Of a stretch of 64,000 nucleotides of DNA, positions 1 through 64,000 are shown piece by piece. Source of the DNA: a virus; IMG/VR virus record IMGVR_UViG_3300048892_000198, positions 1-64,000 of that record; one strand, given 5' to 3'. The position numbers and the translations under genes were made by a program. Each line of letters begins with the position of its first letter. The stretch's first letter is position 1. Under the pieces are notes generated by a model. That model worked only from the letters and a program-made list of their open reading frames with translations. It searched no databases and was not told where the DNA came from.

Positions 1-58
1 GATGTTCCCGCGGGTAATGCGACGGCGGTGAAGATCTCCCCTTCACGGAAGATTCAAG

Positions 59-383
59 GTCTCGGTTTCCTTAGGGACCGAGCTCCCTTCGCACGCGTGC
101 GGCCCGTACCCCGACATGTTCACGTAAACGTCTCGGTTTCCTTAGGGACCGAGCTCCCTTCGCACAGATCGAGCGTTGGCGCATCGCCGCGCGCGACTTC
201 ACCGTCTCGGTTTCCTTAGGGACCGAGCTCCCTTCGCACCGATGGTGTGGCCCATCCCGGCACTGTCGCGCACGCGGTCTCGGTTTCCTTAGGGACCGAG
301 CTCCCTTCGCACTGCGTTGCCGGCCATCGCCCAAAACGAAACGGTTCGTCTCGGTTTCCTTAGGGACCGAGCTCCCTTCGCAC
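59..383 (-). CRISPR. Type V-M-like CRISPR mini-array with 5 identical 36-nt repeats and 4 spacers
   Basis: Repeat GTCTCGGTTTCCTTAGGGACCGAGCTCCCTTCGCAC (+) at 59-94, 130-165, 204-239, 277-312 and 348-383. Spacers 95-129 (35 nt), 166-203 (38), 240-276 (37) and 313-347 (35). On the - strand the repeat reads GTGCGAAGGGAGCTCGGTCCCTAAGGAAACCGAGAC, with a CTCGGT/ACCGAG stem and a 3' -GAC end as in Cas12m repeats. Orientation inferred from the co-oriented cas gene and the TTC PAM of the self-match. Confidence 0.97.
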
Positions 384-431
384 CAGTCTAGTTGTCACAG
401 AACGATCCCGCGTACTTACAGCGCGGTTTGC

Positions 432-451
432 GAGCGGTTCAGGAACCGCTC
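432..451. other. Hairpin directly after the cas12m stop codon, within the 68-bp gap before the array
   Basis: Perfect inverted repeat GAGCGGTTC-AG-GAACCGCTC; no U-tract follows. Confidence 0.55.
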
Positions 452-1996
452 TCATTCAGCCGCATCGAGCAACTGATTTTTCGAGTTATTTGCATCCTGA
501 TCCCAGGAGGCACCGCACCCCTCGCAGTCGTGCCGAAGCTCGCGGGCCTTATCCCACTTGCAGAGAGCTCCACAGGCATGACAAGTGAGCGTGCGCTTGG
601 CGGGTTTGAGCACTTCGCACGCTTCCCCGAACACGCTCAAGATCTCGGCTCGGAGATAGTGCGGACCGACGAGGAAGCGGTAGTGGCGCGCCGCCGGGAT
701 CTCGTCCTGTCGTTCGCCAGGAGGCGCCCGCATCACGACGCTCCTCATATCGAACGCCTCCACCACGCACGAGTCGTAGCGGGCAAAGAGCTGCCGCGCC
801 CAGAGCCGGTAGATCTCGCGCCTCGAGCGGAGCGCGCCCGAGTATTCATCTCGCTCCCATTGGTAGAGGTGCCGATCGCGACGCGCCCAGTGCTCGCGAT
901 CGGCTGGGTCTTGCTTCTGAGCCTGCTCAAGGGTGAGCCGCACGCGGCCGAGCTCTCGGTGCGTCGCCGACGGGTCAGCGAGGGCCTCTCTTCGAGCTCG
1001 GGTGCGGCCGCGCGCGTCGCCTAGGTGAGCCGTGGCCATTCCATCGGCGAGCGAGCGCAGGGACTCGGCGTGCTTCTGTCGACCGATGAGCGAGTCGGGG
1101 ATGACGAGGCTCGTCTCGACCCCCTGATCGTCCACGGCGTAGGCCACCCGCACGCCGCCCTCGACGCGGCGCCAGCCAAAGTTGATGGCGCATTTGCCGA
1201 TGCCGGTTTTCGGTCGAGTCGCCGCCGCCGTGTCGAGCGTCAAGTGCACGGAGTAGACCCAGCGATCGCCGATGCGGTCGATGATGAGCCGCGCAAAGAT
1301 GATCCGCACCGGGTAGGGGACACCATCCTTGATTCCCAGCTCAGGGAGCGGGCGGTGATAGACGATGGGCACCTCAAGCGACAGCCCATCACGAAGTCGG
1401 AGCGTGATGACGCGGTGACCACAAGGCTTAGTCGGAAAGCGCGGCGTCTTCGCTCGGAGATCTCGCGCGCGGCAATCAGCGCATCGAAACTCTTCGGGGC
1501 CGATCTGCACGGGCCCCTTCAGAGATCGAAGCGCTGCATTCACCGTGAGCTTGGTTGCTCCCTGCACAGTCGCTGCCAGCATGCCCTCACCATCGTAGCG
1601 ACGGAAGCGCGGGCGAGCGCAAGCCATCACGCGCTTGACCCAGGGCCACTGCTTGCGTGCCGCACGGGCGCGGGCCTTGGACTCGTCACTGCGGCGTGTC
1701 TTCATGGCAGCGGCGACCATCTCGGTCACGGCTTGCTTTTGGCCCCAGCCAATCGAGGTCGCCGCGCCGACAGCGCGGCAGGCGGCGTTGTAGGCCAGCC
1801 GATGCTCGGTCTTCTGCGCATCGTCGAGCGGCGCCATCTGGAGATCTTCGGTGAGGTCGCGCGCGGCGATGCGCCAGCGCTCGATCTCAACGAGAGCGTT
1901 GTAGTAGAGGTTCGAGAGGCGCTGCTCGGCGAGCAAGTCCTCGAAGGTGCCGCCGATGACGCGGGGTTTGAGGGCGCCGTATTTGTAGACGAGCAT
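452..1996 (-). CDS. cas12m: Compact Cas12m-like (type V-M / V-U1) effector, 514 aa, predicted nuclease-inactive
   Basis: Adjacent to the array. Motifs shared with Cas12m: YKYGAL, YNALVEIER, RFRRYDGEG, VPIVYHRPLP, RuvC-I CAINFGWRR (catalytic D replaced by N), RuvC-II VVEAFD, C-terminal CHACG...CEGCG zinc finger and WDQDANN. Confidence 0.88.
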   Translation of the reverse strand: MLVYKYGALKPRVIGGTFEDLLAEQRLSNLYYNALVEIERWRIAARDLTEDLQMAPLDDAQKTEHRLAYNAACRAVGAATSIGWGQKQAVTEMVAAAMKTRRSDESKARARAARKQWPWVKRVMACARPRFRRYDGEGMLAATVQGATKLTVNAALRSLKGPVQIGPEEFRCADCRARDLRAKTPRFPTKPCGHRVITLRLRDGLSLEVPIVYHRPLPELGIKDGVPYPVRIIFARLIIDRIGDRWVYSVHLTLDTAAATRPKTGIGKCAINFGWRRVEGGVRVAYAVDDQGVETSLVIPDSLIGRQKHAESLRSLADGMATAHLGDARGRTRARREALADPSATHRELGRVRLTLEQAQKQDPADREHWARRDRHLYQWERDEYSGALRSRREIYRLWARQLFARYDSCVVEAFDMRSVVMRAPPGERQDEIPAARHYRFLVGPHYLRAEILSVFGEACEVLKPAKRTLTCHACGALCKWDKARELRHDCEGCGASWDQDANNSKNQLLDAAE

Positions 1997-2032
1997 GATT
2001 GGGTGCTACGCTGAAAACGCTAGGACTCTTCC

Positions 2033-2821
2033 TCACGCATCCGGGATCGCTCGCACGTACGATTCGTTGCCCGAGGTGCCCACGAAGAGCGCGAGGCAGA
2101 GCATCTCTTCGCCGGCAGGCACGGTCCAGTCGTGCACGCAGTACGCGCGGCGCTCGGTCAGATCGTAGAGGCTCCGGTAGCTCCGGTGTGCGAGCGCATC
2201 GGGGGCGTTGCGAGAGGTGATGATGTACGTATGCCCCGTGTCGGCGCCGAGCTGCAGGAAGGCCTGCTCGCTCTGGAAGTCGAAGATCTGCTCCGGCGTG
2301 AGAAACGCTCTCAGCACAGCGTTGGCGCGGATCTCGGCAGCCTCGAAATCGGGCGCCGGGCAGCCCTGAGTCGGTTGCGCCACCGTGACGGCGGCAGCAG
2401 GCGTTTTGGCAGACTCTTCTTCTTCCGGCGCGGCCATGTCCATGAGCCCGATCGTCTTGTCGGTGATCTGCTCGATGACGCCGTTCTTGTAGCGCACGAC
2501 AGACAGACAGTCGCGCCCAGGCTTCATCGGCTTCTCGAGTGCCTTCTGCACCTTGGAGATCGGCGCCTCGAGCACGATGGACTGCTCATTAGTGGCATCG
2601 AGATCGATCTTTTCGAGTGCGGATGCGCTAGCCCACGGCGATTTGGTGATCCCCGTTCTCTTGGCCTCCGCCATCAGCGATCGCACCGCCACCTTCTCGG
2701 TGGAGGACAGGCCGACGAGGATGAGCCGGGTCTCCCCATTGCTCACCCGTTCCAGGCGGATGTCCCCGTAGAAGCTCGGGAGGTACCAGGTCAACGGTGG
2801 TGGGCGGTGGATGGTCGTCAT
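2033..2821 (-). CDS. Hypothetical protein, 262 aa, directly upstream of cas12m
   Basis: Internal ATG (MTTIHRPP) preceded by AAGGA; plausible composition; ends 36 bp before cas12m. Confidence 0.7.
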   Translation of the reverse strand: MTTIHRPPPLTWYLPSFYGDIRLERVSNGETRLILVGLSSTEKVAVRSLMAEAKRTGITKSPWASASALEKIDLDATNEQSIVLEAPISKVQKALEKPMKPGRDCLSVVRYKNGVIEQITDKTIGLMDMAAPEEEESAKTPAAAVTVAQPTQGCPAPDFEAAEIRANAVLRAFLTPEQIFDFQSEQAFLQLGADTGHTYIITSRNAPDALAHRSYRSLYDLTERRAYCVHDWTVPAGEEMLCLALFVGTSGNESYVRAIPDA

Positions 2822-3479
2822 GGGGATTTCCTTTTGCAATTCGGTCGACGAGTCCGTCGATCTGTTTCTGCAGCACCGCAAGGTGCGGGCTATCGGGCGC
2901 CTGCGCCTTGAGCAGAGCGACGGCGTGGAGGGCTTGGTTGAGCTCGTCATAGAGCTCAAGCCGGGTCGGCGGCAGAGCCGCCTTGAGCTCCCGAGTCTTC
3001 TTCTGCTCGTTGAAGAAACCCTGGAGCATCATCATCAGATCGCGCTGCATCTGCACCTGATCGGGAACGCCGCCAGGGCCAATGGGCACCCCGAACTGAC
3101 CACCAATGTACGCGGGATGCCTAGGCATCACAGCATCGCCGCGAAGGATGTCGCGATCCTCCTGCTCTTCGGCGTAGCCATTGATGTCGCCCATACCCTG
3201 AGCGATGTACTGACCTTCGGCGCCCAAAAGTCCCTGCATGGCGGCCGCTTGATGATCTTGGGCACGGATCTTCTTGGCCTCAGCGACCGTCTTGACGAGT
3301 TCGGCACTGATCTTCTGGCCCATCACGCACAAACGCGCGGCGCGACCGAAGCGATCGATCGAGGTCGTACCGAGGAGCGCACCAACGGCCTCCGACATGG
3401 AGTCGAGCACGGCGCCGAGCTTCGCGTCGGGGGTAGCCGCGGGCGACGGAAGATCGGGGCTCGGGATCGTCTCAGTCAT
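2628..3479 (-). CDS. Hypothetical helical protein
   Basis: 283-aa ORF; its 3' end overlaps the next gene by 194 bp. Confidence 0.6.
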   Translation of the reverse strand: MTETIPSPDLPSPAATPDAKLGAVLDSMSEAVGALLGTTSIDRFGRAARLCVMGQKISAELVKTVAEAKKIRAQDHQAAAMQGLLGAEGQYIAQGMGDINGYAEEQEDRDILRGDAVMPRHPAYIGGQFGVPIGPGGVPDQVQMQRDLMMMLQGFFNEQKKTRELKAALPPTRLELYDELNQALHAVALLKAQAPDSPHLAVLQKQIDGLVDRIAKGNPHDDHPPPTTVDLVPPELLRGHPPGTGEQWGDPAHPRRPVLHREGGGAIADGGGQENGDHQIAVG

Positions 3480-3669
3480 GGCTGGCCACCCGCGCTAGGC
3501 GCCCGACCTGATGATCGATCTTGAGTTGAGCAGCGATGTCCCAGTAGCCCACGTACACGAGCTCTGAATGCGTGCGGCGCGGATCGGTACGGTAAGCGCG
3601 CTCGATGGTTTCTCGCCATTCGGGAGACTTCCACTCGAGCCTCTGAGCGATTCGGTCGCGGTAGCTCAC
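3472..3669 (-). CDS. Small hypothetical protein
   Basis: GTG start (VSYRDRIAQ); stop overlaps the next start. Confidence 0.5.
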   Translation of the reverse strand: MSYRDRIAQRLEWKSPEWRETIERAYRTDPRRTHSELVYVGYWDIAAQLKIDHQVGRLARVASHD

Positions 3670-3937
3670 GTCGCCAGTCTCCTGATCTGACCCACGATGA
3701 TCTCCGTGTAGGTCCACTTCCTCCGATCTTTTTGCACGAGCCTCTCTCGGGCGGCCTTCAGGTGTTTGAAGTCCTCGGTCGGCATGCGTACCGTCAGCAC
3801 ATGATGGCCTGCCTTCAGCGATTGCTTTTTCTGCTGCTGCATATCCGCTTTGATTCCTTGGAGGATCGCGCCACTAGGCTAGCGCGTGACATCTCGGAAC
3901 TATCACGCCACTATCTCGATGGCAAGCCCAGGTTTCT

Positions 3938-4564
3938 CTAGGTGAGCCACTGCCAGATCGCGCCAGCCCAGGCCGCGTAGCCCCGCGCCACCGGATGAAT
4001 CCCATCGGGACCTCGAGGAAGCGTCAGATTTTGCGAGGGGAAGAGCGAGACGCGGGGCTTCACGCGCGGGAGAGTGATCGCATGCTCGCTGTCGATCAGA
4101 CGGCGCACGCTCTGGAGCGATGCGGCGGCAGCGGGCAAGGTTGGCGGCGCAATCCAGGCAATCGCGCGCGGCGAGACGCCTTCGATCATCGTCAGGAGCT
4201 CGGCGGCATAGGGCGCTTGGCGCGCCCCGATGTCTTCGCCCGGCTGCGGGAGCATGTAGGCGTCGTTCGTGCCGAGGGAGATGAGCACGATCGTCGGCTG
4301 GAAGGCGGCGAGGGCAGCGGCCAGGGGCGCCGACGTTGCCCATTGGTCGATGCGTGTGCCGACCGTGGCCATTGACTGGAACGCGAGCCCATTGTCCCGG
4401 CAGAGGGCGCCGAGGGGAGCCGCGAGCCCGACGGCGAGGGAATCACCGAGGAGGAAGACTCGGTCGCCCTTGCGTAGGGTCGGGGCTCCCAGGAGCTCCA
4501 CGAGACCGACGGTCAGGGTGGCGGCGCCGAGGCCGACGTAGATCCAGGCGCGATTGGTGAGCAT
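3938..4564 (-). CDS. Membrane-anchored SGNH/GDSL hydrolase (esterase)
   Basis: Blocks GDSL, ISLGTND and DGIHP; N-terminal hydrophobic helix; start taken at MLTNRAW. Confidence 0.9.
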   Translation of the reverse strand: MLTNRAWIYVGLGAATLTVGLVELLGAPTLRKGDRVFLLGDSLAVGLAAPLGALCRDNGLAFQSMATVGTRIDQWATSAPLAAALAAFQPTIVLISLGTNDAYMLPQPGEDIGARQAPYAAELLTMIEGVSPRAIAWIAPPTLPAAAASLQSVRRLIDSEHAITLPRVKPRVSLFPSQNLTLPRGPDGIHPVARGYAAWAGAIWQWLT

Positions 4565-4613
4565 GCTGGGGCGAGGGGGCGTTTCTGGACTCGCCGAGCG
4601 ATCCAGGGGTACG

Positions 4614-5279
4614 ATGGAGTCTGCCATGGCGACCGACTTCACCGCAAATAACTGTGGCGGGGCGCGTTGGCGCACCAACCCTGGGGGATTCATTGAGGTC
4701 GAGGGCATGGGCATTCCACTTCTGGAGCCCACCTCGCAGAAATTCCGGGAGCTCGCCCAGACCTGGAAGAACTTCGGCAGCGAGCTCGGCTCGGCCGCCG
4801 ACAAGCACCACCTCCCGAGATCTTGGGCTCTTGCCTTCGCGACGGTGGAAACCGGGTTTCTGTCGTCCGACTACGGCGCGCAGGCTCAGGCGGTCTCTGG
4901 CGCAGGGGCCCTCGGCGTCATGCAACTGATGCCGCAGTACTTCACGAAGTACTCGCGCGCGGAGCTGCTCGATCCGAGCGTCAACATCCCGGTCGGCGTG
5001 GGCTTCATCAAGACGCTGTGCGCGTCCGCCGCGTGCCCATGGCGCTGCGAGCTGCCCTATTTGGGCTCGGTATACAACGCGGGGTCAGGATCGAGTTGCA
5101 TCCAGTGTGACCCCGGGAAAAACGTCTTCAACTTCACCGAGGACGCTGACTACTCGATGCAGCTCGTGATCTACAATAACTCGGCGCTGATGTTTTTAAA
5201 TCTCAGCCCGACGTGGCCGTGGCTCGTCGGGGGCGCGCTCGTCGCTGGCGCGGGCGCCGCGGCTTGGCTCTGGCTATGA
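4614..5279 (+). CDS. Lytic transglycosylase (SLT domain) with C-terminal transmembrane anchor
   Basis: ATVETGF (catalytic Glu), AVSGAGALGVMQLMP, LLDPSVNI, YNAG; C-terminal WPWLVGGALVAGAGAAAWLWL. Confidence 0.9.
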   Translation: MESAMATDFTANNCGGARWRTNPGGFIEVEGMGIPLLEPTSQKFRELAQTWKNFGSELGSAADKHHLPRSWALAFATVETGFLSSDYGAQAQAVSGAGALGVMQLMPQYFTKYSRAELLDPSVNIPVGVGFIKTLCASAACPWRCELPYLGSVYNAGSGSSCIQCDPGKNVFNFTEDADYSMQLVIYNNSALMFLNLSPTWPWLVGGALVAGAGAAAWLWL

Positions 5280-5338
5280 CGAGCCCGGGAACACTGCCTC
5301 GGCCGACGCGCGCATGAGTCCACGGATCATATCGCTGG

Positions 5339-5797
5339 TCAGCATGGGTCGAGCTCGCCTTCCGTCCGACACAACTCGCAGCTCGTTCCGGCGCGTATGT
5401 ACTTGGGACTTCCCTTGCGGTAGCCCCATGAGCACCCATGGCGGTGAGCGAGCGCATTCATGCAGCGCTCGCAGGAGATCGCGCGCAAGATCGCTTGCCG
5501 AAGCCCGATCTCTCGCCAGGGAGGGTAGCCGCGGAGGAGAGCGCGAAGCAGGTTCCCGAGTGACGGGCGAGCCATCGCCAGCGCCAAATCCGGGCTGTAG
5601 GTCGTCGTTCCGGACGCGACCTTGCCGACTCCGATGCGGATGATGTCGTCGGTCACGCTGCACGCAAACTGCGTGCGCTGATAGACGTACCCATCCGGCG
5701 GATCGGAAAGCTCGCGGAAGTGTCGCTCGTCTGGGATCCAGCGTTTGCCTTGCTCGTTCTCGTACCAGAGCTCGGGGATCTGGGCAGTCTGTTCCAT
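5339..5797 (-). CDS. Hypothetical protein with Cys pairs
   Basis: ATG (MEQTAQ) with GAGGA RBS; CERC, HGC and CELC. Confidence 0.6.
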   Translation of the reverse strand: MEQTAQIPELWYENEQGKRWIPDERHFRELSDPPDGYVYQRTQFACSVTDDIIRIGVGKVASGTTTYSPDLALAMARPSLGNLLRALLRGYPPWREIGLRQAILRAISCERCMNALAHRHGCSWGYRKGSPKYIRAGTSCELCRTEGELDPC

Positions 5798-5841
5798 TTT
5801 TCCTCGGGGAAGTTTGTCTCGGTCCCGGCGTATGTGATAGA

Positions 5842-5871
5842 ACACTACTGTCTCTGAGACAGTTCCGTCAA
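5842..5871 (-). promoter_or_regulatory. Sigma70-like promoter with a perfect 17-bp palindrome between -35 and -10
   Basis: On the - strand TTGACG-N18-TAGTGT; palindrome ACTGTCTC-T-GAGACAGT at 5847-5863; lies at a divergent gene junction. Confidence 0.6.
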
Positions 5872-5886
5872 GCCCAGAAGGAACCC

Positions 5887-6075
5887 ATGCGCCTCAACCA
5901 AGACCTCACGCTCCGGGAGATCATCGAGCGCCTCGCCAAATCCGGCGGCAGGCTCCACCTCAACTTCGATCACGGCGTCTACCACGCCTACGTGCACGGG
6001 GACGCCAAGATCACGGCCTACGACCGGGGAGACCTGGCCCAGGCCATTGACGGGGCAACCAGGCAAGCTGGATGA
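5887..6075 (+). CDS. Small hypothetical protein
   Basis: AGGA RBS; first of a translationally coupled + strand cluster. Confidence 0.6.
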   Translation: MRLNQDLTLREIIERLAKSGGRLHLNFDHGVYHAYVHGDAKITAYDRGDLAQAIDGATRQAG

Positions 6076-6302
6076 GTCGCTGCATCACCATCGGCGCCTT
6101 CCAAGTGAAGGTACGCCCGCGCCCGCTCGTCGGCACGAAGACCTTCGTGAAGGCGACGGAGCGGGACATGCGGGACTACGAGTGGTCCGAAGGCTTCATG
6201 GCGAGCGGGAAACCCTACGTGGGCGATCCGCGCGCTGGGCTCCGCTGGCGGAAGCGCGACGAGGCTCGGGTTCAGGAGCGCTTAGCGCGCATGAACAAAT
6301 GA
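6072..6302 (+). CDS. Small hypothetical protein
   Basis: ATGA coupling at both ends. Confidence 0.6.
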   Translation: MSRCITIGAFQVKVRPRPLVGTKTFVKATERDMRDYEWSEGFMASGKPYVGDPRAGLRWRKRDEARVQERLARMNK

Positions 6303-6649
6303 CCGCTCTCCTGGTCCTATCATTGATCGGACTCATCGGCGGCTTCACCGCGCTCTACCTGATCTTCTCTCAAGCGGCGAGACGGACGCGCTCGGTAGAT
6401 CTGCCAGCTCCCGGCGAGAAATGGGAGCACCTCTACCCACCGGAGCCACGCTACGATGGGAGCCCGTGGCCTATCCCAGACAAGCCTGGCGAGGTCGTCA
6501 CGGTGACCATCCGCGACACGCAAAACGGATGGGTGCGCTTCTACCATGGGGACAAACCCGATGACTCCGGAGACGGCCCCCGCGATCGCCGAGAGCACAT
6601 CTCGAACTTCATGCGGCGCTTCACGCGCAAGCCCCCGGAAACTCTATGA
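6299..6649 (+). CDS. Hypothetical membrane-anchored protein
   Basis: ATGA-coupled start MTALLVLSLIGLIGG (TM helix). Confidence 0.6.
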   Translation: MTALLVLSLIGLIGGFTALYLIFSQAARRTRSVDLPAPGEKWEHLYPPEPRYDGSPWPIPDKPGEVVTVTIRDTQNGWVRFYHGDKPDDSGDGPRDRREHISNFMRRFTRKPPETL

Positions 6650-7074
6650 GTATGCTTAGGTCCCATGACTGGGAGTACGATCTCGACCTCGCTCGCGCGT
6701 ACACGCGCTACCGCTGCCTCTCCTGCCAATCGTCCAAGTACGAGCACCGCGATGGTCGAGTGACCTATGAAACAGTCACGTTTCCCGACGATCCCACCCA
6801 GCCGCCGCTCATCTCAAAAGAGCTAGCGGAGGAGCCCTGCTGCTTTCCTCCGTTCGATCCCCACATTCCGTTCGAAGATCTTGCGAAGGCGGGATTTGTG
6901 CCGGTCGCACGGGGCTCGAAACCGCAGCCCGTCGAATTGCTGCATGAAGCCACCGTGCGGCGCATCGCGGGGTACCTGCGCGCCGAGAGCTACCTATCTG
7001 CGGCTGAGCGCGTACTCGTCAAAGAGAAGGCGCTGGCGGGCAAACTCGCGGTGCCATGGGTTGACGACTCATGA
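6646..7074 (+). CDS. Hypothetical protein
   Basis: ATGA coupling; HDW...CLSC zinc-ribbon-like N-terminus. Confidence 0.6.
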   Translation: MSMLRSHDWEYDLDLARAYTRYRCLSCQSSKYEHRDGRVTYETVTFPDDPTQPPLISKELAEEPCCFPPFDPHIPFEDLAKAGFVPVARGSKPQPVELLHEATVRRIAGYLRAESYLSAAERVLVKEKALAGKLAVPWVDDS

Positions 7075-7310
7075 CCGTGCGTGCGGTGCAGATACCCAGG
7101 ATCCGCACAGCCTGTGGAGTGCAGCGTGAGACGTATCGCTGCTGCCTCGACATCACTCGCGTGGTCGAGTCTTGGGATCCTCGCGCCAATATCTGGCGTC
7201 CCGAGATCCGACTCTGTCACCTGCACGCGATCGAGTACGTGACCGGGGAGCCAGTCTTCTTGCCGACGTTCGCGCAGCAGGAACTCACGATGCGAAGGCT
7301 CGGCGCGTGA
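7071..7310 (+). CDS. Small hypothetical protein
   Basis: ATGA/GTGA coupling. Confidence 0.5.
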   Translation: MTVRAVQIPRIRTACGVQRETYRCCLDITRVVESWDPRANIWRPEIRLCHLHAIEYVTGEPVFLPTFAQQELTMRRLGA

Positions 7311-7477
7311 AGCCCTGCGACAATTGCAGCGAGCCCTCCAAGCGCCGGTACCGGTGCGCGAGCTGCTCTGCACTCAACTGCTACCTGTGCACTGACCACT
7401 CTTGGAAAGGCGCCTGCTATTGCGTCACCGTCAAGCAATGTGAAGCGCGCCGACGTGAGCGAACCACCCGCGCGTGA
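7307..7477 (+). CDS. Small Cys-rich zinc-finger protein
   Basis: GTGA coupling; CDNC, CASC, CYLC, CYC. Confidence 0.5.
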   Translation: MKPCDNCSEPSKRRYRCASCSALNCYLCTDHSWKGACYCVTVKQCEARRRERTTRA

Positions 7478-7665
7478 AAGCCATCCTCTTTCTCCGCGCG
7501 TTCCTGAGCGAGATCTTCCCGCCCAAGCGCCGCATCGTGCGGCTCATCCGTCCGCACTGGCACACCCACGACTCGGCGCTGCTCGAGTGCGGGCACCGCG
7601 TCGTGGTCCTGAACTACTCCCTGGCTGCCCAGAGCCACGCGCGGTGCAATCGCTGCCTGCGCTAG
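7474..7665 (+). CDS. Small zinc-ribbon protein
   Basis: LECGH...CNRC; GTGA coupling. Confidence 0.55.
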   Translation: MKAILFLRAFLSEIFPPKRRIVRLIRPHWHTHDSALLECGHRVVVLNYSLAAQSHARCNRCLR

Positions 7666-8843
7666 ACGGCTTTGCCGTCAACGGTCACTGAGGTCGCGTC
7701 CGTCACCACGATGGTGCGCGCCGTGTGCGTGACGGGGGGCGGCACCGGGACAGGTGGGGGCGGAGGGGGAGGCACGGGCACCGGAGTCGTGCCCTTCAGC
7801 GCCGCCAGCAGCTTGTCACCGATCGGCACGCCGTTGCCCGTGCAGCAATCATAACCAGGGCGCGCTACGAAGGTGCCGTTGTTGCCGCTCGTGATGTCGC
7901 GGTTCCAGCCCTTGACTGCGTAGAGCGAGGCATGGAGCTGGCCCACTGGTTTGCCGAGGGCCTGCGAGAGCACGGCTGCGAGCGCGGCCCACATGGGCGC
8001 GACGGCGCTCGTGCCGCCGATGACCATCTGCTGACCGTCCACGATGACGTTCCAGCCGGTCTCGGGATCGGCGCAGCCGGCAACATCGGGGACGCCGCGG
8101 CGGGTCGAGCCCGGCACGTTGGAGGCCTTCTGGTACGAGGGCAACGCAAAGATCGCGCTCGTGCCGCCGCCCGTCGCGCCGCCTTGGCTGCCGTCGTTCC
8201 AGACGTTCTCGGTGAGGGGGGAGGTCGAGGGTAGACTCGTTCCGCCGCAACCGAGCACGTAGGGGCTGCTCGCCGGGAAATCGACATGCTGTCCCGCTTC
8301 GCCGTCGCCCGATCCGTTGTCGCCGGCAGCGGCCGTCACGGTGATGCCCTTACTCGCCGCCGCCGCGAACGCATTCTCGAAGCTCGAGATGGCCGAGATC
8401 GTCCATTGATTTTCTGCCGCGCCCCAGGAGATCGAAATCGCGGTCATATTGTCTGCGATCGCTTGATTGATGGCGGCGAGGAATCCCGCATCCGTGTTGG
8501 GGGCCATGTAGCAGTGGAGCTCGGCGCCTGGAGCCATGCCGCCGATGACGCAGAGGTCGAGCATCACCTCGCCATCGGCACCGTTCGGGTCGCCGGGGGC
8601 ATTCGGGGCGCCGCTCACACTGTGGAAAACGACGGGCTTGACCGAGAGACCAAGCGACTGGAAATACTTGTCGAGATCGGCTTGCACGTAGCCTCCGCCG
8701 AGCTCGATGACGGCGACCTTCATGCCCGTCCCATCGAAGCCCTTCGGGAAGCCGTAGATCTGCGCGAGCTGCTTCGGCGTGTAGCTCACGCCAGCCGTAT
8801 TGTGTTTGAAGTGGCGATGCTTGATGTAGGAACGAAACGTCAT
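7662..8843 (-). CDS. Sedolisin/kumamolisin-like S53 peptidase, catalytic domain only
   Basis: GEVMLD (Glu/Asp), SISWG, AAAGDNG (oxyanion Asp), GGTSAVAP (Ser) and a GYDxxTGxG Ca-binding-like site; Pro-rich C-terminal tail; no pro-domain or signal peptide. Confidence 0.92.
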   Translation of the reverse strand: MTFRSYIKHRHFKHNTAGVSYTPKQLAQIYGFPKGFDGTGMKVAVIELGGGYVQADLDKYFQSLGLSVKPVVFHSVSGAPNAPGDPNGADGEVMLDLCVIGGMAPGAELHCYMAPNTDAGFLAAINQAIADNMTAISISWGAAENQWTISAISSFENAFAAAASKGITVTAAAGDNGSGDGEAGQHVDFPASSPYVLGCGGTSLPSTSPLTENVWNDGSQGGATGGGTSAIFALPSYQKASNVPGSTRRGVPDVAGCADPETGWNVIVDGQQMVIGGTSAVAPMWAALAAVLSQALGKPVGQLHASLYAVKGWNRDITSGNNGTFVARPGYDCCTGNGVPIGDKLLAALKGTTPVPVPPPPPPPVPVPPPVTHTARTIVVTDATSVTVDGKAV

Positions 8844-8920
8844 GTGCTTGCTCTCCGAATAAAGATCCCCCGCACCACCAAGTGTGCGGGGAGATCTAGC
8901 AGACTCGGAAAGCCGGAGCT

Positions 8921-9688
8921 TCAGTCTTCGTCGTCCTCGTCGTCATCTTCCGAATCGTCGTCGTCGTCCTCGCCGTCACCGCAACTCTCGCTGGCGGCGT
9001 TCATGAAGGCTTCGTTGAGCTTGCCGGACCCGCTCCCGTCCGCAAACTTACCGAGCTTGCTCTTCAGGAATTTCTCGGCCTTGTCGGTGTCTTCGTAGAA
9101 GTCGACCCAGTCACCGTCCCAGATCCCGACGCCTTCACCGCGGAGCGTCATCAGCACCAAGTAGGGGCCGTTGGCGTCCCAGAGATCTTCGGCGCCGGCG
9201 TCGTTTTCTGGAGGGTATTTCTCGACGAGCTCGGCGAGCGCCTTCTTCAGCGCTGCATCGTACTCACGGGCGACCTCGAAGACTTCTTCGTTAGGCTCGG
9301 CATCCTCCCAGTTATCGAGCTCCATGCTCTCGGCTGCCATCTCGCAGTAGGCCTTGAGTAGCACCGGATCATCGGCGAGACCGTGTGAGTCGGGGGGACG
9401 ACGCGCATTCGCAGTGAGCTTCCCGAGCCCGCGCCGCTGGAGAGCCGATCGGATTTGGCCTGCCGCTTCATCGAGCGGACCCGCACCTGCCGGGTAGCCC
9501 ACCTGGCGAGCCAACTCGGCCAAGGCAGAAGAGATCTGAGCGATACGCTGCGCAACCAGATCTTTGGAGGCGCCGGACTGCACCTCGTAGTCGAGCGCAC
9601 GCATCGAGCGCATGGCCGCGGCGCTCATCTCGCAGCGCGCTTCGTCACCAGAGTCCGTAGATCGATTCGGAACGCTCTTCTTCGGCAT
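8921..9688 (-). CDS. Two-domain phage protein with acidic C-terminus (anti-defence candidate)
   Basis: LMTLRGEGVGIWDGDW resembles the phage LTRNGHGAGFWD motif; poly-D/E tail; LTAN linker. Confidence 0.7.
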   Translation of the reverse strand: MPKKSVPNRSTDSGDEARCEMSAAAMRSMRALDYEVQSGASKDLVAQRIAQISSALAELARQVGYPAGAGPLDEAAGQIRSALQRRGLGKLTANARRPPDSHGLADDPVLLKAYCEMAAESMELDNWEDAEPNEEVFEVAREYDAALKKALAELVEKYPPENDAGAEDLWDANGPYLVLMTLRGEGVGIWDGDWVDFYEDTDKAEKFLKSKLGKFADGSGSGKLNEAFMNAASESCGDGEDDDDDSEDDDEDDED

Positions 9689-9708
9689 GGACTTTCTCCT
9701 ACGTCACA

Positions 9709-10329
9709 CTATCTGGAACGCTTCCCTTTGGGCAAGAGCACCCAGGCCCCCGCTCCGAGCACAACCGCTGATCCCAAGATCCAGGGCAGGGCCGAATCGC
9801 TCTCCGCTGACGCGATCAACGGCTCGATCGAATAGAACGCCGCCACGTGCGAAAACTCGGTCTCGCTCGCGCTGACGGCGCCCGCGGTCCCGTTGCCGTT
9901 GACGAGACCGATCGTGCCGTCGTAGCTCACGTCCGTCACGACCGCCTGGTGCTGATTGTTCGTGAAGTAAGCGATGTCGCCGGGCTGGGGGGTTTCGGTC
10001 GTCGGGAGGTGATCGAGGAAGCCCTGACCGATCACCCAGTTGAGGTCGCGCGCGAGCCCCGCCTGGTGCAGCGACCACAGCGCGAACGCTCCGCACCAAT
10101 CCGGCGGGTAGCCCGAGGGCGGAGTGCCCGGGAGCACGTCGGCCCAGTAGGGGTCGGCATTCGAGCGGCCGAGCTGGCTCTGGGCGGCCCGCACGACGCG
10201 CGCGCGCGGCGGGACGGGCCAGAGCGCGTAGGCGCCGACGGCGAGCCCCGCTGCCCCAAGGCCTGCCAAAGCCCAGCCTTGGGGCGTCTGGGGCAGGAGG
10301 CGCCTAGCGGGGGCAGAGAGCAGGAGCAC
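9709..10329 (-). CDS. CHAP/NlpC-P60-like peptidoglycan hydrolase flanked by TM helices
   Basis: DWCGAFALW, PQPGDIAYF, HQAVV, VNGN; TM helices at both ends. Start uncertain: GTG 10329 chosen because the upstream ATG collides with the divergent gene. Confidence 0.85.
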   Translation of the reverse strand: MLLLSAPARRLLPQTPQGWALAGLGAAGLAVGAYALWPVPPRARVVRAAQSQLGRSNADPYWADVLPGTPPSGYPPDWCGAFALWSLHQAGLARDLNWVIGQGFLDHLPTTETPQPGDIAYFTNNQHQAVVTDVSYDGTIGLVNGNGTAGAVSASETEFSHVAAFYSIEPLIASAESDSALPWILGSAVVLGAGAWVLLPKGKRSR

Positions 10330-10414
10330 GCCCCGAAAAGTAGCATCCTCCGGAGGGGACTGATAGTTTTCGAAGGGAAGAAAGGCGCCCTGGGCGCCGT
10401 AGGACCCAGAGAGC

Positions 10415-11881
10415 ATGCCGCGATCAGCCAAAAAACTCTGGAAACTCAATACCCGCACTGGCTATTGGGACTATCAGCGCAGCGTGACCGACGAAACGGC
10501 CGCGGAGTGGCTGGCTTTATTCCGCGAGGGCGAGCCCGATGCAGAATTCAAGGTCAGTACGAACCGCCCGACGCCTCCAGCTCTCACCCCAAACCGTGCC
10601 CTCACCCGGCACAAGCTCGAGACCATCGCCTGGGAGAAAACACCCAGGGACTACCGGGGATCTTCTGGCACGCGTCGCGAAGTGCTCATTAACACCACCG
10701 AGGGCACGACGCTCGTGCCGCTCGGCGATCTCACGGACTACCAGCTTCGGCGGTACATCGGGCCAGAGGCCCTGGAAGAGGCGGGCGACATGCGAGCAAA
10801 TGGCAAAGGGCGCTACTCGGATACCGTTGCGCAGCCAGGCGACTGGGTCATTTGGCGCCACGGCACGAGTGGCAAATACTACTTCGACCTCGTTCGCTCG
10901 GGTGGCACTCACAGCACAGCGGTCGGCAAGCCCGCGCAGACCCTTCCCGGCGCCATCAGCGATGTCCGCAAGAACGCGCTTCGCAGCAACGATCTCAGCG
11001 GCACCATCTTCGAGTTACGACGATCCGGTGACCTCGTGGAGATCGGCAAAGTCTTCGAGTCCCAGGATCGTCTCAACCAGAACCCTTCCCGACGCCATGT
11101 GATCCCGGCGCCGAGGTTCGAGTTGGGTGACCGCGTCACTCGCATCGACGAGCCAACCAATGTCGGCACCGTTGGTTACACTACCCGCACCTGGCATGGC
11201 GAGGAATACGGCCGATACCACTACAAAGTCGACTGGGACAACGGCGCGCCGCGGCACACTCAATGGGAAACGAAACTCATGCCATACGCTGGGGGACCCG
11301 AGTCGCATCAGCGCAACGCCGCCCGCGGCGAGGCCGACGAAGTCGCCGCCCGCGAGCTCAGCCTCTACATCGAAAACGAGTACTCGCTCGTCGGCGCCCC
11401 CAATTCTCAGGGCAAGGCGATCGAGAAAAATCTCGAAGGCCACCTACGTCGCGGCAACTTCGATCTCAAGAAGGCCGAGATCGCGTACATGCACCTGATG
11501 GAATCGGGGGCCAAGAAGTACGCGAAGGAATTCGCGAGCGAGCGCGACTGGCACCAGATCTTTTCCGTGCCCACCCGTGAGCTCGTGGCTCACGAGTTCG
11601 CGACGACGTTCGCGGAGGAGCACGGGATCAAGGGCTCCCTCACCCGGAACGCTCACATCGAGACCGATGAATTCGATGCCCCTGCCTACTGGGCGAGCGC
11701 CTTCATCAACGGCGACACGTCCGGCCTCGAAGAGAAAGAACTCGAAGAGTTCGAGGCCTGGTGCGCTAAGCACCCTCAGTTCTATGTTGTCGATGTGAGC
11801 GAAGAGACGCACATCGGTCGCTGGAACGGTCTCCAAACAGAATTGGCTACGTATACCGCCTACGTACAAGAAGGATCCTGA
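10415..11881 (+). CDS. Multidomain polyvalent-type phage protein, 488 aa
   Basis: About six small domains, including an SH3/KOW-like FELGDRV...YKVDWD, ARELSLYIENE and PAYWASAFINGDTSGL, separated by LTPN, MRAN, LNQN, HQRN and LTRN. Confidence 0.8.
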   Translation: MPRSAKKLWKLNTRTGYWDYQRSVTDETAAEWLALFREGEPDAEFKVSTNRPTPPALTPNRALTRHKLETIAWEKTPRDYRGSSGTRREVLINTTEGTTLVPLGDLTDYQLRRYIGPEALEEAGDMRANGKGRYSDTVAQPGDWVIWRHGTSGKYYFDLVRSGGTHSTAVGKPAQTLPGAISDVRKNALRSNDLSGTIFELRRSGDLVEIGKVFESQDRLNQNPSRRHVIPAPRFELGDRVTRIDEPTNVGTVGYTTRTWHGEEYGRYHYKVDWDNGAPRHTQWETKLMPYAGGPESHQRNAARGEADEVAARELSLYIENEYSLVGAPNSQGKAIEKNLEGHLRRGNFDLKKAEIAYMHLMESGAKKYAKEFASERDWHQIFSVPTRELVAHEFATTFAEEHGIKGSLTRNAHIETDEFDAPAYWASAFINGDTSGLEEKELEEFEAWCAKHPQFYVVDVSEETHIGRWNGLQTELATYTAYVQEGS

Positions 11882-11883
11882 TC

Positions 11884-12300
11884 ATGGCCGCTCGACGCAA
11901 AGCAAAACCCGCTGGACCGAAGAAGATCACCGAAGAGGACGTGAAGGCCGCAGTCGACGTGATCAGCTCTGAATACTGGCAAGAAGTGCGCGAGTGCGCC
12001 CAGGACTTCATCGAGCGCTTCAACAAAGGCGAGTTCAGGGACGAGGAAGACTACCGAGAGCAACTCGAGCAGTACGTCGATGGGTCACAGCGCGTGATCT
12101 ATACCTACTGGGCGCGCCTTGGGCTACTCGCCACCAACTCTGCAGAGGCTTACGAGGAAGAGACCGGTGAGGTTCCGGCGGGTGACTCAGCTGGGATCTC
12201 CAGGCAGATGTACTTCGCCTTCCGGCAAGACATCCTGAACAACATCGGTTCGGACATCGACTTCGACGAAGGCGGCCCCAAGCACCGTCGCCGCATATAA
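11884..12300 (+). CDS. Ocr-like (T7 gp0.3-like) acidic DNA-mimic candidate with basic termini
   Basis: Acidic helical core EFRDEEDYREQLEQYVDGSQRVIYTY resembles the Ocr DxLHxxxDxxVxxYY segment; N-terminal MAARRKAK and C-terminal KHRRRI. Confidence 0.6.
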   Translation: MAARRKAKPAGPKKITEEDVKAAVDVISSEYWQEVRECAQDFIERFNKGEFRDEEDYREQLEQYVDGSQRVIYTYWARLGLLATNSAEAYEEETGEVPAGDSAGISRQMYFAFRQDILNNIGSDIDFDEGGPKHRRRI

Positions 12301-12368
12301 AATCTTGGTAATGGGTCATTTTGAGTTATCCCTAGAAAACGGCTGCGAATCGCGCGATTCCGTTCTGG

Positions 12369-12653
12369 ATGAAGCGCAAAATCGAGCTCGTGCAGATCGA
12401 GGTCACGACGATCCGGGCGTACGCCCGCGACGCGATCAGCGGCGCCCACACGCAAGCCGAACGCCTGGCCGACGTGGCCCGGTCGCTGACCAGCACGCTC
12501 GACTTCTACAGCGACGCGGACGAGATTCGCGCACGAGCCTCGGTGCTGCGCAGCGCGGCCATGCATGCGGCGGCTATCGCGTCCGAGTTGCTGGCTGCGG
12601 GCGCCGCCCTGGAACAGATCTCGGCCTTCCTGGCGTCAGTGCCGCAGGACTAG
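12369..12653 (+). CDS. IS passenger, helical hypothetical protein
   Basis: 94-aa ORF inside the IS ends. Confidence 0.55.
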   Translation: MKRKIELVQIEVTTIRAYARDAISGAHTQAERLADVARSLTSTLDFYSDADEIRARASVLRSAAMHAAAIASELLAAGAALEQISAFLASVPQD

Positions 12654-12686
12654 GCACCGGCGCCCTGGCCCCGCTAGCCTGGTCAG

Positions 12687-12980
12687 ATGCCGTTAGTGCA
12701 GATCCCGGGAGTTCAGCAGCTGGTTATCCAGTGCGTGAACCAATACCTACCGAATCATCAGGCCGCGCTCGCCGTCGGTGGCCAACAGTCCACCATGCAC
12801 GTCTCCCCGCGTTGGTATGCCGTAACGAACGTGGAGCCTCCGACGGCGAACTTTGCGGCGCAGTTCAACCCTCACGCTGGCATCCCCGTCAGATGCTATC
12901 TGTGTCGGATTTGCGGGTACATGGAGATGTACTCGGGAGCTATTGCCTCTCCCCAGGTCTGGGGTCCCGGAAATGGATAG
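12687..12980 (+). CDS. IS passenger, zinc-ribbon protein
   Basis: CVN...CRICGYMEMY. Confidence 0.6.
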   Translation: MPLVQIPGVQQLVIQCVNQYLPNHQAALAVGGQQSTMHVSPRWYAVTNVEPPTANFAAQFNPHAGIPVRCYLCRICGYMEMYSGAIASPQVWGPGNG

Positions 12981-13386
12981 CACTGCACCCAAGCAAGACG
13001 CAGCCCCGGGTGATTTCGGAACTGGCCCTGGCGATGATGAGCCGCTCTACGCCATCGTTTCCGCTTCCCAACTTACAGGGGAACAATTGGAAACGATAGT
13101 GGATGTGCTCGTCGAAAACTCGCCTAGACGAGTGGACTGGAACTCCCTCGTTTTGGGCCTTGTTTCAGCTGGAACAACAGCAGCAAGCGTGATCTCTAAA
13201 TCGCAACTGACGGTTTGGGATGGCGTTGCGCTTGCAGTGGTTGGCTGCTCTTCAGCAGTGCTGATCTTTCATTCATTCAGAAAAACCCGCTGTGATGCTC
13301 ATCCGCACTATGAACGGGCACTTCGGCATGCGCGTGCACATGCCGAGGCTGAAAAGAGAAGAGAACTTCGACAGTGGCAGCGCTAG
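12973..13386 (+). CDS. IS passenger, two-TM membrane protein
   Basis: Two hydrophobic helices; lower GC than the flanks. Confidence 0.6.
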   Translation: MDSTAPKQDAAPGDFGTGPGDDEPLYAIVSASQLTGEQLETIVDVLVENSPRRVDWNSLVLGLVSAGTTAASVISKSQLTVWDGVALAVVGCSSAVLIFHSFRKTRCDAHPHYERALRHARAHAEAEKRRELRQWQR

Positions 13387-13425
13387 CCTGTTCCGACATT
13401 GAGCGCTGTGGTACCTTCGGCGCCA

Positions 13426-13626
13426 ATGGCCGCTCGCAAGTCGCTCGACTTCAACCAAATCGCGCATCGAGTTGTCTCTCAGGCTACGGGGGGAACACCG
13501 CCAACCTCCCTCGAATCAGCTGCAAAAAAGAAGGTCGTCAAGAAGCGAAAGGCTCAGGCCAAGAAGGCTTCTGCACGGAAAATCGCGGCCAAGGCGCCTG
13601 CGAAGAAGGCCCGACAGGCCTCATAG
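13426..13626 (+). CDS. Small basic protein of the kind found beside IS1-family transposases
   Basis: DFNQIAHRVVSQATG plus a Lys/Ala-rich tail. Confidence 0.55.
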   Translation: MAARKSLDFNQIAHRVVSQATGGTPPTSLESAAKKKVVKKRKAQAKKASARKIAAKAPAKKARQAS

Positions 13627-13700
13627 ATCTCGCCCTCCGCGGGACATTCTATGTCCGTCCGTTGCGGAAGGAACTGAGCTAGGCGAGCATAAGATCGGGC

Positions 13701-14600
13701 GTGAATCGGCTCGATAGCAAGCGCAGGCAGCAAGTGATTGCTGCGATAGTCGAAGGGTGCAGCGTGCGCTCCACGTGCCGCATGACGGGCGTCGCCAAGG
13801 GCACCGTGCTCCGCCTGATCGCCGAGTTGGGCCAAGCGTGTGACGAGTACCAGGACCGCGCGCTGCGTAACCTCCCGTGTAAGCGGGTGCAGTGCGACGA
13901 GATCTGGTCGTTCTGCTACGCCAAAGAAAAGAACGTCCCCGAGCGCATGAAGGACATGCCGGGCGTCGGGTCCGTTTGGACCTGGACTGCGATTGACGCC
14001 GATTCGAAGCTCGCGATTAGCTGGTACGTGGGCAACCGCGACCAGGACGCCGCGGTGAAGTTCATGCTGGACGTGGCGAGCCGCATGGAAGGCCGAATCC
14101 AACTCACGACCGATGCCTGGAAGCCGTACCGTTGGGCCACGACGCTCGCGTTCGACGGCGAAGTTGACTACGCGCAGCTGATCAAGATCTACGCGGGAAT
14201 GCCGCACAGCGACGCGGGTGGGAAGTACAGCCAACCGGAGTGCGTCGGCTCGAAGATCGACGTGCGGCACGGCAACCCAGATCTCGACCACGTTTCCACG
14301 TCGTACGTGGAGCGCGCGAACCTGACGATGCGCATGGGCATGCGGCGCTTCACGCGGCTGACCAACGGGTTTTCGAAGAAGATCGAGAACCATGAGCACG
14401 CGATCGCGCTGCACTTCATGCACTACAATTTCTGCCGCAAGCACGAGACGCTGAAGATGACGCCGGCCATGGCCGCGGGCGTGGCCGACCACATCTGGAC
14501 GCTGGCTGAGCTGGTCGCGCTGGTCCCGGACCGCCCGGCAGCTGCCTGGGGCTCGAAGAAAGTCGGCCGCGCGACCGGCGACGGCGAGAACTCAAATTGA
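13701..14600 (+). CDS. IS1-family DDE transposase, single ORF with N-terminal HTH
   Basis: HTH EGCSVRSTCRMTGVAKGTV; QCDEIWSF, LTTD, STSYVERANLTMRMGMRRFTRLTNGFSKK. Confidence 0.93.
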   Translation: MNRLDSKRRQQVIAAIVEGCSVRSTCRMTGVAKGTVLRLIAELGQACDEYQDRALRNLPCKRVQCDEIWSFCYAKEKNVPERMKDMPGVGSVWTWTAIDADSKLAISWYVGNRDQDAAVKFMLDVASRMEGRIQLTTDAWKPYRWATTLAFDGEVDYAQLIKIYAGMPHSDAGGKYSQPECVGSKIDVRHGNPDLDHVSTSYVERANLTMRMGMRRFTRLTNGFSKKIENHEHAIALHFMHYNFCRKHETLKMTPAMAAGVADHIWTLAELVALVPDRPAAAWGSKKVGRATGDGENSN

Positions 14601-14616
14601 CCCAGTACCAAAATCT

Positions 14617-14979
14617 TCAGCGAAAGATCCCGCTCACCGGCGCCGCAATCTGAGCGGGCGGCGCCGGGATCGTCGGGGCTAGGTTCCGCTGGCTCCGCAC
14701 GCGTGCGCCGGCATCGACGCCGCCGATCTCAGCGAGTAAATCGCAGAGCTCGTTGATGTTCGATTCGCCGGGTACGCGACGGAGGAGCGCGTGACCCATG
14801 CCGTGCTCGAGGGAGGCGACGGCGATTTTGGCGACCGTGAAGAAGAGCGCGGCCTTCACGGGCGAGACGCCGACGACGCCCGCCACGAAGCCCAGGCCGA
14901 AATGGAGCGGCGTGTAGAAGTCGACCGCCGCTTGCCCGTACTCCGAGCGATTCCGAGCGATGAGGCGCGCGCGCGGCAT
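14617..14979 (-). CDS. Hydrophobic membrane protein
   Basis: VDFYTPLHFGLGFVAG...ES.INELCDL pattern. Confidence 0.65.
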   Translation of the reverse strand: MPRARLIARNRSEYGQAAVDFYTPLHFGLGFVAGVVGVSPVKAALFFTVAKIAVASLEHGMGHALLRRVPGESNINELCDLLAEIGGVDAGARVRSQRNLAPTIPAPPAQIAAPVSGIFR

Positions 14980-14982
14980 GGG

Positions 14983-15690
14983 TCAGTCGACGTTGATGAT
15001 CGATACCTGGTAGCGATGGAGCGACTGCGTCGCCGCGGCGCCCCCGACGAGCAGCACATGCTGGAACGTCTGTCCATTGGCCAACGCCGATTGGAAAATT
15101 TGCACGAGCAGGGCCTGCCTGCCCGATCCTGCCGATGCAACGTCCACGAGCGACTGCTGCAGCGTGGCCGTGCCGATGAGCGCACCATTGATGGTGCAGT
15201 CCATATTTATGTCGTTGCCAGCTATCGTGAGCGTGCCGAGCGACAGCTGCGCCATGATCAGGAAGTTTTTCCCCGATGGCCCGTTGTAGGTGATGACGCC
15301 GGTCGTCGTGTTGACCGTAAAAAACGGGTTAATACTGATGTTGGCGTACCCATTCGCGACGGCCGGGAGCGTCTGCCAGACTCCGGAGGAAGTGAAGTTA
15401 CTACCCACGCCATTAGCGGTCAGCTGGATCAGCGTCGAGTAAGCGCCCGCGGCAGCTTGCTTGATCCAGCAGCCACCGCCGGCGAGCGGCACGATGAAGG
15501 CATTGGTACCGACGATGTTGCTTTGCGTGGATCCCGAGTCATAGCGGTACGCGGCGCCCGCTGCGAGGCAGAAGCACTCAGCTCCGGGCCCGAGCGCCGC
15601 CACATCCAGACTCTCAACCGAATTGGAGGTGCCATTGGTGGCACCCACGACGAGTGAGCAGAAGGACCCAGCAGAGCGCTTGTTACCCAT
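14983..15690 (-). CDS. Putative virion spike or receptor-binding protein (beta-rich, C1q/BclA-like C-terminus)
   Basis: N-terminal module SLDVAALGPGAECFC...YRY resembles 34855 and 35408; beta-rich C-terminus; shared promoter motif upstream. Confidence 0.6.
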   Translation of the reverse strand: MGNKRSAGSFCSLVVGATNGTSNSVESLDVAALGPGAECFCLAAGAAYRYDSGSTQSNIVGTNAFIVPLAGGGCWIKQAAAGAYSTLIQLTANGVGSNFTSSGVWQTLPAVANGYANISINPFFTVNTTTGVITYNGPSGKNFLIMAQLSLGTLTIAGNDINMDCTINGALIGTATLQQSLVDVASAGSGRQALLVQIFQSALANGQTFQHVLLVGGAAATQSLHRYQVSIINVD

Positions 15691-15699
15691 GGGGCAGCA

Positions 15700-15734
15700 A
15701 TCCTACCCGCCCCAGCACTCCCGCCGCAACTTTT
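15700..15734 (-). promoter_or_regulatory. Shared promoter motif, copy upstream of the spike-like gene
   Basis: - strand AAAAG-TTGCGG-N18-TAGGAT, with CGGG before the -10. Confidence 0.7.
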
Positions 15735-15750
15735 TGCCTTTGAGCAAAGA

Positions 15751-16584
15751 TCAGCCCTTGGAAAGCCAGAGCATCCGGTGGTCACCGGTATCGGCCTGGG
15801 CCGCCTCCTGCCGTGAAATAGGGCGCACGACGCCGTCGGTGCCGATCGTGCGAATGGTGAGGCCAAACCCCTCGATCTGCGCCAGCACGTTGTCCGGGTC
15901 GGCGTGGTCGCAGGGCGTAAACTCCATGGCGATGGCGAGCTTCGGGTTTCGTCTGATGGTCTCCCGCATCCCGAAGAGCACGTCGTACTCGAGCCCCTGC
16001 ACGTCGATCTTCACGAAGTCGATCGGCGAGCATTCCTGAAACCCAAACCCCTCGGAGTCGAGTGACACCATGGGGCACTCCTCCGGATGCTCCTCGGCAT
16101 ATTTCCCGGGGCGCGCCGAGGCGCTCCCGCGGTGCTCTTTGTACAGATAGAGCGGAGCGCTTCCATGGTGCGCCCCAACGATGTTCGTGGAGATCTGCGC
16201 TTGATGCATCCCGTTGACGGTGATCGTCTTCTGCAAGAGCTTCGCGAGCCCGACCTGCGGCTCGTACGCCTGCACGAATCCCTTGTCCCCCACGAGATCT
16301 GCCAGGAGCGCCGTGTAGTAGCCGCAGTTAGCGCCCACGTCGATGCAGCGCATCCCGGGCTTGACGTAGCTCACGACGGCTTGCGTGACCCACATCTCCC
16401 AGAATCCGTTCATGAGCATGTGCGGCGTCAGCGACAGATCGCGCGTATCGACGTACATGAGGTAATTGCCGAGCACGCGTGCGAGCGCGGTGTGATCGCC
16501 GAGGTAGCATTGCTGGGTCTGCTGCCGGCACCACTTCTCGATCGCCGTACGACTCTCCACCCCACACAATTCCCTGATTTTCAT
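15751..16584 (-). CDS. FkbM-family SAM-dependent methyltransferase
   Basis: IDVGANCGYYT, AYEP, IDFVKIDVQGLE, IAMEF. Confidence 0.93.
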   Translation of the reverse strand: MKIRELCGVESRTAIEKWCRQQTQQCYLGDHTALARVLGNYLMYVDTRDLSLTPHMLMNGFWEMWVTQAVVSYVKPGMRCIDVGANCGYYTALLADLVGDKGFVQAYEPQVGLAKLLQKTITVNGMHQAQISTNIVGAHHGSAPLYLYKEHRGSASARPGKYAEEHPEECPMVSLDSEGFGFQECSPIDFVKIDVQGLEYDVLFGMRETIRRNPKLAIAMEFTPCDHADPDNVLAQIEGFGLTIRTIGTDGVVRPISRQEAAQADTGDHRMLWLSKG

Positions 16585-16760
16585 CCGAGTATCTTCTCCA
16601 CTTCTTCAGGTGTCGCATCCCGCACCGTAGGTTTTTCGTAGGGCTTGCGCCCCGGCAAATTGCTTCGCAGATCGATCGCCTCTGCAAGCGTCAGCGGTTC
16701 CCAACCGCGCGCTCGCCGCACGATATTGACGCTTTCCAAAAACTCTTCGTCGGTCATCAT
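16581..16760 (-). CDS. Small hypothetical protein, 59 aa (below the ORF-track cutoff)
   Basis: MMTDEEFLES...EKILG; ATGA-coupled to both neighbours. Confidence 0.6.
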   Translation of the reverse strand: MMTDEEFLESVNIVRRARGWEPLTLAEAIDLRSNLPGRKPYEKPTVRDATPEEVEKILG

Positions 16761-17386
16761 TTGGCAAACTTCTCCGGGTGCAAGTATCGATCTGGGTCGC
16801 CCCAGAGCTCTCCAAATCCAATGATCTTCAGCCGCTTGACGCGGCCCTCGAGAAAATCCGTCAAGATCCCGCGCGCAAGGCTCGTGGGGGAGACGTTCCA
16901 GAGATCGGCGTGGTAGTCGAGCGCGACTTGCGCGCCGCGCGTCACTCGAGCGCGCGCAGGGAGCTGCAATCCCCCCGTAATGGGGATCGTTTCGCCTCGA
17001 TAGAGCCAGGTCTTAGAAGTCACCACTGGGCGCTTGGGGTCGAGCAGAAAGTGATGAATCAAGCTCCGGAACACCGTCCCGGGAGCGACGCGGAGCGCCT
17101 TACAGAGCAGGAGCCAATCCACGTGCACGTTCCGGGGCATGAGCACCTGCACGCGGGTGTAGTCATTGCCCACGTAGCGGCGGCGGCCGCGCACGATGCC
17201 GCCCTTACCGCGGCGCTTGAGCTCGCCCTCCCGAAGAGCGATTGCTTCCTCCAGCACTGAGCGCTGCACGCCGAGCTCGATGGCGAGCTTTCCGAGCGGC
17301 ATCTCGAGCGGTGCCGACCAGCGACTCACCGTGAGCTGCTTGACGAGCCAAGCGCGAAACTTGAGCTGGTCGGCGTGGGTGTTCAT
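16757..17386 (-). CDS. Hypothetical DNA-binding protein (HTH plus two RHH-like repeats)
   Basis: LGKLAIELGVQRSVL; repeats GTVFRSLIHHFL and TSLARGILTDFL. Confidence 0.55.
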   Translation of the reverse strand: MNTHADQLKFRAWLVKQLTVSRWSAPLEMPLGKLAIELGVQRSVLEEAIALREGELKRRGKGGIVRGRRRYVGNDYTRVQVLMPRNVHVDWLLLCKALRVAPGTVFRSLIHHFLLDPKRPVVTSKTWLYRGETIPITGGLQLPARARVTRGAQVALDYHADLWNVSPTSLARGILTDFLEGRVKRLKIIGFGELWGDPDRYLHPEKFAK

Positions 17387-17769
17387 TAGGGGAGGAGGAT
17401 CCGGCCCTGTGTGAGCGGGGGCGGCACGTCCACCACGCGGGTGATGGCGAAGATGTCGCGCGAGTCGATGAGCGTCGCGAGCGTGACGACATGACCCATG
17501 GCGACGCCGGGCGGCGGATCGGCAGGCATCGACTGCCAGCGCATCTCGAGCACGGTCGTCGCCGATTCGGTCGTCGGGTACAGCACGGCCATCGTAATAA
17601 ACGGCGAGGCAATCCCATCCTTCTGCGGGAACGGCACCCAGTAGGATTGCTTGGGGTCGGCAGCATACGGCAGCGTACCCTTCTCATCCACCTCCACCTG
17701 CACGAGGGCTCCGCGGAGCTGCACCAGGACTGGGACCCCGTAGAATTCTTTGACGCTAGTTGGCTCCAT
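17386..17769 (-). CDS. Hypothetical protein
   Basis: 127-aa ORF in a tightly packed operon. Confidence 0.6.
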   Translation of the reverse strand: MEPTSVKEFYGVPVLVQLRGALVQVEVDEKGTLPYAADPKQSYWVPFPQKDGIASPFITMAVLYPTTESATTVLEMRWQSMPADPPPGVAMGHVVTLATLIDSRDIFAITRVVDVPPPLTQGRILLP

Positions 17770-18669
17770 TTACTTCTTTCTGAAGGTGCTCTCAACGAGC
17801 AGTTCCTGGACGGCACCACGATCGGTGCCGACTGAATTGATGTTACGACGGGCAGAGACTTTCTTGCTCTTGAGCTCGCGATAGAGCTTCCTGGTTTCAG
17901 GCACGCTCGAGTTACTGAGGAGCGCCGAGATCCCAACGCGAGCAAACGTCTTCATATGCTCAGCGAGGATCTCTTGATCTCGCTTCACGAAGCCTTCGGC
18001 CGTGTAGGAGGTGAAGTTCGCGGTTGGGCGCGTGGGCCAATAGGGCGGGTCCAGGTAAAGGAAGTGCCGGGCGTTCCCCAAGACCGCCAGCTCTAAACAC
18101 ACGCCGTGATAACTCACGCACCGAATGATCACGTCCTGGAATGCCTGATGTGCTGCCCAGATCGCTGCTTCGTGTAAAATCTCAGGCGGGTTTTTGTGGT
18201 GGCCATAGGGCACATTGCATTCGTTATTTTTGTTGACGCGCCAAAGTCCATTGTAACCGCGGGCGTTGATGTATTTGAAGCGTGCGGCGCGTGCGGCGTC
18301 CGTACTCGGCATGGACGCTCGCACCCACTTGTAATGCGCTTCGCCCGAGCCCTCTTTCTTCAGCTTGGCGAGCGCCGCGATCAGCGCCTTGGGGGAGTTT
18401 TGGATCTGGAGGTAGAAGTTGATGAGCTCTTCGTTCGTGTCGGAGAGCGTGGCCTCTTGAATGCGGCCGCTCGCGCGGAGCGCAAAGAAGATGGCGAGCC
18501 CTCCGGCAAACGGCTCGTAGTAATGACCGATGGGTTCCGGGTGCAGGCGATCGATCGCCTTCAAGATCACGTCCTTCAGCTGCGTCTTGCCACCGGCCCA
18601 CTTGAGCACGGGCTTGGCTTCTGCGAGGTGATGGAGATCTTCGTCTACTGGATCGATGAGGGTGTTCAT
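17770..18669 (-). CDS. dam: DNA adenine methyltransferase (Dam/D12 class)
   Basis: KWAGGKTQL, YYEPFAGG, YNGLWRVN, YLDPPY, LLSNS. Confidence 0.95.
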   Translation of the reverse strand: MNTLIDPVDEDLHHLAEAKPVLKWAGGKTQLKDVILKAIDRLHPEPIGHYYEPFAGGLAIFFALRASGRIQEATLSDTNEELINFYLQIQNSPKALIAALAKLKKEGSGEAHYKWVRASMPSTDAARAARFKYINARGYNGLWRVNKNNECNVPYGHHKNPPEILHEAAIWAAHQAFQDVIIRCVSYHGVCLELAVLGNARHFLYLDPPYWPTRPTANFTSYTAEGFVKRDQEILAEHMKTFARVGISALLSNSSVPETRKLYRELKSKKVSARRNINSVGTDRGAVQELLVESTFRKK

Positions 18670-19760
18670 GAGGATTTGAGGAGCTGGTCCGCAAAATCGT
18701 TCAGCGAGCATGCCCACTGCCACTGGGCACGAAGCGTGGGGGAGCCGTTCTGGGCCCACATCCAGAGCGTGCGCCAGTCATCTCGAGCGCGTTTCAACGC
18801 CTGAGCGATGGACGGCGGGTAGACCGATGGCGCAAGACTCCCCGGAAGATCGTCAATGGGGGCGAGCGGCCCAGTCGGGATCTCTTCTAATGCCTTATAG
18901 CAAGCTGGCATGTACTCCGAATGCCCGGTCACGGCCGTCGCTACGACCGGCACGCCCGAGCAGAGCGCCTCGAGCGGCACGAGCCCGAAGCCTTCACCCC
19001 GTGACGGTTGGCAAACAACGTGCGATCGGCACAGCGTTCGGGCCATGACATCGGGAGCGAGATCGGCGCGATCCATCAGGGTCACGCTCTGTTTCAGCGA
19101 ACTCCAATCCTGTATTTCGCCGTCTGCGATCGCCTCCTCGATTGCCACGCGCGCTGGGTAGTCCATCACGCACAATAGCTGCGCTCCGTCCCACGCCTTG
19201 GATTGCACCAAGATCTCCCAAGCTTTTAGAAGCTCGAAAGTACCCTTACGCTGTCGGTCGCTCGACGAAAAATGAATGACCCGGAACGCTCCCTGCTCGT
19301 ATTGATCCGAGAGCTCCTTGGCATACTCCGGATGCGGCTGGTACTCGGGCGAAACGCCATGCGGCACCGTGATGCAACTACCCAGGAACCCCTGCACGAC
19401 CCGCGCCGCCCAACGACTCGGCGCCATGTACTGCACGACATGATCATTCTGGTAGCGGGTGAGTTTGGTCACCAAGTCTTGTGGCAGTTGATCGGAATTC
19501 GGCGTCACCATCACCCAGTGCTTCTCGTGTCTTCCCCTCTCAAACATCTGCCCGACGGCATTGAGCGGCCCGACGTAGACGCCATGGCGCGCGTCGGCGC
19601 CATCGGTCGGACACTCGCCGTCCACATAGCTCGCAGCCAGATCGATTGCATAGACGCCCCTGAGGAGACCATAGGCCTTGAGCGCGCTCTCGAAGCCGCG
19701 CGTTACGATCGCGAGCGATCCGTGGCCGAGCTGTCGACCGTAAAGGCGAGCAGTGGTCAC
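18666..19760 (-). CDS. GT4-family glycosyltransferase
   Basis: VPHGV, RKG, PSRGEGFGLVPLEALCSGVPVV. Confidence 0.92.
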   Translation of the reverse strand: MTTARLYGRQLGHGSLAIVTRGFESALKAYGLLRGVYAIDLAASYVDGECPTDGADARHGVYVGPLNAVGQMFERGRHEKHWVMVTPNSDQLPQDLVTKLTRYQNDHVVQYMAPSRWAARVVQGFLGSCITVPHGVSPEYQPHPEYAKELSDQYEQGAFRVIHFSSSDRQRKGTFELLKAWEILVQSKAWDGAQLLCVMDYPARVAIEEAIADGEIQDWSSLKQSVTLMDRADLAPDVMARTLCRSHVVCQPSRGEGFGLVPLEALCSGVPVVATAVTGHSEYMPACYKALEEIPTGPLAPIDDLPGSLAPSVYPPSIAQALKRARDDWRTLWMWAQNGSPTLRAQWQWACSLNDFADQLLKSS

Positions 19761-21091
19761 TTCACGACCCCGAACATCCCCGCTCCCGCGATCTGCTCCA
19801 CCCGAAACCGCATGAGCTTGCCCACGGCCTCGAGCGAGTACTGCCGCAGATCGATGCCCTTGGTGACGGACACGTCGTGCGTCGTCGGTGCCGAGGCCTT
19901 CAGGAGTGCCTCAGCGAGGTGTCCCTCCAAGTATCCCATCCACATCGCATCCGACTCCCAACCGTAGGACTTTGGCACGGGCTCCGGATCGCTCGGAGCC
20001 ACCGCGACGTGGCCATTGCCCACGAAATCATCCACACCGCCGCTCGGCACGTAGACAACCTGGTTGCCGGCGAGGCACGCCTCGAAGGCAGGGAGATTCC
20101 AGGCCTCGCCGTGCGAGGAGGAAACGTAGATGTTGTTACGGTAGTGGAGCTCGAGGATCGACGCGCGCGGGAAGCGGCCTTCGATGAGCTTGACCCGCTC
20201 GCGGATCTTCTCCGGCGTCCAGCCAATGGCACTCAGCGTCGGATCGTCCTGACAACGCGCGATCGTCTCTTCGGGCGTCGGGTACCCGGGCCATTTGCCG
20301 CCCGTGTATTTGATCGTCAGGATCGCGTGGTCTTGCGGCGTGAACGCCTCCAGGAACGCATGCACGAGCTTTGCATAGCCCTTGCGCGGCTCCCAGCGAC
20401 CGATCGAGTAAAACTTCATCCAGCCTGGATCGGGCTTGCGGCGCTGGAGCTTCAGGATGGGGTCTGCCGGATCGAACGGATGCGGCACGACGAAGATCTT
20501 TTCCTCAGGCACTCCGGAGGCCGCTAGCATGTGAGCGTTCGCCCAACATGGCACCCAGCATTCGGCGACGCGCGACAGCGTCTTAACGATGCCCGGATCG
20601 ACGCGATCTCGCTCCCAGACACTGTAGACGATCGTGGAAGCGAAGATCTTCCGGCGCAGCTCGGCCTGCTTTTCGAAGTCCTTGTCGACGGCACCCTGCG
20701 GCATCACGACGCGCTTCAGGTGCTCGGCATCGCGCACGACCAAGTGCTTGATGGTCGGGTAGTAGTGCTCGGCGGTCGTGAGCTGGAGCTTACCGACCTC
20801 GCGCTCGACCTGAGGATCGGGATCGATGGAGTGAGCGGGGCGCGCATTGCCGTGTTCGTCGACCACGGTGCCGGTGAAGCTTCGGAGCAGCACCGGGATG
20901 CCGGCGAGTGACAGCGCGCGGGCGTGCGAGCGTACCGCGACGGCCGTGCCGTCCCAGGGCGTCTCGAACTCGCCCTGGTACATGACCGCGCACCGATGCT
21001 CGGGCTTACGCGGCGCCATGAAGTACGCCTTGTCGCGCTCGGGCGCGTTGAATGGGATCGGGGGGAGGTGAGCGGGGAGCTCGTCGGTCAT
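19757..21091 (-). CDS. GT4-family glycosyltransferase
   Basis: YSVWE, IGRWEPRKG, SSHGEAWNLPAFEACLAG; start at MTDELP. Confidence 0.92.
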   Translation of the reverse strand: MTDELPAHLPPIPFNAPERDKAYFMAPRKPEHRCAVMYQGEFETPWDGTAVAVRSHARALSLAGIPVLLRSFTGTVVDEHGNARPAHSIDPDPQVEREVGKLQLTTAEHYYPTIKHLVVRDAEHLKRVVMPQGAVDKDFEKQAELRRKIFASTIVYSVWERDRVDPGIVKTLSRVAECWVPCWANAHMLAASGVPEEKIFVVPHPFDPADPILKLQRRKPDPGWMKFYSIGRWEPRKGYAKLVHAFLEAFTPQDHAILTIKYTGGKWPGYPTPEETIARCQDDPTLSAIGWTPEKIRERVKLIEGRFPRASILELHYRNNIYVSSSHGEAWNLPAFEACLAGNQVVYVPSGGVDDFVGNGHVAVAPSDPEPVPKSYGWESDAMWMGYLEGHLAEALLKASAPTTHDVSVTKGIDLRQYSLEAVGKLMRFRVEQIAGAGMFGVVK

Positions 21092-21711
21092 CGCAAAAAC
21101 TCCACCACATGCGCGATCAGCGTCGCGAGCACCATGCCAATTATGACGTAGGCAACGTTGCCCTCCCAAGAGGCGCCTTTTTGATCCGTCGAAGCCGCGA
21201 TGAGCGCAATGGGCACAGGGAGATCTTCGGGCTCAGGAACCGAATCGCTCTCCGGCTCAGCCGGTGGCGTCGCGCGCGAGACACCGCACTCTTCTGAGCA
21301 TACCGCAAACGGATCGCTCACCACAGTGCTGTGCCTCGGGCAGTAGTATTTGCCGTCCCGTTCCTGCCATCGATCCGTCGTCCAATCCGCGGGCACCGCG
21401 AGACCGGAAGCGTGACGATGCGGAGGGATCGCCGGGTGTGGCGCATGCCCCCCGTCAATGAACACGCGATACGACGTGCACGCCCAAGCATCGCACGTGA
21501 TCGTCTCCCGTCGCTCCATGCCACTCGTGAGCACGCGAAGCTCTTCTCGCTCCTCCCCAAGACCTATGACCCGCACCTCTTGCTCTGCCTGAATGGCAAA
21601 CCCAGGCGTCATGCGCGAACCCTCATCGAAGCCGAAGATCGGATCATCGATCCTGCGGCGCCTATCGGTCTCTTCGAAGAGCCCGCCCTTCCGATCCGGC
21701 ACGAGCTTCAC
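21088..21711 (-). CDS. Hypothetical protein with zinc-binding motif and C-terminal TM
   Basis: CDAWAC...YCPRH; GTGA-coupled start. Confidence 0.55.
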   Translation of the reverse strand: MKLVPDRKGGLFEETDRRRRIDDPIFGFDEGSRMTPGFAIQAEQEVRVIGLGEEREELRVLTSGMERRETITCDAWACTSYRVFIDGGHAPHPAIPPHRHASGLAVPADWTTDRWQERDGKYYCPRHSTVVSDPFAVCSEECGVSRATPPAEPESDSVPEPEDLPVPIALIAASTDQKGASWEGNVAYVIIGMVLATLIAHVVEFLR

Positions 21712-22304
21712 AGATACCTCAGCACCGAGTTGTCGATCCGGAACTTCCTCCCGCACCCGAGCCCCGGACACGTGACGGCTTCAGTCAGGTGAATCGTCCC
21801 GGCCAACGTGTAGAACTCTTCCGGGTTATTCGGGTTGACCCAAAGCTCGCCCTGACGGCGCGTGTCGAGCTCGAAGTGGCGATGGGTCGAGCGGATGGTC
21901 ATCTGCGCTTCGGCCGATCCGTACCTCGCCGCGCAAAACGGGCAGCACACGATCAGCATGAGCGCCTTGCCCGACTCGTCAGTGGTGTCGACCGTGAGCT
22001 CGCAGACAATGAATCCCTCGGCCTTGCCGGCGGAGTTTCGGATCTCGAGCACGACGCAAGCGTGCGACTGCGTGCCGCCGAGCTTCGTCGTCGAGATGCG
22101 GGCGTTCGGGTCGAGGGTCGTCACCTTGCGGCGCGCGTCCTCTTCGGCGCGCCGACGCTCAGCGTCCACCTTCTTTTCGTGGAGCTGCTTATCGTAAGCG
22201 GCGGTCGTCATGCCGCCGCGCACGAAGGACGTGAGCGGGACTTCGATTTCTTTAGGTGGTTGGGCTGCAGGAGCGGGCGAAGTGGCGGGCTTTTCTTCGG
22301 TCAT
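21708..22304 (-). CDS. Hypothetical zinc-ribbon protein
   Basis: CCPFC...CPGLGCG; start at MTEEKP. Confidence 0.7.
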   Translation of the reverse strand: MTEEKPATSPAPAAQPPKEIEVPLTSFVRGGMTTAAYDKQLHEKKVDAERRRAEEDARRKVTTLDPNARISTTKLGGTQSHACVVLEIRNSAGKAEGFIVCELTVDTTDESGKALMLIVCCPFCAARYGSAEAQMTIRSTHRHFELDTRRQGELWVNPNNPEEFYTLAGTIHLTEAVTCPGLGCGRKFRIDNSVLRYL

Positions 22305-22369
22305 GAGTGACAGAAGCGAGATAGCACGCGACTGTCTCAGTCGGCAAGCCTCGAAAATATCGAGCCGAA

Positions 22370-22627
22370 TTAGGCCTGATTTGGATGCAGAATCTTGACC
22401 GAAAGCCACGCAACGGCGAGCGTCGTGACGACGCCGGCGACGATCGGAAAGAGGAGGCTCTGCCTCGCTTCAGCCACGAGCGAGGTGCGGACGCCGTTCA
22501 CGCAGCCCGAGCATTCGGGGAAATCACTGCCCGCGTCATCGGGACAGATCTCGCAGTCCGAGCCCGAAGCGATCATGCAGGGCCCGCACGCTTCCCCGAG
22601 GCCTCTGACCGCTACGTAGCTCATCAC
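22370..22627 (-). CDS. GLG-family tail-anchored Cys-rich protein
   Basis: MMSYVAVRGLGE; six Cys; C-terminal TM. Confidence 0.7.
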   Translation of the reverse strand: MMSYVAVRGLGEACGPCMIASGSDCEICPDDAGSDFPECSGCVNGVRTSLVAEARQSLLFPIVAGVVTTLAVAWLSVKILHPNQA

Positions 22628-23040
22628 TTCCAGAGGAAGACGACACCCGCGAGCACGAGTGCGCCGGACACGATGAGCAAGGCCTTGTTAGGAGTCGCGG
22701 CAGTATCCCCGGTGCCACGCTGTGAGCACGGGCACGCGCCGACGCCCATCATGCCGTCCCGCGGACGGTACGTGCTCTTCTGCGGGAAGTGACCGAGGCC
22801 ATTGATGGCCTTCTCGTACTCGGGCTTGAAGTACGCGCCGAGACCGTTGATTGGTTTTTCGTACTCGGGCTTGAAGTATGCGCCAAGCCCTTCGACCGCG
22901 AGGCGCGGGGGGCCGACGAGGTTCGGGTTGACTCCGAAGGAGGGCCATGGCGCGCTCTTCCAACCCGCTTCTCCGGCATGCCACGGGCTGTCGGGCTGGT
23001 GCATGCGGTAGTACTCGGGTTTGATTTCGGCGTAGCTCAT
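22624..23040 (-). CDS. GLG-repeat tail-anchored protein
   Basis: (GLGAYFKPEYEKxIN)x2 followed by GLG; C-terminal TM ending in K. Confidence 0.75.
   Translation of the reverse strand: MSYAEIKPEYYRMHQPDSPWHAGEAGWKSAPWPSFGVNPNLVGPPRLAVEGLGAYFKPEYEKPINGLGAYFKPEYEKAINGLGHFPQKSTYRPRDGMMGVGACPCSQRGTGDTAATPNKALLIVSGALVLAGVVFLWK
22801..22890 (-). repeat. Two 45-bp intragenic tandem repeats
   Basis: Encode GLGAYFKPEYEKPIN and GLGAYFKPEYEKAIN. Confidence 0.85.
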
Positions 23041-23696
23041 GGGCTCACTCCAGGGGCAGCAGCGTGCTGCTTGAGAAATTCGAAGGCGGTGGTCGCTTCC
23101 CGGAAGCGCTCAGCGGCGCGAGCCCGATCCTGTGGATTGCGATCGGGGTGATGCTTGAAAGCCTGAGCTCGGTAAGCCTGAGCAATGTCTTCTGCGGATG
23201 CGCTCCGCTTGACCTTGAGGATCTTGCGCGCGTGAGCGAGGCGCGCAAGTAGGATCGGATCTGGCGGAGGAGACGGCGGGGGCGCGTTCTTTCGGGAGCG
23301 CGGCCCGGGCGGAGGCGCAGATCCTGGGGGAGACGATGGGTCGTAGGCCGCACCACCACGAGCATGCGCGGGGGTGTGGTCGTCGATGTCTTGCTTGACG
23401 CAGGGGAAGCACACCACCTGTCCGCTCCGAGCGGCAAAGGAGTGATTGAGGCACGTGGGCTTCCGGCAAACGCTACAGGCCGCGATCGCAGGCGATGGGC
23501 ACGGATCACCGCGAAACAGCACTTCGCAGGGGATCCCGGTGAGCAGGTGCGGCAGCCAGAGCTGGGATGCGCTCCGGCTGAGCTCGGCGACCCAAGGACC
23601 AATGGCAGTCCAGGCATTGCGCGCGCCGTCGGGCGCGGCCTCCGACAGATGCGAGGCGAAACGCCCGAGCGCACCAAGGAACCCTTCTTTCGCCAT
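23037..23696 (-). CDS. J-domain (DnaJ-type) co-chaperone with B-box-like zinc finger
   Basis: C-terminal ILKV...IAQAYR...KHHPDRN...FREATTAFE; CSVC..CLNH..CFPC. Confidence 0.88.
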   Translation of the reverse strand: MAKEGFLGALGRFASHLSEAAPDGARNAWTAIGPWVAELSRSASQLWLPHLLTGIPCEVLFRGDPCPSPAIAACSVCRKPTCLNHSFAARSGQVVCFPCVKQDIDDHTPAHARGGAAYDPSSPPGSAPPPGPRSRKNAPPPSPPPDPILLARLAHARKILKVKRSASAEDIAQAYRAQAFKHHPDRNPQDRARAAERFREATTAFEFLKQHAAAPGVSP

Positions 23697-23736
23697 TGAC
23701 GAGAGCGTAACATCGGGGGCCTTGCGGGTAAAACGC

Positions 23737-24225
23737 TCAGCGCTTGAAGGCGAGGTAGGCCGCGATCCCGACGATCGACACCGCCACGATCTGATTGAAC
23801 GGGTCCTTCAATGCCCGATCGAGCGGCTGGGGGACTGAGAGTGAGCTCGAGACGCAGGGCGCGATCGCCTGGCAGGCTGCATCCGAGACCGCGTCGCCGA
23901 GCACGCCGTCGCGGAAGGCGTGGCCCATGCCGCGCACGCTTCGGCGCTGCTGGCGCGGGAAGGCCTGCATGAAAGTGCGACCGAGGGCGCCATCTTGGAA
24001 GGCCTGCGCTTGCGCTTGCCCGACGCCCACGAGCGCGTGGTGCTGTTTGTAGTAGCGCGAGGTCGGCGCGCGTCGCAAGAGCGACCACTGCATGGGGCGC
24101 ATCAGCGCGCCGAGCGCGCCGTTCTCGAACTCTTCCAAGCTCGCCTGATAGCCCTGCCAGGGGGCCGCCTGCGAGAACACGCCGTCCTGCCACTCACCTT
24201 CGGGGCCGCTCATTGCTTTGTACAT
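23737..24225 (-). CDS. GLG-family tail-anchored protein with F-x-D-G-x-L-G repeats
   Basis: FENGALG, FQDGALG, FRDGVLGD; C-terminal TM plus KR. Confidence 0.7.
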   Translation of the reverse strand: MYKAMSGPEGEWQDGVFSQAAPWQGYQASLEEFENGALGALMRPMQWSLLRRAPTSRYYKQHHALVGVGQAQAQAFQDGALGRTFMQAFPRQQRRSVRGMGHAFRDGVLGDAVSDAACQAIAPCVSSSLSVPQPLDRALKDPFNQIVAVSIVGIAAYLAFKR

Positions 24226-24246
24226 CGTGGGAAATCCTTTGCCTGG

Positions 24247-24276
24247 ATGGTACCTGGGGGAGGGACTCGGGCGCAA
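24247..24276 (-). promoter_or_regulatory. Sigma70-like promoter
   Basis: - strand TTGCGC-N18-TACCAT, just upstream of the 24225 start. Confidence 0.5.
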
Positions 24277-24289
24277 ACTTCTGGGTCGA

Positions 24290-24544
24290 TCAGCGGCGAC
24301 GGCGACGACGGGATCGATTCGGGGTCAGGCGCTTGGCTGACTTTTCCGAGAACTCACTGCCTGCCGGGATCTCGTACAAGGTCCCGTGCTCACGCTTGGC
24401 GTACGATCGTGCTTCTCCCAGATCACCGAAGTACTCGTAGCGCCCGCCAGACACCTGCACGAAGTAGTCCTTCCGCAGGAAGAGCCACCATGCGCCAGCT
24501 ACCGCAGCCGCTCCGAGGACAATGACCGTCGCTGCGCTCGCCAT
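24290..24544 (-). CDS. Small membrane protein with LTPN-RSRRRRR tail
   Basis: N-terminal TM; Arg-rich tail. Confidence 0.7.
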   Translation of the reverse strand: MASAATVIVLGAAAVAGAWWLFLRKDYFVQVSGGRYEYFGDLGEARSYAKREHGTLYEIPAGSEFSEKSAKRLTPNRSRRRRRR

Positions 24545-24547
24545 GGG

Positions 24548-24937
24548 TCAACCCTTGAGCAGCCCCGCCACAAACGCCTGCGCGATGAGGCCGGAGTTGG
24601 GGGTCGTGCCCTGCTGCATCACGCCCGCGGTACCGGCGACGCTATTGCCGAAGACGACTACGAAGTCGTTCTGGGGGTTCGAGGCATTTTGGACGAGCGC
24701 CCACATGCCCGCTTGCTTGCCCGAGGCGTCCGCCTGCTGCTGCCACTGCGTGAGCGTGAGCGTGAGGCCCGTCGGGTTTTTGGGGCCCGGAGGGATAGTC
24801 ATCATGGCCGCTCCCGGACCGGGCGTGGGGGGACCTGCGTTTGCGGCCGCGCCGCCCTGCGCCTTCGAATGCTTGACGAGCAGCACGACGGCGCCGACTC
24901 CGACACCGCCGATCAGCAAAGTTTTTCCGAGTCCCAT
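24548..24937 (-). CDS. N-terminally anchored membrane protein
   Basis: MGLGKTLLIGGVGVGAVVLL; GGAG RBS. Confidence 0.7.
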   Translation of the reverse strand: MGLGKTLLIGGVGVGAVVLLVKHSKAQGGAAANAGPPTPGPGAAMMTIPPGPKNPTGLTLTLTQWQQQADASGKQAGMWALVQNASNPQNDFVVVFGNSVAGTAGVMQQGTTPNSGLIAQAFVAGLLKG

Positions 24938-24949
24938 GTTTATCTCCTG

Positions 24950-25165
24950 TCAGAAGTGCTTCGATACGTGGTGTCCGTACTTGATCCCGACGACGACGCC
25001 GGCACCAAGCGCCAGTACGATCCAGGCCCAAGACGGAATGCCCGCCGACATCTCGGCGTCGCCGAGCCCGACAGCTCGACCGGCGAGCTTGACGGGATTC
25101 GCGTCGATCTTCATGGCGGCGCCCGCGATCTTCTCGAAGTCGCCGGGGCTCATCACGAAGTCCAT
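24950..25165 (-). CDS. GLG-family small membrane protein
   Basis: VGLGD; C-terminal TM. Confidence 0.7.
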   Translation of the reverse strand: MDFVMSPGDFEKIAGAAMKIDANPVKLAGRAVGLGDAEMSAGIPSWAWIVLALGAGVVVGIKYGHHVSKHF

Positions 25166-25371
25166 TACGCGGCTCGCTTGCGACGTTTGACTGGCTGAAG
25201 CGTCGCGTAGAAGATATAGCCGACCGTGCCGAGCGCGGCGATCCAGATACCGATGGTGAGGGGGCTCATCTTCGGATCGGTTACCACGACTGGGCCGGCG
25301 GGAGAGGCGGCATCACCCATGCCGCAGCCGCAGCCCGAGTCGGTGCCTGAAAGCGCGACGATGCGGGCCAT
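25165..25371 (-). CDS. GLG-family small membrane protein
   Basis: MARIVALSGTDSGCGCGMGD; TM plus KRRKR. Confidence 0.7.
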   Translation of the reverse strand: MARIVALSGTDSGCGCGMGDAASPAGPVVVTDPKMSPLTIGIWIAALGTVGYIFYATLQPVKRRKRAA

Positions 25372-26186
25372 CAGGCGGCGCTCCGTCTGCCCGTGACGAG
25401 CTTGTAGGCGCCCACGGCGGCGACGGCGCCGAGCGCGACCCAAAGGATCGCCTTGGTGTTGGTGGAAGCAGTGGGCGCCATCGCGGCGGGCGCCAGCGGC
25501 ACGGGCGCATTCGAGCCCGGGATTTGTGGCTGCCCAGGGCTCACCGGGCTCACCGGAATAGTGGACTGCACGGCCGGCGTCGCCGGCACCGTGATCGGTC
25601 CCTGCCGGAGCTGCGCGTTGAATGCGCTCGGGAAAGACCCCGATGCTGGGTGCGCGCGGTCTGACGCGGGAGGCGAGATCTCCAGGATGTACACGAGCAC
25701 GCCACCGATAGTCGTCGCGGCGTAGTTGAGCGAGGTCGGGCCGGTCTTCGGATCGGCACCGTCTCTCAGCCTCAGCCAGTAGAGGAAATAGATCCGAGGC
25801 GGGCTCGCATTGTCGAGCTGCGAGTAGACGGCTTCGGTGCGGTCGTACGCGAAGGGCGTGCCCTCGAAGGCTGCTTTGACAGCTTGCTGCCCCGTCAGCA
25901 CCGGAGAGATGACGGCAAGCTCTTGCACCACGCTGGAAGTGGTATTCGTGACGGAGACGAGCTGGAGGTCATTGACCGCGTACGCCTGGTAGTCCTTGAG
26001 CGGAGAGGCCTCGACCCACGAGGTCTCGAGCGTTGGCGACTGTGCGGCCCACTCGGTGTAGACGAGACTCGGAGCCGCACCGATGAGCGCGAGGAGCGCC
26101 TGGTCGGCAAGCGGGAGCGATTGATCGTCGGCGCCGAGCCCCGACAGATCATTGCGAAAATAGGAGGAGCCGAAGCGCAGCGTCAC
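25371..26186 (-). CDS. GLG-family tail-anchored virion-like protein
   Basis: SYFRNDLSGLGAD; Pro-rich linker; TM plus K..RR. Confidence 0.75.
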   Translation of the reverse strand: MTLRFGSSYFRNDLSGLGADDQSLPLADQALLALIGAAPSLVYTEWAAQSPTLETSWVEASPLKDYQAYAVNDLQLVSVTNTTSSVVQELAVISPVLTGQQAVKAAFEGTPFAYDRTEAVYSQLDNASPPRIYFLYWLRLRDGADPKTGPTSLNYAATTIGGVLVYILEISPPASDRAHPASGSFPSAFNAQLRQGPITVPATPAVQSTIPVSPVSPGQPQIPGSNAPVPLAPAAMAPTASTNTKAILWVALGAVAAVGAYKLVTGRRSAA

Positions 26187-26336
26187 GTGAGCCCTCCTTG
26201 AAAAATCACGAAGAAGCAGCCGTGCCCACCTGTCAGGACAGTTCCCAGCCGCTTGAGGTTTTTATGTCCTCGGTTGGTGGGAAAAGGTTCGGGGGGGGGC
26301 ACGGCTACTCCTTCGGGAAGACTGGGGGTTGGAGCG

Positions 26337-27158
26337 TTAAACGCCGCCAGATTTCGTGATGCAGGGCGCGATCGCCTTCTGCATCGCGATCAAATTGCTA
26401 TCAGGCATCAGAAACCCAAACACGCTCGCTTCGAAGAAGCCTACCGGGATCGGGATGGCTCGGAATACCGAGCAGCTCATGATGAAGTCCTCGCTCGAGT
26501 GCAAGATCCAGGGAGCCGGCACATGGAGCAGCCCCTGGCGGAAGTGGCGCTGCGGCATGAGGCTGAGGCCGAATGACGGCGACTGCACGCTCGAGGCACG
26601 GGCGGCGGCAAAATCATCGTCCGTCGCCGATCCCGGAGCCGAAGCCGACGGGATGCCGAGGTTCGGCATCGACTGATAGGCGGGCGAAGATGCGTTGGCG
26701 GGCGGCAGGGGATTGAGCTCGTAGTGGTAGTTGCCCTGGCGATTGGCGTTGGCCTTGATGTCCCAGCCGACTTGCGTGGAGAGGCGATTGTCCTCGAGCT
26801 CGACGAAGTCTCCGGCGGCGCTCCCGCTCGGCCTGTAGATCGCAAAGCGCGTGTCGAGTACGACGAAGCCCATCGTCTCAGGCACGTGCACGAAGCCCAT
26901 CTCGAACTCGCACTGCTGGCTCGGCGTCGCAGTGAAGATTCCGTCGATCGGCAGCCGTCGAAACACCGCCTCGAACGGCACGATCGATTCGGGGATGAGG
27001 TAGCTACTAAGCTGGCCTCCGGCGAGCATCACGCGATCGGTTGCGCACGCCGTGATGACGCCGCCATTGAGGCTCGGCTGCCCGAACAATGCTGGATTCG
27101 CGCGCCCGAGCGCGGCGAAGCCCGCTTGCTGCTGGGGGTTGAACAGAGGCTGATCCAT
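26337..27158 (-). CDS. Putative single-jelly-roll capsid-like protein 3 (minor capsid or penton)
   Basis: Beta pattern FEMGFVHVPETMGFVV, VGWDIKAN, PWILHSSEDFIMSC and terminal ASVFGFLMP; third of a tandem trio; fold is an inference. Confidence 0.5.
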   Translation of the reverse strand: MDQPLFNPQQQAGFAALGRANPALFGQPSLNGGVITACATDRVMLAGGQLSSYLIPESIVPFEAVFRRLPIDGIFTATPSQQCEFEMGFVHVPETMGFVVLDTRFAIYRPSGSAAGDFVELEDNRLSTQVGWDIKANANRQGNYHYELNPLPPANASSPAYQSMPNLGIPSASAPGSATDDDFAAARASSVQSPSFGLSLMPQRHFRQGLLHVPAPWILHSSEDFIMSCSVFRAIPIPVGFFEASVFGFLMPDSNLIAMQKAIAPCITKSGGV

Positions 27159-27170
27159 GCCTCTATCCTA

Positions 27171-28121
27171 TCAGTAAGGGCCGCTACCCGCAGGCTGCAC
27201 GATGCGATACCCGTGGTAGCCGATGTAGAGGATGCCGTTTGGGAGGCGGGTGATGGGATCGGTCGTGCCGGCGTCGGTCGAGACCTGATCGTTGATGCCT
27301 TCGATGTAGTCCCAACCCGAGGCCAAAAACGGGAAGTTGGCGTTGGCCGACGCGAACGACTGGATGTTGCCGTAGTCGGGGTTGTTGATGTGGGTCGGCT
27401 GCACCTCGAACGTCAGCTGCTCGCCGCGCTCGAATACGTCGAGGGCTCCGAGCTCGAAGGGGCTGTTGACCTGATCGGTCCAGAAGGCCGAGGGGACTTC
27501 GATGTTCGAGCGGGGGAAGGAAGAGCCGGCGTTCAGGAATTTGACCGTGTAGTCGGCTTGCATCGAGCGGAAGGGCGAGCCGTTCGAGGGGGAGAGGATG
27601 TGGGGTGCGCCGGTGCCGGGGAAGGCGAGACCGGACTGAGCCACCTGCTGGCGCGGCATGCCGTCCATGAGATCCCAGGTCGAATGGATCGGACGATAGC
27701 GACCATAGGATCGACCGAAGAAGGTCGCCTTGGCGCCCGTCACCGGATCGATGCGCTGCAGCTGGTACTGACTCAGGAAGATCGCCATGCGGCTCACGGC
27801 CACGAAGGGGCCTTCCTGGCTGATGAGGATCGATCCCTGCTGCTGCGAGTTGACGTTGGCGCCGATCGGGATCCTCACGAGCAAATCGAAGGGCACCCGG
27901 CGACCAGGGATATTTTCGATGTACTGGATGTTCGGGGGGTTGTTGGCGCCCGACCGATTGACGGTGAAGTTTTTCTGGATGTCATCCAGGCGCTTGTTGA
28001 CCTGCTCGAAGGCCTGCGAGTGGCCTTGGGCAACAGCGAGAGCTTGCTGGGCCGTGGCGCTCGCTTCTCGAGCGGTGCCGGCGGCGTAAGCGATCTGACG
28101 GGGGTCGATATTCTGAGTCAT
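27171..28121 (-). CDS. Putative single-jelly-roll capsid protein 2
   Basis: VPFDLLV, ISQEGPFVAV, YTVKFLNAGS...SNIEVP, PFELGALDVFERGEQLTFEV and terminal LYIGYHGYRI; fold is an inference. Confidence 0.55.
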   Translation of the reverse strand: MTQNIDPRQIAYAAGTAREASATAQQALAVAQGHSQAFEQVNKRLDDIQKNFTVNRSGANNPPNIQYIENIPGRRVPFDLLVRIPIGANVNSQQQGSILISQEGPFVAVSRMAIFLSQYQLQRIDPVTGAKATFFGRSYGRYRPIHSTWDLMDGMPRQQVAQSGLAFPGTGAPHILSPSNGSPFRSMQADYTVKFLNAGSSFPRSNIEVPSAFWTDQVNSPFELGALDVFERGEQLTFEVQPTHINNPDYGNIQSFASANANFPFLASGWDYIEGINDQVSTDAGTTDPITRLPNGILYIGYHGYRIVQPAGSGPY

Positions 28122-28301
28122 GAATCAGTGCCTTCAGCGGGGATCCCGCGTGAAGTACCTCGCTAAAGGAGCGAGTGCCTGTCGAAGCGGTAAAGACAGG
28201 CGCCCGGGTCTCCCCAGGCGCCACGGTCTCGATCTCCAAGGTGAGCTCCCTCAAGCGCCGTCCGCACGGATGCGGAAAGCTCGGGCGCTCACCCCAAAGG
28301 C

Positions 28302-29054
28302 TTACTGAACGTCTCGGCTGAAGAGCCCATCGAACGTGAACGTCACGACCTTGTTGATCGCGTCGATCGCGTTCAGGTTGTCGCGTAGGCTCAGCAGGCT
28401 GCGCTGGCCCTGGCTCGTCCCGGCGATGTTCGTGTTGGGATCTCCGGGCAAGGCGTAGATGTTCGCCGTGCACTTGATGTTCTGGCGCGGGGGGATCAAG
28501 ATCGCGCGGGCGAGCCGCAAGATGCCCGAGTGACCATCCGTGCCGGAGTTCTGCATGTGGATGAGGTCGGTCGCGCCGCCGAGCTGAGCCGAGAGGCCGC
28601 CGCCCGTCGGGAAGTACCAGGTCGGCATGTTGGTGATCGAGAACTTCTCGCCGGTGCCGAAGCTCCAGTGAAGTTGCTCCTCGGTCTGCCAATGCAGCCG
28701 AAACACGTCTTCGATCTGGCCTGGAGCTTGGCCCACGGCCGCTCCCGACCCAGTCCAGAGCGCCAAGTTGCCGTAGTCGCCGTTCAGGGCGAGCTCGCCA
28801 TCGACGCCCGCAACGCGCAGGATGCTGTTCCGGTACCAGGAGAACACCCGCAGCGCCAAGACGACGTGCGACTGATCGGAGGGCAGCGTGCTGCCGTTCT
28901 GGAGGTTGGTGGTGGCAGGGGTCCGGACGGTGCCCGACCCGCCGAAGAGATCGGTCGTGTCGCCGACCGTACCCTGGCTGTAGCCAGGCGTGCGGATCAG
29001 GGTATCCCAGAAGGGTTGGTGCACGCGCTCACGAATGGAAACGACTTTGGCCAT
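28302..29054 (-). CDS. Putative major capsid protein (single jelly roll)
   Basis: QPFWDT...TNLQNGSTLP...VLALRV, IPPRQNIKC and terminal VTFTFDGLFSRDVQ; strong AAGGAAG RBS, structured UTRs and position after the core protein; fold is an inference. Confidence 0.65.
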   Translation of the reverse strand: MAKVVSIRERVHQPFWDTLIRTPGYSQGTVGDTTDLFGGSGTVRTPATTNLQNGSTLPSDQSHVVLALRVFSWYRNSILRVAGVDGELALNGDYGNLALWTGSGAAVGQAPGQIEDVFRLHWQTEEQLHWSFGTGEKFSITNMPTWYFPTGGGLSAQLGGATDLIHMQNSGTDGHSGILRLARAILIPPRQNIKCTANIYALPGDPNTNIAGTSQGQRSLLSLRDNLNAIDAINKVVTFTFDGLFSRDVQ

Positions 29055-29203
29055 GATGGTACTTCTTCCTTAGCGGGTCTTTACGATGATTATGAGAGGC
29101 TCGGTTCCTCTTTGGACCCAGCAATACTTCGAGCCCAGGGCCTCGGTTTTCCGAGACCTCCTGGGCCGAAGCACTCACCCTTGCGGGTTACTGTTCGTTC
29201 ACC

Positions 29204-31357
29204 TCAACCGAACACGCCCTGACCGCCATCGGTCTGCAGGATGCCGGCCGGCACCATCTCGGTCGCACTTTGCGGATTGGAGATGCCGCGGGTACCCGCC
29301 CAGAGCTGCCCGTTGGCAGAGCCTGGGATCCAGGTCGAGGCCGAGGGCACCGTCGAGATGGCCCCGAAGCCCGCGGAGGCCTCGTAGCTCGGGAGAGCCC
29401 CGACGCCGGCTGCCGCTTCCGCGATGGTCAACTCGCGGTCGAGATCGCCGTGCGGATCGATGTGGTTGGTGTTCGCGAGCTCTCGCGCTCCCATGCCCGC
29501 CGCCGCTTCCTGGAAGTCGGGGTTGGCACCGTAGCCGGCCGCTGCCTCGTAGGCAGGGAGACCGAGTCCGGACACGCCGTTGTTCGAGAAGTACTCGCCC
29601 AGGCCCGAGACGCCGGAGTCGAAGTACTCGCCGAGACCATTGACGCCCGAGCTGAAGTATTCACCCATCGGACGACCGATGGAAGAATACCGAGGCTGCA
29701 GGCTGGTGCCAGCGCCGAGGCCGTACATCGCGCTCAAGCGCGCTGCCGTGCCGTCGTCACCGCTCAGCATGTCCGAGTACTGCGGCACGAACTTCGTCAC
29801 GAGCGCCGACAAGAACGTGTGCGCGAAGCTCACGGCGATGCCGGTCATGACGGTGTTGCGCGTGCCCGCGTCCTTGATGAGCTTCGCCGAAGCGAAGACA
29901 CCGAGGCCTGCGACCAGGAAGGAGGCGCCGATCTTCTGGTAGGACGGATCGAGATTGATCAGACCGAGACCAGAAGTAGCGGGCGCCACGACCGCTGCAG
30001 TCGTCGGGCTCGTCGCGACGACGACTGCCGGCGCTCCGAAGATCCTCCCGAACACCTGCTTCAGTACGAGGTTGGTGATGACCTTGTGAGCGACCAAACC
30101 CGTCAGGGCAATGCCGCCCGTCTTCAGCACGAACATCACCGGCTCGAGGATGCCGTTCTTCCGGAACATCCGGCTGCCGTTGCGGCGATGCCGACGACGG
30201 CTGGAGCGGTTCCGACGATGCCCACGACGCCGACGGTTCGAGCTCATGCGCGCCCGGCTTCGGCTGCGACGCCGACGCGGGTTTGCACTCAGCCGCCGAC
30301 TCGAGCGCCGACGACGGCGACCGTTGGCGGTGAGCTTTCGCTTGGCCCGACGCCGACGACGCTTCGGTGCGCCGCCTTTGGCCAGAGCCCGACGACGGCG
30401 ACGAGCCGCAACGGCCGATTTCTTCATCGACAGCTTGCGCTTGCCCCGACGACGGGTCACGCGCTTCTTGGCGGACCGACGACGACGCTTCGGCGCTGCT
30501 GCGGAGGCCTTGCGGCTCTTCCGACGCTTTCGCTTCGGAGCTTTACCCGAGGCGCGGCGCGTACGCCAGCCCTTACGAGCTCCCTTGCTCGTGCCGTAGT
30601 TGCGCTTCAGCCGACGACGGCGGCGATTGGCTTTGAGCGTGACCTTCCGCGCGCGCCGACGTTTCCGCTTCGGAGCGGCAGTGCGCTTCGCAACTCGGCG
30701 ACGCTTCTTGGTCGTGCGGCGTTTGGCAACGCGACGGCGCTTGACGGGCTTGCGCGCGGCGCTCTTCTTTCGGCGACGAACTTTACGAGCCATGGGCTTC
30801 TTCCTTGTTGCTTTCTTGGGCGCCGCACGGCGCCGGGACTTCGGTTTCGCGGCCTTGCGCACGGCCTTCGCCTTGCGCTTCCGCTTTCGGGGCTTAGCCG
30901 GGCCCCAAGGATCTCGGTGACGACTGGCGGCGCGCTCCCAGATCCGCTCTTGCGCGGGGGACACGTCGTTGCGCTTCATGGAACGAGCGCGCTTCGCGGC
31001 GCCGTAACTCTTGTACGTTTTGACCCGTCGCTTGCCGCCGACGTAGCTCACTTCACGGACGGGGCCGCCGCCTTTGCGCCAAGCGCGCAGGCTGTTCTTG
31101 CCCTTGGCCGCTCGCATCTTCTGCGCGAAGGCGGACTTCTTGGCAGCGCTGAGACTCGAGCGCGCCGCGGCGGGGCGGCGATTGGCGCTGAGACCGCTCA
31201 TCGTCCGGCGGGCAGAGCGGTAGCTGCCGCGGCCATTGATGGCGGCGATGTGGGTAACGGAACCGTTCCGCTTGAGGGCGCGCTTCTTCGGCGGGCTAAC
31301 GTAGCCGTACGCCTTTACAGCGTTCTTTTTGATGCGGTATGCGCGCCCAATAGCCAT
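29204..31357 (-). CDS. Protamine/histone-H1-like Arg/Lys-rich core protein with hydrophobic segment and GLG-repeat tail, 717 aa
   Basis: About 400 aa of K/R runs punctuated by xxxN motifs; hydrophobic helices; (G)xGEYF x3 and EAxAGxGA x4. Confidence 0.85.
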   Translation of the reverse strand: MAIGRAYRIKKNAVKAYGYVSPPKKRALKRNGSVTHIAAINGRGSYRSARRTMSGLSANRRPAAARSSLSAAKKSAFAQKMRAAKGKNSLRAWRKGGGPVREVSYVGGKRRVKTYKSYGAAKRARSMKRNDVSPAQERIWERAASRHRDPWGPAKPRKRKRKAKAVRKAAKPKSRRRAAPKKATRKKPMARKVRRRKKSAARKPVKRRRVAKRRTTKKRRRVAKRTAAPKRKRRRARKVTLKANRRRRRLKRNYGTSKGARKGWRTRRASGKAPKRKRRKSRKASAAAPKRRRRSAKKRVTRRRGKRKLSMKKSAVAARRRRRALAKGGAPKRRRRRAKRKLTANGRRRRRSSRRLSANPRRRRSRSRARMSSNRRRRGHRRNRSSRRRHRRNGSRMFRKNGILEPVMFVLKTGGIALTGLVAHKVITNLVLKQVFGRIFGAPAVVVATSPTTAAVVAPATSGLGLINLDPSYQKIGASFLVAGLGVFASAKLIKDAGTRNTVMTGIAVSFAHTFLSALVTKFVPQYSDMLSGDDGTAARLSAMYGLGAGTSLQPRYSSIGRPMGEYFSSGVNGLGEYFDSGVSGLGEYFSNNGVSGLGLPAYEAAAGYGANPDFQEAAAGMGARELANTNHIDPHGDLDRELTIAEAAAGVGALPSYEASAGFGAISTVPSASTWIPGSANGQLWAGTRGISNPQSATEMVPAGILQTDGGQGVFG

Positions 31358-31437
31358 TGTCAGGACAGACCTCTGCGCTCCCTTCAGAGCGCTCTAGCGG
31401 TCCTGACGAACCCGGCTAAACCGTTGCGGTGAATGGA

Positions 31438-31471
31438 AGCCTAAAAGACCTGGGGGGCTTCGTCAACTTTT
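31438..31471 (-). promoter_or_regulatory. Shared promoter motif, copy upstream of the core and capsid genes
   Basis: - strand AAAAG-TTGACG-N17-TAGGCT. Confidence 0.7.
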
Positions 31472-31530
31472 TGCCCGGTCGATCTGCTGTTTTTCTATCG
31501 AGTGCAGGATCGAGCCAAAAACAAGGGTGT

Positions 31531-31953
31531 TCAGGTACTCGAGCGGCGCACGAAAAAGTAGCCCGCGAGGCACGCCGCGCCGATGACGAAGTACCCGTTG
31601 AGCTTTGGGCGCCGCGCTTCGGCGTCGATCTTCTGGTAGTAGACGACTTTTTGTGGCTCAGCGAGCTGAGCGGCGTTCACCTGGCTCTGGTTCACGAAGA
31701 GCGAGCGCGTCCCTGTGCGTGGGAAGTTCGAGTTGTCGCCCGACGGCGGATAGGGCGCGGTCGGCAGCGGCAACCAAGCGGGGTAGAGCTTCGAGAGCGA
31801 TACGCGGTAGGCGTCGATCGATTGCTGCACCTTGGCCGCGGCTTGAGCTTGCTCCACCGCTATCGCCGACTGCGCCATGATGACAGTCTTAGGCGCGTTC
31901 GGGGTGGTCGTCGTCAGCGTCGAGGTCATGGTCGCACCCAGCATGCGTCTCAT
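31531..31953 (-). CDS. Tail-anchored membrane protein
   Basis: MRRMLGA; C-terminal TM plus RR. Confidence 0.7.
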   Translation of the reverse strand: MRRMLGATMTSTLTTTTPNAPKTVIMAQSAIAVEQAQAAAKVQQSIDAYRVSLSKLYPAWLPLPTAPYPPSGDNSNFPRTGTRSLFVNQSQVNAAQLAEPQKVVYYQKIDAEARRPKLNGYFVIGAACLAGYFFVRRSST

Positions 31954-33545
31954 GATTTTCTCTTCTTCCAGAGCGTCGCGCCGAGCAGGCCGACGCCGAG
32001 CAGCAGCATGCCGTAGTTCAGCAGGTCGGAGAGATTTTTTCCTGTCTTCTGCGCAACGACGTAACCTGCGGCGCGATCGAGCGCGGCGTTCGTGAGCTGC
32101 TGAGCGTTCGCTTTCAGGATGTCGTTGATCTTCTTTTCGGCGCCAACGGTCGCCGCAGTCTTCACGAGATCACCGACGACGGTCACGCTCAAGATCTGAA
32201 GTGCCTTCACGGCGGCTTGCTCTTGCGCAAGAGCGCTCGCCATGGAGTTCAGCCAGTTCTGCCTGGTGGTCGAGTCGAGCAGATCGACGCCGGAGGGCAC
32301 CGGGTAACTGCATTGATAATGCCGCTCGGCTTCGGGAAGCCAGATCGCGCCCCTCGCCAGAAACGCTTGCGCGTCGCGCTCGAGGCCCGTCGGCATCGTC
32401 AGGCCCGACACGATCGGGTAGGGGCAGCCGAAGTCCACGGGGCAGCCGTATGAGTAGACGTTGCTCCTCGCCGTCACGTCTTTGCCCTGCGCGGCGTCGT
32501 AGTACGTGGAGGCCTGCACCTGGTGCCCTACCACCTGCGCGCGGTTCGCTTGGGTCTCAGCGCCCGTGAAACGCCGCGTGGGCGCGTCCCACGCGTGCGA
32601 GAACGGCTGCCCAATCGGCGCGTATGTCTCGACCCCAAACCACCGAAGGTTAAACTTCCACCCGATGTTGATCTCGGCGAGCTCCCACTGAAGCTCTGTC
32701 GAGAGCAGTAGCTGATCGAAGGTCTGCCAGTAGCTCGCGCGCGCGGTCGAGCAGAGGGCATTGGCTTCTGCGACGGTCGACTTAGCCCACGAGCTCTGCG
32801 CGTTGATGCGCGATTGGATTTCTTCTGCGCCCGATGGGCCTGCGCCGAAGATCTGCCCGATGGTGCCCCCGATGTCTTTGCCGATGAGCCCACCAATGAA
32901 GGCTCCAATGGGCGCCGGGATCCCGAATGCCTGACACACGACAGCGCCCGCGATAGCGCCCGCGACGCCGCCAATGGCTTCGCACTCGGACGGACTCAGC
33001 TTCCCGTCCATGAGCGACTCGGCCGTCACCGTCAGGATCGACGAATCAAGCCCCGTCTCCATCACGAACGCCGTCGTCGCGAGGTTGACCGCGGCGGCCT
33101 TCAGATCTTTGACGTTCGTGGGCCAGTCGGTCGGGATCTGCACACCGAGATCGCTCGCGGCAACCTTCATGGCGTACTGCTCGAGTTCTTTCTGGTTGGT
33201 CGGCACGCCATTGTCGCGCGCGTAGGCGATGAGCGCCTTCTGCATCAGCGCTTCGACCTTCTTCGGATCCTTCAAGTCGCTCACCTTGAAGCCCGGGATC
33301 CCCTTGAAGTAGGCGGCGTATTTATTGTACTCGGCGATGACTGCGGCAGCGGGTGGGTAGTTCTCGAGCTGCTGCTTGGCGTAGGCGATGGCTTGCGCCT
33401 TGGCCTGATCGACGGCGGAGCTGACCGCGGCGTCGGCCTGCTTCTTGTAGTCCTGGGCGCTCGGCACTGTATCCGAGTTGCCCGGCAGATCGCTGTAGCC
33501 AAAGAGGCCGTGACGGCGACGGCGAGGCACTGCGGCGTAGGCCAT
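31950..33545 (-). CDS. Large tail-anchored virion membrane protein (entry or membrane-interaction candidate), 531 aa
   Basis: MAYAAVPRRRRHGLFG; internal glycine zipper GGVAGAIAGAVV...GAFIGGLIG; C-terminal TM plus KKRKS. Confidence 0.75.
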   Translation of the reverse strand: MAYAAVPRRRRHGLFGYSDLPGNSDTVPSAQDYKKQADAAVSSAVDQAKAQAIAYAKQQLENYPPAAAVIAEYNKYAAYFKGIPGFKVSDLKDPKKVEALMQKALIAYARDNGVPTNQKELEQYAMKVAASDLGVQIPTDWPTNVKDLKAAAVNLATTAFVMETGLDSSILTVTAESLMDGKLSPSECEAIGGVAGAIAGAVVCQAFGIPAPIGAFIGGLIGKDIGGTIGQIFGAGPSGAEEIQSRINAQSSWAKSTVAEANALCSTARASYWQTFDQLLLSTELQWELAEINIGWKFNLRWFGVETYAPIGQPFSHAWDAPTRRFTGAETQANRAQVVGHQVQASTYYDAAQGKDVTARSNVYSYGCPVDFGCPYPIVSGLTMPTGLERDAQAFLARGAIWLPEAERHYQCSYPVPSGVDLLDSTTRQNWLNSMASALAQEQAAVKALQILSVTVVGDLVKTAATVGAEKKINDILKANAQQLTNAALDRAAGYVVAQKTGKNLSDLLNYGMLLLGVGLLGATLWKKRKS

Positions 33546-34108
33546 CAGCCGACGATCCCGTCTTTTTCCACTCCCAGGATGTCGCCCGTGATGATCGCGC
33601 AGAGTTCGGTCTTCGTGTAGACGATGAGGAAGGTGTCTCCCGAGTCGGGATGCACGGCCGCTCCCACGTAAGCGCGCGCGATGTCGACCCCATAGTACTG
33701 ACCGCTCAGGACGAGCTCTTCATCGTCGTCGCACTCGGCGTACGGCTGGTACTGGAGCCCCAAGATCGGAGCCAAGACCGCGATCGCGGTCGGCATCCGC
33801 TTCGGAAGCTCGACCTCTTCGCACGGGAATGGCAAGTGCTTGCGCGTGCTGTAGTCGCGAAGGAAGCCGTCCTTGACGTAGAGCTTCTGCGGGCCTTCGG
33901 CGACGTGCTTATAGTCCTGGTAGTCGCCGCGCTTCTTCCACTTATCTGACGTGTATTGCACGGCTTCTGACTGCCCGACGCAGTAGAGCTTTTTCGGCCA
34001 CTTCCAATGGATCTTGGTCTCCTTCTCCACCTTGCGATCGACAAAGGCCTCCCGGATCCGCTTGGCGGATTCGTAGTCGGAAGCGTTGACGATCAGGCGG
34101 CGAGACAT
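33545..34108 (-). CDS. Hypothetical virion-associated protein
   Basis: MSRRLIVNA (LxxN motif); YTSDKW...YKH...VEKDGIVG. Confidence 0.7.
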   Translation of the reverse strand: MSRRLIVNASDYESAKRIREAFVDRKVEKETKIHWKWPKKLYCVGQSEAVQYTSDKWKKRGDYQDYKHVAEGPQKLYVKDGFLRDYSTRKHLPFPCEEVELPKRMPTAIAVLAPILGLQYQPYAECDDDEELVLSGQYYGVDIARAYVGAAVHPDSGDTFLIVYTKTELCAIITGDILGVEKDGIVG

Positions 34109-34114
34109 GAGGAT

Positions 34115-34513
34115 TCAGCGGCGGCGGCGGACTCTTTTGGCGCGGTCTTCAGGGTAGTACGTCTCGATGAAATCCACGAAGTCGCTCTTGGCCCGGCCAA
34201 CCATCTCGATGATCTTTTCGAGCTTGCCGAAGGTCGCCAGCCCCTTCTTATCTTCGACCGCGAGCCAGCCACCCGATCGACCGGCACGACCCACGCGACC
34301 GATCCAAGAGTACCGACGGCGGAGCTCTTGAGCCAGCACATCGAGCGCTTGGTCGGACTCGGCCGTAAACTCTTCGTCCGTCATGCTCACGCTGACCGGA
34401 GGGATCTTGATATCGAACTCGTACTCCGCGCCCTCGTCACCGATCTTCCACTTCTCATCCCAGCGACAGGACGACTCGAGCGAATGCGCAGGACCTAGTT
34501 CTCCTGGCATCAC
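34115..34513 (-). CDS. Hypothetical phage protein with acidic core and Arg-rich tail
   Basis: GRSGGWLAV motif; ends RAKRVRRRR. Confidence 0.7.
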   Translation of the reverse strand: MMPGELGPAHSLESSCRWDEKWKIGDEGAEYEFDIKIPPVSVSMTDEEFTAESDQALDVLAQELRRRYSWIGRVGRAGRSGGWLAVEDKKGLATFGKLEKIIEMVGRAKSDFVDFIETYYPEDRAKRVRRRR

Positions 34514-34839
34514 TTCCTGCCTTTCCCAAGCAGAAACCCTAAGCCCACCCCAGCGAGCACCGCGCCTACAAACTTCCAGCCTGAGGTCGTAAAATCGAGC
34601 CCGAGACCCTTGAGGCCGGATTTGTTCATGGGGGCGACCATGCCGCGCGCGAGGGGACCCGAGCCAACGAGGCGCGCGTCGCTCGGAACACTGCGCCCGA
34701 TATCGGTCGAGGCGACGCCGAGCGGACTCGTCTTCGGCAGATTCGGGACGGGCAGATCATCTCCGAGCCCGTAGCGCGTGCTCGGGCTATCGAAATAATC
34801 ATACCCGCCCGTATCCGGGCGCCATCGCGAAAAGATCAT
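34510..34839 (-). CDS. GLG-family tail-anchored protein
   Basis: YDYF, YGLGD, KGLGL; TM plus KGRK. Confidence 0.72.
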   Translation of the reverse strand: MIFSRWRPDTGGYDYFDSPSTRYGLGDDLPVPNLPKTSPLGVASTDIGRSVPSDARLVGSGPLARGMVAPMNKSGLKGLGLDFTTSGWKFVGAVLAGVGLGFLLGKGRK

Positions 34840-34854
34840 GCTGACCTTTGCCGC

Positions 34855-35373
34855 TTACTCGCCTTCCGGCGTCTCGTAGTACGTCACGAACACCCCAGTC
34901 GCGTCCGAAGTCTCGGTGCTGCGCACGAGCACGCTCGTCTCCGTATTGACGACTGCCCAGAGGCCTCCGATAGCGCTCGTCGGCTCTTCGGTGTAATTGA
35001 CGTGAAACCACCCTCCGGGGTTTACGTCGAAGCCTGGGATGACGACCGACGCTGGACCGCCTTCGACGCCGGGGGCGAGCGTGCCGATGCCCATCTGCAC
35101 GAGCGCCACAAAGCGCCCCGCCGCGGCTGACGAGCCAATGCCGTTGACTACATTGTCCATCCCGCTCGTGTCTTCGACGATGGAGATCGCCTGATTTTTC
35201 TTCAGGCGGTACATTCGATTAGAGTTCCGGACGAAGACGAGCGTCGCGTCCGGAAACATGTTGACGTTGAGACCGCGGAGCGATTGGCCGTCCGAGCCAT
35301 TGCCCAGCGCCCCCACCTTGTCGACGATCGTGATCCGATCGCCGACTCCAATGTTTCTCGGTGCACTATTCAT
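34855..35373 (-). CDS. Putative spike or vertex protein, paralog A
   Basis: RITIV...SLRGLNVNMFPD...NVVNGIGSSAAAGRFVAL, shared with 35408; GAGGAG RBS. Confidence 0.7.
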   Translation of the reverse strand: MNSAPRNIGVGDRITIVDKVGALGNGSDGQSLRGLNVNMFPDATLVFVRNSNRMYRLKKNQAISIVEDTSGMDNVVNGIGSSAAAGRFVALVQMGIGTLAPGVEGGPASVVIPGFDVNPGGWFHVNYTEEPTSAIGGLWAVVNTETSVLVRSTETSDATGVFVTYYETPEGE

Positions 35374-35407
35374 GATCGAATCTCCTCAGATCTAGCGGAC
35401 ACCTGAA

Positions 35408-35878
35408 TTAGCCGACGTAGACGACCGAGTAGGTGCCCGTGTCGGCGCCGTTGGAGCTCGTGAGGCTCACGGTGTTGGGCGCCGTGATCGTGGCGTGCAC
35501 GAAGCCCGGCGTTCCGCCCGGAGTCACGAGCGTGATGATGAAGAAGCCGTTCACGCGGCTCACGTCGAAACCGGTGATACCGGTGGCGCTGCCCGCCGTG
35601 AGCACCGCCGAGCGGAGCTGCATGAGCGCGACGAAGCGGCCGGCTTCGGCAGACGATCCGACGCCGTCGACCACGTTGTTGGCCGGCGTCGCCACGACAG
35701 CGGCGTTCACGTTTTTGCGCAGGGCGTAGAAGCGACTCGAGCTCTCCACGAAGAAGAGCGCGCCCTCGGGGAAGTTGTTGACGTTTTGGCCGGCGAGCGA
35801 GTCGCCGTCCGCGGGGGTGCCGACGGAGCTGACGATCGTGATGCGCTTGGATACCGGGGTCAGAGCTAGGTCAGTCAT
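35408..35878 (-). CDS. Putative spike or vertex protein, paralog B
   Basis: RITIV...SLAGQNVNNFPE...NVVDGVGSSAEAGRFVAL. Confidence 0.7.
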   Translation of the reverse strand: MTDLALTPVSKRITIVSSVGTPADGDSLAGQNVNNFPEGALFFVESSSRFYALRKNVNAAVVATPANNVVDGVGSSAEAGRFVALMQLRSAVLTAGSATGITGFDVSRVNGFFIITLVTPGGTPGFVHATITAPNTVSLTSSNGADTGTYSVVYVG

Positions 35879-35939
35879 GATGGTGTCTCTCTTGTCTTTG
35901 GTTGGTTGGTTAGTGGTGATCGAAGTGTAGACCGGAAGC

Positions 35940-36143
35940 CTAGCGACTGGCGCGAATTTCCTTGTGCAGCCTCACCGCGGGCAGGGCGCCGAGCAGCACA
36001 ACCGCACTCACCAATCCGCCTATCACGAACGCCGTCAGATAACCCGAGGCGCATGATTGACAAATCGTACATCCGCTTGCGTCGGTATCACCCATCGGAA
36101 TGGGCGAGGCGGCGGTGTGCATGAGGGGCATCGAGACGTACAT
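35940..36143 (-). CDS. GLG-family small membrane protein
   Basis: MYVS...PMGD; CxxCxxC; TM plus basic tail. Confidence 0.65.
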   Translation of the reverse strand: MYVSMPLMHTAASPIPMGDTDASGCTICQSCASGYLTAFVIGGLVSAVVLLGALPAVRLHKEIRASR

Positions 36144-36148
36144 GGCGG

Positions 36149-36346
36149 TTATTTCCAGGTAAAAATCAAAGTGACGACGCCAGCGCCGAGCGCGGCTCCC
36201 AGTAGCAACATCACCAGAGGGCTCGACGTATCGACGGGGGCGGAGTTCGTGCTCGGCGTCGATACCGTCACCGTGAACGGATCGCTGCCCATGCCATGAA
36301 GCGCGGGTTGCGGGTGACGCGGTGTGTAGCGATGCGGCATGTTCAT
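36149..36346 (-). CDS. GLG-family small membrane protein
   Basis: HGMGSD; C-terminal TM ending WK. Confidence 0.65.
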   Translation of the reverse strand: MNMPHRYTPRHPQPALHGMGSDPFTVTVSTPSTNSAPVDTSSPLVMLLLGAALGAGVVTLIFTWK

Positions 36347-36807
36347 CTCGTGGGACGGAAGACTCCGAGGGTGTCAGCTGTTTTCAACACGAGCACTCCG
36401 GCAATAGCGACGGCGCTCCAGAACGCGATCTTGGTCACCGTGTCCGCCGCGCTCTGCAGGATCTGAGTGCTCGATTCGACCTGCGGCTTCTGCACGGTGT
36501 CGTTGCTCGATTTGACGCTCGAGTCGGCGACCGTCGGATACCCAAACGTCACAGCGTCCCAAGGAGCGGGTGACTTAACGCTGAAGATATAGAAGTCGCG
36601 AGCAGGGAAATCAGTCGTCGCCTCGAAACTCTCGGTGTCCTCTACTTGCAGTGAGGCGGCGTTCGTTTTCAGCCACGTCGACATCTTGTCGCGGTTGTCC
36701 CCAAACACGTCGAGCCAGTACCGCCCAGCGGGCAGGGGGTTCGTGCGCATGAGCACACCGAGGGCGGCAATGCTCATGGGGTTATGGACCGAGTGGTACG
36801 ACATCAC
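36343..36807 (-). CDS. Tail-anchored protein, paralog of 36804-37253
   Basis: RTNPLPAGRYWLDVFG...PWDAVTFGYP. Confidence 0.78.
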   Translation of the reverse strand: MMSYHSVHNPMSIAALGVLMRTNPLPAGRYWLDVFGDNRDKMSTWLKTNAASLQVEDTESFEATTDFPARDFYIFSVKSPAPWDAVTFGYPTVADSSVKSSNDTVQKPQVESSTQILQSAADTVTKIAFWSAVAIAGVLVLKTADTLGVFRPTR

Positions 36808-37253
36808 GCAGCTCGACGTTTATGCAGCACTGCAACCGTAATCGTGAGACCGATGACAGCGAGCGCACCGATGACCAACGCGGTCATGTTGCTCGAGATT
36901 GGGGCCTTTGGGGCTGAGGCGGAAGCAGGTAACGGCGCAGGCGATGCCGACGGGGATCCCGGAGCCGCGGCAGTGGGCGGCGGCTCGACGGTGATCTCTG
37001 GGTATCCAAACGTGACTGCGTCCCAAGGGACGGGGCTCGTCACCTTGAAGGTGTATTCATCGTAGGTATTCGGGTCCGAGTCATCGGTGCCAGTCGTCTG
37101 AGTGCTGAGCACCTGCACCGCGCCATGATTGGACTGAGCCCATGACGCCATCTTCGAGCGGTTGGCCCCAAACACGTCCACCCAGTACGTGCCGGGAGGA
37201 AGGGGGTTCGAGCGCTGCTCGGACCCTAAGGGTAGGGGGATCCGGTGATACAC
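36804..37253 (-). CDS. Tail-anchored protein, paralog of 36343-36807
   Basis: RSNPLPPGTYWVDVFG...PWDAVTFGYP; TM plus KRR. Confidence 0.78.
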   Translation of the reverse strand: MYHRIPLPLGSEQRSNPLPPGTYWVDVFGANRSKMASWAQSNHGAVQVLSTQTTGTDDSDPNTYDEYTFKVTSPVPWDAVTFGYPEITVEPPPTAAAPGSPSASPAPLPASASAPKAPISSNMTALVIGALAVIGLTITVAVLHKRRAA

Positions 37254-37721
37254 TTACGCTCCCGCGCCGCGCGTCTTCTTCCAACGCTTGTAGCTGTAAT
37301 AGCTCGTCGCCAGCGCCGCGACCGCGACGGCGCCGTACACGTACGGATGCACCTGATTGAAGGGGAGCGTCACGTCCGAGCGGAGTGAGCTCACCGGATC
37401 GCCCGCCAGGAGGAAGCGCTTGACGGCGCCCGATGCGTTTTGGGAAACGCTCGCGAGCTCGGAGCTACTGACCGCGCCGAGGCCCTTGACCTGCACGTAG
37501 GAGTTTTGCGTGGGCGAATTCATGCGGTCCGTGCCTTGAAGGGAATTGTCCTGGAAGTACCCAAACTCATCGTAGGGCGCTCGAAAGTGCGCGATGCCGA
37601 CGTAGGATCGCCCAACGGGCCAGCCGTTCCGGTCTTTGGCGACCGCACCGAGCCCTTGGAGCACGGCGTTATCAAATGGCGCATAGGCGTGCGAGCGATC
37701 CACGTACAGGCGGCGAGTCAT
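37254..37721 (-). CDS. GLG-family tail-anchored protein
   Basis: Start MTRRLY; QGLGA and KGLGA; TM plus KRWKK. Confidence 0.7.
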   Translation of the reverse strand: MTRRLYVDRSHAYAPFDNAVLQGLGAVAKDRNGWPVGRSYVGIAHFRAPYDEFGYFQDNSLQGTDRMNSPTQNSYVQVKGLGAVSSSELASVSQNASGAVKRFLLAGDPVSSLRSDVTLPFNQVHPYVYGAVAVAALATSYYSYKRWKKTRGAGA

Positions 37722-38776
37722 TAGACCATGCCCTTCTTCTTGGCGTAGTAGTACGCGCCGCCGGCAGCGATGACAGCCAGGCCACCCATCATGAGCGCGG
37801 CGGTCGACACCGGGTGCTTGCCGGGCGGAGTCGGCGCGGGCGGCGCGCCCGGGGGCGGCTTGGATCCGGGAGCGGCGACGGCCTTCTTCGTCGGCAGGAT
37901 GTATGCCTGGCAGTTCTGGCCACCGTTCATGGTGAGGAGATCGTTGCCGGTGTTGTCGCCGATCCATTTCATCGCGCCACAGGTCTTCGCGTCGAGCACG
38001 CCCGTGACCGGGATGGGGTTCATGCTGTTGCTCGAGAGGATCGCGTTGATCTGATTCTGGAGCGCGGGCATGTCCGAGTCGGCGACGCCCCATTGATGCA
38101 CGATGGCGGGAGCGAGCTGCTGGCCCTGCACGACGTTGGCTTGAGGCGCCACGTAGGTCTTGAGCGGAGCGGACGCGCCGACGAGAGTGGGGTTCGTGCC
38201 CTGGCCGGTGCCGCAGTAGGCGTAGAGGTTGTAGTCCGTCCACACCGTCGATTGGCGGGGGTTCGTGCTGTAGAGGTAGAAGGCGGCGCCGCAGGTGGCG
38301 GGGCCGAGTTTGCCGTCAGCCGCGATCGTCTTGTAGCCGTTCCGGGAGAGATCGGCGTTGAGCGCGGCTTGCGCCTGCTTGACCGTTGCCGAGGCGAGCG
38401 TACCGGTTTGCTGCGCGATGGCGGCGTACTGCGCGCAGTTTTTCGGCACGCAGACCGCGGCGTCGTTGGCTGCCGAGTAGGCGTTGGTGCAGTCGTCGAC
38501 CGACATGCCGTACTGAGCGGCGTTGGTTTGGCAGTCCTGAGCAGCAGCGGCAAACTGCTGCGCATGGCAGTCCTGAAACGCCTGAATGCCCCAGCACTGC
38601 CAGGGGATCTCTCCGGGGGCCGCGGACGATCCGAGGCCCGCGACGGCGCCGTTCGTGAAGTACTCGCCGGCGGAGTTACTTTGCCGAGATCCGCGCGTGA
38701 TGGGCGTGTAGCGCGGCAGCACGCTGCCGGAGAGGGGTCGCGCTTGCGCGCTACGTGGGTTGAAGATGCCGCTCAT
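37721..38776 (-). CDS. Tail-anchored protein with two peptidoglycan-binding (PG_binding_1-like) domains
   Basis: VKQAQAALN...ADGKLGPAT and ALQNQIN...VTGVLDAKT; GEYF...AGLGS; Cys-rich; TM plus KKK. Confidence 0.8.
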   Translation of the reverse strand: MSGIFNPRSAQARPLSGSVLPRYTPITRGSRQSNSAGEYFTNGAVAGLGSSAAPGEIPWQCWGIQAFQDCHAQQFAAAAQDCQTNAAQYGMSVDDCTNAYSAANDAAVCVPKNCAQYAAIAQQTGTLASATVKQAQAALNADLSRNGYKTIAADGKLGPATCGAAFYLYSTNPRQSTVWTDYNLYAYCGTGQGTNPTLVGASAPLKTYVAPQANVVQGQQLAPAIVHQWGVADSDMPALQNQINAILSSNSMNPIPVTGVLDAKTCGAMKWIGDNTGNDLLTMNGGQNCQAYILPTKKAVAAPGSKPPPGAPPAPTPPGKHPVSTAALMMGGLAVIAAGGAYYYAKKKGMV

Positions 38777-38778
38777 GA

Positions 38779-39510
38779 TTAGCCTCGACGTTTCTTGATG
38801 AAGTAGACGATGCCCACCGCGAGGAGCCCGCCGCCCACGAAGCCCATCACCTTTTTGGTGTTCGAGCTCATGAGCGGGAGGGAAGAGTTGACCGATGCTT
38901 GCGCCGGCTTGATGGAGGTGACGGTGCTGCCGCCGCCCCCACCGCAGCCCGCGCTCGCGAGCGTCGGCGTTGCATAGTCCTGGCACGTGCTCGGGTTACT
39001 GTAGATGGCCCCCGAGGTGTCATCGATCGTGAGCCGATTGCGCGCGCCGCAGGTCGCCGGTCCGAGCTTTCCATCGACTGCCACCGGGCAATAGCCGGCA
39101 GCCTTGAGCGCGACGTTGGTGGCGGTTTGCAATGCCGCGGTCTTCGCGCTGTACGCGCGCCACGGGTAGTCAGCGGCGTCGCTCGTCGCGTCTCCGAGCG
39201 TGCGCGCCTTGCCGAGCGAGGGCGCGCCGGCGAGATTGCCGTCGAAGACGCCGCCGCCGTAGCCGCCGGGGCGAAAGATCCCTTCGCCCACGTTGAATTC
39301 TTGGGATCCGAGTCCTGAGTATCCGCCTGGGGGCTTGTCGGGGATCATGTCGATGTCTCTCGGTGGAAGAAAAACGGTCGTGGGCTGCTGGATCTGCGGA
39401 AACTTAAACGCCGGCCGCGACCAGATCCCGCCGTGGAAGCGCGTGGGGTAGGGCGGCACGTGCATCGTGTACGGCGTCGGCACGCCTGCGGGATAGCCGG
39501 GGCCTTTCAC
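38779..39510 (-). CDS. Tail-anchored protein with a peptidoglycan-binding domain
   Basis: ALQTATNVAL...VDGKLGPAT; SGLGS; TM plus KKRR; GTGA-coupled start. Confidence 0.78.
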   Translation of the reverse strand: MKGPGYPAGVPTPYTMHVPPYPTRFHGGIWSRPAFKFPQIQQPTTVFLPPRDIDMIPDKPPGGYSGLGSQEFNVGEGIFRPGGYGGGVFDGNLAGAPSLGKARTLGDATSDAADYPWRAYSAKTAALQTATNVALKAAGYCPVAVDGKLGPATCGARNRLTIDDTSGAIYSNPSTCQDYATPTLASAGCGGGGGSTVTSIKPAQASVNSSLPLMSSNTKKVMGFVGGGLLAVGIVYFIKKRRG

Positions 39511-40055
39511 TTGTGCTCCAGCGCGATGATGGCCTCGATGCCGAGACCGATGGGTCCCCCGAGGAGCGCCGCGGCGACGCCCCACCAGGCGTATTTCGAC
39601 TCGCGATCGCGGCTCGGCGCGACGGCCTTGCCGACGTAGTAGCCGCCGACGCCCGAGAGTACGATGCCGACTGCCGCAGCGGCGATGACGACCGCGCTCG
39701 CTGCAGCGACGGGTGCCGCCGCGCCGGGCACGGTTGGAGTGGTCGCATCACCGAGACCACTCACGGCCCGCACGGCGCGCACGAGGGGCGAGCCATTGAG
39801 CACGCGACCGAGCACACCAGAGCTGGTGGCTGACGGCGTCGGCATCTCGTACAGGCGCGAGTACGAGCCGATGCCGTCGGGGCTGCCGCGCATCCCGAGC
39901 GGCGCCATCGGATAGGCCGCGGGGTTGTACTGGGCATTGCCGTAGCCAGCGTTGGCTTGCACGACATCGTTGTGCCGCACCGGGAGCTGTTGCCCTGAGC
40001 TCACGACGCCGGGGGTCGTCAGCACTTCGTCTTCGTCGTCTTGATAGTCAAACAT
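39507..40055 (-). CDS. GLG-family membrane protein with two C-terminal TMs
   Basis: Start MFDYQ; SGLGD. Confidence 0.7.
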   Translation of the reverse strand: MFDYQDDEDEVLTTPGVVSSGQQLPVRHNDVVQANAGYGNAQYNPAAYPMAPLGMRGSPDGIGSYSRLYEMPTPSATSSGVLGRVLNGSPLVRAVRAVSGLGDATTPTVPGAAAPVAAASAVVIAAAAVGIVLSGVGGYYVGKAVAPSRDRESKYAWWGVAAALLGGPIGLGIEAIIALEHK

Positions 40056-40756
40056 CACTTCTTCTTTCGAAAGAGCGCGTAGAGAGCGCCCGCGGCGGCG
40101 CCCACGAGCAGCACCTTGACGACGGTGGATGACGAATCGGCAGCAGGAGCCGGCGCGGGGAGCGAGGCGTCGCCGTAGCCCTGCACGCCGTAGCCTGAGT
40201 CCCGGATGCTCTGCGGATCTTGCATCCAATTGGCGATGTTGACGCCGGGCATGGGAGCAGCCTCTTGCCAGCGCACGACGTTTCTTGGCGTGCTGTAGCG
40301 GCCCTGCTCGATGAATGCGATCTGCGCCGCCGAATCGAGGCTGACGGCGCCCGAGGGCACCGCCACCACGCGGCGTCCGGTTGTCGCATCGACCACCTCG
40401 GTCTTACTGAAGGGCACCTCGCGCGCGTGGTAACCGGGGAGCGAATAGCGCGCAGCAAACACGCCCGCGTCCGGGTGCACGTTGGGGTGCGTGCCCGGGG
40501 GATCGAAGACACCGTTCGATTGGATGTCGTCCATCTCGGCCAGGAGCTCGAGTTCGTTAGAGGCCCAGCCGGGGTTGGCCGATTCGTCGGAGACTTCGGT
40601 GTCGGTGCCGGCGAGCCTTCGGCCGTAGCGCCGGTCGAAGGGCGCGGCGTAGCCCGGGGCGAGATTGCTCGTATAGCGGAGATCGGAGGGACCGACCGCA
40701 ACCATCGACGGCAGATCGCCCGTGTAGGGCTGGGACGGGTACATGGGGTAGCGCAT
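40055..40756 (-). CDS. Tail-anchored virion-like protein
   Basis: SGYG and QGYGD; TM plus RKKK. Confidence 0.75.
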   Translation of the reverse strand: MRYPMYPSQPYTGDLPSMVAVGPSDLRYTSNLAPGYAAPFDRRYGRRLAGTDTEVSDESANPGWASNELELLAEMDDIQSNGVFDPPGTHPNVHPDAGVFAARYSLPGYHAREVPFSKTEVVDATTGRRVVAVPSGAVSLDSAAQIAFIEQGRYSTPRNVVRWQEAAPMPGVNIANWMQDPQSIRDSGYGVQGYGDASLPAPAPAADSSSTVVKVLLVGAAAGALYALFRKKK

Positions 40757-40777
40757 GGTGATCTTGTTTCTTTCCGC

Positions 40778-41158
40778 TCAACCGGTGGCGACCTTGAAGA
40801 CGACGATGGCGGCGATGGTGACGCCCAGGTAAAGGCCCCAGCGAGTCTTCACCGATTGGGAGACGGCCGCTGGGGCGAAGGGGGAAGCGCAGTGGGTCTG
40901 GGTGATGACGCCCCAGGCGCCTTTCTGCGCGCCCTGCGTGGCGCGCTTGGGGATGGTCTCGACGACGCGCGTCTGACCATCGGGGCACGGGAAGGGCGCG
41001 GCGCACGGGAGCACCTGCGCTTCTGCGCACTCGGGCGAATCGATATCGACCTGGTTACACGCCAGCTGCGCGGCTTTCCAGGAAGCGAAATCGGTGCACG
41101 TCGAGGCGACGGGATTGTCTCCCATGCCGCGCTGCTGGATGGTGGCAGAATAACTCAT
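40778..41158 (-). CDS. GLG-family Cys-rich tail-anchored protein
   Basis: MSYSATIQQRGMGD; WKAAQLACN shared with 41164. Confidence 0.72.
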   Translation of the reverse strand: MSYSATIQQRGMGDNPVASTCTDFASWKAAQLACNQVDIDSPECAEAQVLPCAAPFPCPDGQTRVVETIPKRATQGAQKGAWGVITQTHCASPFAPAAVSQSVKTRWGLYLGVTIAAIVVFKVATG

Positions 41159-41163
41159 CTGGG

Positions 41164-41784
41164 TTAGGACTTCTTCCTCATCACCAAGTAGAGCGCGCCG
41201 CCGCCGACTGCGAGCGCCGCGAGCAGGCCCCAGTGACTGAATCCTCCGGCAGCTCCCTTCTGCGACACGATGGTGCCGCCGGGGATCGGAGCGGCGGGAG
41301 CCGCAGCCGGCGAAGAGCAACTGCAGATCGTGGCCGACAGTCCCCATTTCCCATTGAGCGCTTGCTTCGGTAGCCGCTCGCAGGTGTGCACCTGCCCAGG
41401 GGGGCACGAGTCGGGGCCTCCGCAGGGCAGCTGGGAGGCGACCGAGCAGGGATCGTTCGGGTCGATGGGGCTTGAGAGGATGGCGGGGGTACCACCGGAG
41501 CGCGAATTGCTCGCAGCGGCCTGCGCCGCGGCTTGCGCCGCCATCGACGCGATCGCCGATTGCGACATGGGCGCCGTCGGGGAAGGGGACGGACTCGAGG
41601 TCGGCGTGGCGTAACCGATGATCGAGCTCGGGTCGATTGAGCCGGTGATCGTGAAGCCGAGACCGCGGAGCCCCGCGACGCCCGTTGCCGCGTACCCGAA
41701 GCCCTTGACGGACGCGGCCTGCTGCAGTCGCGCGTTGCACGCGAGTTGCGCTTGCTTCCAGACTTGATTGTCGAGACAAGCCAT
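41164..41784 (-). CDS. GLG-family Cys-rich tail-anchored protein
   Basis: WKQAQLACN; RGLGF; TM plus RKKS. Confidence 0.75.
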   Translation of the reverse strand: MACLDNQVWKQAQLACNARLQQAASVKGFGYAATGVAGLRGLGFTITGSIDPSSIIGYATPTSSPSPSPTAPMSQSAIASMAAQAAAQAAASNSRSGGTPAILSSPIDPNDPCSVASQLPCGGPDSCPPGQVHTCERLPKQALNGKWGLSATICSCSSPAAAPAAPIPGGTIVSQKGAAGGFSHWGLLAALAVGGGALYLVMRKKS

Positions 41785-42506
41785 CAGGCAGCCGCTTTCG
41801 GTTTTTTGAAGGTCCTGTAAAGCGCGTAGCCGCCGACTGCGACCACGACCAGGATGAGCCCGTTGGAGAGCATGCCGGCGGATTTCTTCGTGGGCGTCGT
41901 CGTGATGGGCCCGGGAGATCCAGGCGTGATAGCAGGCACGGGAGCAGATGCGGGCGGCATCGGCTCGGGGCGTAGGTCGCCTGGCGGAGGACCCAGGACG
42001 GGCTGCGCAGGCGGGGTCGGCTGCGGACGCAAGGGCGCGATGGCGGGGAGAGCCGGCGGGCAGACTGGCAGCAGTGCCAGCGCGCAGGCGGAGCCAGTGG
42101 GATCGGCGCCGAGGCCGCGCACCGTTTGCGACATGGCGCTGCAGGTCTGCTGCCAGTTGTCGTGCTGGGCTTGCGAGACGCAGCCCGGGTAACCTGCAGG
42201 AGTGACCGCGCCCGCGGCCCGCGCCGCGGCGTTGGCCTGATCGAGCGCTCTCTGATTTTTGAGCTGCTGCTGCGTGCGCGCCACGAATGCCGCCGCGCGC
42301 GCTGCCTGCTCGGCCTTCCAGGCCGCGAGATCGCGCTGATAGCTCGCGAGCTGCGAAGCGTAGCCGGCGGCCGCGCCCGCGCTTTGAGCCGCGTAAGCTG
42401 CGACGGCGTTGTCGTGGCCCGCCTTCTCTTGCAGCCAGGCCGCGTGATCGGAGGCATAGTCGCCGAGCCCAGCGATCTTTCCGTGATAGGCGCGCGCGTA
42501 ACTCAT
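41784..42506 (-). CDS. GLG-family tail-anchored protein with coiled coil
   Basis: MSYARAYHGKIAGLGD; RGLGA; TM plus RTFKKPK. Confidence 0.75.
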   Translation of the reverse strand: MSYARAYHGKIAGLGDYASDHAAWLQEKAGHDNAVAAYAAQSAGAAAGYASQLASYQRDLAAWKAEQAARAAAFVARTQQQLKNQRALDQANAAARAAGAVTPAGYPGCVSQAQHDNWQQTCSAMSQTVRGLGADPTGSACALALLPVCPPALPAIAPLRPQPTPPAQPVLGPPPGDLRPEPMPPASAPVPAITPGSPGPITTTPTKKSAGMLSNGLILVVVAVGGYALYRTFKKPKAAA

Positions 42507-43075
42507 CCTTCGATCCTCCAAATTTTGTGAGTCGTCACGCGACTGAGCATCGTTGCCTCGTCGGTGCCCGCGACCGGATCGCAGATGATCCAGCGCTGGC
42601 TCTTGGGCTCTTGCACCCGGCAGAAGACGTGAGCGAAGGAATTGGGGCGCCCGAATCCGACGGTGACGTACTCGATCTCGCGGCCAAGCTGGCGGCAGAG
42701 CGTGCCGACGAGGAGCGCGATCTCATCGCAGTCGGCGACGGCTTTTCCGTGCTGCACGATCTCTTCGCACATGCGCTCGGGATCTTGCACCTGCTCGACC
42801 GCAACGGCGTCGTTCGAGTACTTGACCTTTTCGGCGACGAAGTTTCTGACGGCCAAGATCTCCGACACGTAGTCCTTGGGCGCGATGTCCCGGACGATGT
42901 GATCCTTCAGCGACCGCACGAGCGTCGACTGCTCGCCGCGTGGGCCGACCGTCATCGAGATCATGAGCAGGATGGTGTCCTGCGGCCCATGGAAGGGTCG
43001 GATCGCGGTCGGTTGGGTAGCAGCGATGGCGGAGGGCATGGGTCGGCCTACACGAGACCAACCTGAATCGCTCAC
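42503..43075 (-). CDS. Transglutaminase-like cysteine protease (candidate virion maturation protease)
   Basis: FVAEKVKYSND, ADCDE (Cys), FAHVF (His), WIICDPV (Asp); first gene after the shared promoter. Confidence 0.87.
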   Translation of the reverse strand: MSDSGWSRVGRPMPSAIAATQPTAIRPFHGPQDTILLMISMTVGPRGEQSTLVRSLKDHIVRDIAPKDYVSEILAVRNFVAEKVKYSNDAVAVEQVQDPERMCEEIVQHGKAVADCDEIALLVGTLCRQLGREIEYVTVGFGRPNSFAHVFCRVQEPKSQRWIICDPVAGTDEATMLSRVTTHKIWRIEG

Positions 43076-43100
43076 ACGCCGCGAACGGTCTGTATTTGGA

Positions 43101-43135
43101 AGCCTACCCGGGCCGGGGGATCCTCCGCAACTTTT
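43101..43135 (-). promoter_or_regulatory. Shared promoter motif, copy heading the virion operon
   Basis: - strand AAAAG-TTGCGG-N18-TAGGCT, with CGGG before the -10. Confidence 0.72.
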
Positions 43136-43153
43136 CGGGCCGAACTCCCGAAA

Positions 43154-43414
43154 CTACATGCTGAAGCGGGCATTCAGAGGCCATTTGGCCAGGTGGAAAT
43201 CGCAAAAGCGCGAGCGGCGCGGCTTATCGCAGCCCGATCCTGCGACCGGGCACTCACGCGCCTGCACGCGCGTGATCCAGAGCTCGAAGCCCTCTTCGGT
43301 GAGTTCTTGAGCGACGGCCTTGGAGTAGGCCTCGAAGAGCGGGACTTCCTCCTGCCAGAGGAGCGGCAGGCCCCGCCAGAGACGGCGAGCGATGGCTTCG
43401 TAGTCGATTGTCAA
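43154..43414 (-). CDS. Small zinc-finger protein
   Basis: CPVAGSGC...FCDFH; TTG start coupled to the upstream stop. Confidence 0.5.
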   Translation of the reverse strand: MTIDYEAIARRLWRGLPLLWQEEVPLFEAYSKAVAQELTEEGFELWITRVQARECPVAGSGCDKPRRSRFCDFHLAKWPLNARFSM

Positions 43415-43686
43415 GCGGGATCTTGTCCGCTCACGACGAGCTCGGTCTTGTACCAAACCCCATCCTTCACGAGACCGTCCGCGTCCACCCAGATCCCGCA
43501 GGCGTCTGGCTGGCCTTGGCACTTAGTATAAATCCCGAATTCTCCATCGGTGAGCCGGAGGAGAAGCGGATCTCTGGATTCGCCTGGGCGATAACGAAAC
43601 CCGGACGGTGTGGGCTTGGCTTGCCCCTGCACCCAACTGAGCAGGTCGCAAGGTCCACCCTTACCAGTCCCTGAGCGGAAGCCCAC
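43411..43686 (-). CDS. Hypothetical protein
   Basis: 91-aa ORF. Confidence 0.4.
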   Translation of the reverse strand: MGFRSGTGKGGPCDLLSWVQGQAKPTPSGFRYRPGESRDPLLLRLTDGEFGIYTKCQGQPDACGIWVDADGLVKDGVWYKTELVVSGQDPA

Positions 43687-44058
43687 ATCGGGGGCACATC
43701 AGCGCCGGGACCGGCTCGTAGCAGTCAAACATGCCCATCTATCGGCGAAGCCCCTTCACTTCTTGCCGATGGGCGACAATCCTGCGCGTCAATCGATCTT
43801 GCGCTGTGGGAGGCGCAAGCGCCGCTAGCGGGCGCTCCTGCACGCGATAGCGGCCGAGTCCCCGGCGACGCTCACCTCGGTCTTTGTGATTCGTGTATTT
43901 TCCAAGCTCAACTTTCATGCCCATCAAAAAACTCCCCGAACCGAATCCTTTGTTTCATGCAGGATTTTACTCAAGGCCACGAGCCAGCCCTGAGCCGAAT
44001 ACACCATCTACCTGGGCTCTCCCCAAGTCAGCATCCGGACTCGGTCCGAGGAGATCTT

Positions 44059-46581
44059 TCATTTGAGCCGTTTTTTCAGCTCTTCGAAGAGCGCGCGGAG
44101 GTATTTCTTACCGTCACGGCGCAGGAATGGCGAATCTGGGTTTCCTGAGCGCTGAATAGCCAGGATCACGCGCTCGGCATCGGTGGAGCTCAAGAGGCCG
44201 GCGACGGTCTCTGCGCCAAAATTCTGAAACATCCCCGTCGCCAGATCGGGAACAGAGATGTTCGATTCGTAGGGCTCGAGCAATAGCTGCTCGGCCTGCA
44301 GGATCTGTTGGTCTTCTTCGAGCGCCCCTGGATCGATACCCTGCTGCGGGGGAGCCGTGGGCGCCGGCCCCATGGGCGGGGGCGGCGTGCTCGGTTGCGC
44401 CACCCTTGGCGGCGGCGCGCTCGGGGCAGGCGCAACGCGCGCCAGTTGTTGCATCTGGGGCGCGGGCTCGGGGGGAGGTGGCGGCACCGAGTAGCCCTGC
44501 GGGAAGTGCTGCACGGGCACTGGCATCGGCTGATGCTGCTGCGGGGGAGGCGGGGCTGGCACCACGTACTCGGGCTCCGGTTGCACCACGAAGGGATCCA
44601 TACCGGGGCTGATAGGCGCCGGGCCCACTTCCGACATGTGCCGCGGGACGAAGCCCGACTCGAGCGCGCGGCGACGATGCGCGGGTGGGAGGCCTGGAGC
44701 GACCAAGCCGTGAGAGGCCTGCTCGATCATTTCGTTGCGCCCCTGCTGGCGCGCGGCTTGGAGATCTTGAGCGCTCCGCTGCTTGAGCATTCCGCTGATG
44801 TTTTCGATGATGCTCGGCAGATTGCTGATGACGCCGCCTCCGGCTTTCATCAGCATCTGACTGATCGTTTCGGGCTCGGAGGAGCTCTCGGAAGCGTCGA
44901 TCATCCCGAACTCAGCTGCTTGCTCCTTGATCTTGGCGATCTTACCGACCACGTCTTTATTTTCTTCGGCGTCACGCTTGTAGCGCTCGACATCAGAGGC
45001 TGTGCGCTTGACCTCGCCGCGGGCGGTCTCGAGCCGCATCTCGTAGGAGGCCTTGAGCGACTCCATCGCCATCGCGTGCTGAGCCTTGAGCGAGTCCATG
45101 TCGCGCTGGTGGTTGCGCACCTCGGAGCTGAGTGCGATCTCGTGGTTGCGCGCTTCGGCGGCGGTGGCGGTCGTGTGCTGATGCTGCAGATCGCTCACGC
45201 GGCGATCGGCTTCGTCCTTGGCGCGCTGGATCTCGCGATCGGCACGCTCACGCAAGTCTCGCTCGAGTTGAGCCGAGCGATCGGAAAATTCTTTGATGCG
45301 AGCGTCGGCTCGAGCTTCCGCATCTCGGATGATTCGGTCGCCGCGGTCGCGCTCGTCCTTGATGCGCTGCTCGGCGCGATCGTGATCTTCTTTGCTCTGG
45401 CGATTGAGCCGGTCGAGCTCGCGGGCGTGATCGGCGCGCAGGGACTCGAGTGCTGCTGATGAGGCCCCCGGATCGCCTTGGAGATTTTTGCTGATGGCGA
45501 GGGCCGTATCGAGCTCGCTACGCTCAGGTTTTTTGGATGCAAATTTCTCTTCGAGATCTTTCTGCATCTGGCGCATCTCTTCTTGATGCTGGCGCTGCAT
45601 CTCGAGCGATTCGCGCCGAAACTCCGCCTGCGCGTCAGCGAGGGAGCGCGCCAGATCGGTGTTCTGCTTGGCGAGGGTGTTTTGCTCGCGCTCGCGATCC
45701 TTTTGCCGCTGCTCGTCACGCTCACGCTCGGCGTTTTTTCGCTTCTCTTCGCGTTCCTCGCGCGTGAGGGCCGCGTCGACTTCGATCTTGGCGACCTGGG
45801 CATCGGCGCTCGATACGGGGCGGCGGCTGTGGTGGAGTCCGGGCATGGTCTGGGTCATTTCGGCCTCGTCATCGTACACTTCACCTTCGAAACTGGGAAT
45901 ACCCGGAAACGTGACCGTCATGGGCTCGGTCAACGCCTTGGGAGGCACGCGGCCATCGGCGTTGAGCACGCCGCCGCGCTTAGGGGGACCGTAGACGATG
46001 AGCTTGTAGGTGCCGCCCCCATAGGTCGCCTGCCAATCGGCGAGCGTCATGGGTCCGGTGATGGGGCGCAAGATCCCAGCAACCTTGCGTCCACCGAAGA
46101 GCTTCGGATCTTTCCGCTCCACGTAGATGTACTGGTTGATGCCGTCGAGCGCGGGAAACATGCTGAAGAGATCGATCAGCGTCTCGGGCGCGGATAGGCT
46201 CGCCACGAAATCCGGCGGCGCGTCCTCGGTCGCGATGACCGGGCTGACGGTGATCCCCTCGCGCTTGTGGATGTCGGGCTCGGGGTGCGGCACTGCCTCG
46301 TCGCCGTCCGTGAAGAGCTCAATGCGAGAAGCGAGATCGGGCGCGGCGATCGGCTCTTCCTGCTCGGAGGAGGCGAGGGCTTGCAAGAATTCTGGGTGCG
46401 CTTCGGCTACCTCTGCGACCTCGCGAGATAGATGGCGCTGCGCTACCTCGTCGATCGACTTGGCGCGCTCCGCTACAGCCACCCGCACGGCGCGCACGAG
46501 CCGTTCGCCGCCGACTTCGATGGTGTCGGAGGTGTCGGGCACGAGGCGCCGCTTGGGCGGCGTAGCGGAAGGCTCGGGCAT
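44059..46581 (-). CDS. Large coiled-coil, Pro-rich protein, 840 aa (assembly or scaffold candidate)
   Basis: N-terminal globular part with YGGGTYKL; about 300 aa of E/R/K/Q coiled coil; Pro-rich linker. Confidence 0.8.
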   Translation of the reverse strand: MPEPSATPPKRRLVPDTSDTIEVGGERLVRAVRVAVAERAKSIDEVAQRHLSREVAEVAEAHPEFLQALASSEQEEPIAAPDLASRIELFTDGDEAVPHPEPDIHKREGITVSPVIATEDAPPDFVASLSAPETLIDLFSMFPALDGINQYIYVERKDPKLFGGRKVAGILRPITGPMTLADWQATYGGGTYKLIVYGPPKRGGVLNADGRVPPKALTEPMTVTFPGIPSFEGEVYDDEAEMTQTMPGLHHSRRPVSSADAQVAKIEVDAALTREEREEKRKNAERERDEQRQKDREREQNTLAKQNTDLARSLADAQAEFRRESLEMQRQHQEEMRQMQKDLEEKFASKKPERSELDTALAISKNLQGDPGASSAALESLRADHARELDRLNRQSKEDHDRAEQRIKDERDRGDRIIRDAEARADARIKEFSDRSAQLERDLRERADREIQRAKDEADRRVSDLQHQHTTATAAEARNHEIALSSEVRNHQRDMDSLKAQHAMAMESLKASYEMRLETARGEVKRTASDVERYKRDAEENKDVVGKIAKIKEQAAEFGMIDASESSSEPETISQMLMKAGGGVISNLPSIIENISGMLKQRSAQDLQAARQQGRNEMIEQASHGLVAPGLPPAHRRRALESGFVPRHMSEVGPAPISPGMDPFVVQPEPEYVVPAPPPPQQHQPMPVPVQHFPQGYSVPPPPPEPAPQMQQLARVAPAPSAPPPRVAQPSTPPPPMGPAPTAPPQQGIDPGALEEDQQILQAEQLLLEPYESNISVPDLATGMFQNFGAETVAGLLSSTDAERVILAIQRSGNPDSPFLRRDGKKYLRALFEELKKRLK

Positions 46582-47051
46582 CAGGTCTCGTCCGGATCGT
46601 CCTCTGGATCGAGCTCGGCCGTCACCTCGTCAATGAAGGCGATCGCCTCGTGCGCGCGCGCTTGGAGCGCAGCGAACTCTCCGCTCGATGCGGGGATCGC
46701 CGCAACCAGCGCCTCGATCGTCTCCTTCAGCCGAGCGGCGTCTTCTGGCATGAGCGTCGACTCGCCGCCGAGCGCTTCCTCGATCTCATCGAGCTTGGCG
46801 TCGACCTCGCCACCCCACTCGAAGTGTTCCTTGTGCGCGTCGAAGGCGTACTTCGACTGGTCGGCGAGGATCGAAAACATCTCCCCCACCTCAGTCGCGA
46901 GCGCCGCTGGATCATTGAGCGCGCCCGAGGTGAGCTTCTTCTTGAATGCTTCGTACGCATCGGAGGCGTCGCTCGCGAGTCCCCTGAGCAAGCTCAAGAC
47001 TTCGTCGGGTTCAGTAGGAGGGGCGGTGACTGCTGCTAATTTCGGGGCCAT
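46581..47051 (-). CDS. Acidic helical protein
   Basis: GGAG RBS; 156 aa. Confidence 0.75.
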   Translation of the reverse strand: MAPKLAAVTAPPTEPDEVLSLLRGLASDASDAYEAFKKKLTSGALNDPAALATEVGEMFSILADQSKYAFDAHKEHFEWGGEVDAKLDEIEEALGGESTLMPEDAARLKETIEALVAAIPASSGEFAALQARAHEAIAFIDEVTAELDPEDDPDET

Positions 47052-47075
47052 GTGTTCTCCGTTGTGGTGTTCGCA

Positions 47076-47819
47076 TTAACCGAGGATGCCGAGCGACTCG
47101 TGCTCGCGCTCGAGTGCGTCGTCGACATTGAAGCTGCCGGCGGCAACGCGCTCGTTCGCTTGCTGCACTTTGAGCGCATCGAAGTCATCCAAGATCTTCT
47201 CGGACTCGAGGTGGCGCGGACTCCGAAGGCTGCAGGCGAAGATCGCCGCGTCGCCGACCGAGTAGTACTCGCCCGTCTCGGACCTCATCGCCAAGCATGA
47301 GCGCGTGAGGAAGCGGCGAGTGCGGTCCGCGCTGATATCGGTCATCATGCGCAGGTAGTGCCCGCAAGCGGGGCGGATGGGCTCGACCTGCACGACGGTC
47401 GATAGCTGACCGTCGACCATTGCCTTCATGCTGCAGTGGCTGCCATACAGGAAGGTCGTGAAGTTTTCTCGGCTCTGGCCGCCTCCTACTTCTCGATCTG
47501 GGTAAGTCGCATTCACGGTCTGCATCAGCCGCGCCGTCGAGACGAAATACCGCCCGTCCGGCGCGCGCTGCACCTCCGCGGGCTCGAAGCTCACATAGAC
47601 CGACCCGTCGGAATTGCGGATCACGAAGCTCCGCTTGTCCTCCATGCACACAAGCGTGTCGACGGCGAGCGGCGGGGGTCGGTCCTCGTTGTCAGGCGCG
47701 ACCGGCACCGGGAGGCGATCGTTCGGGTCGATCCCGAAGGTGACCGGCACCTCCGACCCCTGATGGAGCTCATCATTGGGTTTGGGCGCCGTAAACTTCG
47801 AAAAGTCTTCTTCTGACAT
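47076..47819 (-). CDS. Hypothetical protein
   Basis: 247-aa ORF in operon. Confidence 0.7.
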   Translation of the reverse strand: MSEEDFSKFTAPKPNDELHQGSEVPVTFGIDPNDRLPVPVAPDNEDRPPPLAVDTLVCMEDKRSFVIRNSDGSVYVSFEPAEVQRAPDGRYFVSTARLMQTVNATYPDREVGGGQSRENFTTFLYGSHCSMKAMVDGQLSTVVQVEPIRPACGHYLRMMTDISADRTRRFLTRSCLAMRSETGEYYSVGDAAIFACSLRSPRHLESEKILDDFDALKVQQANERVAAGSFNVDDALEREHESLGILG

Positions 47820-47822
47820 TTG

Positions 47823-48383
47823 TCAAGCTCTTTCAGTTGATCCTGTCGGACCAGGAACGTCTAGCTGTACCGGCAATGTGCCGTTGCGCGCTAACACCGG
47901 GGTTACGTGCCCCTCCACGTACTGTTCGTGGGTTTCCCGGATGATACTTGGCATCTCGATGTTTACCCCGCGCTTGGCGAGCTCCTGGTGCAGGTAAGCG
48001 ATCCCGCTCATCATGAGCACCTGGGCGTTACCGTGACCGATAGCCTGTTCGTCGTAGAGCTTCCAGGCTGTATCGCGCTCTTGCAGTATCCCTGCAATCG
48101 ATCGGCGATGCTCTTCGGCCCGACGCGCAAAATCTTCGCGCTCCCAGGTCGTGCGCTCGAGTTGTCGGGTGAGATCTTGAACCAGCACGGCCGCATCTTC
48201 GTGCTCGGCGAGCAACGCACGGAGCTCGGAATTGATCTCGTCGGCCGCCTCAAGTGCGCGGGTGTGGCGATCATTGGAGGCCTGAAGCTCCTTGACCTCA
48301 CCCCAGAACCGCCAAAACATGAGCGCCGCGCCGACTGCCATCGACGCGACAATAATCATGCCATAATGAACTGCTAGCCACAT
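47823..48383 (-). CDS. N-terminally anchored coiled-coil protein
   Basis: TM followed by a heptad region. Confidence 0.7.
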   Translation of the reverse strand: MWLAVHYGMIIVASMAVGAALMFWRFWGEVKELQASNDRHTRALEAADEINSELRALLAEHEDAAVLVQDLTRQLERTTWEREDFARRAEEHRRSIAGILQERDTAWKLYDEQAIGHGNAQVLMMSGIAYLHQELAKRGVNIEMPSIIRETHEQYVEGHVTPVLARNGTLPVQLDVPGPTGSTERA

Positions 48384-48416
48384 TTGTCGATACTTCCTAG
48401 CGTTTCACGTGAAAAA

Positions 48417-48674
48417 TCAGTCGAGCGCCTGGCCGGTCAGGGCCTTTTGCTCTTCGCGAAGGATGGCCTGACAGCGATCTTCGGCATCGGGCTCGTGCTC
48501 CCAGGCCTCTGGAATGAACAGCGCCACGACCTCGGTATCCACCTTCACCACCTCGAACGCCTCCGGCAGGTCCGAGCGCTTGATCTTGCCCACAAAGGCC
48601 ATCGCAATGTCTCCGCCCATGGCGAGCGCTTTGCGCGCTGCCACCCGGAACCGCGCCTCTTCCTCGCTCGTCAC
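48417..48674 (-). CDS. Small hypothetical protein
   Basis: GTGA-coupled; GGAGG RBS. Confidence 0.6.
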   Translation of the reverse strand: MTSEEEARFRVAARKALAMGGDIAMAFVGKIKRSDLPEAFEVVKVDTEVVALFIPEAWEHEPDAEDRCQAILREEQKALTGQALD

Positions 48675-49216
48675 TGGGCCTCCCCCGAAGCCCGGTAAAC
48701 GAGGCCTCCGGTCAGGGCAATGGCCACGGCCAGCACGCTTTTCTTGTCCTCGGTGTCGAGGGGCTCCGCAATGAACCGGTCACAGACCCGAAGCCAGCTT
48801 TCGCGATGGGCGGGCACGAGAACTTGTTGCATGCGGTGGTCAGTGACGGGCATCGTCGGGATCTGGAAGCGGCGAGCGAGGTGAGTAACCATCACACTCA
48901 CCGCGCGCACGTGTTCGGGGGGTTCTTTTGGATTGCATGGCGGCCCAATGGCGAGCGCTGCCCAAGGCTTTTTGGCCCTCCCGAACGGCACCAGGACCCG
49001 CTCGAAGACGACCTCCAAGATCAGGTGATGGACATACGCCTTTTTTGTGAGCTCGACCAGACCCTTGAGGAAACCTGCCTCATCGTCCCGCCCAGGGAGC
49101 TTGGGGCCAAGCAGCACGTCCTTGTCCAGGACAATGGCGGGCGCGGGCACGCGGGGAAACTCCAGCACCGCGTAGGTGAGCGCCTTGAGCCCAGGGGCGA
49201 CGCCGATGACGATCAT
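48671..49216 (-). CDS. RuvC Holliday-junction-resolvase-like protein, predicted inactive
   Basis: MIVIGVAPGL..LTYAVL where RuvC has GIDPG; C-terminal KSVLAVAI where RuvC has DALAxA. Confidence 0.6.
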   Translation of the reverse strand: MIVIGVAPGLKALTYAVLEFPRVPAPAIVLDKDVLLGPKLPGRDDEAGFLKGLVELTKKAYVHHLILEVVFERVLVPFGRAKKPWAALAIGPPCNPKEPPEHVRAVSVMVTHLARRFQIPTMPVTDHRMQQVLVPAHRESWLRVCDRFIAEPLDTEDKKSVLAVAIALTGGLVYRASGEAQ

Positions 49217-49510
49217 TCAGCGCGCGGGGTCCCGGGTCATTGCTGGACCGTAAGCCTAGCGCCTGGAAACGCGAGTGGTCAACCACGAGTGGCAAAATTG
49301 TCCGATGGTAGGCCCCCACTCCCTAGCGTTCAAGCCGCCGCGCTCTTCATGCACCGCGCGCCGACACTGAGCAGGAAGGCCACGATGCGTTCCCCCTGGA
49401 GACAGGCCTCGCAGTATTGGTGCTCGCAGCCGCAGGGGGCCTGCACCGAGCGAAGGGCGCGAGCCGGGTGCGGCACCAGGCAGCAGTAGCAACGGGCGGT
49501 TTCCATCCGT

Positions 49511-50728
49511 TCATTGTGGGCCAGGAAGAGGACTCTCCGCAAGGGCAAGCAATGACCGCGCGACGACCGAGCGGAGCTCGTTCACGCCGGACACCTGGAA
49601 GCGAGTGAAAATGTCATGGGTCTGCCTGCCGATGGTGCGCGGCGCCGTCGCTCGTAGAAACGAGAGCTCGGTCGTGTCGGCGCCATCGAGCAGATGACGA
49701 GCGATCTCGCCCTCCGCTCGAGTCAACCCCTCGAGCAGCCGCGGCTGCCGCGTGAATTCTATCAAGCAGGGGGAGGCAAGGTGTTCGATCGACGCTTGCA
49801 CGCGCGGAGCTTGCGACAAGAGCGGGATGATGAGCGGCACGCGCTTGGTCATGCACGCGACCCCGATCTGCGCCAAGGCGTCGGTGAGCAGGCGCGACAG
49901 GCTCGCTCGAGAGACCTGAAACTCCGCTCCAATTGCCTTGGCATGTCCGGTCGTCAGCCAGCGCTCCAGCACCAGGCGATCGCGGCCGGCGAGCGGTGTG
50001 CCCTGGTTACGACGGATCTCGATCCCGAAGACGTATTCGGTCGCGTACAGGCGACCGATGCGCCAGCTGCCCTGGCAGAGGCATTCCCAGACCGCGCCGA
50101 GCACGCGGAAATCATCCTTCACGCAATGGGGGTTGGGAGGCGGCAGAGTGGACGGGCGTGGGCGACGGATTCTCTCCGGTGATGCTTGCAGTAAGAGCGC
50201 GACGGCGCGGGCCTGCAGCTGGCTCACGCGGGGCTCGGAGATCCCGAGCTCGACTCCTATCTCGCGCTGCTTTGCGCCAGAGGCAACGCGCTGAATGATG
50301 ATCTTCAAACGATCGGGCAAGCGCTCGAATGCCGCCGCACGCTCCCGGATCTGGGCGATCGCGTCCAGGCGCTCATCGGGCGGCGTATCCCATGAGACCA
50401 AGAGCGCCTGATCCCCGAACGACAACTCATCGAGCCTCACGACCGATGGAGCCACAGTATCTTTTGATTGAGCCCGCGAGCGCGCGCGACGCGGCAGCCA
50501 GTCCTGAGTGCGGAGCTCGTCGATCACAGCCCCCCGCACGCGCACACGCAGGTACCACTCGAAGCCTTCACGGTTTCGGTCCGCGTTGACCGCCTGCCAC
50601 AGGCCGAGGAAGGCCGCTGCTTCCAGATCTTCGTAGAGCACGTTCCGGGGGAGCTTGCGCATAAACCCCTGAGCGATTCGCTTGGCTACCGGTCGATACT
50701 GCGCGAATAACTCCTCCGCATCGGACAT
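49511..50728 (-). CDS. FliA/WhiG-type sigma-70 factor fused to two LuxR-like HTHs
   Basis: EDL...GLWQAV, RVRGAVIDELRTQDWLPRR, region 4 QREIGVELGISEPRVSQL; then AKAIGAEFQVS and LTRAEGEIARHLLDG...RTIGRQ. Confidence 0.85.
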   Translation of the reverse strand: MSDAEELFAQYRPVAKRIAQGFMRKLPRNVLYEDLEAAAFLGLWQAVNADRNREGFEWYLRVRVRGAVIDELRTQDWLPRRARSRAQSKDTVAPSVVRLDELSFGDQALLVSWDTPPDERLDAIAQIRERAAAFERLPDRLKIIIQRVASGAKQREIGVELGISEPRVSQLQARAVALLLQASPERIRRPRPSTLPPPNPHCVKDDFRVLGAVWECLCQGSWRIGRLYATEYVFGIEIRRNQGTPLAGRDRLVLERWLTTGHAKAIGAEFQVSRASLSRLLTDALAQIGVACMTKRVPLIIPLLSQAPRVQASIEHLASPCLIEFTRQPRLLEGLTRAEGEIARHLLDGADTTELSFLRATAPRTIGRQTHDIFTRFQVSGVNELRSVVARSLLALAESPLPGPQ

Positions 50729-50734
50729 GGGGAT

Positions 50735-51028
50735 CTAAGGCGGAGGCGCCTCATCCGAGCAGGCGTCAGCGGCTTGACAAGAAGTCGCCTGCGCTTGGCA
50801 GCGTGGGTTTTCCGAAGCGTAGCCGGAGGACTCGGTGTTCTCGCAAACAGCTTCGCAGGTGGCGCCCTTCGGAGTGGGATCACCCGCGGGGCAGTGCAGG
50901 ATCTGAAGGTGCGCACACATCACGATGCAGTCGCTGACCGTGCCCGCCTGGAGCGGTCCGTTGTGATTGACCGGGGGCGTGAGCGCACTCGAGCAAGACG
51001 CGAGCAAGACGACGGCGATGAATCTCAT
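50735..51028 (-). CDS. Cys-rich putative lipoprotein
   Basis: LLASC lipobox-like; multiple Cys. Confidence 0.65.
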   Translation of the reverse strand: MRFIAVVLLASCSSALTPPVNHNGPLQAGTVSDCIVMCAHLQILHCPAGDPTPKGATCEAVCENTESSGYASENPRCQAQATSCQAADACSDEAPPP

Positions 51029-51783
51029 AGGAATGGCCCCACATCCACGGCCACGAAGCCGAGGCTTGACTTGACGTACCCTTCAGTGAGCCGGCAGCGG
51101 CCGTTGTCGCGCCAGTTCACGTCGTAGTGATTGAGGACCCCGAAGGTGCCGTCTGCCCCGTAGTCTTCGAGCACCATGGCGTGGCTCCCCACGATGTCGG
51201 TCGTCGGCGTGTCGATAAGAGTCGGGCCGCTGTCTTTTTCGAAGTCTCGGTTGACCTGCCAGGCCCCGATGACCGGGATCCCCTTGGAGATCGCATGGCG
51301 CACGGTGACGGCGTCCGAGCGATCGATCGAGTAGTAGCCCCGAAGCCCGCGACGATCGTAACCGTCGTGGAGCGCTGTTCCGCTCACGCGCGAGTTGATG
51401 CGCATGAGGTTGAAGGGCCAGACCTCTTCGGAGCAGAGCCCGAAGCGCGTGACGGCCGTGCCCATGGCCTCGAAACTCATCCCCGCGTCGGTGTCCTCGA
51501 GCCCCATCGACGCCCGGCCAAGCTTGTAGGGAAAGAGCCCGCTCAGATCCGGGCACTCGATGCCCTTCTTCAGGCACGCGAGACGGAAGGCCTGAGCGAT
51601 CGAGAAGCCGACGCAGGCATCCGAGGCGCTCTGGTATTTCGCCTGCACGCGATCGTCGCGCACGCTGGCCGAGAGGGGGAAGGAAGGCTCGGCGCCGATG
51701 AGCGCCGAGAGCGGCCGCGTCGTCGGCGCAAACGGCGCCTCAATGAAGCCTCGACCCCTAGCCATCACCACGTCGTCGGTCAT
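51025..51783 (-). CDS. Papain-like C1 cysteine peptidase
   Basis: QSASDACVGF, GSHAMVLEDY, VLNHY..NW..NG. Confidence 0.85.
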   Translation of the reverse strand: MTDDVVMARGRGFIEAPFAPTTRPLSALIGAEPSFPLSASVRDDRVQAKYQSASDACVGFSIAQAFRLACLKKGIECPDLSGLFPYKLGRASMGLEDTDAGMSFEAMGTAVTRFGLCSEEVWPFNLMRINSRVSGTALHDGYDRRGLRGYYSIDRSDAVTVRHAISKGIPVIGAWQVNRDFEKDSGPTLIDTPTTDIVGSHAMVLEDYGADGTFGVLNHYDVNWRDNGRCRLTEGYVKSSLGFVAVDVGPFL

Positions 51784-52217
51784 GACTGAATGCGGAGCCC
51801 GATCACACGGGGAACAGGGAAAGCGTCGGCCCCGGCAGTGCCGACGCCAACGAGTCCGGCGCCTATGGGGGAGATGCCGCGCGTCTTCAGGAAAGCGGTC
51901 AGGGTCTGGTAGGCGGCCGCGAAATCGGCGAAGGCAGCGTCGTACTGCCCCTGGTCAACCTGCTTCAGATCGCTCACGGTGCGCCCACCGAGCAGGAGCG
52001 CCTGGTTGGCCGCCGCCAAGAGCTGATCGTATTCGGCACGATCGGTGGGAGAGACCGGATGCGTCACCTGATATGCATCGAACACCGACTCAATCCCATT
52101 GAGCACGAGCGACGAGTCGGTAACGGCTGATTGAATGACCGGGATCGCGCTCGAGAGCGCACTGCAACCGGTCAGCGTGAGCACGAATAGGCAGAGCGCC
52201 CCGAGCAAGGTCTTCAT
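51780..52217 (-). CDS. Lipoprotein
   Basis: MKTLLGALCLFVLTLTGC lipobox; promoter TTGCGA-N18-TAAGAT at 52226-52255. Confidence 0.75.
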   Translation of the reverse strand: MKTLLGALCLFVLTLTGCSALSSAIPVIQSAVTDSSLVLNGIESVFDAYQVTHPVSPTDRAEYDQLLAAANQALLLGGRTVSDLKQVDQGQYDAAFADFAAAYQTLTAFLKTRGISPIGAGLVGVGTAGADAFPVPRVIGLRIQS

Positions 52218-52258
52218 GGCCGAAGATCTTAGGCTACTCCGCCTTGCTCTCGCAAGTT

Positions 52259-52555
52259 TTAGTCGTCCGAGTAGCCGATGGCGGATCGCCGCGGGGGGTC
52301 AGCGCGCGCTTGAAGGCCTTGGAGCCGTAGGCGCAGGCGGAGCTCCTTGTCGATCTCATCGAGCAGCTGCGGGGGAAGTGGGAGAAGCTGCGAGTGCGGG
52401 TACCGCACGTATTTTCCCGCATCCCACACGCCGGCAGCGATTTGACCCGTCGAGTCGTGGAGCGACACCTGCACGCCTTTGACCTTGACGTGCACGTGGA
52501 TGCACTCGCCTTTGGGCAGGTGAGCGACGGCGCGGAAGTCGAAGTCTTCGCTCAT
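52259..52555 (-). CDS. Hypothetical protein
   Basis: ATGA-coupled start MSEDFDF. Confidence 0.55.
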   Translation of the reverse strand: MSEDFDFRAVAHLPKGECIHVHVKVKGVQVSLHDSTGQIAAGVWDAGKYVRYPHSQLLPLPPQLLDEIDKELRLRLRLQGLQARADPPRRSAIGYSDD

Positions 52556-53184
52556 GGCGGCATGTACTCTGGGCAGAAGAGTGACTCGATCGACAGGGTG
52601 AGCTCTCCGCATGCGCAAGAACGTCCTGGCCCCGGGAGTTGGTTCTGGGTTTCCCATGGAACCACTTGCCCGCACGTTTGGCAGACCCATTCATGCTCGA
52701 TCCTCTTCTGGGAGCAGTTCTCGCAGCGGTTCTGAAAGACCTTACTCTGCTGGAAGAAGGCCCTCACTTTCGGTTCAGGGCCCTTCCAACCGTGAGCCCG
52801 GAGCACGCCTTCGATGTCGGGCGGCGTCCAGCCTTCGGGCTTCAAGATCTTTCCATCCGCTCGGCGCATCACCTTGAAGGTGCCGTCGGGTTGCAGCACG
52901 GCTTTCGCCATATTGGAGCGCTGCACCTCGTCCCAAAGCGCGTGGATTGGAAGCCCAAACTCGAGCGCTGTGCCGACCAGCACATAGATCGAGTCGATGA
53001 TGCCATCGGCGACCTCGACGAGATCGCGGGCAGCGAGCCCCTCCAGGAATTCCTTCGTCTCTTCGCTGACGAGCTTCTCTCGTAAATCGACACGCTCCAT
53101 TCCCGGAAACCCCGGCACCTTCAGGTCGGGCGCGTCCGTGACCTCGTGGAAGCGCGCCACGTCGTACTCCCAATCGATCGTCAT
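52552..53184 (-). CDS. MazG-like/PRA-PH nucleotide pyrophosphohydrolase with C-terminal zinc ribbon
   Basis: LVSEETKEF, EVADGIIDSIYV, EVQRSNMAK, DGKILKPEGW. Confidence 0.9.
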   Translation of the reverse strand: MTIDWEYDVARFHEVTDAPDLKVPGFPGMERVDLREKLVSEETKEFLEGLAARDLVEVADGIIDSIYVLVGTALEFGLPIHALWDEVQRSNMAKAVLQPDGTFKVMRRADGKILKPEGWTPPDIEGVLRAHGWKGPEPKVRAFFQQSKVFQNRCENCSQKRIEHEWVCQTCGQVVPWETQNQLPGPGRSCACGELTLSIESLFCPEYMPP

Positions 53185-53543
53185 AGCGGGATCTCCACGA
53201 CGGTCCAGCCAGGCTGGCGCATCATCTCCCGCACGACCGCCTCGAAGTCCCAAAGCGCGCACCGGGCAAGGTCAGTCCTGTCTCCGTAGCTGACGCAGTG
53301 CACCCCATCTCGCACTCGGCGCGGATTTAACCTGGTCTCGATCACTTTCTCTACCTCAGGCCAGAGCGCGCCGTGCCCGAACACCTCAAGATCGGTGCCG
53401 TTCCAGCGAGCGTCCACGGTCGCGCTCGTGCGCGTCACCCTCGACATCCCACCGATCTTCGATTCTATCGTTTCGGAGGACTCCCTCGTCACGAGCACTC
53501 GAGCATGCTGCCCGAGCGTCATCGCTTTCCAATTGAGCATCAT
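53181..53543 (-). CDS. Hypothetical protein
   Basis: Fills the gap between dnaB and the MazG-like gene; start uncertain. Confidence 0.55.
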   Translation of the reverse strand: MMLNWKAMTLGQHARVLVTRESSETIESKIGGMSRVTRTSATVDARWNGTDLEVFGHGALWPEVEKVIETRLNPRRVRDGVHCVSYGDRTDLARCALWDFEAVVREMMRQPGWTVVEIPL

Positions 53544-53556
53544 CGTCGTTGTTCTC

Positions 53557-55035
53557 CTATCGGTTGTACCACTGGTCTTCGTCATCAGGCGGCATCGGAT
53601 CGACATCGACGTTGTCACCGAAGTTCTGGACTTCTTCGTACCCCGTCTCAAGCGGCCGGAAGCTGATCGTCGGTCCATGGAATCCGAGCATCACCGTGCC
53701 GGTCGCGCCGCCGCGCTGTTTGGCGATGATGATCTCGGCTTCGTTTCCGGCGTCTTTGGCGTAGTACCCCTCGCGGTAGACAAACCACACCCAGTCGGCA
53801 TCGTTTTCGATAGCGCCTGACTCACGGAGATCGGCGAGCGTCGGGCGCTTGTCGCCGGTCTTCTTCTCGGGAGCTCGGTTGGTTTGAGACAAAGCGATCA
53901 CGCAGAGCGCCTCCGCCTTCGACAGGTTTTTCAGCCCCTTGGTGATGGACGATACCTCGAGCTCACGGCTCTGACTCTTGTCGCCCATCATGAGCTGCAA
54001 GTAGTCGATGGCCGCGGCGGCGAGTTTTCTGGCGAGGATCCTGCCCTGGTCGATCTCACGCTTGATCTTCCGGATGATGCTGCGGAGCTCCTGCACCGTA
54101 AGGCCAGGCTTGTCGCCGACGAGGAGCGGCTGCTTACTCAGCACATCGGCCGCATGAAAGAGCCGCTCCCAGTCTTTGCTGGTGAGGAGGTTGAGGCGCA
54201 TCTTCTGAAACTCCACATTGGCTTCGATGCACACCAAGCGAAGCGCCACTTCCTGAGCCGGCATCTCGAGCGAGTGCAGGTAGACTGCGTCCGGGAGCGA
54301 GCCGTCCTTCGGCACGCGCGTCGACCGAATCAAGCTCGAGGTGGCCAGGCTCGACTTACCCATGCCGGGCCTCGAAGCCACGATGCCGAGGTGTCCAGGT
54401 TGGTAGCCGCCGCTCTTCTTGTCGAGCTCACTGAATCCCGTCGTGAGCCCAAGCTGGCCGCCGTTTCGGAGGGATTCAGCGAGCTCCGTGAGGGCTTGTC
54501 CGGCGATGACGCCCGCAATCGCGTACGTAGTCTCGCGCTCGGTGTGAGCGAGCTCCCAGATCTTCTGCTCGTGCTCTTCGATGAGCACGCGCGTCGGCAC
54601 GCCTTGAGGCTGATAGAGACGCGCGATCGTCTCGACCGCCACCGATTGCACTTGGCGCGCTGTCCAGGCCGCGATGATGCTCCGGCAGTGCTGCTCCAGC
54701 ACCCCAGGACGCGACTCGACGGGGTACTCGTCAACGAGCTGAGCCAGGTAGGGCGTGCCGCCGACTTGATCGAGTCGATTGAGCGAGCGCAGATCGCCGG
54801 CGAGGCTCACGAGATCCACGTGCTTGCCCGCCTCCACGCTGATGCGGACGATGGAGCCCCAGATGATGGTGTTGGCGCCTGCATAGAAATGCTCGGGCTC
54901 TAGTCCCGTCGAGACCGCGCGATCGATGTCGCCTTCCGTCAAGATGGCCCAGCTGATGACGTAACCTTCGGCGTCCAGATCGTTGGGCGGCACGCGCCCG
55001 GGTGCGGGCGTGCCGTGCGAAGCTGGATCGGTCAC
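53557..55035 (-). CDS. dnaB: Replicative DNA helicase
   Basis: PPNDLDAE, TTGFSELD, ASRPGMGKS, SLEM, IDYLQLM, ALSQTNR, LADLRESGAIENDAD, IAKQRGG. Confidence 0.97.
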   Translation of the reverse strand: MTDPASHGTPAPGRVPPNDLDAEGYVISWAILTEGDIDRAVSTGLEPEHFYAGANTIIWGSIVRISVEAGKHVDLVSLAGDLRSLNRLDQVGGTPYLAQLVDEYPVESRPGVLEQHCRSIIAAWTARQVQSVAVETIARLYQPQGVPTRVLIEEHEQKIWELAHTERETTYAIAGVIAGQALTELAESLRNGGQLGLTTGFSELDKKSGGYQPGHLGIVASRPGMGKSSLATSSLIRSTRVPKDGSLPDAVYLHSLEMPAQEVALRLVCIEANVEFQKMRLNLLTSKDWERLFHAADVLSKQPLLVGDKPGLTVQELRSIIRKIKREIDQGRILARKLAAAAIDYLQLMMGDKSQSRELEVSSITKGLKNLSKAEALCVIALSQTNRAPEKKTGDKRPTLADLRESGAIENDADWVWFVYREGYYAKDAGNEAEIIIAKQRGGATGTVMLGFHGPTISFRPLETGYEEVQNFGDNVDVDPMPPDDEDQWYNR

Positions 55036-55475
55036 TTGAAGCGGCGCTCTCGCTGAAAGAAGTCGCACAAGATCCGGTCGACCTCATCCTCCACGCTGGA
55101 GCCGTAGATCCCTTGCCGCACGCGATGCTCGATGAGCCCAATGAGCTCCGAACGCACTTGCACGGGTCTGCCAGATTTGCGCATGCCCTGGAGCTCGGCG
55201 ACGAGCCCATCGACGACTCGCCCGTATTCTTTGTCCTCAATGGACAGGCGCGTCATCTTTTTGCAGGCGCTCAAGATCGTCGTGTGGTCTTTTCGATGAA
55301 AGGCCTCAGCGATCTGAGCGTATGAAAAATGACCCACCAGTCGCGCGACATACATGGCCGTGTGACGCGCCACCACGTGCGAGGTCACGCGGCGCGGACT
55401 CGTGAGCGAGGCGGGGTCGGCGGAGTAATGCCGAGCTACCGCTTCGATGACCGCGGTGAGGAGTGGCTCTGTCAC
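55032..55475 (-). CDS. Stand-alone DnaA C-terminal (domain IV) HTH protein
   Basis: VARHY...ARHTAMYVAR...SYAQIAEAFHRKDHTTILSAC. Confidence 0.9.
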   Translation of the reverse strand: MTEPLLTAVIEAVARHYSADPASLTSPRRVTSHVVARHTAMYVARLVGHFSYAQIAEAFHRKDHTTILSACKKMTRLSIEDKEYGRVVDGLVAELQGMRKSGRPVQVRSELIGLIEHRVRQGIYGSSVEDEVDRILCDFFQRERRFK

Positions 55476-55478
55476 TCG

Positions 55479-55757
55479 TTACCGGAGGCGCAGTCCGTGA
55501 GGGGTGCTCTTGATCTTCTCGTAGAAGTTAGGCGAGCAGGTCATCTGCACCGGATCACCGATGGGCTCTTCGCGCTCGCCTTCCATGTCGGTCGACAGAC
55601 GGGAAGCAACATCACCCACCATCTGTAGCCGGTCCGCATCGGTCAGGTGGTAGGACGATCCCGCGTTGTACTTGCGACCGTCGGGCAACACGACGATCCA
55701 GAGCTGTTTTACGATGAGGGGCTGGGTCATGATCTTGGGGGCACCTTTTTGTTTCAT
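55479..55757 (-). CDS. Hypothetical protein
   Basis: Coupled ORF. Confidence 0.6.
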   Translation of the reverse strand: MKQKGAPKIMTQPLIVKQLWIVVLPDGRKYNAGSSYHLTDADRLQMVGDVASRLSTDMEGEREEPIGDPVQMTCSPNFYEKIKSTPHGLRLR

Positions 55758-56302
55758 TCGAAGGGGATCAGTGCGGCGTCGTCGCGTTGGTAGAGCGGGT
55801 GCACCGGCTGACCCGACTGCGTCTTCTTGAAGCAGTAGAATTCACAGCCAAAGATCTCATCGATCAGGCGCGCGACCTGGAGACCGCGGCCCAAGATCTC
55901 TCCCTCGTTGCCCCAGCCGTACACGATCTGATGCGAGTCACCCACGACGGTCAGGATGTGTTGGTCGTTGCCGGGACCGATGAGATCGCGCGTCGAGGCG
56001 AGCGAACGGAGTTTCTTCGAGTCCGTCTCGCGGTAGGCGAAGAGGTTGACGACCGCGAGGCGCGCATAGCCCCACGTGCGACCGTACTTCATCAGCTTTT
56101 CGATCGTCGGGTCGTTGGCGTTTTCGTCGGCGGTCGAAGGATTGAGCATGACGAAGCACACCGTGCGACGATCGGGAGCGGGGTCGTTCCAGGATTCGCC
56201 GTCGAGTGAGCGGTAGAGCGCGTAGCGATACACGCGATCCTCGCTCAAGACGGCGTGGGCCGTTTCCTTCAGCCAGGGCATGACGGTTTGCTTCATCGGC
56301 AT
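55754..56302 (-). CDS. DUF1643-family protein
   Basis: YRYAL, FVMLNPSTAD...DPTI, VVNLFAYR, GWG, PVHPLY. Confidence 0.9.
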   Translation of the reverse strand: MPMKQTVMPWLKETAHAVLSEDRVYRYALYRSLDGESWNDPAPDRRTVCFVMLNPSTADENANDPTIEKLMKYGRTWGYARLAVVNLFAYRETDSKKLRSLASTRDLIGPGNDQHILTVVGDSHQIVYGWGNEGEILGRGLQVARLIDEIFGCEFYCFKKTQSGQPVHPLYQRDDAALIPFE

Positions 56303-56305
56303 GGC

Positions 56306-56569
56306 TCAGGTCTTGATGGCTTGAGAGAGCATGGCGGCGAGCAGGCGGCCGCCCGTAGGAGGAGCTTCGGGGGCGGCGGGAGGCGGCGGCGACGCCTTCT
56401 GCTGCTTGCGCTCGGCTTGAGCCGCAAGGCGTTGGGCTTTGCGCTCGGCGTCGGCCGACGCCCGTGCTTGGCGGAGCACCTGCTCCTGGCGGCGGTCCAC
56501 TTCGATCTCATGAAGGATCGAGCGGCGTTGACGACGTTGACGACGGAGTCTTCGGGTATGGGGGTTCAT
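56306..56569 (-). CDS. Small Arg-rich protein
   Basis: MNPHTRRLRRQRRQRR. Confidence 0.5.
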   Translation of the reverse strand: MNPHTRRLRRQRRQRRSILHEIEVDRRQEQVLRQARASADAERKAQRLAAQAERKQQKASPPPPAAPEAPPTGGRLLAAMLSQAIKT

Positions 56570-56862
56570 TGAAAGATCTTCCAGATGATGATGCCTATGC
56601 AAATCAGAAACTGAATCCCAGCCAGGGCGAAGCAGGCTCGGCTGGTGCGCCTTAGCTGAGCACGCATTTCGACCCATTCAGACGGGGGGTCGTTCATTTG
56701 GAGGCAATCTCTTTTTGTAAGCAACGGATCACCGTCACGGGGTCCAGTTCCAGATGATGAAGGCCGCGTTTCCGAGACTGAGCGCGATCAATACGGCGGC
56801 CGCAATGCGTGACCAGCGCTTGAGCGATCGGAACTGCTCTTGCAGATCTTTCGACATAGCCA

Positions 56863-57141
56863 TCAGCAGAACGACCTCAAGTAACGCAACATCTCGACTT
56901 CGATCTCCTCGAGATCTTGCTTGGCAACGGGACCGGAGTACACGAGCCAGCGGCCCTCGACGCAGACGGAGAGCCCAGCAGCAAGCACCGCCGGACCCTT
57001 GAAGGAGCTAATCGGCGATGACCTGGCTGCCCCCTCGTAGTCTAACTTTACGCTCCTCAAAACGGGACCCGGCGTGTCCGCTGGCGGAAGCAAGGAACGC
57101 AGGACCTCGTTCGTGGCGGCAAATTCTTCGAGCGCAATCAT
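56863..57141 (-). CDS. Hypothetical protein
   Basis: Coupled ORF. Confidence 0.55.
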   Translation of the reverse strand: MIALEEFAATNEVLRSLLPPADTPGPVLRSVKLDYEGAARSSPISSFKGPAVLAAGLSVCVEGRWLVYSGPVAKQDLEEIEVEMLRYLRSFC

Positions 57142-57368
57142 CCTGCCTGAACTCCCGTAGCGAGCGCCGCGCGGAGTCGATCATGAACGATGCCAGCCAT
57201 CTTCACGAAGGCGTCGCGAGAGCATCCGCCCTCGATCCAGCGATCTGAAACCGCGAGCGCTGTGAGCATCAGCGAGAATGCCGCCTCTCGATCAGGCAGC
57301 CCCGAGGCCTTGGCGAGGTGACAGAATCCTTGCAGAGACCCATCGAAGTCCTCTCTGGTCATGGCCAT
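57138..57368 (-). CDS. Hypothetical protein
   Basis: Coupled ORF. Confidence 0.55.
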   Translation of the reverse strand: MAMTREDFDGSLQGFCHLAKASGLPDREAAFSLMLTALAVSDRWIEGGCSRDAFVKMAGIVHDRLRAALATGVQAG

Positions 57369-58304
57369 TCAGCCTCTCTCGAACGCCAAGGCGTCCTCTT
57401 CCCCGTGGATGAGTTTTCGGGCCTGCACCCAGCCGTTGAAGTTGCCGCAGAAGTACTCGTACTCCCCCTGCTTCCATGGCATGACGCTCGTGAAGACGCT
57501 CCCGCTTTCATCCGGGATGGGCGACGCAAACTTTCGACTGCGGCCGAAGACGCTCGCGCGCTCGTACTCACTCATGGGTCGAGCGACGTGCTCCCAGGGC
57601 GCCATGTGGCCATTGGTCAAGCAGGTATTGGCCAAGCGCTTGTCGGCCGTCGGATCGATTTGTCCCTCGTGGTTCAGGTAGCTCACGCGCGCAGAGCGCC
57701 CGACGGAGATCTTGATGCGCTCCTCGATCGAGTACGCCGTGCGATGTGAATCATCGTCCGGCTCGAAGGGCAGGTGCCAATCTCCCTCCTTCAGCAGCTT
57801 CGGGCGGCTTGTGCGGTAGAGATCGTTCATGAGGGCAGCGACCTTCTGGATCTCAGGCTGAGCCAGCTTGTTATCTCGGAGGTGGAAGAAGTTCGACCAC
57901 TCGGTCGCGGTCACGATGACCGTGTGCCACATGAAGGGCTCCAAGAGGCGATTGGTGGTCTGCTTGTGAATCCCCACGTCCATCAAAAACTCGGCGGACT
58001 TGATGGCGCTGTACATGGCCTCGTTCCAGGTGTCGCGGGCGCGCGCGATCTCGTCCAGAGTGAGCACTTCTTCGGAGGCCTGCATGCCCTTCTTCTCTTT
58101 TCCCCAGACGGGTTCGAAGAGGTCGTTGTACAGGCGCTCGATCTGCTTTTTCGGTGGGATAGCACGCGAGCTCGCGCTGCTCCGCGAAAATATCCGGTGC
58201 GTATTGAACTCCGCCAGGACGATCCTCGGGAACGTTCCCACGAAGGTAGTCAGGCGCTCGCCGTACTGCGTGATGGAGTCTCTCTCGATGCGGGCTTCGT
58301 ACAT
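57369..58304 (-). CDS. thyX: Phage-type FAD-dependent thymidylate synthase
   Basis: AEFNTHRIFSRSSASSRAIP, HKQTTNRLLEPF, NFFHLR, AQPEI, ARVSY, HMAPWEH. Confidence 0.9.
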   Translation of the reverse strand: MYEARIERDSITQYGERLTTFVGTFPRIVLAEFNTHRIFSRSSASSRAIPPKKQIERLYNDLFEPVWGKEKKGMQASEEVLTLDEIARARDTWNEAMYSAIKSAEFLMDVGIHKQTTNRLLEPFMWHTVIVTATEWSNFFHLRDNKLAQPEIQKVAALMNDLYRTSRPKLLKEGDWHLPFEPDDDSHRTAYSIEERIKISVGRSARVSYLNHEGQIDPTADKRLANTCLTNGHMAPWEHVARPMSEYERASVFGRSRKFASPIPDESGSVFTSVMPWKQGEYEYFCGNFNGWVQARKLIHGEEDALAFERG

Positions 58305-58313
58305 GGGATACTT

Positions 58314-58610
58314 TCAGTTGGATTGGTTTTGTGGCTGCGAATTTGGGGCATGAAAGAGCCCCATCATCAGGGGGATCCCCACTATCCCCAACAAGACCAT
58401 CGGGGCTTTGCGCACGAGCGCACGCAGGCGCAGGGCCTCGACCATCTTCTCGAGATTGACCGACCCATAACGGATCTGTAGCCGCATCTCGACTCGCACG
58501 AAGGCGCGCAGCCAATCATCGCTCGGTCGGCTCGCGTCGAGCGAATGTCGCCAGCGGTCGACCTTCGGAAAGAGCGCGCTGAAGAGGAGGTTCTCGAGGA
58601 GCTCTTCCAT
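58314..58610 (-). CDS. Hypothetical protein with C-terminal TM
   Basis: Coupled ORF. Confidence 0.55.
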   Translation of the reverse strand: MEELLENLLFSALFPKVDRWRHSLDASRPSDDWLRAFVRVEMRLQIRYGSVNLEKMVEALRLRALVRKAPMVLLGIVGIPLMMGLFHAPNSQPQNQSN

Positions 58611-58972
58611 CAGCTCGCCGTGGGCAATGGCAGCGCAATGATCTGCACAGCGAGCCAGATCTCTTGGGCAGCAGTGACCGCTTCTTCGGCCGCGTCCGAA
58701 GGCACCTTGACCTCACTCAACGGAACGTCGATGACCGTGGACAAGTTAGCGACCGCGTCATCCCGGGAGACGGCGGCGTTCGGGGGGTCCACGGTGTGCT
58801 TGACCGAAGGCAAGTTCATCGCCCGATTGAATTCAAACGTTGCATCAGCAATCAGCTGCAACCGATCGGCGAGCCCAGGATCGGGGCTCGCGCCGAGGCA
58901 CCCGAGGTGCTCCCGGGTGCGGAACAAAAACCGCTTGATGCTTTCAGACTGAGTCGGACTGACGGTTGGCAT
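58610..58972 (-). CDS. Hypothetical protein
   Basis: GAGGA RBS. Confidence 0.6.
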   Translation of the reverse strand: MPTVSPTQSESIKRFLFRTREHLGCLGASPDPGLADRLQLIADATFEFNRAMNLPSVKHTVDPPNAAVSRDDAVANLSTVIDVPLSEVKVPSDAAEEAVTAAQEIWLAVQIIALPLPTAS

Positions 58973-59003
58973 GGATGGATTCCTCTTTCAGGGTTAACCA
59001 GTG

Positions 59004-59582
59004 CTACGGCGTCGGCGGGAACATTCTTCCCTCGAGCACCGCCCCATCGATCACGTGAAATGCACGCTCGACGCGCAAATCGAGGATCGATCCCAGGGTG
59101 CGCGTCGGCGGGTGGCCCAGCTTCATGTTTTGCAGCACGAGCAGCGAATCGAGCACAAACTCGTACATCCGGTGGTAGCCCCGGGACTCGAGGTTGACCG
59201 CCAGGTCGAGCTTCTGGTGATTGCGCACGTGCAGCAGAAATACGAGATCGTAGCGCCGCATCGCGCTCGAAAACACGTCGAGCGCACTTTCTTCCACGTG
59301 CTCGGCCATGTGCAGCGTGCAATAGGTGAGGTTATCGAAGTAGGTGCGGTCGGTCACGAAGTCTTCGTGGGCGAGCTCCCAGTCGCGCTTGCTCTCGAAG
59401 AGCCGCTTCTGGAACTCCACGCGCCGACCGGCCTGATCCACATCGTAGGGATTGTCGAAGCCCATCTCGAGCGCGACCGATCGAGCGCCGACGGGATTGA
59501 CGGGGATCTGGTACTTCTCGGAGATGGCCCGGGCGAGCGTGGTCTTGCCGGTGCCGCTCGCCCCTGCGATCGCGATCCTCAT
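59004..59582 (-). CDS. P-loop nucleotide kinase-like protein (AAA_28/NadR-type)
   Basis: IAIAGASGTGKTT, FVTDRT..D..Y, YDLVF. Confidence 0.85.
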   Translation of the reverse strand: MRIAIAGASGTGKTTLARAISEKYQIPVNPVGARSVALEMGFDNPYDVDQAGRRVEFQKRLFESKRDWELAHEDFVTDRTYFDNLTYCTLHMAEHVEESALDVFSSAMRRYDLVFLLHVRNHQKLDLAVNLESRGYHRMYEFVLDSLLVLQNMKLGHPPTRTLGSILDLRVERAFHVIDGAVLEGRMFPPTP

Positions 59583-59878
59583 TTGCGGGTGACCTTTCGC
59601 TTCTTCTTGGCGTTCTTACGACGGGTTTTCACGGCGCGCACGGCGCGCGAGATGCGCTTCTGCTGCTCATCAAACCAACGCCTCGCTTCGCGGGCGCGCT
59701 GGCGGCTCGCGCGCGGACGATTGCTCTTTTTCTTCGCACGGCGCTCGATGAGCGCTGCCAAGATCACCCCGAGCGCGCCGAGGACCTCAGGGTTCACGCG
59801 ACTGAGGATCCCGTCGAAGTCGAGCGCGCTATCATCGAACGCCGCCCCCTCGAATGTACCGTCAAACTTTCGCTTCAC
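59579..59878 (-). CDS. Hypothetical protein with basic C-terminus
   Basis: GTGA-coupled. Confidence 0.55.
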   Translation of the reverse strand: MKRKFDGTFEGAAFDDSALDFDGILSRVNPEVLGALGVILAALIERRAKKKSNRPRASRQRAREARRWFDEQQKRISRAVRAVKTRRKNAKKKRKVTRK

Positions 59879-60150
59879 GGATGCTTCTCCGCCACACACG
59901 AGATCGAGACCGTGAAGGCCGACGGGGGCGACTTCGATCCCACATCCGGGCGTCGGCTCGCTAGGTAGCAGACGTTGTAGTCGCCGTTGGTCGTATCCCT
60001 CACTTTGCGGAGGGTGACCCCGTCGACCTGCGTGTCCTCTTCAATCCAGAGCCCGGGGATGGGTCCCGCGTGCGCGACCGCCAAGGCAGTCAGGAGGGTA
60101 ACGGTGATGAGGAGCAGGCCGATGGCGATGTGGCTCACGATCTTTTTCAT
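59875..60150 (-). CDS. Small exported protein
   Basis: Signal peptide ending AHA; NVCY...ISCV. Confidence 0.7.
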   Translation of the reverse strand: MKKIVSHIAIGLLLITVTLLTALAVAHAGPIPGLWIEEDTQVDGVTLRKVRDTTNGDYNVCYLASRRPDVGSKSPPSAFTVSISCVAEKHP

Positions 60151-60548
60151 GGCGACTCTTTCATGTCTGGCGTGAAGGGTTTCTCGTCGTAGTCGGCGGC
60201 GCGCTGTTGATCATCTAAAAGACGCGCGGCGCACCTCAAGTCCGCGCCCGTGAGTCCGAGGTAAACAGTCAAGGTGATCCACAGATCGAAAACCACATCC
60301 AGGGTCAGGTAGTGCACCATCCCGTTGAGGAGCGGGATACCGAGCAGCCCATCGACCTCAAACACCTTCTGCTCTCGCGTAAACCCGCGCTGAAACCAGC
60401 TACACATTGGGATGCGCGGAGCGGATGGGTCTGACTCGATGCAGTCGGCCACCATCTGCATCTGCACGGCGCTCTCGAATCGGCCCTGCTGGCGATAGAG
60501 CACCTCGAGCGCTCGGAGGTTCGGGGTCCAGGACGATCGATCATTCAT
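60147..60548 (-). CDS. Hypothetical protein
   Basis: Coupled ORF. Confidence 0.55.
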   Translation of the reverse strand: MNDRSSWTPNLRALEVLYRQQGRFESAVQMQMVADCIESDPSAPRIPMCSWFQRGFTREQKVFEVDGLLGIPLLNGMVHYLTLDVVFDLWITLTVYLGLTGADLRCAARLLDDQQRAADYDEKPFTPDMKESP

Positions 60549-60874
60549 GACCAGGCCTGCTTGGTTTGGTTCCGGAAGGAGAGCTCGTTCACGGCGGTGA
60601 GGGCAGCCGAGCGGATCTTGCCCCAGATCTTTTTACCGTGGCCTGTCCCATCAAATAAGGCGAGCCACACGAAGATCCCGGTGGCCAGGAGCGAGCACCA
60701 TCCGGCGTGCCGGTGCGTGCAATACACGACACGGAGCATCCAGATCATGGCGATCCAGAACCAACTGCAACGCGGCGTCCGTCGCAAAGCGGGCAACCGC
60801 CAGATGAGCAGGTGGGCGTTCATGAGGGCGCAGAAGAGTTCACCTGCAACAATATACCAAGGCTCCAAGTGCAT
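60545..60874 (-). CDS. Hypothetical membrane protein
   Basis: Start MHLEPW; three hydrophobic segments. Confidence 0.5.
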   Translation of the reverse strand: MHLEPWYIVAGELFCALMNAHLLIWRLPALRRTPRCSWFWIAMIWMLRVVYCTHRHAGWCSLLATGIFVWLALFDGTGHGKKIWGKIRSAALTAVNELSFRNQTKQAWS

Positions 60875-61022
60875 CACGGCCACCACCCAACAAACCGGAG
60901 GATGTCCCGGCAAGTGCCTCCGATCACGATGCCGCCGAGCAGGATGACGAGCTCGCCGAGAGGCGTCGATAGCCATGGACGACGGGGGCGTTTCCGTCGT
61001 CCGTAACCCTGAGGGGGCAGTG

Positions 61023-61565
61023 TCATGGCCTGCTCTTGATGGCCGCTTGCCACTGCTCGTAGTTGCGCTTGCTCTCGGCAATGACCCGAACGACATCGGT
61101 CTTGGCTTGCTCCAGCTCAACGCGCAGCCCCGACAGCTCATTAAACTGACGGAGGTACGTTTCTTCTAGTTTCTGGTATCGCCGGCTAACCTGAAGCAGC
61201 TGATCCCGAGCCGAGTTCAGCTGCTCTTCCAAGAAACCCCTGACCGTATCGCGACCGCTTCGCAAGATCTCCAGCTGCTTCTCCAATGAGCTCAGGCGAG
61301 CGGCACGCTCCTCGAGCAGCATGGTCGAGTCGGAACTCGCCGACGACTGCGCCGTCGTTTCGGCGGGCGCTTGGTCGGAGAGAAAGCGATCGACGACCGA
61401 TATGCAATGGGCCATCGCCGCCTGCCACGATTCGGTCCACCACCAAGCAGGACCGGGCTCGGTGCTGATGCGGATGCGCTCGTTGAGGAGAGCTGGGCCC
61501 GTGTGCTCGAAAGCAAGGCTGCGAGCGCTGTCGGCTGGGTATGCGTCACGGATGGGGTTCTTCAT
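61023..61565 (-). CDS. Coiled-coil hypothetical protein
   Basis: ATGA-coupled start MKNPIR. Confidence 0.6.
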   Translation of the reverse strand: MKNPIRDAYPADSARSLAFEHTGPALLNERIRISTEPGPAWWWTESWQAAMAHCISVVDRFLSDQAPAETTAQSSASSDSTMLLEERAARLSSLEKQLEILRSGRDTVRGFLEEQLNSARDQLLQVSRRYQKLEETYLRQFNELSGLRVELEQAKTDVVRVIAESKRNYEQWQAAIKSRP

Positions 61566-61777
61566 GGGGTCCTTGGTGTGTTGCAAGAGAGCTCGGCATC
61601 GAGATCAGCGAGGGCCCGAGCGGTTTTTTGCTCTTCGTCGTACATCGGTGGGCCACCGTCGATCCCGTCCTCGACCCAAAGCCGCGTGAACACGCTGCAC
61701 TGCTCGGCGTTGTACGGGACGCCAACGCACAGCTCGTACGCGCGCTCCCGGTGTTGCCTCGTCACCGGGTTGCTCAT
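61562..61777 (-). CDS. Small hypothetical protein
   Basis: Coupled ORF. Confidence 0.55.
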   Translation of the reverse strand: MSNPVTRQHRERAYELCVGVPYNAEQCSVFTRLWVEDGIDGGPPMYDEEQKTARALADLDAELSCNTPRTP

Positions 61778-62469
61778 GGCTTGTTCCCGAGGCGGCGAGC
61801 AAGCTCGGTGATATCGTCCTGGATCCCAGCGATGGCCTCGGCGGGAATGCCAAATATCGCCGCGTTAACCGCGCGCCGAAGCTTTGCGATCAAATCGGGC
61901 GAGCTCGGCTGCAAGGGCTCTCGCTGATCCGATGCGCGGGCTGTCGGTTCCGGAGCCGCCGCGGGCTCCATCAGCAGCCCAAGCCGCACCTCGAGCGCAT
62001 GCAGCGCCAATTCAAACTCATCCTCCTCGGGACGATTCCAGGTAGCGCGGCGGTGTTTTCTGAGTTGACGCACGAGGTGCAGCTTCGTCGGATAAAGTGG
62101 TTCTCCGCTGACACCGAAGGTCAGCTCTGCGATCCGGATGGCACCTTCCAGCGTTTCACCGAGCGACGCCGACGACTTCAACGTCGAGAGCACTGCCCGC
62201 ACGAGCGCAGCCTCGCGATTGAATGCCTCTCGATACCCGAGTGGTCGCCTCCCGATCTGCAGCACCTGCACTAGCTGAGCTTGCTCGGCCGGCAAGAGCT
62301 CACCCCAAAACCTCGCCCCACTGTAGCGAGTGCGTTCATAGAGACGCTGGGCCTCTTGCAGATCGCTCAATGTCGTGTGGTCTGGATCGCCCATGGCAAG
62401 GCGCTCCACGGGCCAGGAATGATCCCAAGCGCTTTCAGTCTCTGGGCTGATCGGATCGGATTCGGTCAT
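61774..62469 (-). CDS. Hypothetical protein
   Basis: 231-aa ORF. Confidence 0.65.
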   Translation of the reverse strand: MTESDPISPETESAWDHSWPVERLAMGDPDHTTLSDLQEAQRLYERTRYSGARFWGELLPAEQAQLVQVLQIGRRPLGYREAFNREAALVRAVLSTLKSSASLGETLEGAIRIAELTFGVSGEPLYPTKLHLVRQLRKHRRATWNRPEEDEFELALHALEVRLGLLMEPAAAPEPTARASDQREPLQPSSPDLIAKLRRAVNAAIFGIPAEAIAGIQDDITELARRLGNKP

Positions 62470-63184
62470 GGCTTATCCCTTCAGTACGCGGGCACCCGAG
62501 AAAGCTTCCTTGGCAGCAGGCGATTCGGTCGTGAGGATCGTGGAGAGGCCCTGGTCGCGCCGGCGCTCGTAGATCCAGATGAGTTCGGGGCCGAAGAATT
62601 CGTTCTTGAGAGAGGCGCGGTCGATGCTGTCGAGTACGAGCAGATCGAGCGTCGGGAGATCGTCGAGCGGGGAAGGTTCTTTGGCGGCGTAGGCCGCGCG
62701 CCATTGCCGAAACAGGCTCGGCACGTGCACCGACCGATAGGTAGCGGTCGGGTAGTGCCGGATCGCATTCCTGAAGAGCACGACGGCGTATTGACGGGCA
62801 AGCTTGCCCTCGAGGAGGAGTTGCTGTTTACGCGGCGCGCGCTCCCCCGTGCCGCTCCGAAGAAACTCGCCGAGCGTCTCCTTGAACTGCTCGCCCTCTG
62901 CTCCCAGCATCGACAGGCGCACCGTCGAAAGCAGCGTGTCGACACCAGCTCGCTCGAGTCGGCGAGCCATCGCATACTCCTGGTAGCGCTCGCACGGCTT
63001 GAGCGAGACGCTTGCCTCGAGCGCTGTCACTCCAAGTTTGACGAGCACGCCCGGAGAAAAGCAGTGTTCGGAGGAGACACAGCTGGCCCCTTGTGGTGGG
63101 CAGGCCGCGCACTCGCGCGTCCGAGACTCGAGACCCATCCAAAATGCCTGGGTCTCGCTTTCCACGACGGCACACAATTCAGAC

Positions 63185-64000
<816 letters not shown>

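Follow-up and report, generated by a model that had tools for sequence, protein, structure and literature searches.

PRD1-type phages (Tectiviridae, Corticoviridae and Autolykiviridae) lack a tail, carry lytic enzymes in the virion and many small proteins in an internal membrane, and possess genomes of ~10-20 kb. Viruses of the Sphaerolipoviridae type encode a packaging ATPase in genomes of 17-31 kb, while the capsomers of SPV1 (Portogloboviridae) are built from hexameric VP4 and pentameric VP10. SPV1 infects a hyperthermophilic archaeal host (Saccharolobus) and has a ~20-kb circular genome of 45 ORFs, which lacks replication genes; its single jelly-roll proteins VP4 and VP10 are combined with an inner layer of lipid and a core of nucleoprotein, its genome carries mini-CRISPR arrays, and its ICTV profile gives functions for only nine ORFs, a packaging ATPase not being among them (PMC8459092). 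In the Sphaerolipoviridae type, VP7 and VP4 are encoded by adjacent, unequal jelly-roll genes (PMC6414509).

The window analysed here, a stretch of 64,000 nucleotides, comes from a 110,728-bp virus record in IMG/VR that is about 82% complete. Codon-position GC places nearly all genes between 14.6 and 64 kb on the minus strand and, in line with the co-oriented 21-kb block described in the first-pass annotation, resolves positions 22370-43075 (22.3-43.1 kb) into a single minus-strand run tiled by ~34 ORFs. Comparison of every ORF of this block with Pfam and PHROGs recognised Transglut_core as the sole family; the same scans gave a weak tape-measure/lysin-like match in a 531-aa protein and a sub-threshold PG_binding_1 match in a 421-aa protein. 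The 559-aa ORF at 40778-42457, previously taken for a single gene, was ruled out, as three frames are in use there, corresponding to genes at 40778-~41200, 41164-41784 and 41784-42521.

We hypothesize that the block is the virion-morphogenesis module of a lineage of large (about 110-180 kb) bacterial viruses, undescribed so far and widespread in the environment, for which it would specify the shell, the membrane inside it and the DNA core, and we assign this reading a probability of about 0.6. It is from observed or computed gene content, conservation, synteny and predicted folds, together with the absence of hits in the searches for motor and tailed-phage families, that we infer the existence of particles, the individual protein roles, the membrane and the packaging route. 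The earlier suggestion of a large (>64 kb), possibly undescribed lineage holds in both parts: beside the 110.7-kb record stand complete genomes of 135-138 kb (contigs 55-182 kb, GC 63-70%), and no published description of the lineage was found in literature searches. The candidate shell genes and their immediate surroundings are as follows.

28302-29054, minus strand: 250-aa single jelly-roll protein, candidate major capsid protein (predicted fold, homologues)
28199-28222, minus strand: terminator-like hairpin, GC-rich and with a T-rich tail, in the gap that separates the 250-aa from the 316-aa gene (10-pair stem, 9 G-C; a consensus match only)
27171-28121, minus strand: 316-aa protein, candidate second capsid or penton-type protein (predicted fold)
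26337-27158, minus strand: 273-aa beta-rich protein, third of the trio (synteny)
25371-26186, minus strand: 271-aa tail-anchored protein with a C-terminal TM helix, directly downstream of the trio and syntenic in 13 relatives

The three adjacent beta-rich proteins lie where they had been placed and carry the motifs attributed to them, namely FTFDGLF in the 250-aa protein (D242/G243 invariant across relatives), IGYHGYR in the 316-aa protein (G301/H303/G304 invariant) and SVFGFL in the 273-aa protein (G248 invariant). They show no detectable sequence relation to one another (hhalign probabilities <1%), so that no paralogy is detectable among these tandem proteins. The order basic protein, 250, 316, 273, 271 is kept across 23 IMG/VR relatives and MAG-binned contigs, and homologues of the 250-aa and 316-aa proteins sit on contigs of up to 138 kb. 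The 250-aa gene is the most conserved of the block, with 670 homologues at E<=1e-3 (65-95% identity among the matches listed) that form 161 clusters at 50% identity in a search of 1.84 billion proteins. Its family has a compact core of ~200 aa and accepts insertions of 100-250 aa at two loops, in the way that exposed loops of capsid proteins do; 51 diverse members matched no Pfam family. For the 316-aa protein 543 homologues were found (54-91% identity among the matches listed), and the 273-aa protein, which has no Pfam or PHROGs family match, is syntenic in 21 of the 23 IMG/VR relatives at 27-62% identity.

The AF2 model of the 250-aa protein, of moderate confidence (pLDDT 71, pTM 0.72), is a jelly roll that, among solved structures, comes closest to the SPV1 capsid protein (6oj0; Z 7.1, rmsd 3.6-3.8 over 139-140 of 178 residues), yet this best PDB fold match stands <1 Z unit above unrelated jelly rolls, including a phage tail-fibre domain (9rkv, Z 6.3-6.4), the HFTV1 turret (6.3) and nucleoplasmin (6.1-6.2). 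Lower scores were obtained for P23-77 VP17 (5.5-5.6) and HCIV-1 (5.4), with P23-77 VP17, HCIV-1, HHIV-2 and SH1 together spanning 4.6-5.6, and for PRD1 P3 (4.6). Foldseek returned HHIV-2 (top three) and SPV1 capsid chains as its top five matches, at E of at least 0.07, and the nearest named ESM-Atlas clusters were PRD1 P2/P3-like at only 0.75-0.77, which has the value of a lead. The model of the 316-aa protein, also of moderate confidence (pLDDT 63), consists of a long N-terminal helix (residues 8-52) followed by a jelly-roll-like beta sandwich (75-310); VIA-align matched it with the PBCV-1 capsid (8h2i_bC, Z 8.0), EhV-201 MCP (7.3), HHIV-2 6h82_b (6.1), SPV1 (5.5) and FLiP (5.4), with PHM and PNGase jelly rolls interleaved. 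A best Z of 7-8 is typical of the structure-search tool, Foldseek E values were all at least 0.018, and profile searches against PDB sequences found nothing, with no sequence similarity to SPV1 or sphaerolipovirus capsid proteins. Since the Z values of 5-8 are modest, the models support a jelly-roll fold, from which neither homology nor vertical orientation follows. For two of the three proteins, those of 250 and 316 aa, the predictions thus agree with the jelly-roll character proposed earlier, and the solved structures that match them best are capsid proteins from viruses that contain a membrane.

The remainder of the block contains the following features.

29204-31357, minus strand: 717-aa protamine-like protein, candidate membrane-anchored DNA-condensing core protein
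31950-33545, minus strand: 531-aa membrane protein with TM segments, conserved in relatives, candidate virion-associated cell-wall enzyme
33545-34108, minus strand: 187-aa soluble protein with a conserved C-terminus (KDGIxG), present in 16 relatives including the most distant
34855-35878, minus strand: two soluble beta-rich paralogues of 172 and 156 aa ('spike-like'), 39% identical over 157 aa
35940-42521, minus strand: ~13 tail-anchored membrane proteins of 65-421 aa, several with G[LMYF]G motifs
42503-43075, minus strand: transglutaminase-like cysteine enzyme of 190 aa that heads the block (Pfam Transglut_core)
22370-25443, minus strand: small proteins that close the block downstream, most of them membrane proteins (TM scan, frame plot; no family match)

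Most of the first-pass description of these genes was borne out. The basic core protein comprises an Arg/Lys-rich N-terminal part of ~400 aa (net ~+163), hydrophobic helices and GLG/GEYF repeats, and in 19 of 22 relatives the place directly upstream of the 250-aa gene is taken by a basic counterpart (596-905 aa, net +107 to +197). For the ~20 small membrane proteins the count is 21, each tail-anchored by a C-terminal hydrophobic helix with trailing basic residues. The spike-like paralogues (34855 and 35408) have no Pfam or PHROGs family match, and a second paralogue pair is found at 36343 and 36804 (47% identity). The transglutaminase-like protein, recognised at 42575-42895 with 26.9 bits against a cut-off of 23, is kept even in a distant compact-capsid branch. 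The PHROG matches of the 531-aa protein to lysin or tape-measure-like families are weak (E 7.5e-5 to 4e-3, residues 168-266), and PG_binding_1 in the 421-aa member of the 35940-42521 run reached E 0.0026, under the cut-off.

Packaging motors were searched for in the window's record and in four complete relatives, one of which, G001 (135,429 bp, bearing a terminal repeat), was read from end to end. FtsK_SpoIIIE and Pox_A32 gave no match above threshold in any of these five records, their sub-threshold P-loop matches falling on apparently helicase-sized ORFs. A Walker-A scan of G001 found canonical motifs only in DnaB and in a 192-aa AAA_28 kinase-like protein, which sits in a nucleotide-metabolism block, and yielded no candidate for a packaging or conjugation ATPase. 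That no motor was detected is negative evidence, and a very divergent ATPase or a host enzyme may act instead. These searches bear on the possibility that the block belongs to a true vertical single-jelly-roll virus with two major capsid proteins (P23-77, IN93, SH1, HHIV-2), in which heterodimeric capsomers would consist of the 250-aa and 316-aa proteins and a packaging ATPase would pump in the DNA. The leading Foldseek rank of HHIV-2, the Z values of the sphaerolipovirus proteins against both models and the two adjacent unequal jelly-roll genes, as in VP7/VP4 (PMC6414509), all speak for it. However, SPV1 outscores every sphaerolipovirus protein on the 250-aa model, the genome here is 4-8 times the size of theirs, no relation is seen in sequence, and the FtsK/HerA-type ATPase to which the first-pass annotation pointed elsewhere on the contig was found neither there nor in the complete relatives. 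Because no packaging ATPase was found, the P23-77/SH1-type framing fails on a defining feature, SPV1 being nearer, and we consider membership of that type quite improbable.

The same five records address a further alternative, a tailed phage in which divergence has made the terminase, portal, HK97 capsid and tail genes unrecognisable and the jelly rolls are fibres, decoration or receptor-binding proteins. Tail fibres and decoration proteins often contain jelly rolls, as the scores of 9rkv and the HFTV1 turret illustrate, a 1695-aa collagen-like protein elsewhere in the record matches tail-fibre PHROGs, and the replication genes are phage-like. Large terminases, however, rank among the best-detected phage proteins, and PHROG and Pfam scans covering all ORFs in the window's record and in the additional 27 kb of G001 found none. 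Six-frame searches found TerL_ATPase and Terminase_3 absent from the record and the four complete relatives, and Terminase_6N absent from the relatives. Phage_portal and Phage_capsid, represented by one Pfam family each that divergent folds may escape, were likewise absent from all five records in six frames; PHROG head or portal matches were lacking in the window's record and the G001 extra, and the block itself contains no tail family of Pfam or PHROGs. The collagen-like protein's matches are to the repeat itself (Pfam Collagen), and the Walker-A scan leaves only DnaB and the small kinase-like protein. A disguised tailed phage is therefore very unlikely, and the earlier statement that tailed-phage hallmarks are lacking can be extended from the block to the rest of the 110.7-kb record and G001, with four Pfam profiles also negative in three more complete relatives.

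Outside the block, the phage-like replication genes include bacterial-type DnaB, beta clamp and sigma-70 factors. Numerous glycosyltransferases, a CRISPR-Cas12-like locus and an IS1-like transposase are also encoded, as well as a mini-CRISPR array with a spacer that targets a gene of a relative. Apart from small genes, the 27 kb of G001 missing from the window's record encode only an integrase, RNase H and a TA toxin. Such a cargo, the many membrane proteins and the absence of a detected packaging motor would also suit a non-viral large plasmid-like or integrative element, the block then being a cell-envelope or membrane-associated structure, and matches in cellular genomes are confined to MAG bins. 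We regard this explanation as unlikely: neither conjugation ATPases nor further canonical P-loop proteins were found in G001, and many genes match phage-only PHROG families. Moreover, the block genes are compact, conserved to an extreme degree and strongly syntenic, the best structural matches are capsid proteins, the conserved protamine-like protein alongside suits DNA condensation, and the complete relatives are of uniform size.

Under the preferred reading as a virion-morphogenesis module, the 250-aa protein would make up the bulk of an icosahedral outer shell and the 316-aa protein would be a second shell or vertex protein, while the ~20 tail-anchored proteins would fill an internal lipid membrane under the shell. 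The 717-aa protein could condense the DNA and tether it to the membrane via its hydrophobic segment. Because no packaging motor is detectable, the genome would probably be enclosed by co-assembly of the condensed nucleoprotein core, membrane and shell, by analogy with SPV1, and probably not pumped into a preformed capsid. To our knowledge, motor-less enclosure of a 135-kb genome has no precedent. Maturation and passage through the cell wall may be the task of the transglutaminase-like enzyme together with the lysin-like membrane proteins. We further propose, tentatively and at somewhat less than even odds, that this is an unnamed lineage of high rank (family level or well above) with a giant-virus-sized, membrane-lined jelly-roll capsid and a 135-kb genome, in which DNA is condensed on the membrane-anchored protamine-like protein and the shell is assembled around it with no packaging motor. 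If so, these viruses would greatly exceed all other tailless viruses of prokaryotes in size and would give bacteria a counterpart to the architecture of archaeal SPV1.

Among known systems, the PRD1-type phages resemble the block, as far as genes can tell, in many small membrane proteins and in lytic-enzyme candidates, but a double jelly-roll protein, an A32/FtsK-type ATPase and a protein-primed polymerase were not found here. Sphaerolipoviridae (P23-77 VP16/VP17, IN93, SH1, HHIV-2 and HCIV-1 VP7/VP4; 3zmn, 6h82, 6h9c, 6qt9) share with it two adjacent unequal jelly-roll candidates beside membrane-protein genes; they differ in their packaging ATPase, and their Z scores on the 250-aa model lie below that of SPV1. 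Unlike SPV1, the lineage has a genome of ~135 kb instead of 20 kb and bacterial-type DnaB, clamp and sigma factors, and its core candidate is a protamine-like membrane protein of 600-900 aa, whereas that of SPV1 is a small VP1-type nucleocapsid protein. In the combination of jelly-roll candidates, many small membrane proteins, a DNA-condensing candidate and no ATPase found, a likeness drawn here at the level of genes, and in carrying a mini-CRISPR array, it nevertheless parallels SPV1, and Portogloboviridae is a nearer analogue than the P23-77/SH1 type.

The window comprises the first 64 kb of one linear IMG/VR virus contig of 110,728 bp (CheckV completeness 82%); its G+C content is 60-67% throughout, and no tRNA genes were found in it. 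Codon-position GC places nearly all genes between ~14.6 and 64 kb on the minus strand. The putative virion block at 22370-43075 is tiled by about 34 minus-strand ORFs, each of which was scanned with Pfam and PHROGs, and three results were obtained, which are included in the following list.

Main features of the putative virion block (window positions)
25371-26186, minus strand, 271-aa protein
26337-27158, minus strand, 273-aa protein
27171-28121, minus strand, 316-aa protein
28302-29054, minus strand, 250-aa protein
29204-31357, minus strand, 717-aa protamine-like protein
31950-33545, minus strand, 531-aa protein, weak match to a tape-measure/endolysin-like segment (E 7.5e-5 to 4e-3)
33545-34108, minus strand, 187-aa protein
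within 22370-43075, minus strand, 421-aa protein, sub-threshold peptidoglycan-binding match (Pfam/PHROGs scan)
42503-43075, minus strand, transglutaminase-like protein, Transglut_core (Pfam 26.9 bits, cut-off 23)

In none of the block's ORFs did these scans detect a family of terminases, portals, HK97 capsids, tails or tape measures proper, which bears out what the first-pass annotation had read from the sequence. The three adjacent proteins that it singled out (250, 316 and 273 aa) are present with their terminal motifs, and the glycine of each motif is invariant among relatives. Its estimate of about 20 small membrane proteins agrees with a hydropathy scan, which counted 21 proteins of the block that end in a hydrophobic helix plus basic residues. 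The 559-aa ORF that it placed at 40778-42457 is an artefact of GC-rich sequence, as three shorter genes lie there in three frames. Two paralogue pairs were found (34855/35408 and 36343/36804). The claimed basic core protein is indeed basic: the N-terminal ~400 residues of the 717-aa protein are rich in Arg and Lys (net charge about +163), and they are followed by hydrophobic helices and then GLG/GEYF repeats. Many of the tail-anchored proteins encoded at 22370-42521 (minus strand) carry recurring G[LMYF]G motifs, and the 717-aa protein has nine of them in its C-terminal half. A terminator-like hairpin, identified by consensus match only, directly follows the 250-aa gene and would fit higher expression of that gene.

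Three tandem single-jelly-roll-like proteins, comparable to those of P23-77 and SH1, had been proposed; fold searches were run on two of them, and both were modelled as jelly rolls, while homology of either to known capsid proteins, those of P23-77 and SH1 included, is unproven. Foldseek searches of the two models against PDB and BFVD gave no match at E<=0.001. For the 250-aa model, built from a 53-sequence alignment (pLDDT 71, pTM 0.72), the five top PDB hits, none of them significant, were capsid chains of HHIV-2 (E 0.07-0.10) and of Sulfolobus polyhedral virus 1 (SPV1, Portogloboviridae), with HCIV-1, SH1 and PRD1 P3 further down the list. The independent VIA-align search, covering 48,161 chains, ranked the SPV1 capsid structure 6oj0 first (Z 7.1, rmsd 3.8, 140/178 residues), ahead of unrelated jelly rolls, namely nucleoplasmins and a tail-fibre domain (Z 6.0-6.3), and of P23-77 VP17 (Z 5.6) and HCIV-1 (Z 5.4). 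The 316-aa model (pLDDT 63) combines a long N-terminal helix with a beta sandwich and best matches the PBCV-1 capsid chain 8h2i_bC (Z 8.0) and the EhV-201 MCP (7.3); PHM and PNGase jelly rolls reach Z 6.2-6.7, and further matches include faustovirus, hexon, HHIV-2 (6.1), ASFV p72, SPV1 (5.5) and FLiP (5.4). Since best Z values of 7-8 are typical for models without a clear match, we regard the predicted jelly-roll fold of both proteins as supported and the enrichment of capsid proteins of membrane-containing viruses among their matches as suggestive.

Sequence comparisons detected no known capsid family: Pfam and PHROGs were run on the 250-, 316- and 273-aa proteins and Pfam also on 51 diverse 250-aa family members, and three alignments used as profiles against PDB sequences gave no capsid match. 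The 316-aa protein matched nothing by tblastn in 50,697 GenBank phage records. For the 250-aa and 273-aa proteins there was no structure in the ESM Atlas, whose nearest named clusters, PRD1 P2/P3, scored only 0.75-0.77. Tandem paralogy of the 250-, 316- and 273-aa proteins was rejected at the sequence level, because hhalign shows no relation among the three families. The longer members of the 250-aa family were considered as double jelly-roll fusions and proved to be single cores with loop insertions.

The gene set is widespread and conserved. We found 670 homologues of the 250-aa protein and 543 of the 316-aa protein, many on contigs of 110-138 kb and none with a Pfam domain or a name other than 'hypothetical'. 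Among 1.84 billion cluster representatives, a profile search assigned 161 clusters to the 250-aa family; they include compact 190-230-aa forms and forms with 100-250-aa insertions at two loops, a pattern that one would expect of a shell protein whose loops are exposed. The order basic protein, 250, 316, 273, 271 is the same in 23 IMG/VR contigs (38-182 kb), and the compact-form branch keeps, in order, the transglutaminase-like, 187-aa, 109-aa, 250-aa and 316-aa genes. In 19 of 22 relatives a protamine-like protein (596-905 aa, net charge +107 to +197) is encoded directly upstream of the 250-aa gene. Just upstream of the block (44059-46581, minus strand), an 840-aa acidic protein with a long charged coiled coil and a proline-rich region gave no family match; it is kept even in the distant compact-capsid branch and may serve assembly as a scaffold or in a tape-like way. 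In full-text literature of partial coverage we found no account of such viruses, which falls short of proof.

Scans of all larger ORFs in the remainder of the record identified DnaB, a beta clamp and a sigma factor, ThyX and MazG-type enzymes, methyltransferases and glycosyltransferases, an ATP-grasp and a Kelch protein, one collagen-repeat protein of 1695 aa, and families of unknown function that occur in phages only. None of these ORFs was recognised as a head, portal, terminase or tail-tube gene. Because the record is incomplete, it was compared with the complete genome closest to it, G001, which measures 135,429 bp and carries a 120-bp terminal repeat; the two are colinear except for one inversion. 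The ~27 kb of G001 that the record lacks contains small genes only (integrase, RNase H, a TA toxin, DUF7227), none of them longer than 392 aa and none from a structural family. The missing 18% of the record was thus rejected as a hiding place for head or packaging genes. HK97 capsid, terminase and tail genes were detected in neither genome, and six-frame HMM searches of four relatives at CheckV 100%, three with terminal repeats, yielded no above-threshold match to Terminase_6N, TerL_ATPase, Terminase_3, Phage_capsid, Phage_portal, FtsK_SpoIIIE and Pox_A32 (the record itself was run with all but Terminase_6N). A six-frame Walker-A scan of G001 returned only DnaB and a 192-aa protein, which matches the kinase-like AAA_28 family and lies in a nucleotide-metabolism block beside ThyX and MazG-type genes; on these grounds it was rejected as a packaging ATPase. 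A divergent tailed phage is unlikely, since the complete genome is without any terminase-like P-loop protein. The FtsK/HerA-type ATPase sought elsewhere on the contig was found neither there nor in the complete relatives, and a sphaerolipovirus-type virus with a hidden ATPase, to which the HHIV-2 and SH1 hits might point, appears improbable.

Several accessory loci lie around the block and at the contig ends. At 59-1996, a mini-CRISPR array of five identical 36-nt repeats and four spacers adjoins a 514-aa Cas12-like gene, whose Pfam match is only a weak one to a TNB domain. The spacer at 166-203 matches this gene itself at 1850-1887 with two mismatches, and, because it matches the homologous gene of G001 at 27/28 positions, the array suggests virus-versus-virus targeting like that by SPV1 mini-arrays. 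The other contig end (record positions ~110,350-110,700; ~16,350-16,700 of L003, a further stretch of the record) bears a second array of this repeat family, degenerate and oppositely oriented. As the two arrays flank the ~27 kb missing relative to G001, the assembly may have broken at the repeats. A 299-aa protein that matches an IS1-type DDE transposase (13701-14600, plus strand) is encoded opposite to its neighbours and has no counterpart at the same position in G001. The integrase, toxin, IS-like transposase and CRISPR-Cas12-like locus would suit a non-viral element, and particles are predicted here from gene content; such an element has a low but real probability.

Near the contig start, a GDSL/SGNH lipase-like protein, a subtilase and a CHAP-domain protein (3938-4804, 7662-8843 and 9709-10458, minus strand) form a cluster of possible lysis or entry enzymes outside the block. 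Directly downstream of the block, 14617-22409 (minus strand) encodes a Dam-type DNA methyltransferase, a DnaJ-domain protein, FkbM- and PCMT-type methyltransferases and two to three GT4 glycosyltransferases; these enzymes, and further fusions of glycosyltransferase and methyltransferase at 84.6 and 107.8 kb, hint that virion proteins may be glycosylated. Further along the record (L002/L003, stretches beyond the window), the collagen-repeat gene (95401-100488, plus strand) is followed by nine co-oriented genes for proteins of 110-284 aa (101011-105908, plus strand), and the Kelch-repeat gene lies at 91069-92094; this set, conserved in G001, is a possible fibre or vertex-appendage module. A scan of GTDB genomes matched only contigs in MAG bins of mixed phyla (4/10 Planctomycetota), with no isolate and no clear prophage, and one homologue is labelled Gemmatimonadales. 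The overrepresentation of Planctomycetota among these few cellular-bin matches is a lead to the host, not an assignment.

The lineage has neither the hallmarks of tailed phages nor the packaging ATPase by which the P23-77/SH1/HHIV-2 group and PRD1-like phages are defined. It keeps the predicted jelly-roll pair, many membrane proteins that are tail-anchored and others that look muralytic, and a conserved protamine-like protein with a membrane anchor. To our knowledge, every prokaryotic virus whose genome exceeds about 50 kb is a tailed phage, and all tailless membrane-containing phages are small, roughly 10-31 kb. Widespread jelly-roll bacterial viruses of 110-180 kb without a terminase or FtsK-type ATPase would, if real, break both size rules, constitute a major new branch of virus taxonomy mislabelled or missed by current marker-based classifiers, and raise the question of how a 135-kb genome is enclosed without a motor. 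The 250-aa shell protein candidate and the protamine-like protein provide direct experimental handles, and with the family profile the lineage can be traced in metagenomes and its host searched for.

The closest described architecture is that of SPV1, in which the single jelly-roll proteins VP4 and VP10 enclose an inner lipid layer that carries sub-capsomer membrane proteins, and a core of DNA and protein is wound into a sphere (PMC8459092). We therefore propose that a condensed nucleoprotein core could co-assemble with membrane and shell, in place of motor-driven packaging. The lineage is not a member of the Portogloboviridae, since it has no sequence similarity to that family and differs from it in genome size, host domain, replication genes and core protein.

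Follow-up and report, generated by a model that had tools for sequence, protein, structure and literature searches.

The minus-strand gene block at 22370-43075 belongs to an uncultivated soil virus of about 110 kb (record of 110.7 kb, about 82% complete) and lies in the window, i.e., the 64,000-nt stretch IMGVR_UViG_3300048892_000198:1-64000. Many of its products carry a short tag, [AG]-[VLI]-x-G-[LM]-G-[ADES], or in its short form hydrophobic-x-Gly-Leu/Met-Gly. The genes considered here are as follows (tag positions in residues).

42503-43075, minus strand: transglutaminase-fold Cys-His-Asp enzyme (Pfam Transglut_core)
41784-42506, minus strand: tail-anchored protein, 240 aa, starting MSYARAYHGKIAGLGD, second tag VRGLGAD at 131; N-terminal tag duplicated in orthologues
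41164-41784, minus strand: Cys-rich tail-anchored protein, 206 aa, tag LRGLGF at 41
40778-41158, minus strand: tail-anchored protein, 126 aa, starting MSYSATIQQRGMGD; tag absent from related loci L001, L002 and L004
39507-40055, minus strand: two-helix membrane protein, 182 aa, tag AVSGLGD at 100, directly before the first helix
38779-39465, minus strand: tail-anchored protein, 228 aa, tag YSGLGS at 51; peptidoglycan-binding-like segment in common with 37721-38776
37721-38776, minus strand: tail-anchored protein, 351 aa, tag VAGLGS at 47; weak PG_binding_1 match
37254-37721, minus strand: 155-aa protein, tags VLQGLGA at 23 (retained even in the divergent locus L010) and VKGLGA at 80; weakly hydrophobic C-terminus with Lys/Arg tail
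36149-36346, minus strand: tail-anchored protein, 65 aa, tag LHGMGSD at 18; no homologue in the related loci compared
34510-34839, minus strand: two-tag tail-anchored protein, 109 aa, RYGLGD at 24 and KGLGL at 78; highly conserved (50-87% identity)
31950-33545, minus strand: tail-anchored protein, 531 aa, degenerate tag, family consensus MSYAxVPxRxxxGxGxY; YGLGS in the orthologue of locus L006
29204-31357, minus strand: polytopic protein, 717 aa, with an Arg/Lys-rich N-terminal region of about 420 aa, then hydrophobic helices and a tagged C-terminal region
28302-29054, minus strand: jelly-roll capsid-like protein p250, 250 aa, no tag (AF2 pLDDT 76.5, pTM 0.77)
26337-28121, minus strand: two beta-rich conserved proteins, 316 and 273 aa, no tag; at least 543 homologues (contigs up to 138 kb)
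25371-26186, minus strand: tail-anchored protein, 271 aa, tag DLSGLGADD at 16 (INGLGQ with different flanks in L010)
25165-25371, minus strand: tail-anchored protein, 68 aa, tag CGCGMGD at 17
24950-25165, minus strand: tail-anchored protein, 71 aa, RAVGLGD at 33, helix 7 residues on; tag in 5/5 orthologues
23737-24225, minus strand: tail-anchored protein, 162 aa, tag SVRGMGH at 99
23037-23696, minus strand: J-domain protein, 219 aa, C-terminal J-domain and Cys-rich middle, no tag (Pfam DnaJ E 8.6e-14)
22624-23040, minus strand: tail-anchored protein, 138 aa, starting MSYAEIK, three tags in GLGAYFKPEYEK repeats whose copy number differs among relatives
22370-22624, minus strand: Cys-rich tail-anchored protein, 84 aa, starting MSYVAVRGLGE

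All peptide strings quoted by the first-pass annotation were found in minus-strand open reading frames (22370-42521), and the motif it described is real and spread over unrelated families; its count of about 20 tail-anchored proteins was, however, somewhat too high. Seventeen of 33 curated block genes encode G[LM]G, in 16 cases outside a hydrophobic helix, and 15 of these 16 products are tail-anchored. A C-terminal transmembrane helix, mostly followed by Lys/Arg, was present in 21/33 products, 15 of them tagged, while among the 12 others the polytopic 717-aa protein alone has the tag outside a helix (Fisher p=0.01, on a crude automatic classification). Among the 16 tag proteins about 13 families can be told apart, between which no similarity was detected. 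A few of the tag-bearing proteins are detectable paralogues. No motif-bearing protein matched a Pfam family, and the peptidoglycan-binding domains mentioned in the annotation reduce to a single PG_binding_1 hit that, at 19 bits, falls short of the cut-off of 23.

The earlier proposal depended on an excess of the motif over a Gly-rich background, and such an excess was observed, about fivefold and confined to the block: G[LM]G was counted 30 times where residue shuffles predict 5.7±2.3 (maximum of 12 in 300 shuffles), and G[LM]G[DAES] 20 times against 1.5±1.1, whereas the remaining 118 open reading frames of the genome contain 19 G[LM]G against 20.5±4.2. Other G-x-G triplets showed no comparable enrichment. 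The order at the middle residue is L > M > Y/F/V/I, and two positions before the first Gly stands V, L or I in 18/26 tag instances, or V, L, I or M in 19/26. Many tags lie 8-25 residues from the N-terminus, others up to 130 residues in or, for the 717-aa protein, in its C-terminal third, where six strict tags (including two GLGEYF) and three loose G[YVF]G are found outside helices, in an arrangement of repeats conserved in 8 loci. The tag is always on the side of the membrane opposite the Lys/Arg tails. The best explanation is that the tag is a label on the flexible leaders and linkers of particle proteins that are anchored in the membrane. The M-(S/A)-Y start that the annotation had made part of the motif proved genuine as M-S-Y, but is limited to 5-6 proteins (genes at 22370, 22624, 40778, 41784 and 36343, plus the family consensus of 31950); since the MSY codons differ between genes, it is evidently kept at the protein level. 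As claimed, there is no Sec signal peptide: no N-terminal signal-like hydrophobic segment of the Sec or lipoprotein type was detected in any tag-bearing protein.

Conservation of the motif in homologues was likewise borne out. All related metagenomic loci show the enrichment, even the divergent L010 (19 against 4.3±2.1, and 16 against 1.5 when a hydrophobic residue two positions before is demanded); the tag is retained at 86/101 orthologous sites, and it also occurs in a further family of about 300 aa found only in relatives. The best-conserved columns are the two Gly (93-94% identical, flanks 55-80%); G-[LM]-G and its upstream hydrophobic residue persist while the flanks diverge, and several tags are flanked by conserved sequence on both sides. 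Moreover, independent gains or duplications of the tag among orthologues argue for recognition that is sequence-specific.

The untagged neighbours hint at the kind of particle involved. VIA matches of p250 are the SPV1 capsid protein (Z 7.4), P23-77 VP17 (Z 6.4) and HHIV-2 (Z 6.3), and the best rows of the fold comparison all belong to capsid proteins of internal-membrane viruses (Sphaerolipoviridae, SPV1-like), at Z scores of only 6-7.4 and a Foldseek E of 0.03; p250 has no sequence match in the PDB. Given this resemblance, a capsid-membrane interface probably exists. The virus is probably tailless with an inner lipid membrane. The 316-aa and 273-aa proteins are probably capsid components, the former with a poor AF2 model (pLDDT 52). 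A terminator-like hairpin follows the p250 gene at 28222-28199.

The enzyme encoded at 42503-43075 likely starts at Met14 (43036), giving 177 aa; most of its 284 homologues have 177-180 aa and most match PF01841, as does the enzyme itself (E 1.4e-5, 25.7 bits, cut-off 23), for which a Pfam scan at E<=0.01 returned PF01841 only and no LapG/BTLCP (DUF920) match. The annotation had called it operon-leading, a label that is not supported, as further genes on the same strand lie upstream of it and a promoter was not detected. The enzyme is soluble, with neither membrane anchor nor signal peptide, and is a core gene, among the best conserved of the virus group; its triad C103, H136 and D153 is invariant in 31 homologues (56-95% identity). 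The transglutaminase fold also covers cross-linking enzymes and amidases. A complex of the enzyme with residues 1-86 of the 34510-34839 protein was predicted with a median score of 0.72 (best of 3 controls 0.01), a value reached by 58/80 solved complexes and 2/110 mismatched pairs; at least 56% of contacts are common to the runs, at a partner pLDDT of at least 52. Hence, the 34510-34839 protein is predicted to be a membrane tether or partner of the enzyme. The modelled interface is a large wrap-around that takes in much of the partner; neither catalytic residue, Cys103 or His136, is among those listed, so the interface is not a substrate pose and places no tag in the active site.

The enzyme is homologous to gp34 of the cultured phage SSIP-1, which is tailless, contains an internal membrane and has capsid proteins of two types (PMC6356626); the two proteins match at a tblastn E of 3e-3 and an hhalign probability of 96.9% (E 1.6e-10, 133 columns), with its C/H/D triad aligned to C, H and D of gp34. 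Like the present virus, SSIP-1 possesses several late tail-anchored proteins with x-G-[LM]-G near the N-terminus. It differs in genome size (44 kb versus 110-138 kb for the present group) and in that gp34, annotated as a structural protein, brings its own C-terminal anchor, whereas the enzyme here is soluble with a separate predicted tether; apart from gp34 and the enzyme, no protein of the two viruses matched in sequence. Thus, the suggestion that the enzyme processes the tag proteins gains from its core status, invariant triad, virion homologue and one predicted binding, but not from the geometry of the predicted complex.

We infer that the enzyme is a protease cutting at the tag. Our leading reading, held tentatively and at somewhat less than even likelihood, is that a membrane-tethered virion cysteine protease cuts at this site in convergence with the adenovirus protease. 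The virus's own enzyme would then both recognise and cut the tag, and the tail-anchored 34510-34839 protein would hold the anchorless enzyme at the membrane. During particle assembly the tethered enzyme may remove short leaders at the N-terminus (MSY...GLG, for example), cleave linkers close to the membrane and break up the repeats of the 717-aa basic core protein. The adenovirus protease (adenain, AVP) cuts at (M/I/L)XGX-G and (M/I/L)XGG-X, its targets include Arg-rich core proteins with short leaders, and it accompanies the particle and has a peptide as cofactor (PMC3386624, PMC7998265). The proposed scheme would mirror its action at (M/I/L)XGX-G in minor capsid and Arg-rich core proteins: several virion proteins here show the (M/I/L)-X-G-X-G form, many of them carry a short site built on Gly, with a hydrophobic residue (V/L/I/M in 19/26) four positions before the putative cut, and the SSIP-1 homologue is a virion protein, as adenain is in its particle. 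The folds are unrelated, however, the present enzyme having the transglutaminase fold with its Cys-His-Asp order; no Peptidase_C5/C48 (PF00770, PF02902) match at E<=10 was found in the 110.7-kb, about 82% complete record. The host is bacterial, the targets are mostly tail-anchored membrane proteins, and the cutting here is putative.

Other systems offer partial parallels. LapG, with a C-H-D triad, cuts between two alanines; this small-residue site lies close to the end of a substrate associated with the membrane (PMC3032545, PMC4694147). LapG/BTLCP enzymes provide a sequence-specific protease with the fold and triad of the putative protease described here, but LapG is periplasmic, calcium-dependent and acts on one or few substrates. 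Vasohibin, a transglutaminase-like cysteine protease, requires the small, tightly bound partner SVBP (PMC6642083). A small partner is likewise predicted to wrap the present enzyme, although vasohibin is eukaryotic, uses a Cys-His-Ser triad and pairs with a soluble helix, not with a membrane anchor. In T4 and phiKZ-like phages, capsid-targeting sequences and prohead-protease sites form a short leader on many unrelated particle proteins that is removed during maturation. The tag resembles them as a short leader or site common to many unrelated particle proteins, but those phages are tailed, with HK97-fold capsids, assemblin-type (herpesvirus) serine proteases and sites ending in Glu.

In the main rival reading, possible though on balance doubtful, the tag is instead an uncut docking signal, in which a Leu/Met knob between glycines, on a flexible linker, plugs a putative pocket of the capsid shell or an assembly factor; unrelated membrane proteins would thereby be recruited to a virus-specific membrane patch, the membrane tied to the capsid, and repeats would provide avidity. 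Tandem tags with conserved aromatic flanks (three GLGEYF; two to four GLGAYFKPEYEK) vary in copy number (22624-23040, 29204-31357), which weighs against the cutting reading, since multivalent binding accounts for it at least equally well. Some leaders before the tag are very conserved, for example that of the 34510-34839 protein (residues 1-23), which is unusual for discarded propeptides, and the late genes of SSIP-1 are only weakly enriched in the tag (9 against 5.1±2.1). Restriction of the tag to membrane proteins, its absence from soluble capsid-like proteins, the conservation on both sides of several tags and the similarity of p250 to capsid proteins of internal-membrane viruses also agree with docking. 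Nevertheless, docking gives no reason for the intact catalytic Cys-His-Asp of an enzyme whose gene ranks with the most conserved, or for its occurrence in the virion of SSIP-1, and many tags are placed like leaders, 8-25 residues from the N-terminus.

That the tag has no common partner at all, and is a flexible hinge, a membrane-interface turn or a remnant of the common ancestry of small membrane proteins, appears improbable: Gly-rich linkers are common and a few of the proteins are paralogous, but the excess is peculiar to G-[LM]-G, the exact triplet with its hydrophobic residue outlasts its flanks, and orthologues acquire it independently. Still less probable is cleavage by another protease, either a host enzyme or the subtilase-family (S8/S53-type) protein encoded at 7662-8843 (Pfam Peptidase_S8 E 1.9e-10, serine motif GGTSAVAP). 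Hydrophobic-x-G-[LM] followed by G suits the hydrophobic S4 and S1 pockets of subtilases, and the order L > M > Y/F/V/I at the middle residue is what would be expected of their P1; this gene, however, lies 14 kb outside the virion block and has no connection with the membrane proteins, in contrast to the transglutaminase-fold enzyme, which is adjacent, core and predicted to bind one of them. Finally, a non-Sec export or membrane-insertion role of the MSY...GLG leader, which would place N-domains across the host membrane, is very unlikely, for although the C-terminal Lys/Arg tails favour an N-out topology, one weak PG_binding_1 match exists and several proteins are Cys-rich, most tags are not N-terminal, MSY is confined to a handful of proteins, and Pfam scans of the checked reading frames gave no transporter, ABC or C39 peptidase domain. 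The annotation's positive-inside argument is doubtful for the same N-domains, one of which is predicted to bind a signal-less soluble enzyme, while the J-domain protein points to cytoplasmic handling and the Cys patterns look like CxxC zinc knuckles; its double-glycine/C39 analogy fails on the motif itself, which is G-[LM]-G and not GG.

Returning to cleavage by the tethered enzyme, we speculate, with a likelihood well short of even, that particle maturation in a large and widespread group of uncultivated bacterial viruses, which have jelly-roll capsids and an inner membrane, relies on a membrane-tethered transglutaminase-fold cysteine protease that reads hydrophobic-x-G-[LM]-G on a protamine-like core protein and on more than 12 unrelated proteins with tail anchors. 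If true, this would be the first known maturation protease system of prokaryotic membrane-containing icosahedral viruses, and would represent convergence with adenovirus in both site and logic.

Genes 22370-43075 of the virus record, a single linear sequence of 110,728 bp (~63% GC) of which the window is the initial 64 kb, lie on the minus strand throughout and are tightly packed, stop and start codons often overlapping. We curated 33 genes (6,555 residues) in this block, in which unrelated, mostly tail-anchored proteins share a G-[LM]-G tag; the features discussed are as follows.

7662-8843 (-), outside the virion block: S8/S53-type serine protease with a GGTSAVAP motif and a Pro-rich C-terminal linker
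23037-23696 (-), within the block of virion membrane proteins: J-domain (DnaJ) protein, Cys-rich in its middle part
28199-28222 (-), directly after the 250-aa gene: strong terminator-like hairpin with 10 pairs (9 G-C) ahead of a T-run
26337-27158 and 27171-28121 (-): two further capsid-like proteins
28302-29054 (-): 250-aa capsid-like protein
29204-31357 (-): 717-aa protein with ~420 N-terminal residues made up largely of Arg/Lys runs (protamine-like), then hydrophobic helices, then a C-terminal region rich in tags; conserved in relatives, with 39% identity as the lower limit (related locus L010)
34510-34839 (-): 109-aa tail-anchored protein
34855-35373 and 35408-35878 (-): two soluble beta-rich paralogues, 39% identical
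42503-43075 (-): transglutaminase-fold enzyme
43154-43522 (-), immediately upstream of the enzyme gene: short, conserved ORF containing Cys (…WRGLPFLWQEE…CPVAGSGC…), present in the related loci L001 and L002, with no family match

Each of the peptide strings quoted in the first-pass annotation was found in the sequence. The triplet occurs 30 times in the block versus 5.7±2.3 in residue shuffles (maximum 12), and its longer form G-[LM]-G-[DAES] 20 times versus 1.5±1.1 expected, while the remaining 118 ORFs of the genome hold 19 (20.5 expected) and none of the remaining G-x-G triplets showed comparable enrichment. It is present in 17 of the 33 block proteins, in 16 of them outside hydrophobic helices (26 instances). 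A C-terminal hydrophobic helix, usually followed by Lys/Arg, was seen in 21 block proteins, 15 of which are tagged; the polytopic 717-aa protein is the only one to carry the tag outside a helix without such an anchor, and the tag was found in none of the soluble block proteins (capsid-like proteins, enzyme, J-domain protein). Alignment of the 26 instances widens the motif to [AG]-[VLI]-x-G-[LM]-G-[ADES], with V/L/I two positions ahead of the first Gly in 18 of them. A looser variant, G-[YFVI]-G, appears in equivalent contexts, and the two beta-rich paralogues, possibly vertex or spike proteins, have a loose form in common (VV[ND]G[IV]GSS). The tag carriers belong to ~13 families whose mutual similarity is undetectable, no carrier had a Pfam match, and the M-S-Y start of five to six block proteins is encoded by differing codons. 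Glycosylation sequons, a lipobox and a sortase-type C-terminal signal were rejected as identities of the tag, the distance to the helix being variable and a pattern of Cys, Ser/Thr or Asn being absent.

Tag conservation was assessed on eight metagenomic loci and enrichment was found in all of them (8/8), including the divergent L010, which has 19 tags versus 4.3±2.1 expected, or 16 versus 1.5 when a hydrophobic residue two positions ahead is included. Strict G-[LM]-G is kept at 86 of 101 orthologous sites, several more being G-[IVFY]-G; the Gly columns are 93-94% identical and the flanking columns 55-80%, and the tag persists even where its flanks are wholly altered (NDLSGLGADD versus LAPINGLGQEQ). 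Orthologue comparison also revealed that a second tag often arrives with insertions adjoining a tag. Since the tag is both enriched and conserved, the two objections considered in the first-pass annotation, that it might reflect a Gly-rich background or be lost from homologues, do not hold. The tag is real, specific and conserved. The relatives also possess a membrane protein of ~300 aa, missing from the window, with a conserved ...SGLGIAP immediately ahead of its helix:

L001:6713-7630, ~300-aa SGLGIAP protein
L002:7130-8023, ~300-aa SGLGIAP protein
L004:6740-7645, ~300-aa SGLGIAP protein
L006:3848-4747, ~300-aa SGLGIAP protein
L010:1263-2231, ~300-aa SGLGIAP protein

The window has four small ORFs at this position (35940-37253), which is a variable slot within an otherwise syntenic block.

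The enzyme gene is among the best-conserved of the virus group. Its product, probably starting at Met14 and thus 177 aa long like its homologues, matches Pfam Transglut_core over the cut-off, and Cys103, His136 and Asp153 are invariant among 31 homologues (56-95% identity). Upstream of the gene, no promoter of the sigma-70 type was detected. A tblastn search against SSIP-1, a cultured Salisaeta phage, matched gp34, and profile comparison (hhalign) aligned the catalytic triad of the two proteins with a probability of 96.9% (E 1.6e-10); in hhalign comparisons with the SSIP-1 structural proteins, gp34 was the only match. SSIP-1 is tailless and has two types of capsid protein as well as an internal membrane (PMC6356626). 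Its gp34 is annotated as a structural protein, ends in a membrane helix of its own and has one x-G-[LM]-G in the linker ahead of this anchor. The same pattern occurs near the N-terminus of several SSIP-1 late tail-anchored proteins; enrichment across the late genes is weak (9 versus 5.1±2.1).

Complex prediction was run on the enzyme and residues 1-86 (the soluble part) of the 109-aa protein, which is tail-anchored, highly conserved and carries two tags. The median score was 0.72 (runs 0.84, 0.72 and 0.72), compared with 0.01 for the best of three controls; among solved complexes 58 of 80 attain the score mark of the method, among mismatched pairs 2 of 110. At least 56% of contacts were common to the runs, with a partner pLDDT of at least 52. 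The predicted interface is large (130-160 contacts), involving enzyme residues 46-69, 124-126, 140-153 and 156-172 and partner residues 1-12, 23, 26, 29, 31-49, 63-68 and 71-80; its best-defined contacts join enzyme 149-151 with partner 41-44 and enzyme 50-62 with partner 64-68, and the catalytic Cys and His are absent from the listed contact set. These models support binding between the two proteins, and we read the complex as a stable partner wrapping around the soluble enzyme, which it would hold at the membrane, rather than as a substrate pose. In gp34 the anchor is built in, whereas here the enzyme is soluble and the predicted separate tether would play the parallel part; the pair is also analogous to vasohibin-SVBP (PMC6642083). 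Comparison of the tether with the C-terminal half of gp34 (hhalign) was not significant, and therefore a "split gp34" is an analogy only.

The AF2 model of the 250-aa protein is usable (pLDDT 76.5, pTM 0.77), and its top structural matches (SPV1, Z 7.4; P23-77 VP17, Z 6.4; HHIV-2, Z 6.3; HCIV-1, Z 5.8) are without exception jelly-roll capsid proteins of membrane-containing viruses. As the Z scores are modest, we regard a jelly-roll capsid-type fold as likely rather than proven. In BFVD the best match of the model was the unnamed UniProt entry I1ZBH9 (211 aa, E 8e-4), whose length would suit SSIP-1 gp46 or ORF35. The model of the 316-aa capsid-like protein is poor (pLDDT 52), and profile searches with the capsid-like proteins against PDB sequences gave no match. 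The hairpin directly after the 250-aa gene suggests that expression within the block is highest for this gene. Beside its orthologue in L004, an ORF of 215 aa (14540-15187) is inserted, probably a homing endonuclease, with LAGIVDGEGCF as a LAGLIDADG-like motif. Given the jelly-roll matches and the link to SSIP-1, the particle is most likely tailless, with an inner membrane. No terminase, portal or HK97 capsid was recognisable among the ORFs scanned, and FtsK-type packaging ATPase, adenain and Ulp1 had no match in the record, which is ~82% complete (CheckV); a PHROGs search with ten block proteins returned no useful match. Outside the block the genome encodes DnaB, a sigma factor, ThyX, a sliding clamp, several glycosyltransferases, a collagen-like 1,695-aa protein and a Kelch protein. 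The 316-aa protein has >540 metagenome homologues, on contigs of up to 138 kb, and the 531-aa membrane protein (31950-33545) and the enzyme are similarly distributed. We found no relatives in IMG/VR (two queries), in GTDB genomes, or in deposited phage genomes searched with the 316-aa protein; 12 related, syntenic loci came from JGI metagenomes (anchor-protein identity 29-68%). The virus group is, as far as we know, undescribed.

Our favoured, though tentative, explanation of the tag is that a membrane-tethered virion cysteine protease would cut at it; a cut after the second Gly would place Leu/Met at P2, where papain-like enzymes usually recognise their substrates. The adenovirus protease, whose second consensus (M/I/L)XGX-G matches the hydrophobic-x-G-X-G form of the tag, trims minor capsid and Arg-rich core proteins, taking off short leaders (PMC3386624, PMC7998265), and these core substrates may be likened to the 717-aa protein, an Arg/Lys-rich domain joined to a tag-rich region. 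LapG, with a transglutaminase fold and a C-H-D triad, is a sequence-specific protease cutting between two alanines (PMC3032545, PMC4694147). The serine protease 7662-8843 is a possible alternative processing enzyme. The main rival, that the tag is an uncut docking signal, seems to us on the unlikely side; it would suit the tandem tag repeats, which vary in copy number and have conserved aromatic flanks, and the very conserved sequence ahead of some tags. Cutting and docking are not exclusive, because a leader can serve for targeting before it is cleaved off. In the tail-anchored proteins, the class that this rule covers (the helix count of the 717-aa protein being too uncertain), the tag and the K/R tail always lie on opposite sides of the membrane. 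Cytoplasmic, later capsid-facing N-domains with short basic tails toward the DNA fit, because a soluble enzyme without a signal is predicted to bind one such N-domain and because the block encodes a J-domain protein, which may enlist host DnaK in the handling of tail-anchored proteins. On the same grounds exported N-domains fit less well, and we therefore rate the tag as an export signal low.

For the internal-membrane bacterial viruses (PRD1, PM2, P23-77, SSIP-1) we know of no described maturation protease, nor of a common code for processing or sorting, and the tag may bear on how dozens of small membrane proteins get chosen for such particles. That virion proteins mature or are sorted through a short site they have in common is a known principle. 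The tag, simple and conserved, together with its conserved partner enzyme would be a new form of it, and the transglutaminase fold of the enzyme is, to our knowledge, not known for such a role. Judging from sequence and models, maturation or sorting through the two is plausible, and homology to gp34, a virion protein of a cultured phage, makes the idea of cutting directly testable. Cutting, if confirmed, would amount to striking convergence with adenovirus, and it would make virion membrane proteins predictable from sequence.

Follow-up and report, generated by a model that had tools for sequence, protein, structure and literature searches.

What a virus of bacteria would do with a 717-residue protein that begins as a polybasic arm, continues as membrane helices and ends in a disordered repeat tail is the question raised by one gene of the 64,000-nucleotide window analysed here (positions 1 to 64,000 of IMG/VR record IMGVR_UViG_3300048892_000198). 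Bacterial dsDNA viruses are thought to pack naked DNA by a motor and to balance its charge with ions, polyamines and, at most, a small number of internal proteins; genomes condensed by protein occur in animal viruses (adenovirus, baculovirus) and in some archaeal viruses. To our knowledge, no studied phage neutralises its DNA and ties it to a viral membrane, and neither the virus group nor the protein was found described in a search of the full-text literature. In the reading that we favour, with slightly better than even confidence, the product is a membrane-anchored genome-condensing protein. It would be an abundant structural component in a so far undescribed lineage of bacterial viruses, whose genomes measure ~135 kb; the protein's 401-residue arm would, to judge from charge, bind and neutralise the viral dsDNA (~1,600 copies would neutralise a 135-kb genome), and three predicted membrane helices would fix it in a virus-associated lipid membrane. 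The features referred to below are collected in Table 1.

Table 1. Features of the 717-residue protein, its gene and its surroundings (positions in the window)
Feature	Position	Strand	Remarks
ORF P0001, 717 aa	29204-31357	minus	Tripartite: polybasic arm, membrane helices, repeat tail
Polybasic arm, residues 1-401	30155-31357	minus	Net charge +170; 12 [LMIFH]xxN motifs
Conserved N-terminal segment, residues 1-60	31178-31357	minus	GRAYRIKKN..., GSVTHIAAINGRGSY; flanked by Phi-x-x-Asn motifs
Membrane region, residues 402-545	29723-30154	minus	Helices 404-440, 471-493 and 497-523, plus short helices to 545
Disordered acidic tail, residues 546-717	29207-29722	minus	Net charge -11; conserved short motifs, terminal PAGIL..GGQGVFG
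GEYF / G-L-G-E-Y-F repeats, residues 563-603	29549-29671	minus	33-nt DNA period
Four E-A-x-A-G-[YMVF]-G-A motifs, residues 604-669	29351-29545	minus	Include invariant DLDRELTIAEAAAGVG
Conserved RNA hairpin	29132-29167	minus	In the spacer between the 717-aa gene and the next; invariant GG(A/C)AAACC loop region
250-aa beta-rich protein, putative capsid protein	28302-29054	minus	Next gene downstream of the 717-aa gene
Transglutaminase-like Cys-His-Asp enzyme	42503-43075	minus	Head of structural block; candidate maturation protease

The gene is real. An antisense ORF of 720 aa (29270-31432) overlaps it, and the preliminary description had allowed that this ORF might be the expressed one; that, or a frame held open by high G+C alone, now has a negligible probability, since GC3 is higher in the minus frame (0.78 vs 0.62 in the antisense ORF), since substitutions relative to an ortholog fall predominantly on its third codon positions (57/23/122 for positions one to three) and since its protein is conserved in more than 100 homologs. 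The gene is under purifying selection. The family comprises 103 homologs (108 clusters at 50% identity), all metagenomic and unnamed, and its members sit on viral contigs of up to 139 kb. The tripartite architecture is kept even where the neighbouring 250-aa protein is only 32-58% identical, and the gene always lies directly upstream of the one for that protein, distant relatives included, within a co-oriented block of structural-looking genes and right before the block's most conserved member.

Similarity to known proteins is scarce. No Pfam-A family matched the whole protein at E up to 0.1 and no PHROG family was assigned to it (both scans also took in 40 neighbours), the family profile, run against PDB sequences, produced compositional matches only (E of 0.13 or above), and Foldseek with the C-terminal model found nothing among viral structures at E < 0.1. 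Matches in the ESM Atlas are exclusively unnamed viral clusters (score 0.85); the model offered there is poor (pTM 0.23), and its nearest structures are membrane proteins, every one with a TM-score below 0.4. Only one of the 103 homologs (P0055) carries the JGI name of a transglycosylase-associated membrane protein (GlsB/YeaQ/YmgE); this identity was rejected, with no Pfam match for the query and no precomputed Pfam domain of any kind in the 103 homologs.

The hallmark of the arm is its combination of charge and a spaced asparagine motif. Residues 1-401 hold 175 Lys and Arg against 5 Asp and Glu, and Arg and Lys make up 35% and 18% of residues 151-405. The twelve hydrophobic- or His-x-x-Asn motifs that had been described as dividing the Arg/Lys runs of the N-terminal ~400 residues were all found exactly as listed (IKKN, LKRN twice, LSAN twice, MKRN, LKAN, LTAN, MSSN, HRRN twice and FRKN), and they account for 12 of the 14 asparagines in the first 410 residues. 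Counting only [LMIF]xxN, there are 10 occurrences where 0.92 are expected, a number matched in none of 20,000 shuffles; the offset of -3 is specific, other offsets giving 0-2 matches. The motif is kept throughout the family despite the variation in length, as the preliminary description had proposed to check: in the basic arms of all members, 60% of asparagines have L/M/I/F/H at -3, compared with 11% in the background. Homologous arms are often tandem arrays of 9-24-residue units with Phi-x-x-Asn at the end of each unit, and in P0020, P0035, P0061 and P0083 the motif terminates the tandem units and never starts a duplicated one. The N-terminal segment is conserved separately, an IAAINGxG-like motif occurring within the first 120 residues of 66 of the 104 family members (alignment consensus NPGVT.IAAINGRG.Y...SAR..M.GL).

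A motif that is both conserved and placed at the ends of repeat units is the pattern expected of a polyprotein of protamine-like peptides. Cleavage after Asn is plausible, if tentative: the modules of the arm would end in processing sites that free such peptides, and the arm would be detached from its anchor at FRKN/G, the last of its motifs (FRKN-G, residues 398-402), which abuts the first membrane helix; the site adjoining that helix is kept even in paralogs with a short leader (MRRN-P). We give a little more weight, still short of even, to the same role performed uncut, in which Phi-x-x-Asn is a periodic structural or docking element and mature particles retain a membrane-tethered arm; the motif would then cap each short basic helix, or contact the shell, lipid head groups or DNA. 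Helices are commonly capped by Asn, and a 3-fold enrichment of Gly follows the motif Asn. The best conserved copy of the motif lies three residues ahead of the first membrane helix, and many database entries of ~300 residues begin with MRRN, taking the starts as called in the databases. Against docking, units such as AKRRTHRRN, with their 8-10 residues, are too short for independent helices, the two specific positions, -3 and 0, enclose free residues, as is typical where protease subsites recognise a sequence, and the motif stands at the end of duplicated units without exception. Cleavage has difficulties of its own: many proteases do not accept Pro after the cleavage residue, and Pro follows 8% of motif asparagines; individual Asn sites also turn over among close homologs (mean identity 0.70 vs 0.56 for all arm positions, P = 0.06), a point that equally favours the uncut arm. 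A genome-wide Phi-x-x-Asn code was considered and rejected ([LM]xxN outside the 717-aa gene, z 1.6; loose motif in the structural block, z 0.4); only the strict form is mildly enriched (5 vs 1.4).

The uncut arm is favoured further by the search for an enzyme, as no protease of known Asn specificity is encoded among the viral genes of the three viral genomes searched: legumain (C13, PF01650) had no match there, the positive control being matched in Caulobacter; a host enzyme is conceivable in its place. Adenain (Peptidase_C5, PF00770) was likewise without a match in this genome and two complete relatives, and an S8 subtilase (7662-8843) was discarded as processing enzyme, being absent from 4 of 4 relatives. 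What could serve instead is a transglutaminase-like thiol enzyme (Pfam Transglut_core, 25.7 bits vs a cut-off of 23), with invariant Cys116, His149 and Asp166, which is present in all four viral relatives and all three MAG relatives tested; no other candidate protease is retained throughout the lineage.

The membrane region agrees with the earlier mention of hydrophobic helices after the arm. An AF2 model based on a 57-sequence alignment reaches a pLDDT of 83-97 over the membrane blocks and exceeds 90 in each of the three long helices, which lie within 404-523. The tail, in contrast, has a pLDDT below 50 over most of its length, yet its motifs are 70-100% conserved across the family. Both repeat counts previously given for it, three GEYF and four EAxAG[YMVF]GA, were recovered in the translation; Tandem Repeats Finder reports 2.4 copies of period 33 for the GEYF region, and NGLG(A/E)YF recurs in the protein of 22624-23040. 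These motifs belong to a wider code, [VIL]xG[LMVIFY]G, which occurs 23 times in the structural block where 2.4 are expected (20 vs 2.8 in a relative's block) and is not enriched outside the block in either genome, so that the sharing is confined to structural-block proteins. Approximately 14 of the 24 block proteins end in a membrane helix followed by a K/R tail, so that in the whole block basic segments and domains bearing G-Phi-G would face each other across the membrane. The acidic tail of the 717-aa protein would correspondingly lie opposite its arm and, with G-Phi-G-E-Y-F and A-A-A-G-Phi-G motifs common to many block proteins, probably contacts a protein shell or matrix, or the maturation enzyme.

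The positive-inside rule puts strongly basic segments on the cytoplasmic face of a membrane, and the +170 arm is therefore expected to stay cytoplasmic. In PRD1-type assembly, the cytoplasmic face becomes the capsid-facing side of the membrane and not the DNA-filled lumen, so this topology should count against an arm located in the lumen of such a particle, a virion that contains a membrane being our inference. The cytoplasm is also where both genomes are located, and the protein might accordingly act in the infected cell and remain unpackaged, either tethering replicating DNA to a membrane-bound factory or compacting or displacing the host nucleoid; searches of Pfam, PHROG, PDB and Foldseek related neither its sequence nor its fold to a known family, structural or otherwise, which suits such a role. 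We consider it improbable, because the gene order within the structural-looking block is kept across distant relatives and because the tail shares its motif code with proteins of that block only.

The combination of a DNA-binding arm and membrane helices would also fit a genome-delivery (pilot or ejection) protein, comparable to podovirus internal core proteins or to the proteins of the PRD1 membrane tube, with the arm on the DNA end and the helices forming or lining an entry channel in the host membrane. The neighbouring 531-aa protein has weak matches to tape-measure and lysin families, which lends this some colour. A +170 arm far exceeds what holding a DNA end requires, though, and the homologs vary widely in charge and in length by duplication of units, which is easier to reconcile with a bulk counter-ion than with a defined channel; delivery seems to us, if anything, slightly less probable still than action in the cell. 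Membership in the tape-measure or ejection proteins of tailed phages was dismissed, with no PHROG family for the protein and no Terminase_6N in the lineage.

The surroundings of the gene bear on the particle that a genome-condensing protein would help to build. The preliminary description placed the gene directly upstream of a capsid candidate; the position is correct, and the 250-aa neighbour is extremely conserved and beta-rich, with only weak jelly-roll-like matches, a capsid role being an inference. The protein has 670 homologs at E < 1e-5, which, among the matches listed, are 65-95% identical and of near-uniform length. Its AF2 model is poor (pLDDT 47) and found nothing in Foldseek at E < 1; VIA-align reached a Z of 5.5 at best and of 4.1-4.7 for several jelly-roll capsid proteins, values in the range of noise, and feature scores in the Atlas against PRD1 P3/P2 clusters were 0.75-0.77. 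A promoter of its own, also claimed for the 717-aa gene, was not borne out, a sigma-70 consensus scan of 26000-34500 being empty; the virus encodes its own sigma factor. The hairpin in the downstream spacer has an MFE z-score of -4.5 and compensatory changes in 9 of 15 pairs across seven relatives, and matches no Rfam family. A packaging motor was sought with three Pfam models and a Walker-A pattern: a complete relative of 135,429 bp with terminal repeats has no match to Terminase_6N, FtsK or A32, and across its six frames the Walker-A pattern picked out just two ORFs, for DnaB and for a small kinase-like protein.

Several known systems share parts of this organisation. (i) The internal proteins IPI-III of phage T4 are basic proteins of a bacterial virus; they enter the particle together with the DNA, and the prohead protease gp21 trims them at (L/I)xE, a short motif with a hydrophobic residue upstream. 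They are, however, small, soluble, present in a few hundred copies and not the main counter-ion; T4 packs its DNA with a terminase motor, uses another motif and protease, and shows no similarity to the present protein. (ii) The multi-core precursors of plant cyclotides and orbitides, which are cut after Asn by asparaginyl endopeptidase (legumain, C13), likewise consist of short repeated modules with Asn at the end of each; the analogy is limited to format, given unrelated products and biology and no C13 enzyme in the three viral genomes searched. (iii) The cargo-loading peptides of encapsulins are short tags rich in Gly and hydrophobic residues that dock inside a protein shell; here, too, short conserved Gly-hydrophobic-Gly motifs lie in disordered stretches of otherwise unrelated particle proteins, although the shell may be of another type.

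The closest parallel is the adenovirus core, to which the protein had been likened from the start. In adenovirus, pVII, pre-mu and pVI are bound to DNA as precursors, and a papain-like thiol protease processes them at sites such as IVGL/G (PMC4246237). Common to both systems are very basic proteins, pVII and pX (pre-mu) coating dsDNA and the arm here presumably doing so by virtue of its charge; short recognition motifs with a hydrophobic fourth-last residue, cleavage at which is proposed here; a [VIL]xG[LMVIFY]G code in tail and block that has the format of the AVP site IVGL/G (PMC4246237); and, among the genes of the structural block, one for a thiol enzyme whose triad is papain-like. In contrast to adenovirus, there is neither sequence similarity to pVII or mu in Pfam-A nor an adenain (AVP, clan CE, family C5), the arm motif ends in Asn instead of Gly, the 717-aa protein has a predicted membrane anchor and exceeds mu 10-30 times in size, and the host is bacterial. 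AVP-type sites, (M/I/L)XGX-G or (M/I/L)XGG-X, were not found in the basic arm, which has Phi-x-x-Asn instead; motifs of the IVGL/G format are confined to the membrane region, the tail and other block proteins. The analogy extends beyond what was first proposed through the block-wide code and the conserved Cys-His-Asp enzyme, and fails as homology and with respect to adenain. Of the more general proposal of a membrane-tethered DNA-condensing precursor, the tripartite architecture, the position in the structural block and the unit-ending motif are upheld; no homology to pVII/mu, no Asn-specific protease in the viral genomes searched and no genome-wide Asn code were found.

The portogloboviruses (Portogloboviridae) enclose a nucleoprotein core within an inner membrane and a jelly-roll shell (PMC8459092), and a viral protein condensing DNA inside an inner membrane and an icosahedral shell is what would be predicted here from the genes. 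Sulfolobus polyhedral virus 1, which carries a mini-CRISPR array (PMC8459092), differs in being archaeal and in having a 20-kb circular genome and a single-jelly-roll shell, and its nucleocapsid protein VP1 assembles with DNA into a filament, the source mentioning no membrane anchor for VP1 (PMC8459092).

Taken at its widest, the favoured reading would describe widespread ~135-kb bacterial viruses, possibly of Planctomycetota, the phylum of 4 of 9 MAG bins, that package their DNA without a motor; a membrane-anchored polyprotein cut after Asn would yield DNA-condensing protamine-like peptides, and a thiol protease of transglutaminase fold would read another, adenovirus-like code, Phi-x-G-Phi-G, to mature ~20 other particle proteins, the two together amounting to an adenovirus-style core and maturation in a phage. 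This complete picture we regard as unlikely, and well below the anchored condensing protein in confidence. The two short motif codes give predictions that are directly testable by mass spectrometry. If a conserved protein carrying +120 to +170 charges is indeed membrane-anchored, encoded beside the main structural gene of a 135-kb virus that lacks a recognisable motor, protein-mediated genome condensation would extend to bacterial viruses and a new virion architecture would be defined; from the modules that end in Asn, a protease specificity not seen before could emerge, or natural DNA-condensing peptides of a new family.

Translation of the minus-strand ORF at 29204-31357 yields 717 residues, the first 401 of which form a strongly basic arm (175 Lys and Arg versus 5 Asp and Glu, net charge +170); in residues 151-405, Arg accounts for 35% and Lys for 18%. 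According to the preliminary description, the interpretation would fail if the antisense ORF were the expressed one, but GC3 and codon-position substitutions both favour the minus frame. GC3 is 0.78 in the minus frame (0.83 in its C-terminal half), similar to the 0.82-0.87 of the neighbouring genes, versus 0.62 in the antisense frame, and substitutions relative to the ortholog of a related virus number 57, 23 and 122 at minus-frame codon positions 1, 2 and 3, respectively. The antisense ORF of 720 residues was therefore rejected as the real gene; it is a by-product of high G+C. The promoter of its own that had been ascribed to the gene could not be confirmed: a consensus scan found none of the sigma-70 type, and the virus has its own sigma factor.

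Homologs of residues 400-717 number 103 (408-810 aa, all without names, on contigs of up to 139 kb), and an exhaustive HMMER search over 1.84 billion representatives retrieved 108 clusters, 81 of them with E <= 1e-10. No sequence or fold match of the target protein to any named or solved family was detected, and full-text literature searches turned up neither a phage protein of this kind nor the virus group. In all full-length members, a conserved N-terminal segment (G-R-x-F-K-I-x-K-N ... N-P-G-V-T-x-I-A-A-I-N-G-R-G-x-Y) is followed by a basic arm of greatly varying length, a membrane region and a strongly conserved tail. Where the 250-aa protein of a relative is 53-61% identical, a basic protein of 734-824 aa is retained immediately 5' of it, and a relative at 34% identity has one of 941 aa in the same place. 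In two relatives at 32-33% identity, two smaller paralogs replace the single basic protein; each has a short basic leader (24-27 residues in the smaller of the two) that terminates in M-R-R-N-P, immediately preceding the membrane region.

Structure prediction with AF2, based on 57 homologs, placed three long helices at 404-440, 471-493 and 497-523 (pLDDT 83-97), followed by short helices up to residue 545; residues 546-717 have a pLDDT of ~40, except for two short helices. Given that the membrane would be crossed three times, arm and tail are predicted to lie on opposite sides of it. The tail has a net charge of -11 and holds some of the family's most conserved columns; low pLDDT together with high conservation points to short linear motifs, which would become ordered when bound to a partner or be acted on by an enzyme.

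The 12 Asn motifs of the arm ([LMIFH]xxN) were recovered exactly as originally listed: residues 1-410 contain 14 Asn, and for 12 of them position -3 is L, M, I, F or H. The form [LMIF]xxN occurs 10 times versus 0.92 expected, a count equalled in none of 20,000 shuffles, and the enrichment is confined to the -3 offset (10 matches versus 0-2 at other offsets). As anticipated, the motif is kept among homologs despite their variable arm length: 60% of 1,525 basic-arm Asn carry one of the five residues at -3 against a background of 11% (L enriched 5.7-fold, H 9.8-fold, M 6.1-fold), and Gly and Pro are enriched 3-fold and 2-fold, respectively, right after the Asn. In many homologs, the arm consists of short units in tandem, each closed by the motif; one unit, KRSRKTSRRSRKSFRAN, is present in five copies with slight variations, and others are VARRRPxRRVKRRxMKRN, AKRRTHRRN, AKRKTRKHRRN and FTAKQRAAALRNLRKARAAQHRPN. 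The median spacing from motif to motif is 19 residues, and the best conserved copy is the one adjoining the first helix (FRKN-G in the target). Among 12 close homologs, motif Asn are conserved slightly above the arm-position average (0.70 versus 0.56, P = 0.06); single sites differ, some being invariant and some subject to turnover. The motif is essentially private to the target family: outside the target, z is 1.6 for [LM]xxN over the whole genome and 0.4 for the loose motif in the structural gene block. With fixed residues at two positions and free ones in between, a constant place at the end of duplicated units and a conserved copy at the junction of arm and anchor, it looks like the protease sites of a polyprotein; a serious alternative is that it is a capping or docking element and not a cut site. 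The initial interpretation of a membrane-tethered, DNA-condensing precursor cut into protamine-like peptides stands in part: the protein family is real and unusual, and its function and processing are putative.

Both kinds of tail repeat described earlier, GEYF (three copies) and EAxAG[YMVF]GA (four copies), were found, and they have a common G-Phi-G core (Phi, hydrophobic residue). G[LMYFV]G occurs 10 times in residues 406-717, membrane region included (1.7 expected), and 25 times in the other proteins of the block (9.3 expected); it is not enriched in the remaining genome (41 versus 43.9 expected). The longer pattern [VIL]xG[LMVIFY]G occurs 23 times in the block (21708-43075, minus strand; 2.4 expected, z 14.6) and 20 times in that of a relative (2.8 expected), and is close to expectation outside the block in both genomes. 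In small membrane proteins, it is frequently located within 10-50 residues of the N-terminus; in the protein of 22624-23040, NGLGAYF is repeated. The pentapeptide could be a code that marks cleavage sites for maturation or one that directs proteins into the particle. The general consensus of the adenovirus protease (AVP) is (M/I/L)XGX-G. One AVP site, IVGL/G (PMC4246237), has the same format as the block pentapeptide.

Neither legumain nor adenain was found in the three viral genomes searched. A candidate enzyme is the transglutaminase-like protein, in which Cys116, His149 and Asp166 are invariant; it was found in all four viral and all three MAG relatives searched, in two of these seven as part of a fused 414-aa ORF, and in two MAGs a single contig carries both its gene and the 250-aa gene, ~10 kb apart. 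The S8 subtilase is absent from all four relatives and therefore likely accessory cargo.

Approximately 14 of 24 block proteins (22370-42521, minus strand) end with a hydrophobic helix and then a short Lys/Arg tail, and these proteins lack signal peptides. This topology is unusual among bacterial membrane proteins. Throughout the block, basic segments (K/R tails, polybasic arm) and G-Phi-G domains lie on opposite sides of the membrane helices, an arrangement compatible with two compartments, one facing the DNA and the other the shell or an enzyme.

Features in and beyond the window
Feature	Coordinates	Strand	Remarks
Cas12f1-like TNB domain, 514-aa protein	452-1996	-	weak (E 0.008)
S8 subtilase	7662-8843	-
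CHAP-domain protein	9709-10458	-	near S8 subtilase
Three consecutive beta-rich proteins (250/316/273 aa)	26337-29054	-	no family match
250-aa gene	28302-29054	-	earlier capsid candidate
Conserved RNA hairpin	29132-29167	-	in 149-bp spacer 29055-29203 between 717-aa and 250-aa genes
Transglutaminase-like protein, 190 aa	42503-43075	-	head of block; above Pfam cut-off
Collagen triple-helix-repeat protein, 1,695 aa	G000:C1:95401-100488 (L019:11401-16485)	+	beyond window, in this virus's own record; E 2e-32

Because of its many homologs (670), uniform length and high identity (65-95% among the matches listed), the 250-aa protein would suit the role of major shell protein. AF2 modelled it poorly (pLDDT 47), and jelly-roll capsid proteins match it only at Z 4.1-4.7, within noise. 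The gene order of the three beta-rich proteins is kept in distant relatives. The spacer hairpin (MFE z-score -4.5) has an invariant GG(A/C)AAACC loop region, compensatory changes at 9 of 15 pairs in seven relatives and no Rfam family match; by serving as attenuator, stabiliser or operator, it may govern the stoichiometry of the two flanking proteins.

The window covers the opening 64 kb of an IMG/VR virus record of 110,728 bp, whose completeness is estimated at 82%. G001, a relative with conserved synteny, has a complete genome of 135,429 bp and carries direct terminal repeats. The genes that can be recognised are of bacterial type (DnaB, sigma-70 factor, beta clamp, CHAP domain, glycosyltransferases, Cas12-like gene). 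The collagen-repeat protein is likely a fibre; repeated copies of related sequence occur at 56-65 kb of G001. Among nine matches, relatives of the 250-aa gene fall into MAG bins assigned to Pirellulales (two), Planctomycetota and Phycisphaeraceae (loci L031-L034), besides a few other phyla; this is a weak clue to the host, as binning of viral contigs is unreliable.

Terminase_6N, FtsK/SpoIIIE and A32 ATPase were unmatched in this genome and two complete relatives, and across the six frames of G001 the Walker-A motif is confined to two ORFs, one for DnaB and one for a kinase-like protein of 226 aa; a packaging ATPase is thus not recognisable in the G001 sequence. Together with the helix-K/R-tail proteins of the co-oriented block (21.7-43.1 kb), this points to a particle that likely has a lipid membrane in or around it and is unlikely to have tailed-phage architecture.

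In function, the closest systems, by analogy, are the core precursors of adenoviruses together with AVP, and the nucleoprotein core of portogloboviruses. The target falls outside the adenovirus families on every testable criterion, so that it may work like their core proteins at most by analogy. Portogloboviruses, which also carry mini-CRISPR arrays, are a precedent: their nucleoprotein core is enclosed by an inner membrane, and this in turn by a shell of jelly-roll type (PMC8459092).

The charge of the arm suggests DNA binding, and the gene position a place in the virion. In PRD1-like assembly, the cytoplasmic membrane face looks to the capsid and not to the DNA lumen; an arm of +170 should stay cytoplasmic, which counts against a DNA-lumen position under such assembly. 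Either the membrane would be acquired otherwise, by wrapping of a nucleoprotein or by budding, or cleavage at FRKN/G would free the arm, which would then be packaged with the DNA. Condensation-driven assembly is attractive because no packaging ATPase is recognisable. Most likely, the arm would neutralise and condense the viral genome (full neutralisation of 135 kb needs ~1,600 target copies), the helices would tether it to a viral membrane, and the tail would provide the connection to the shell or to maturation.
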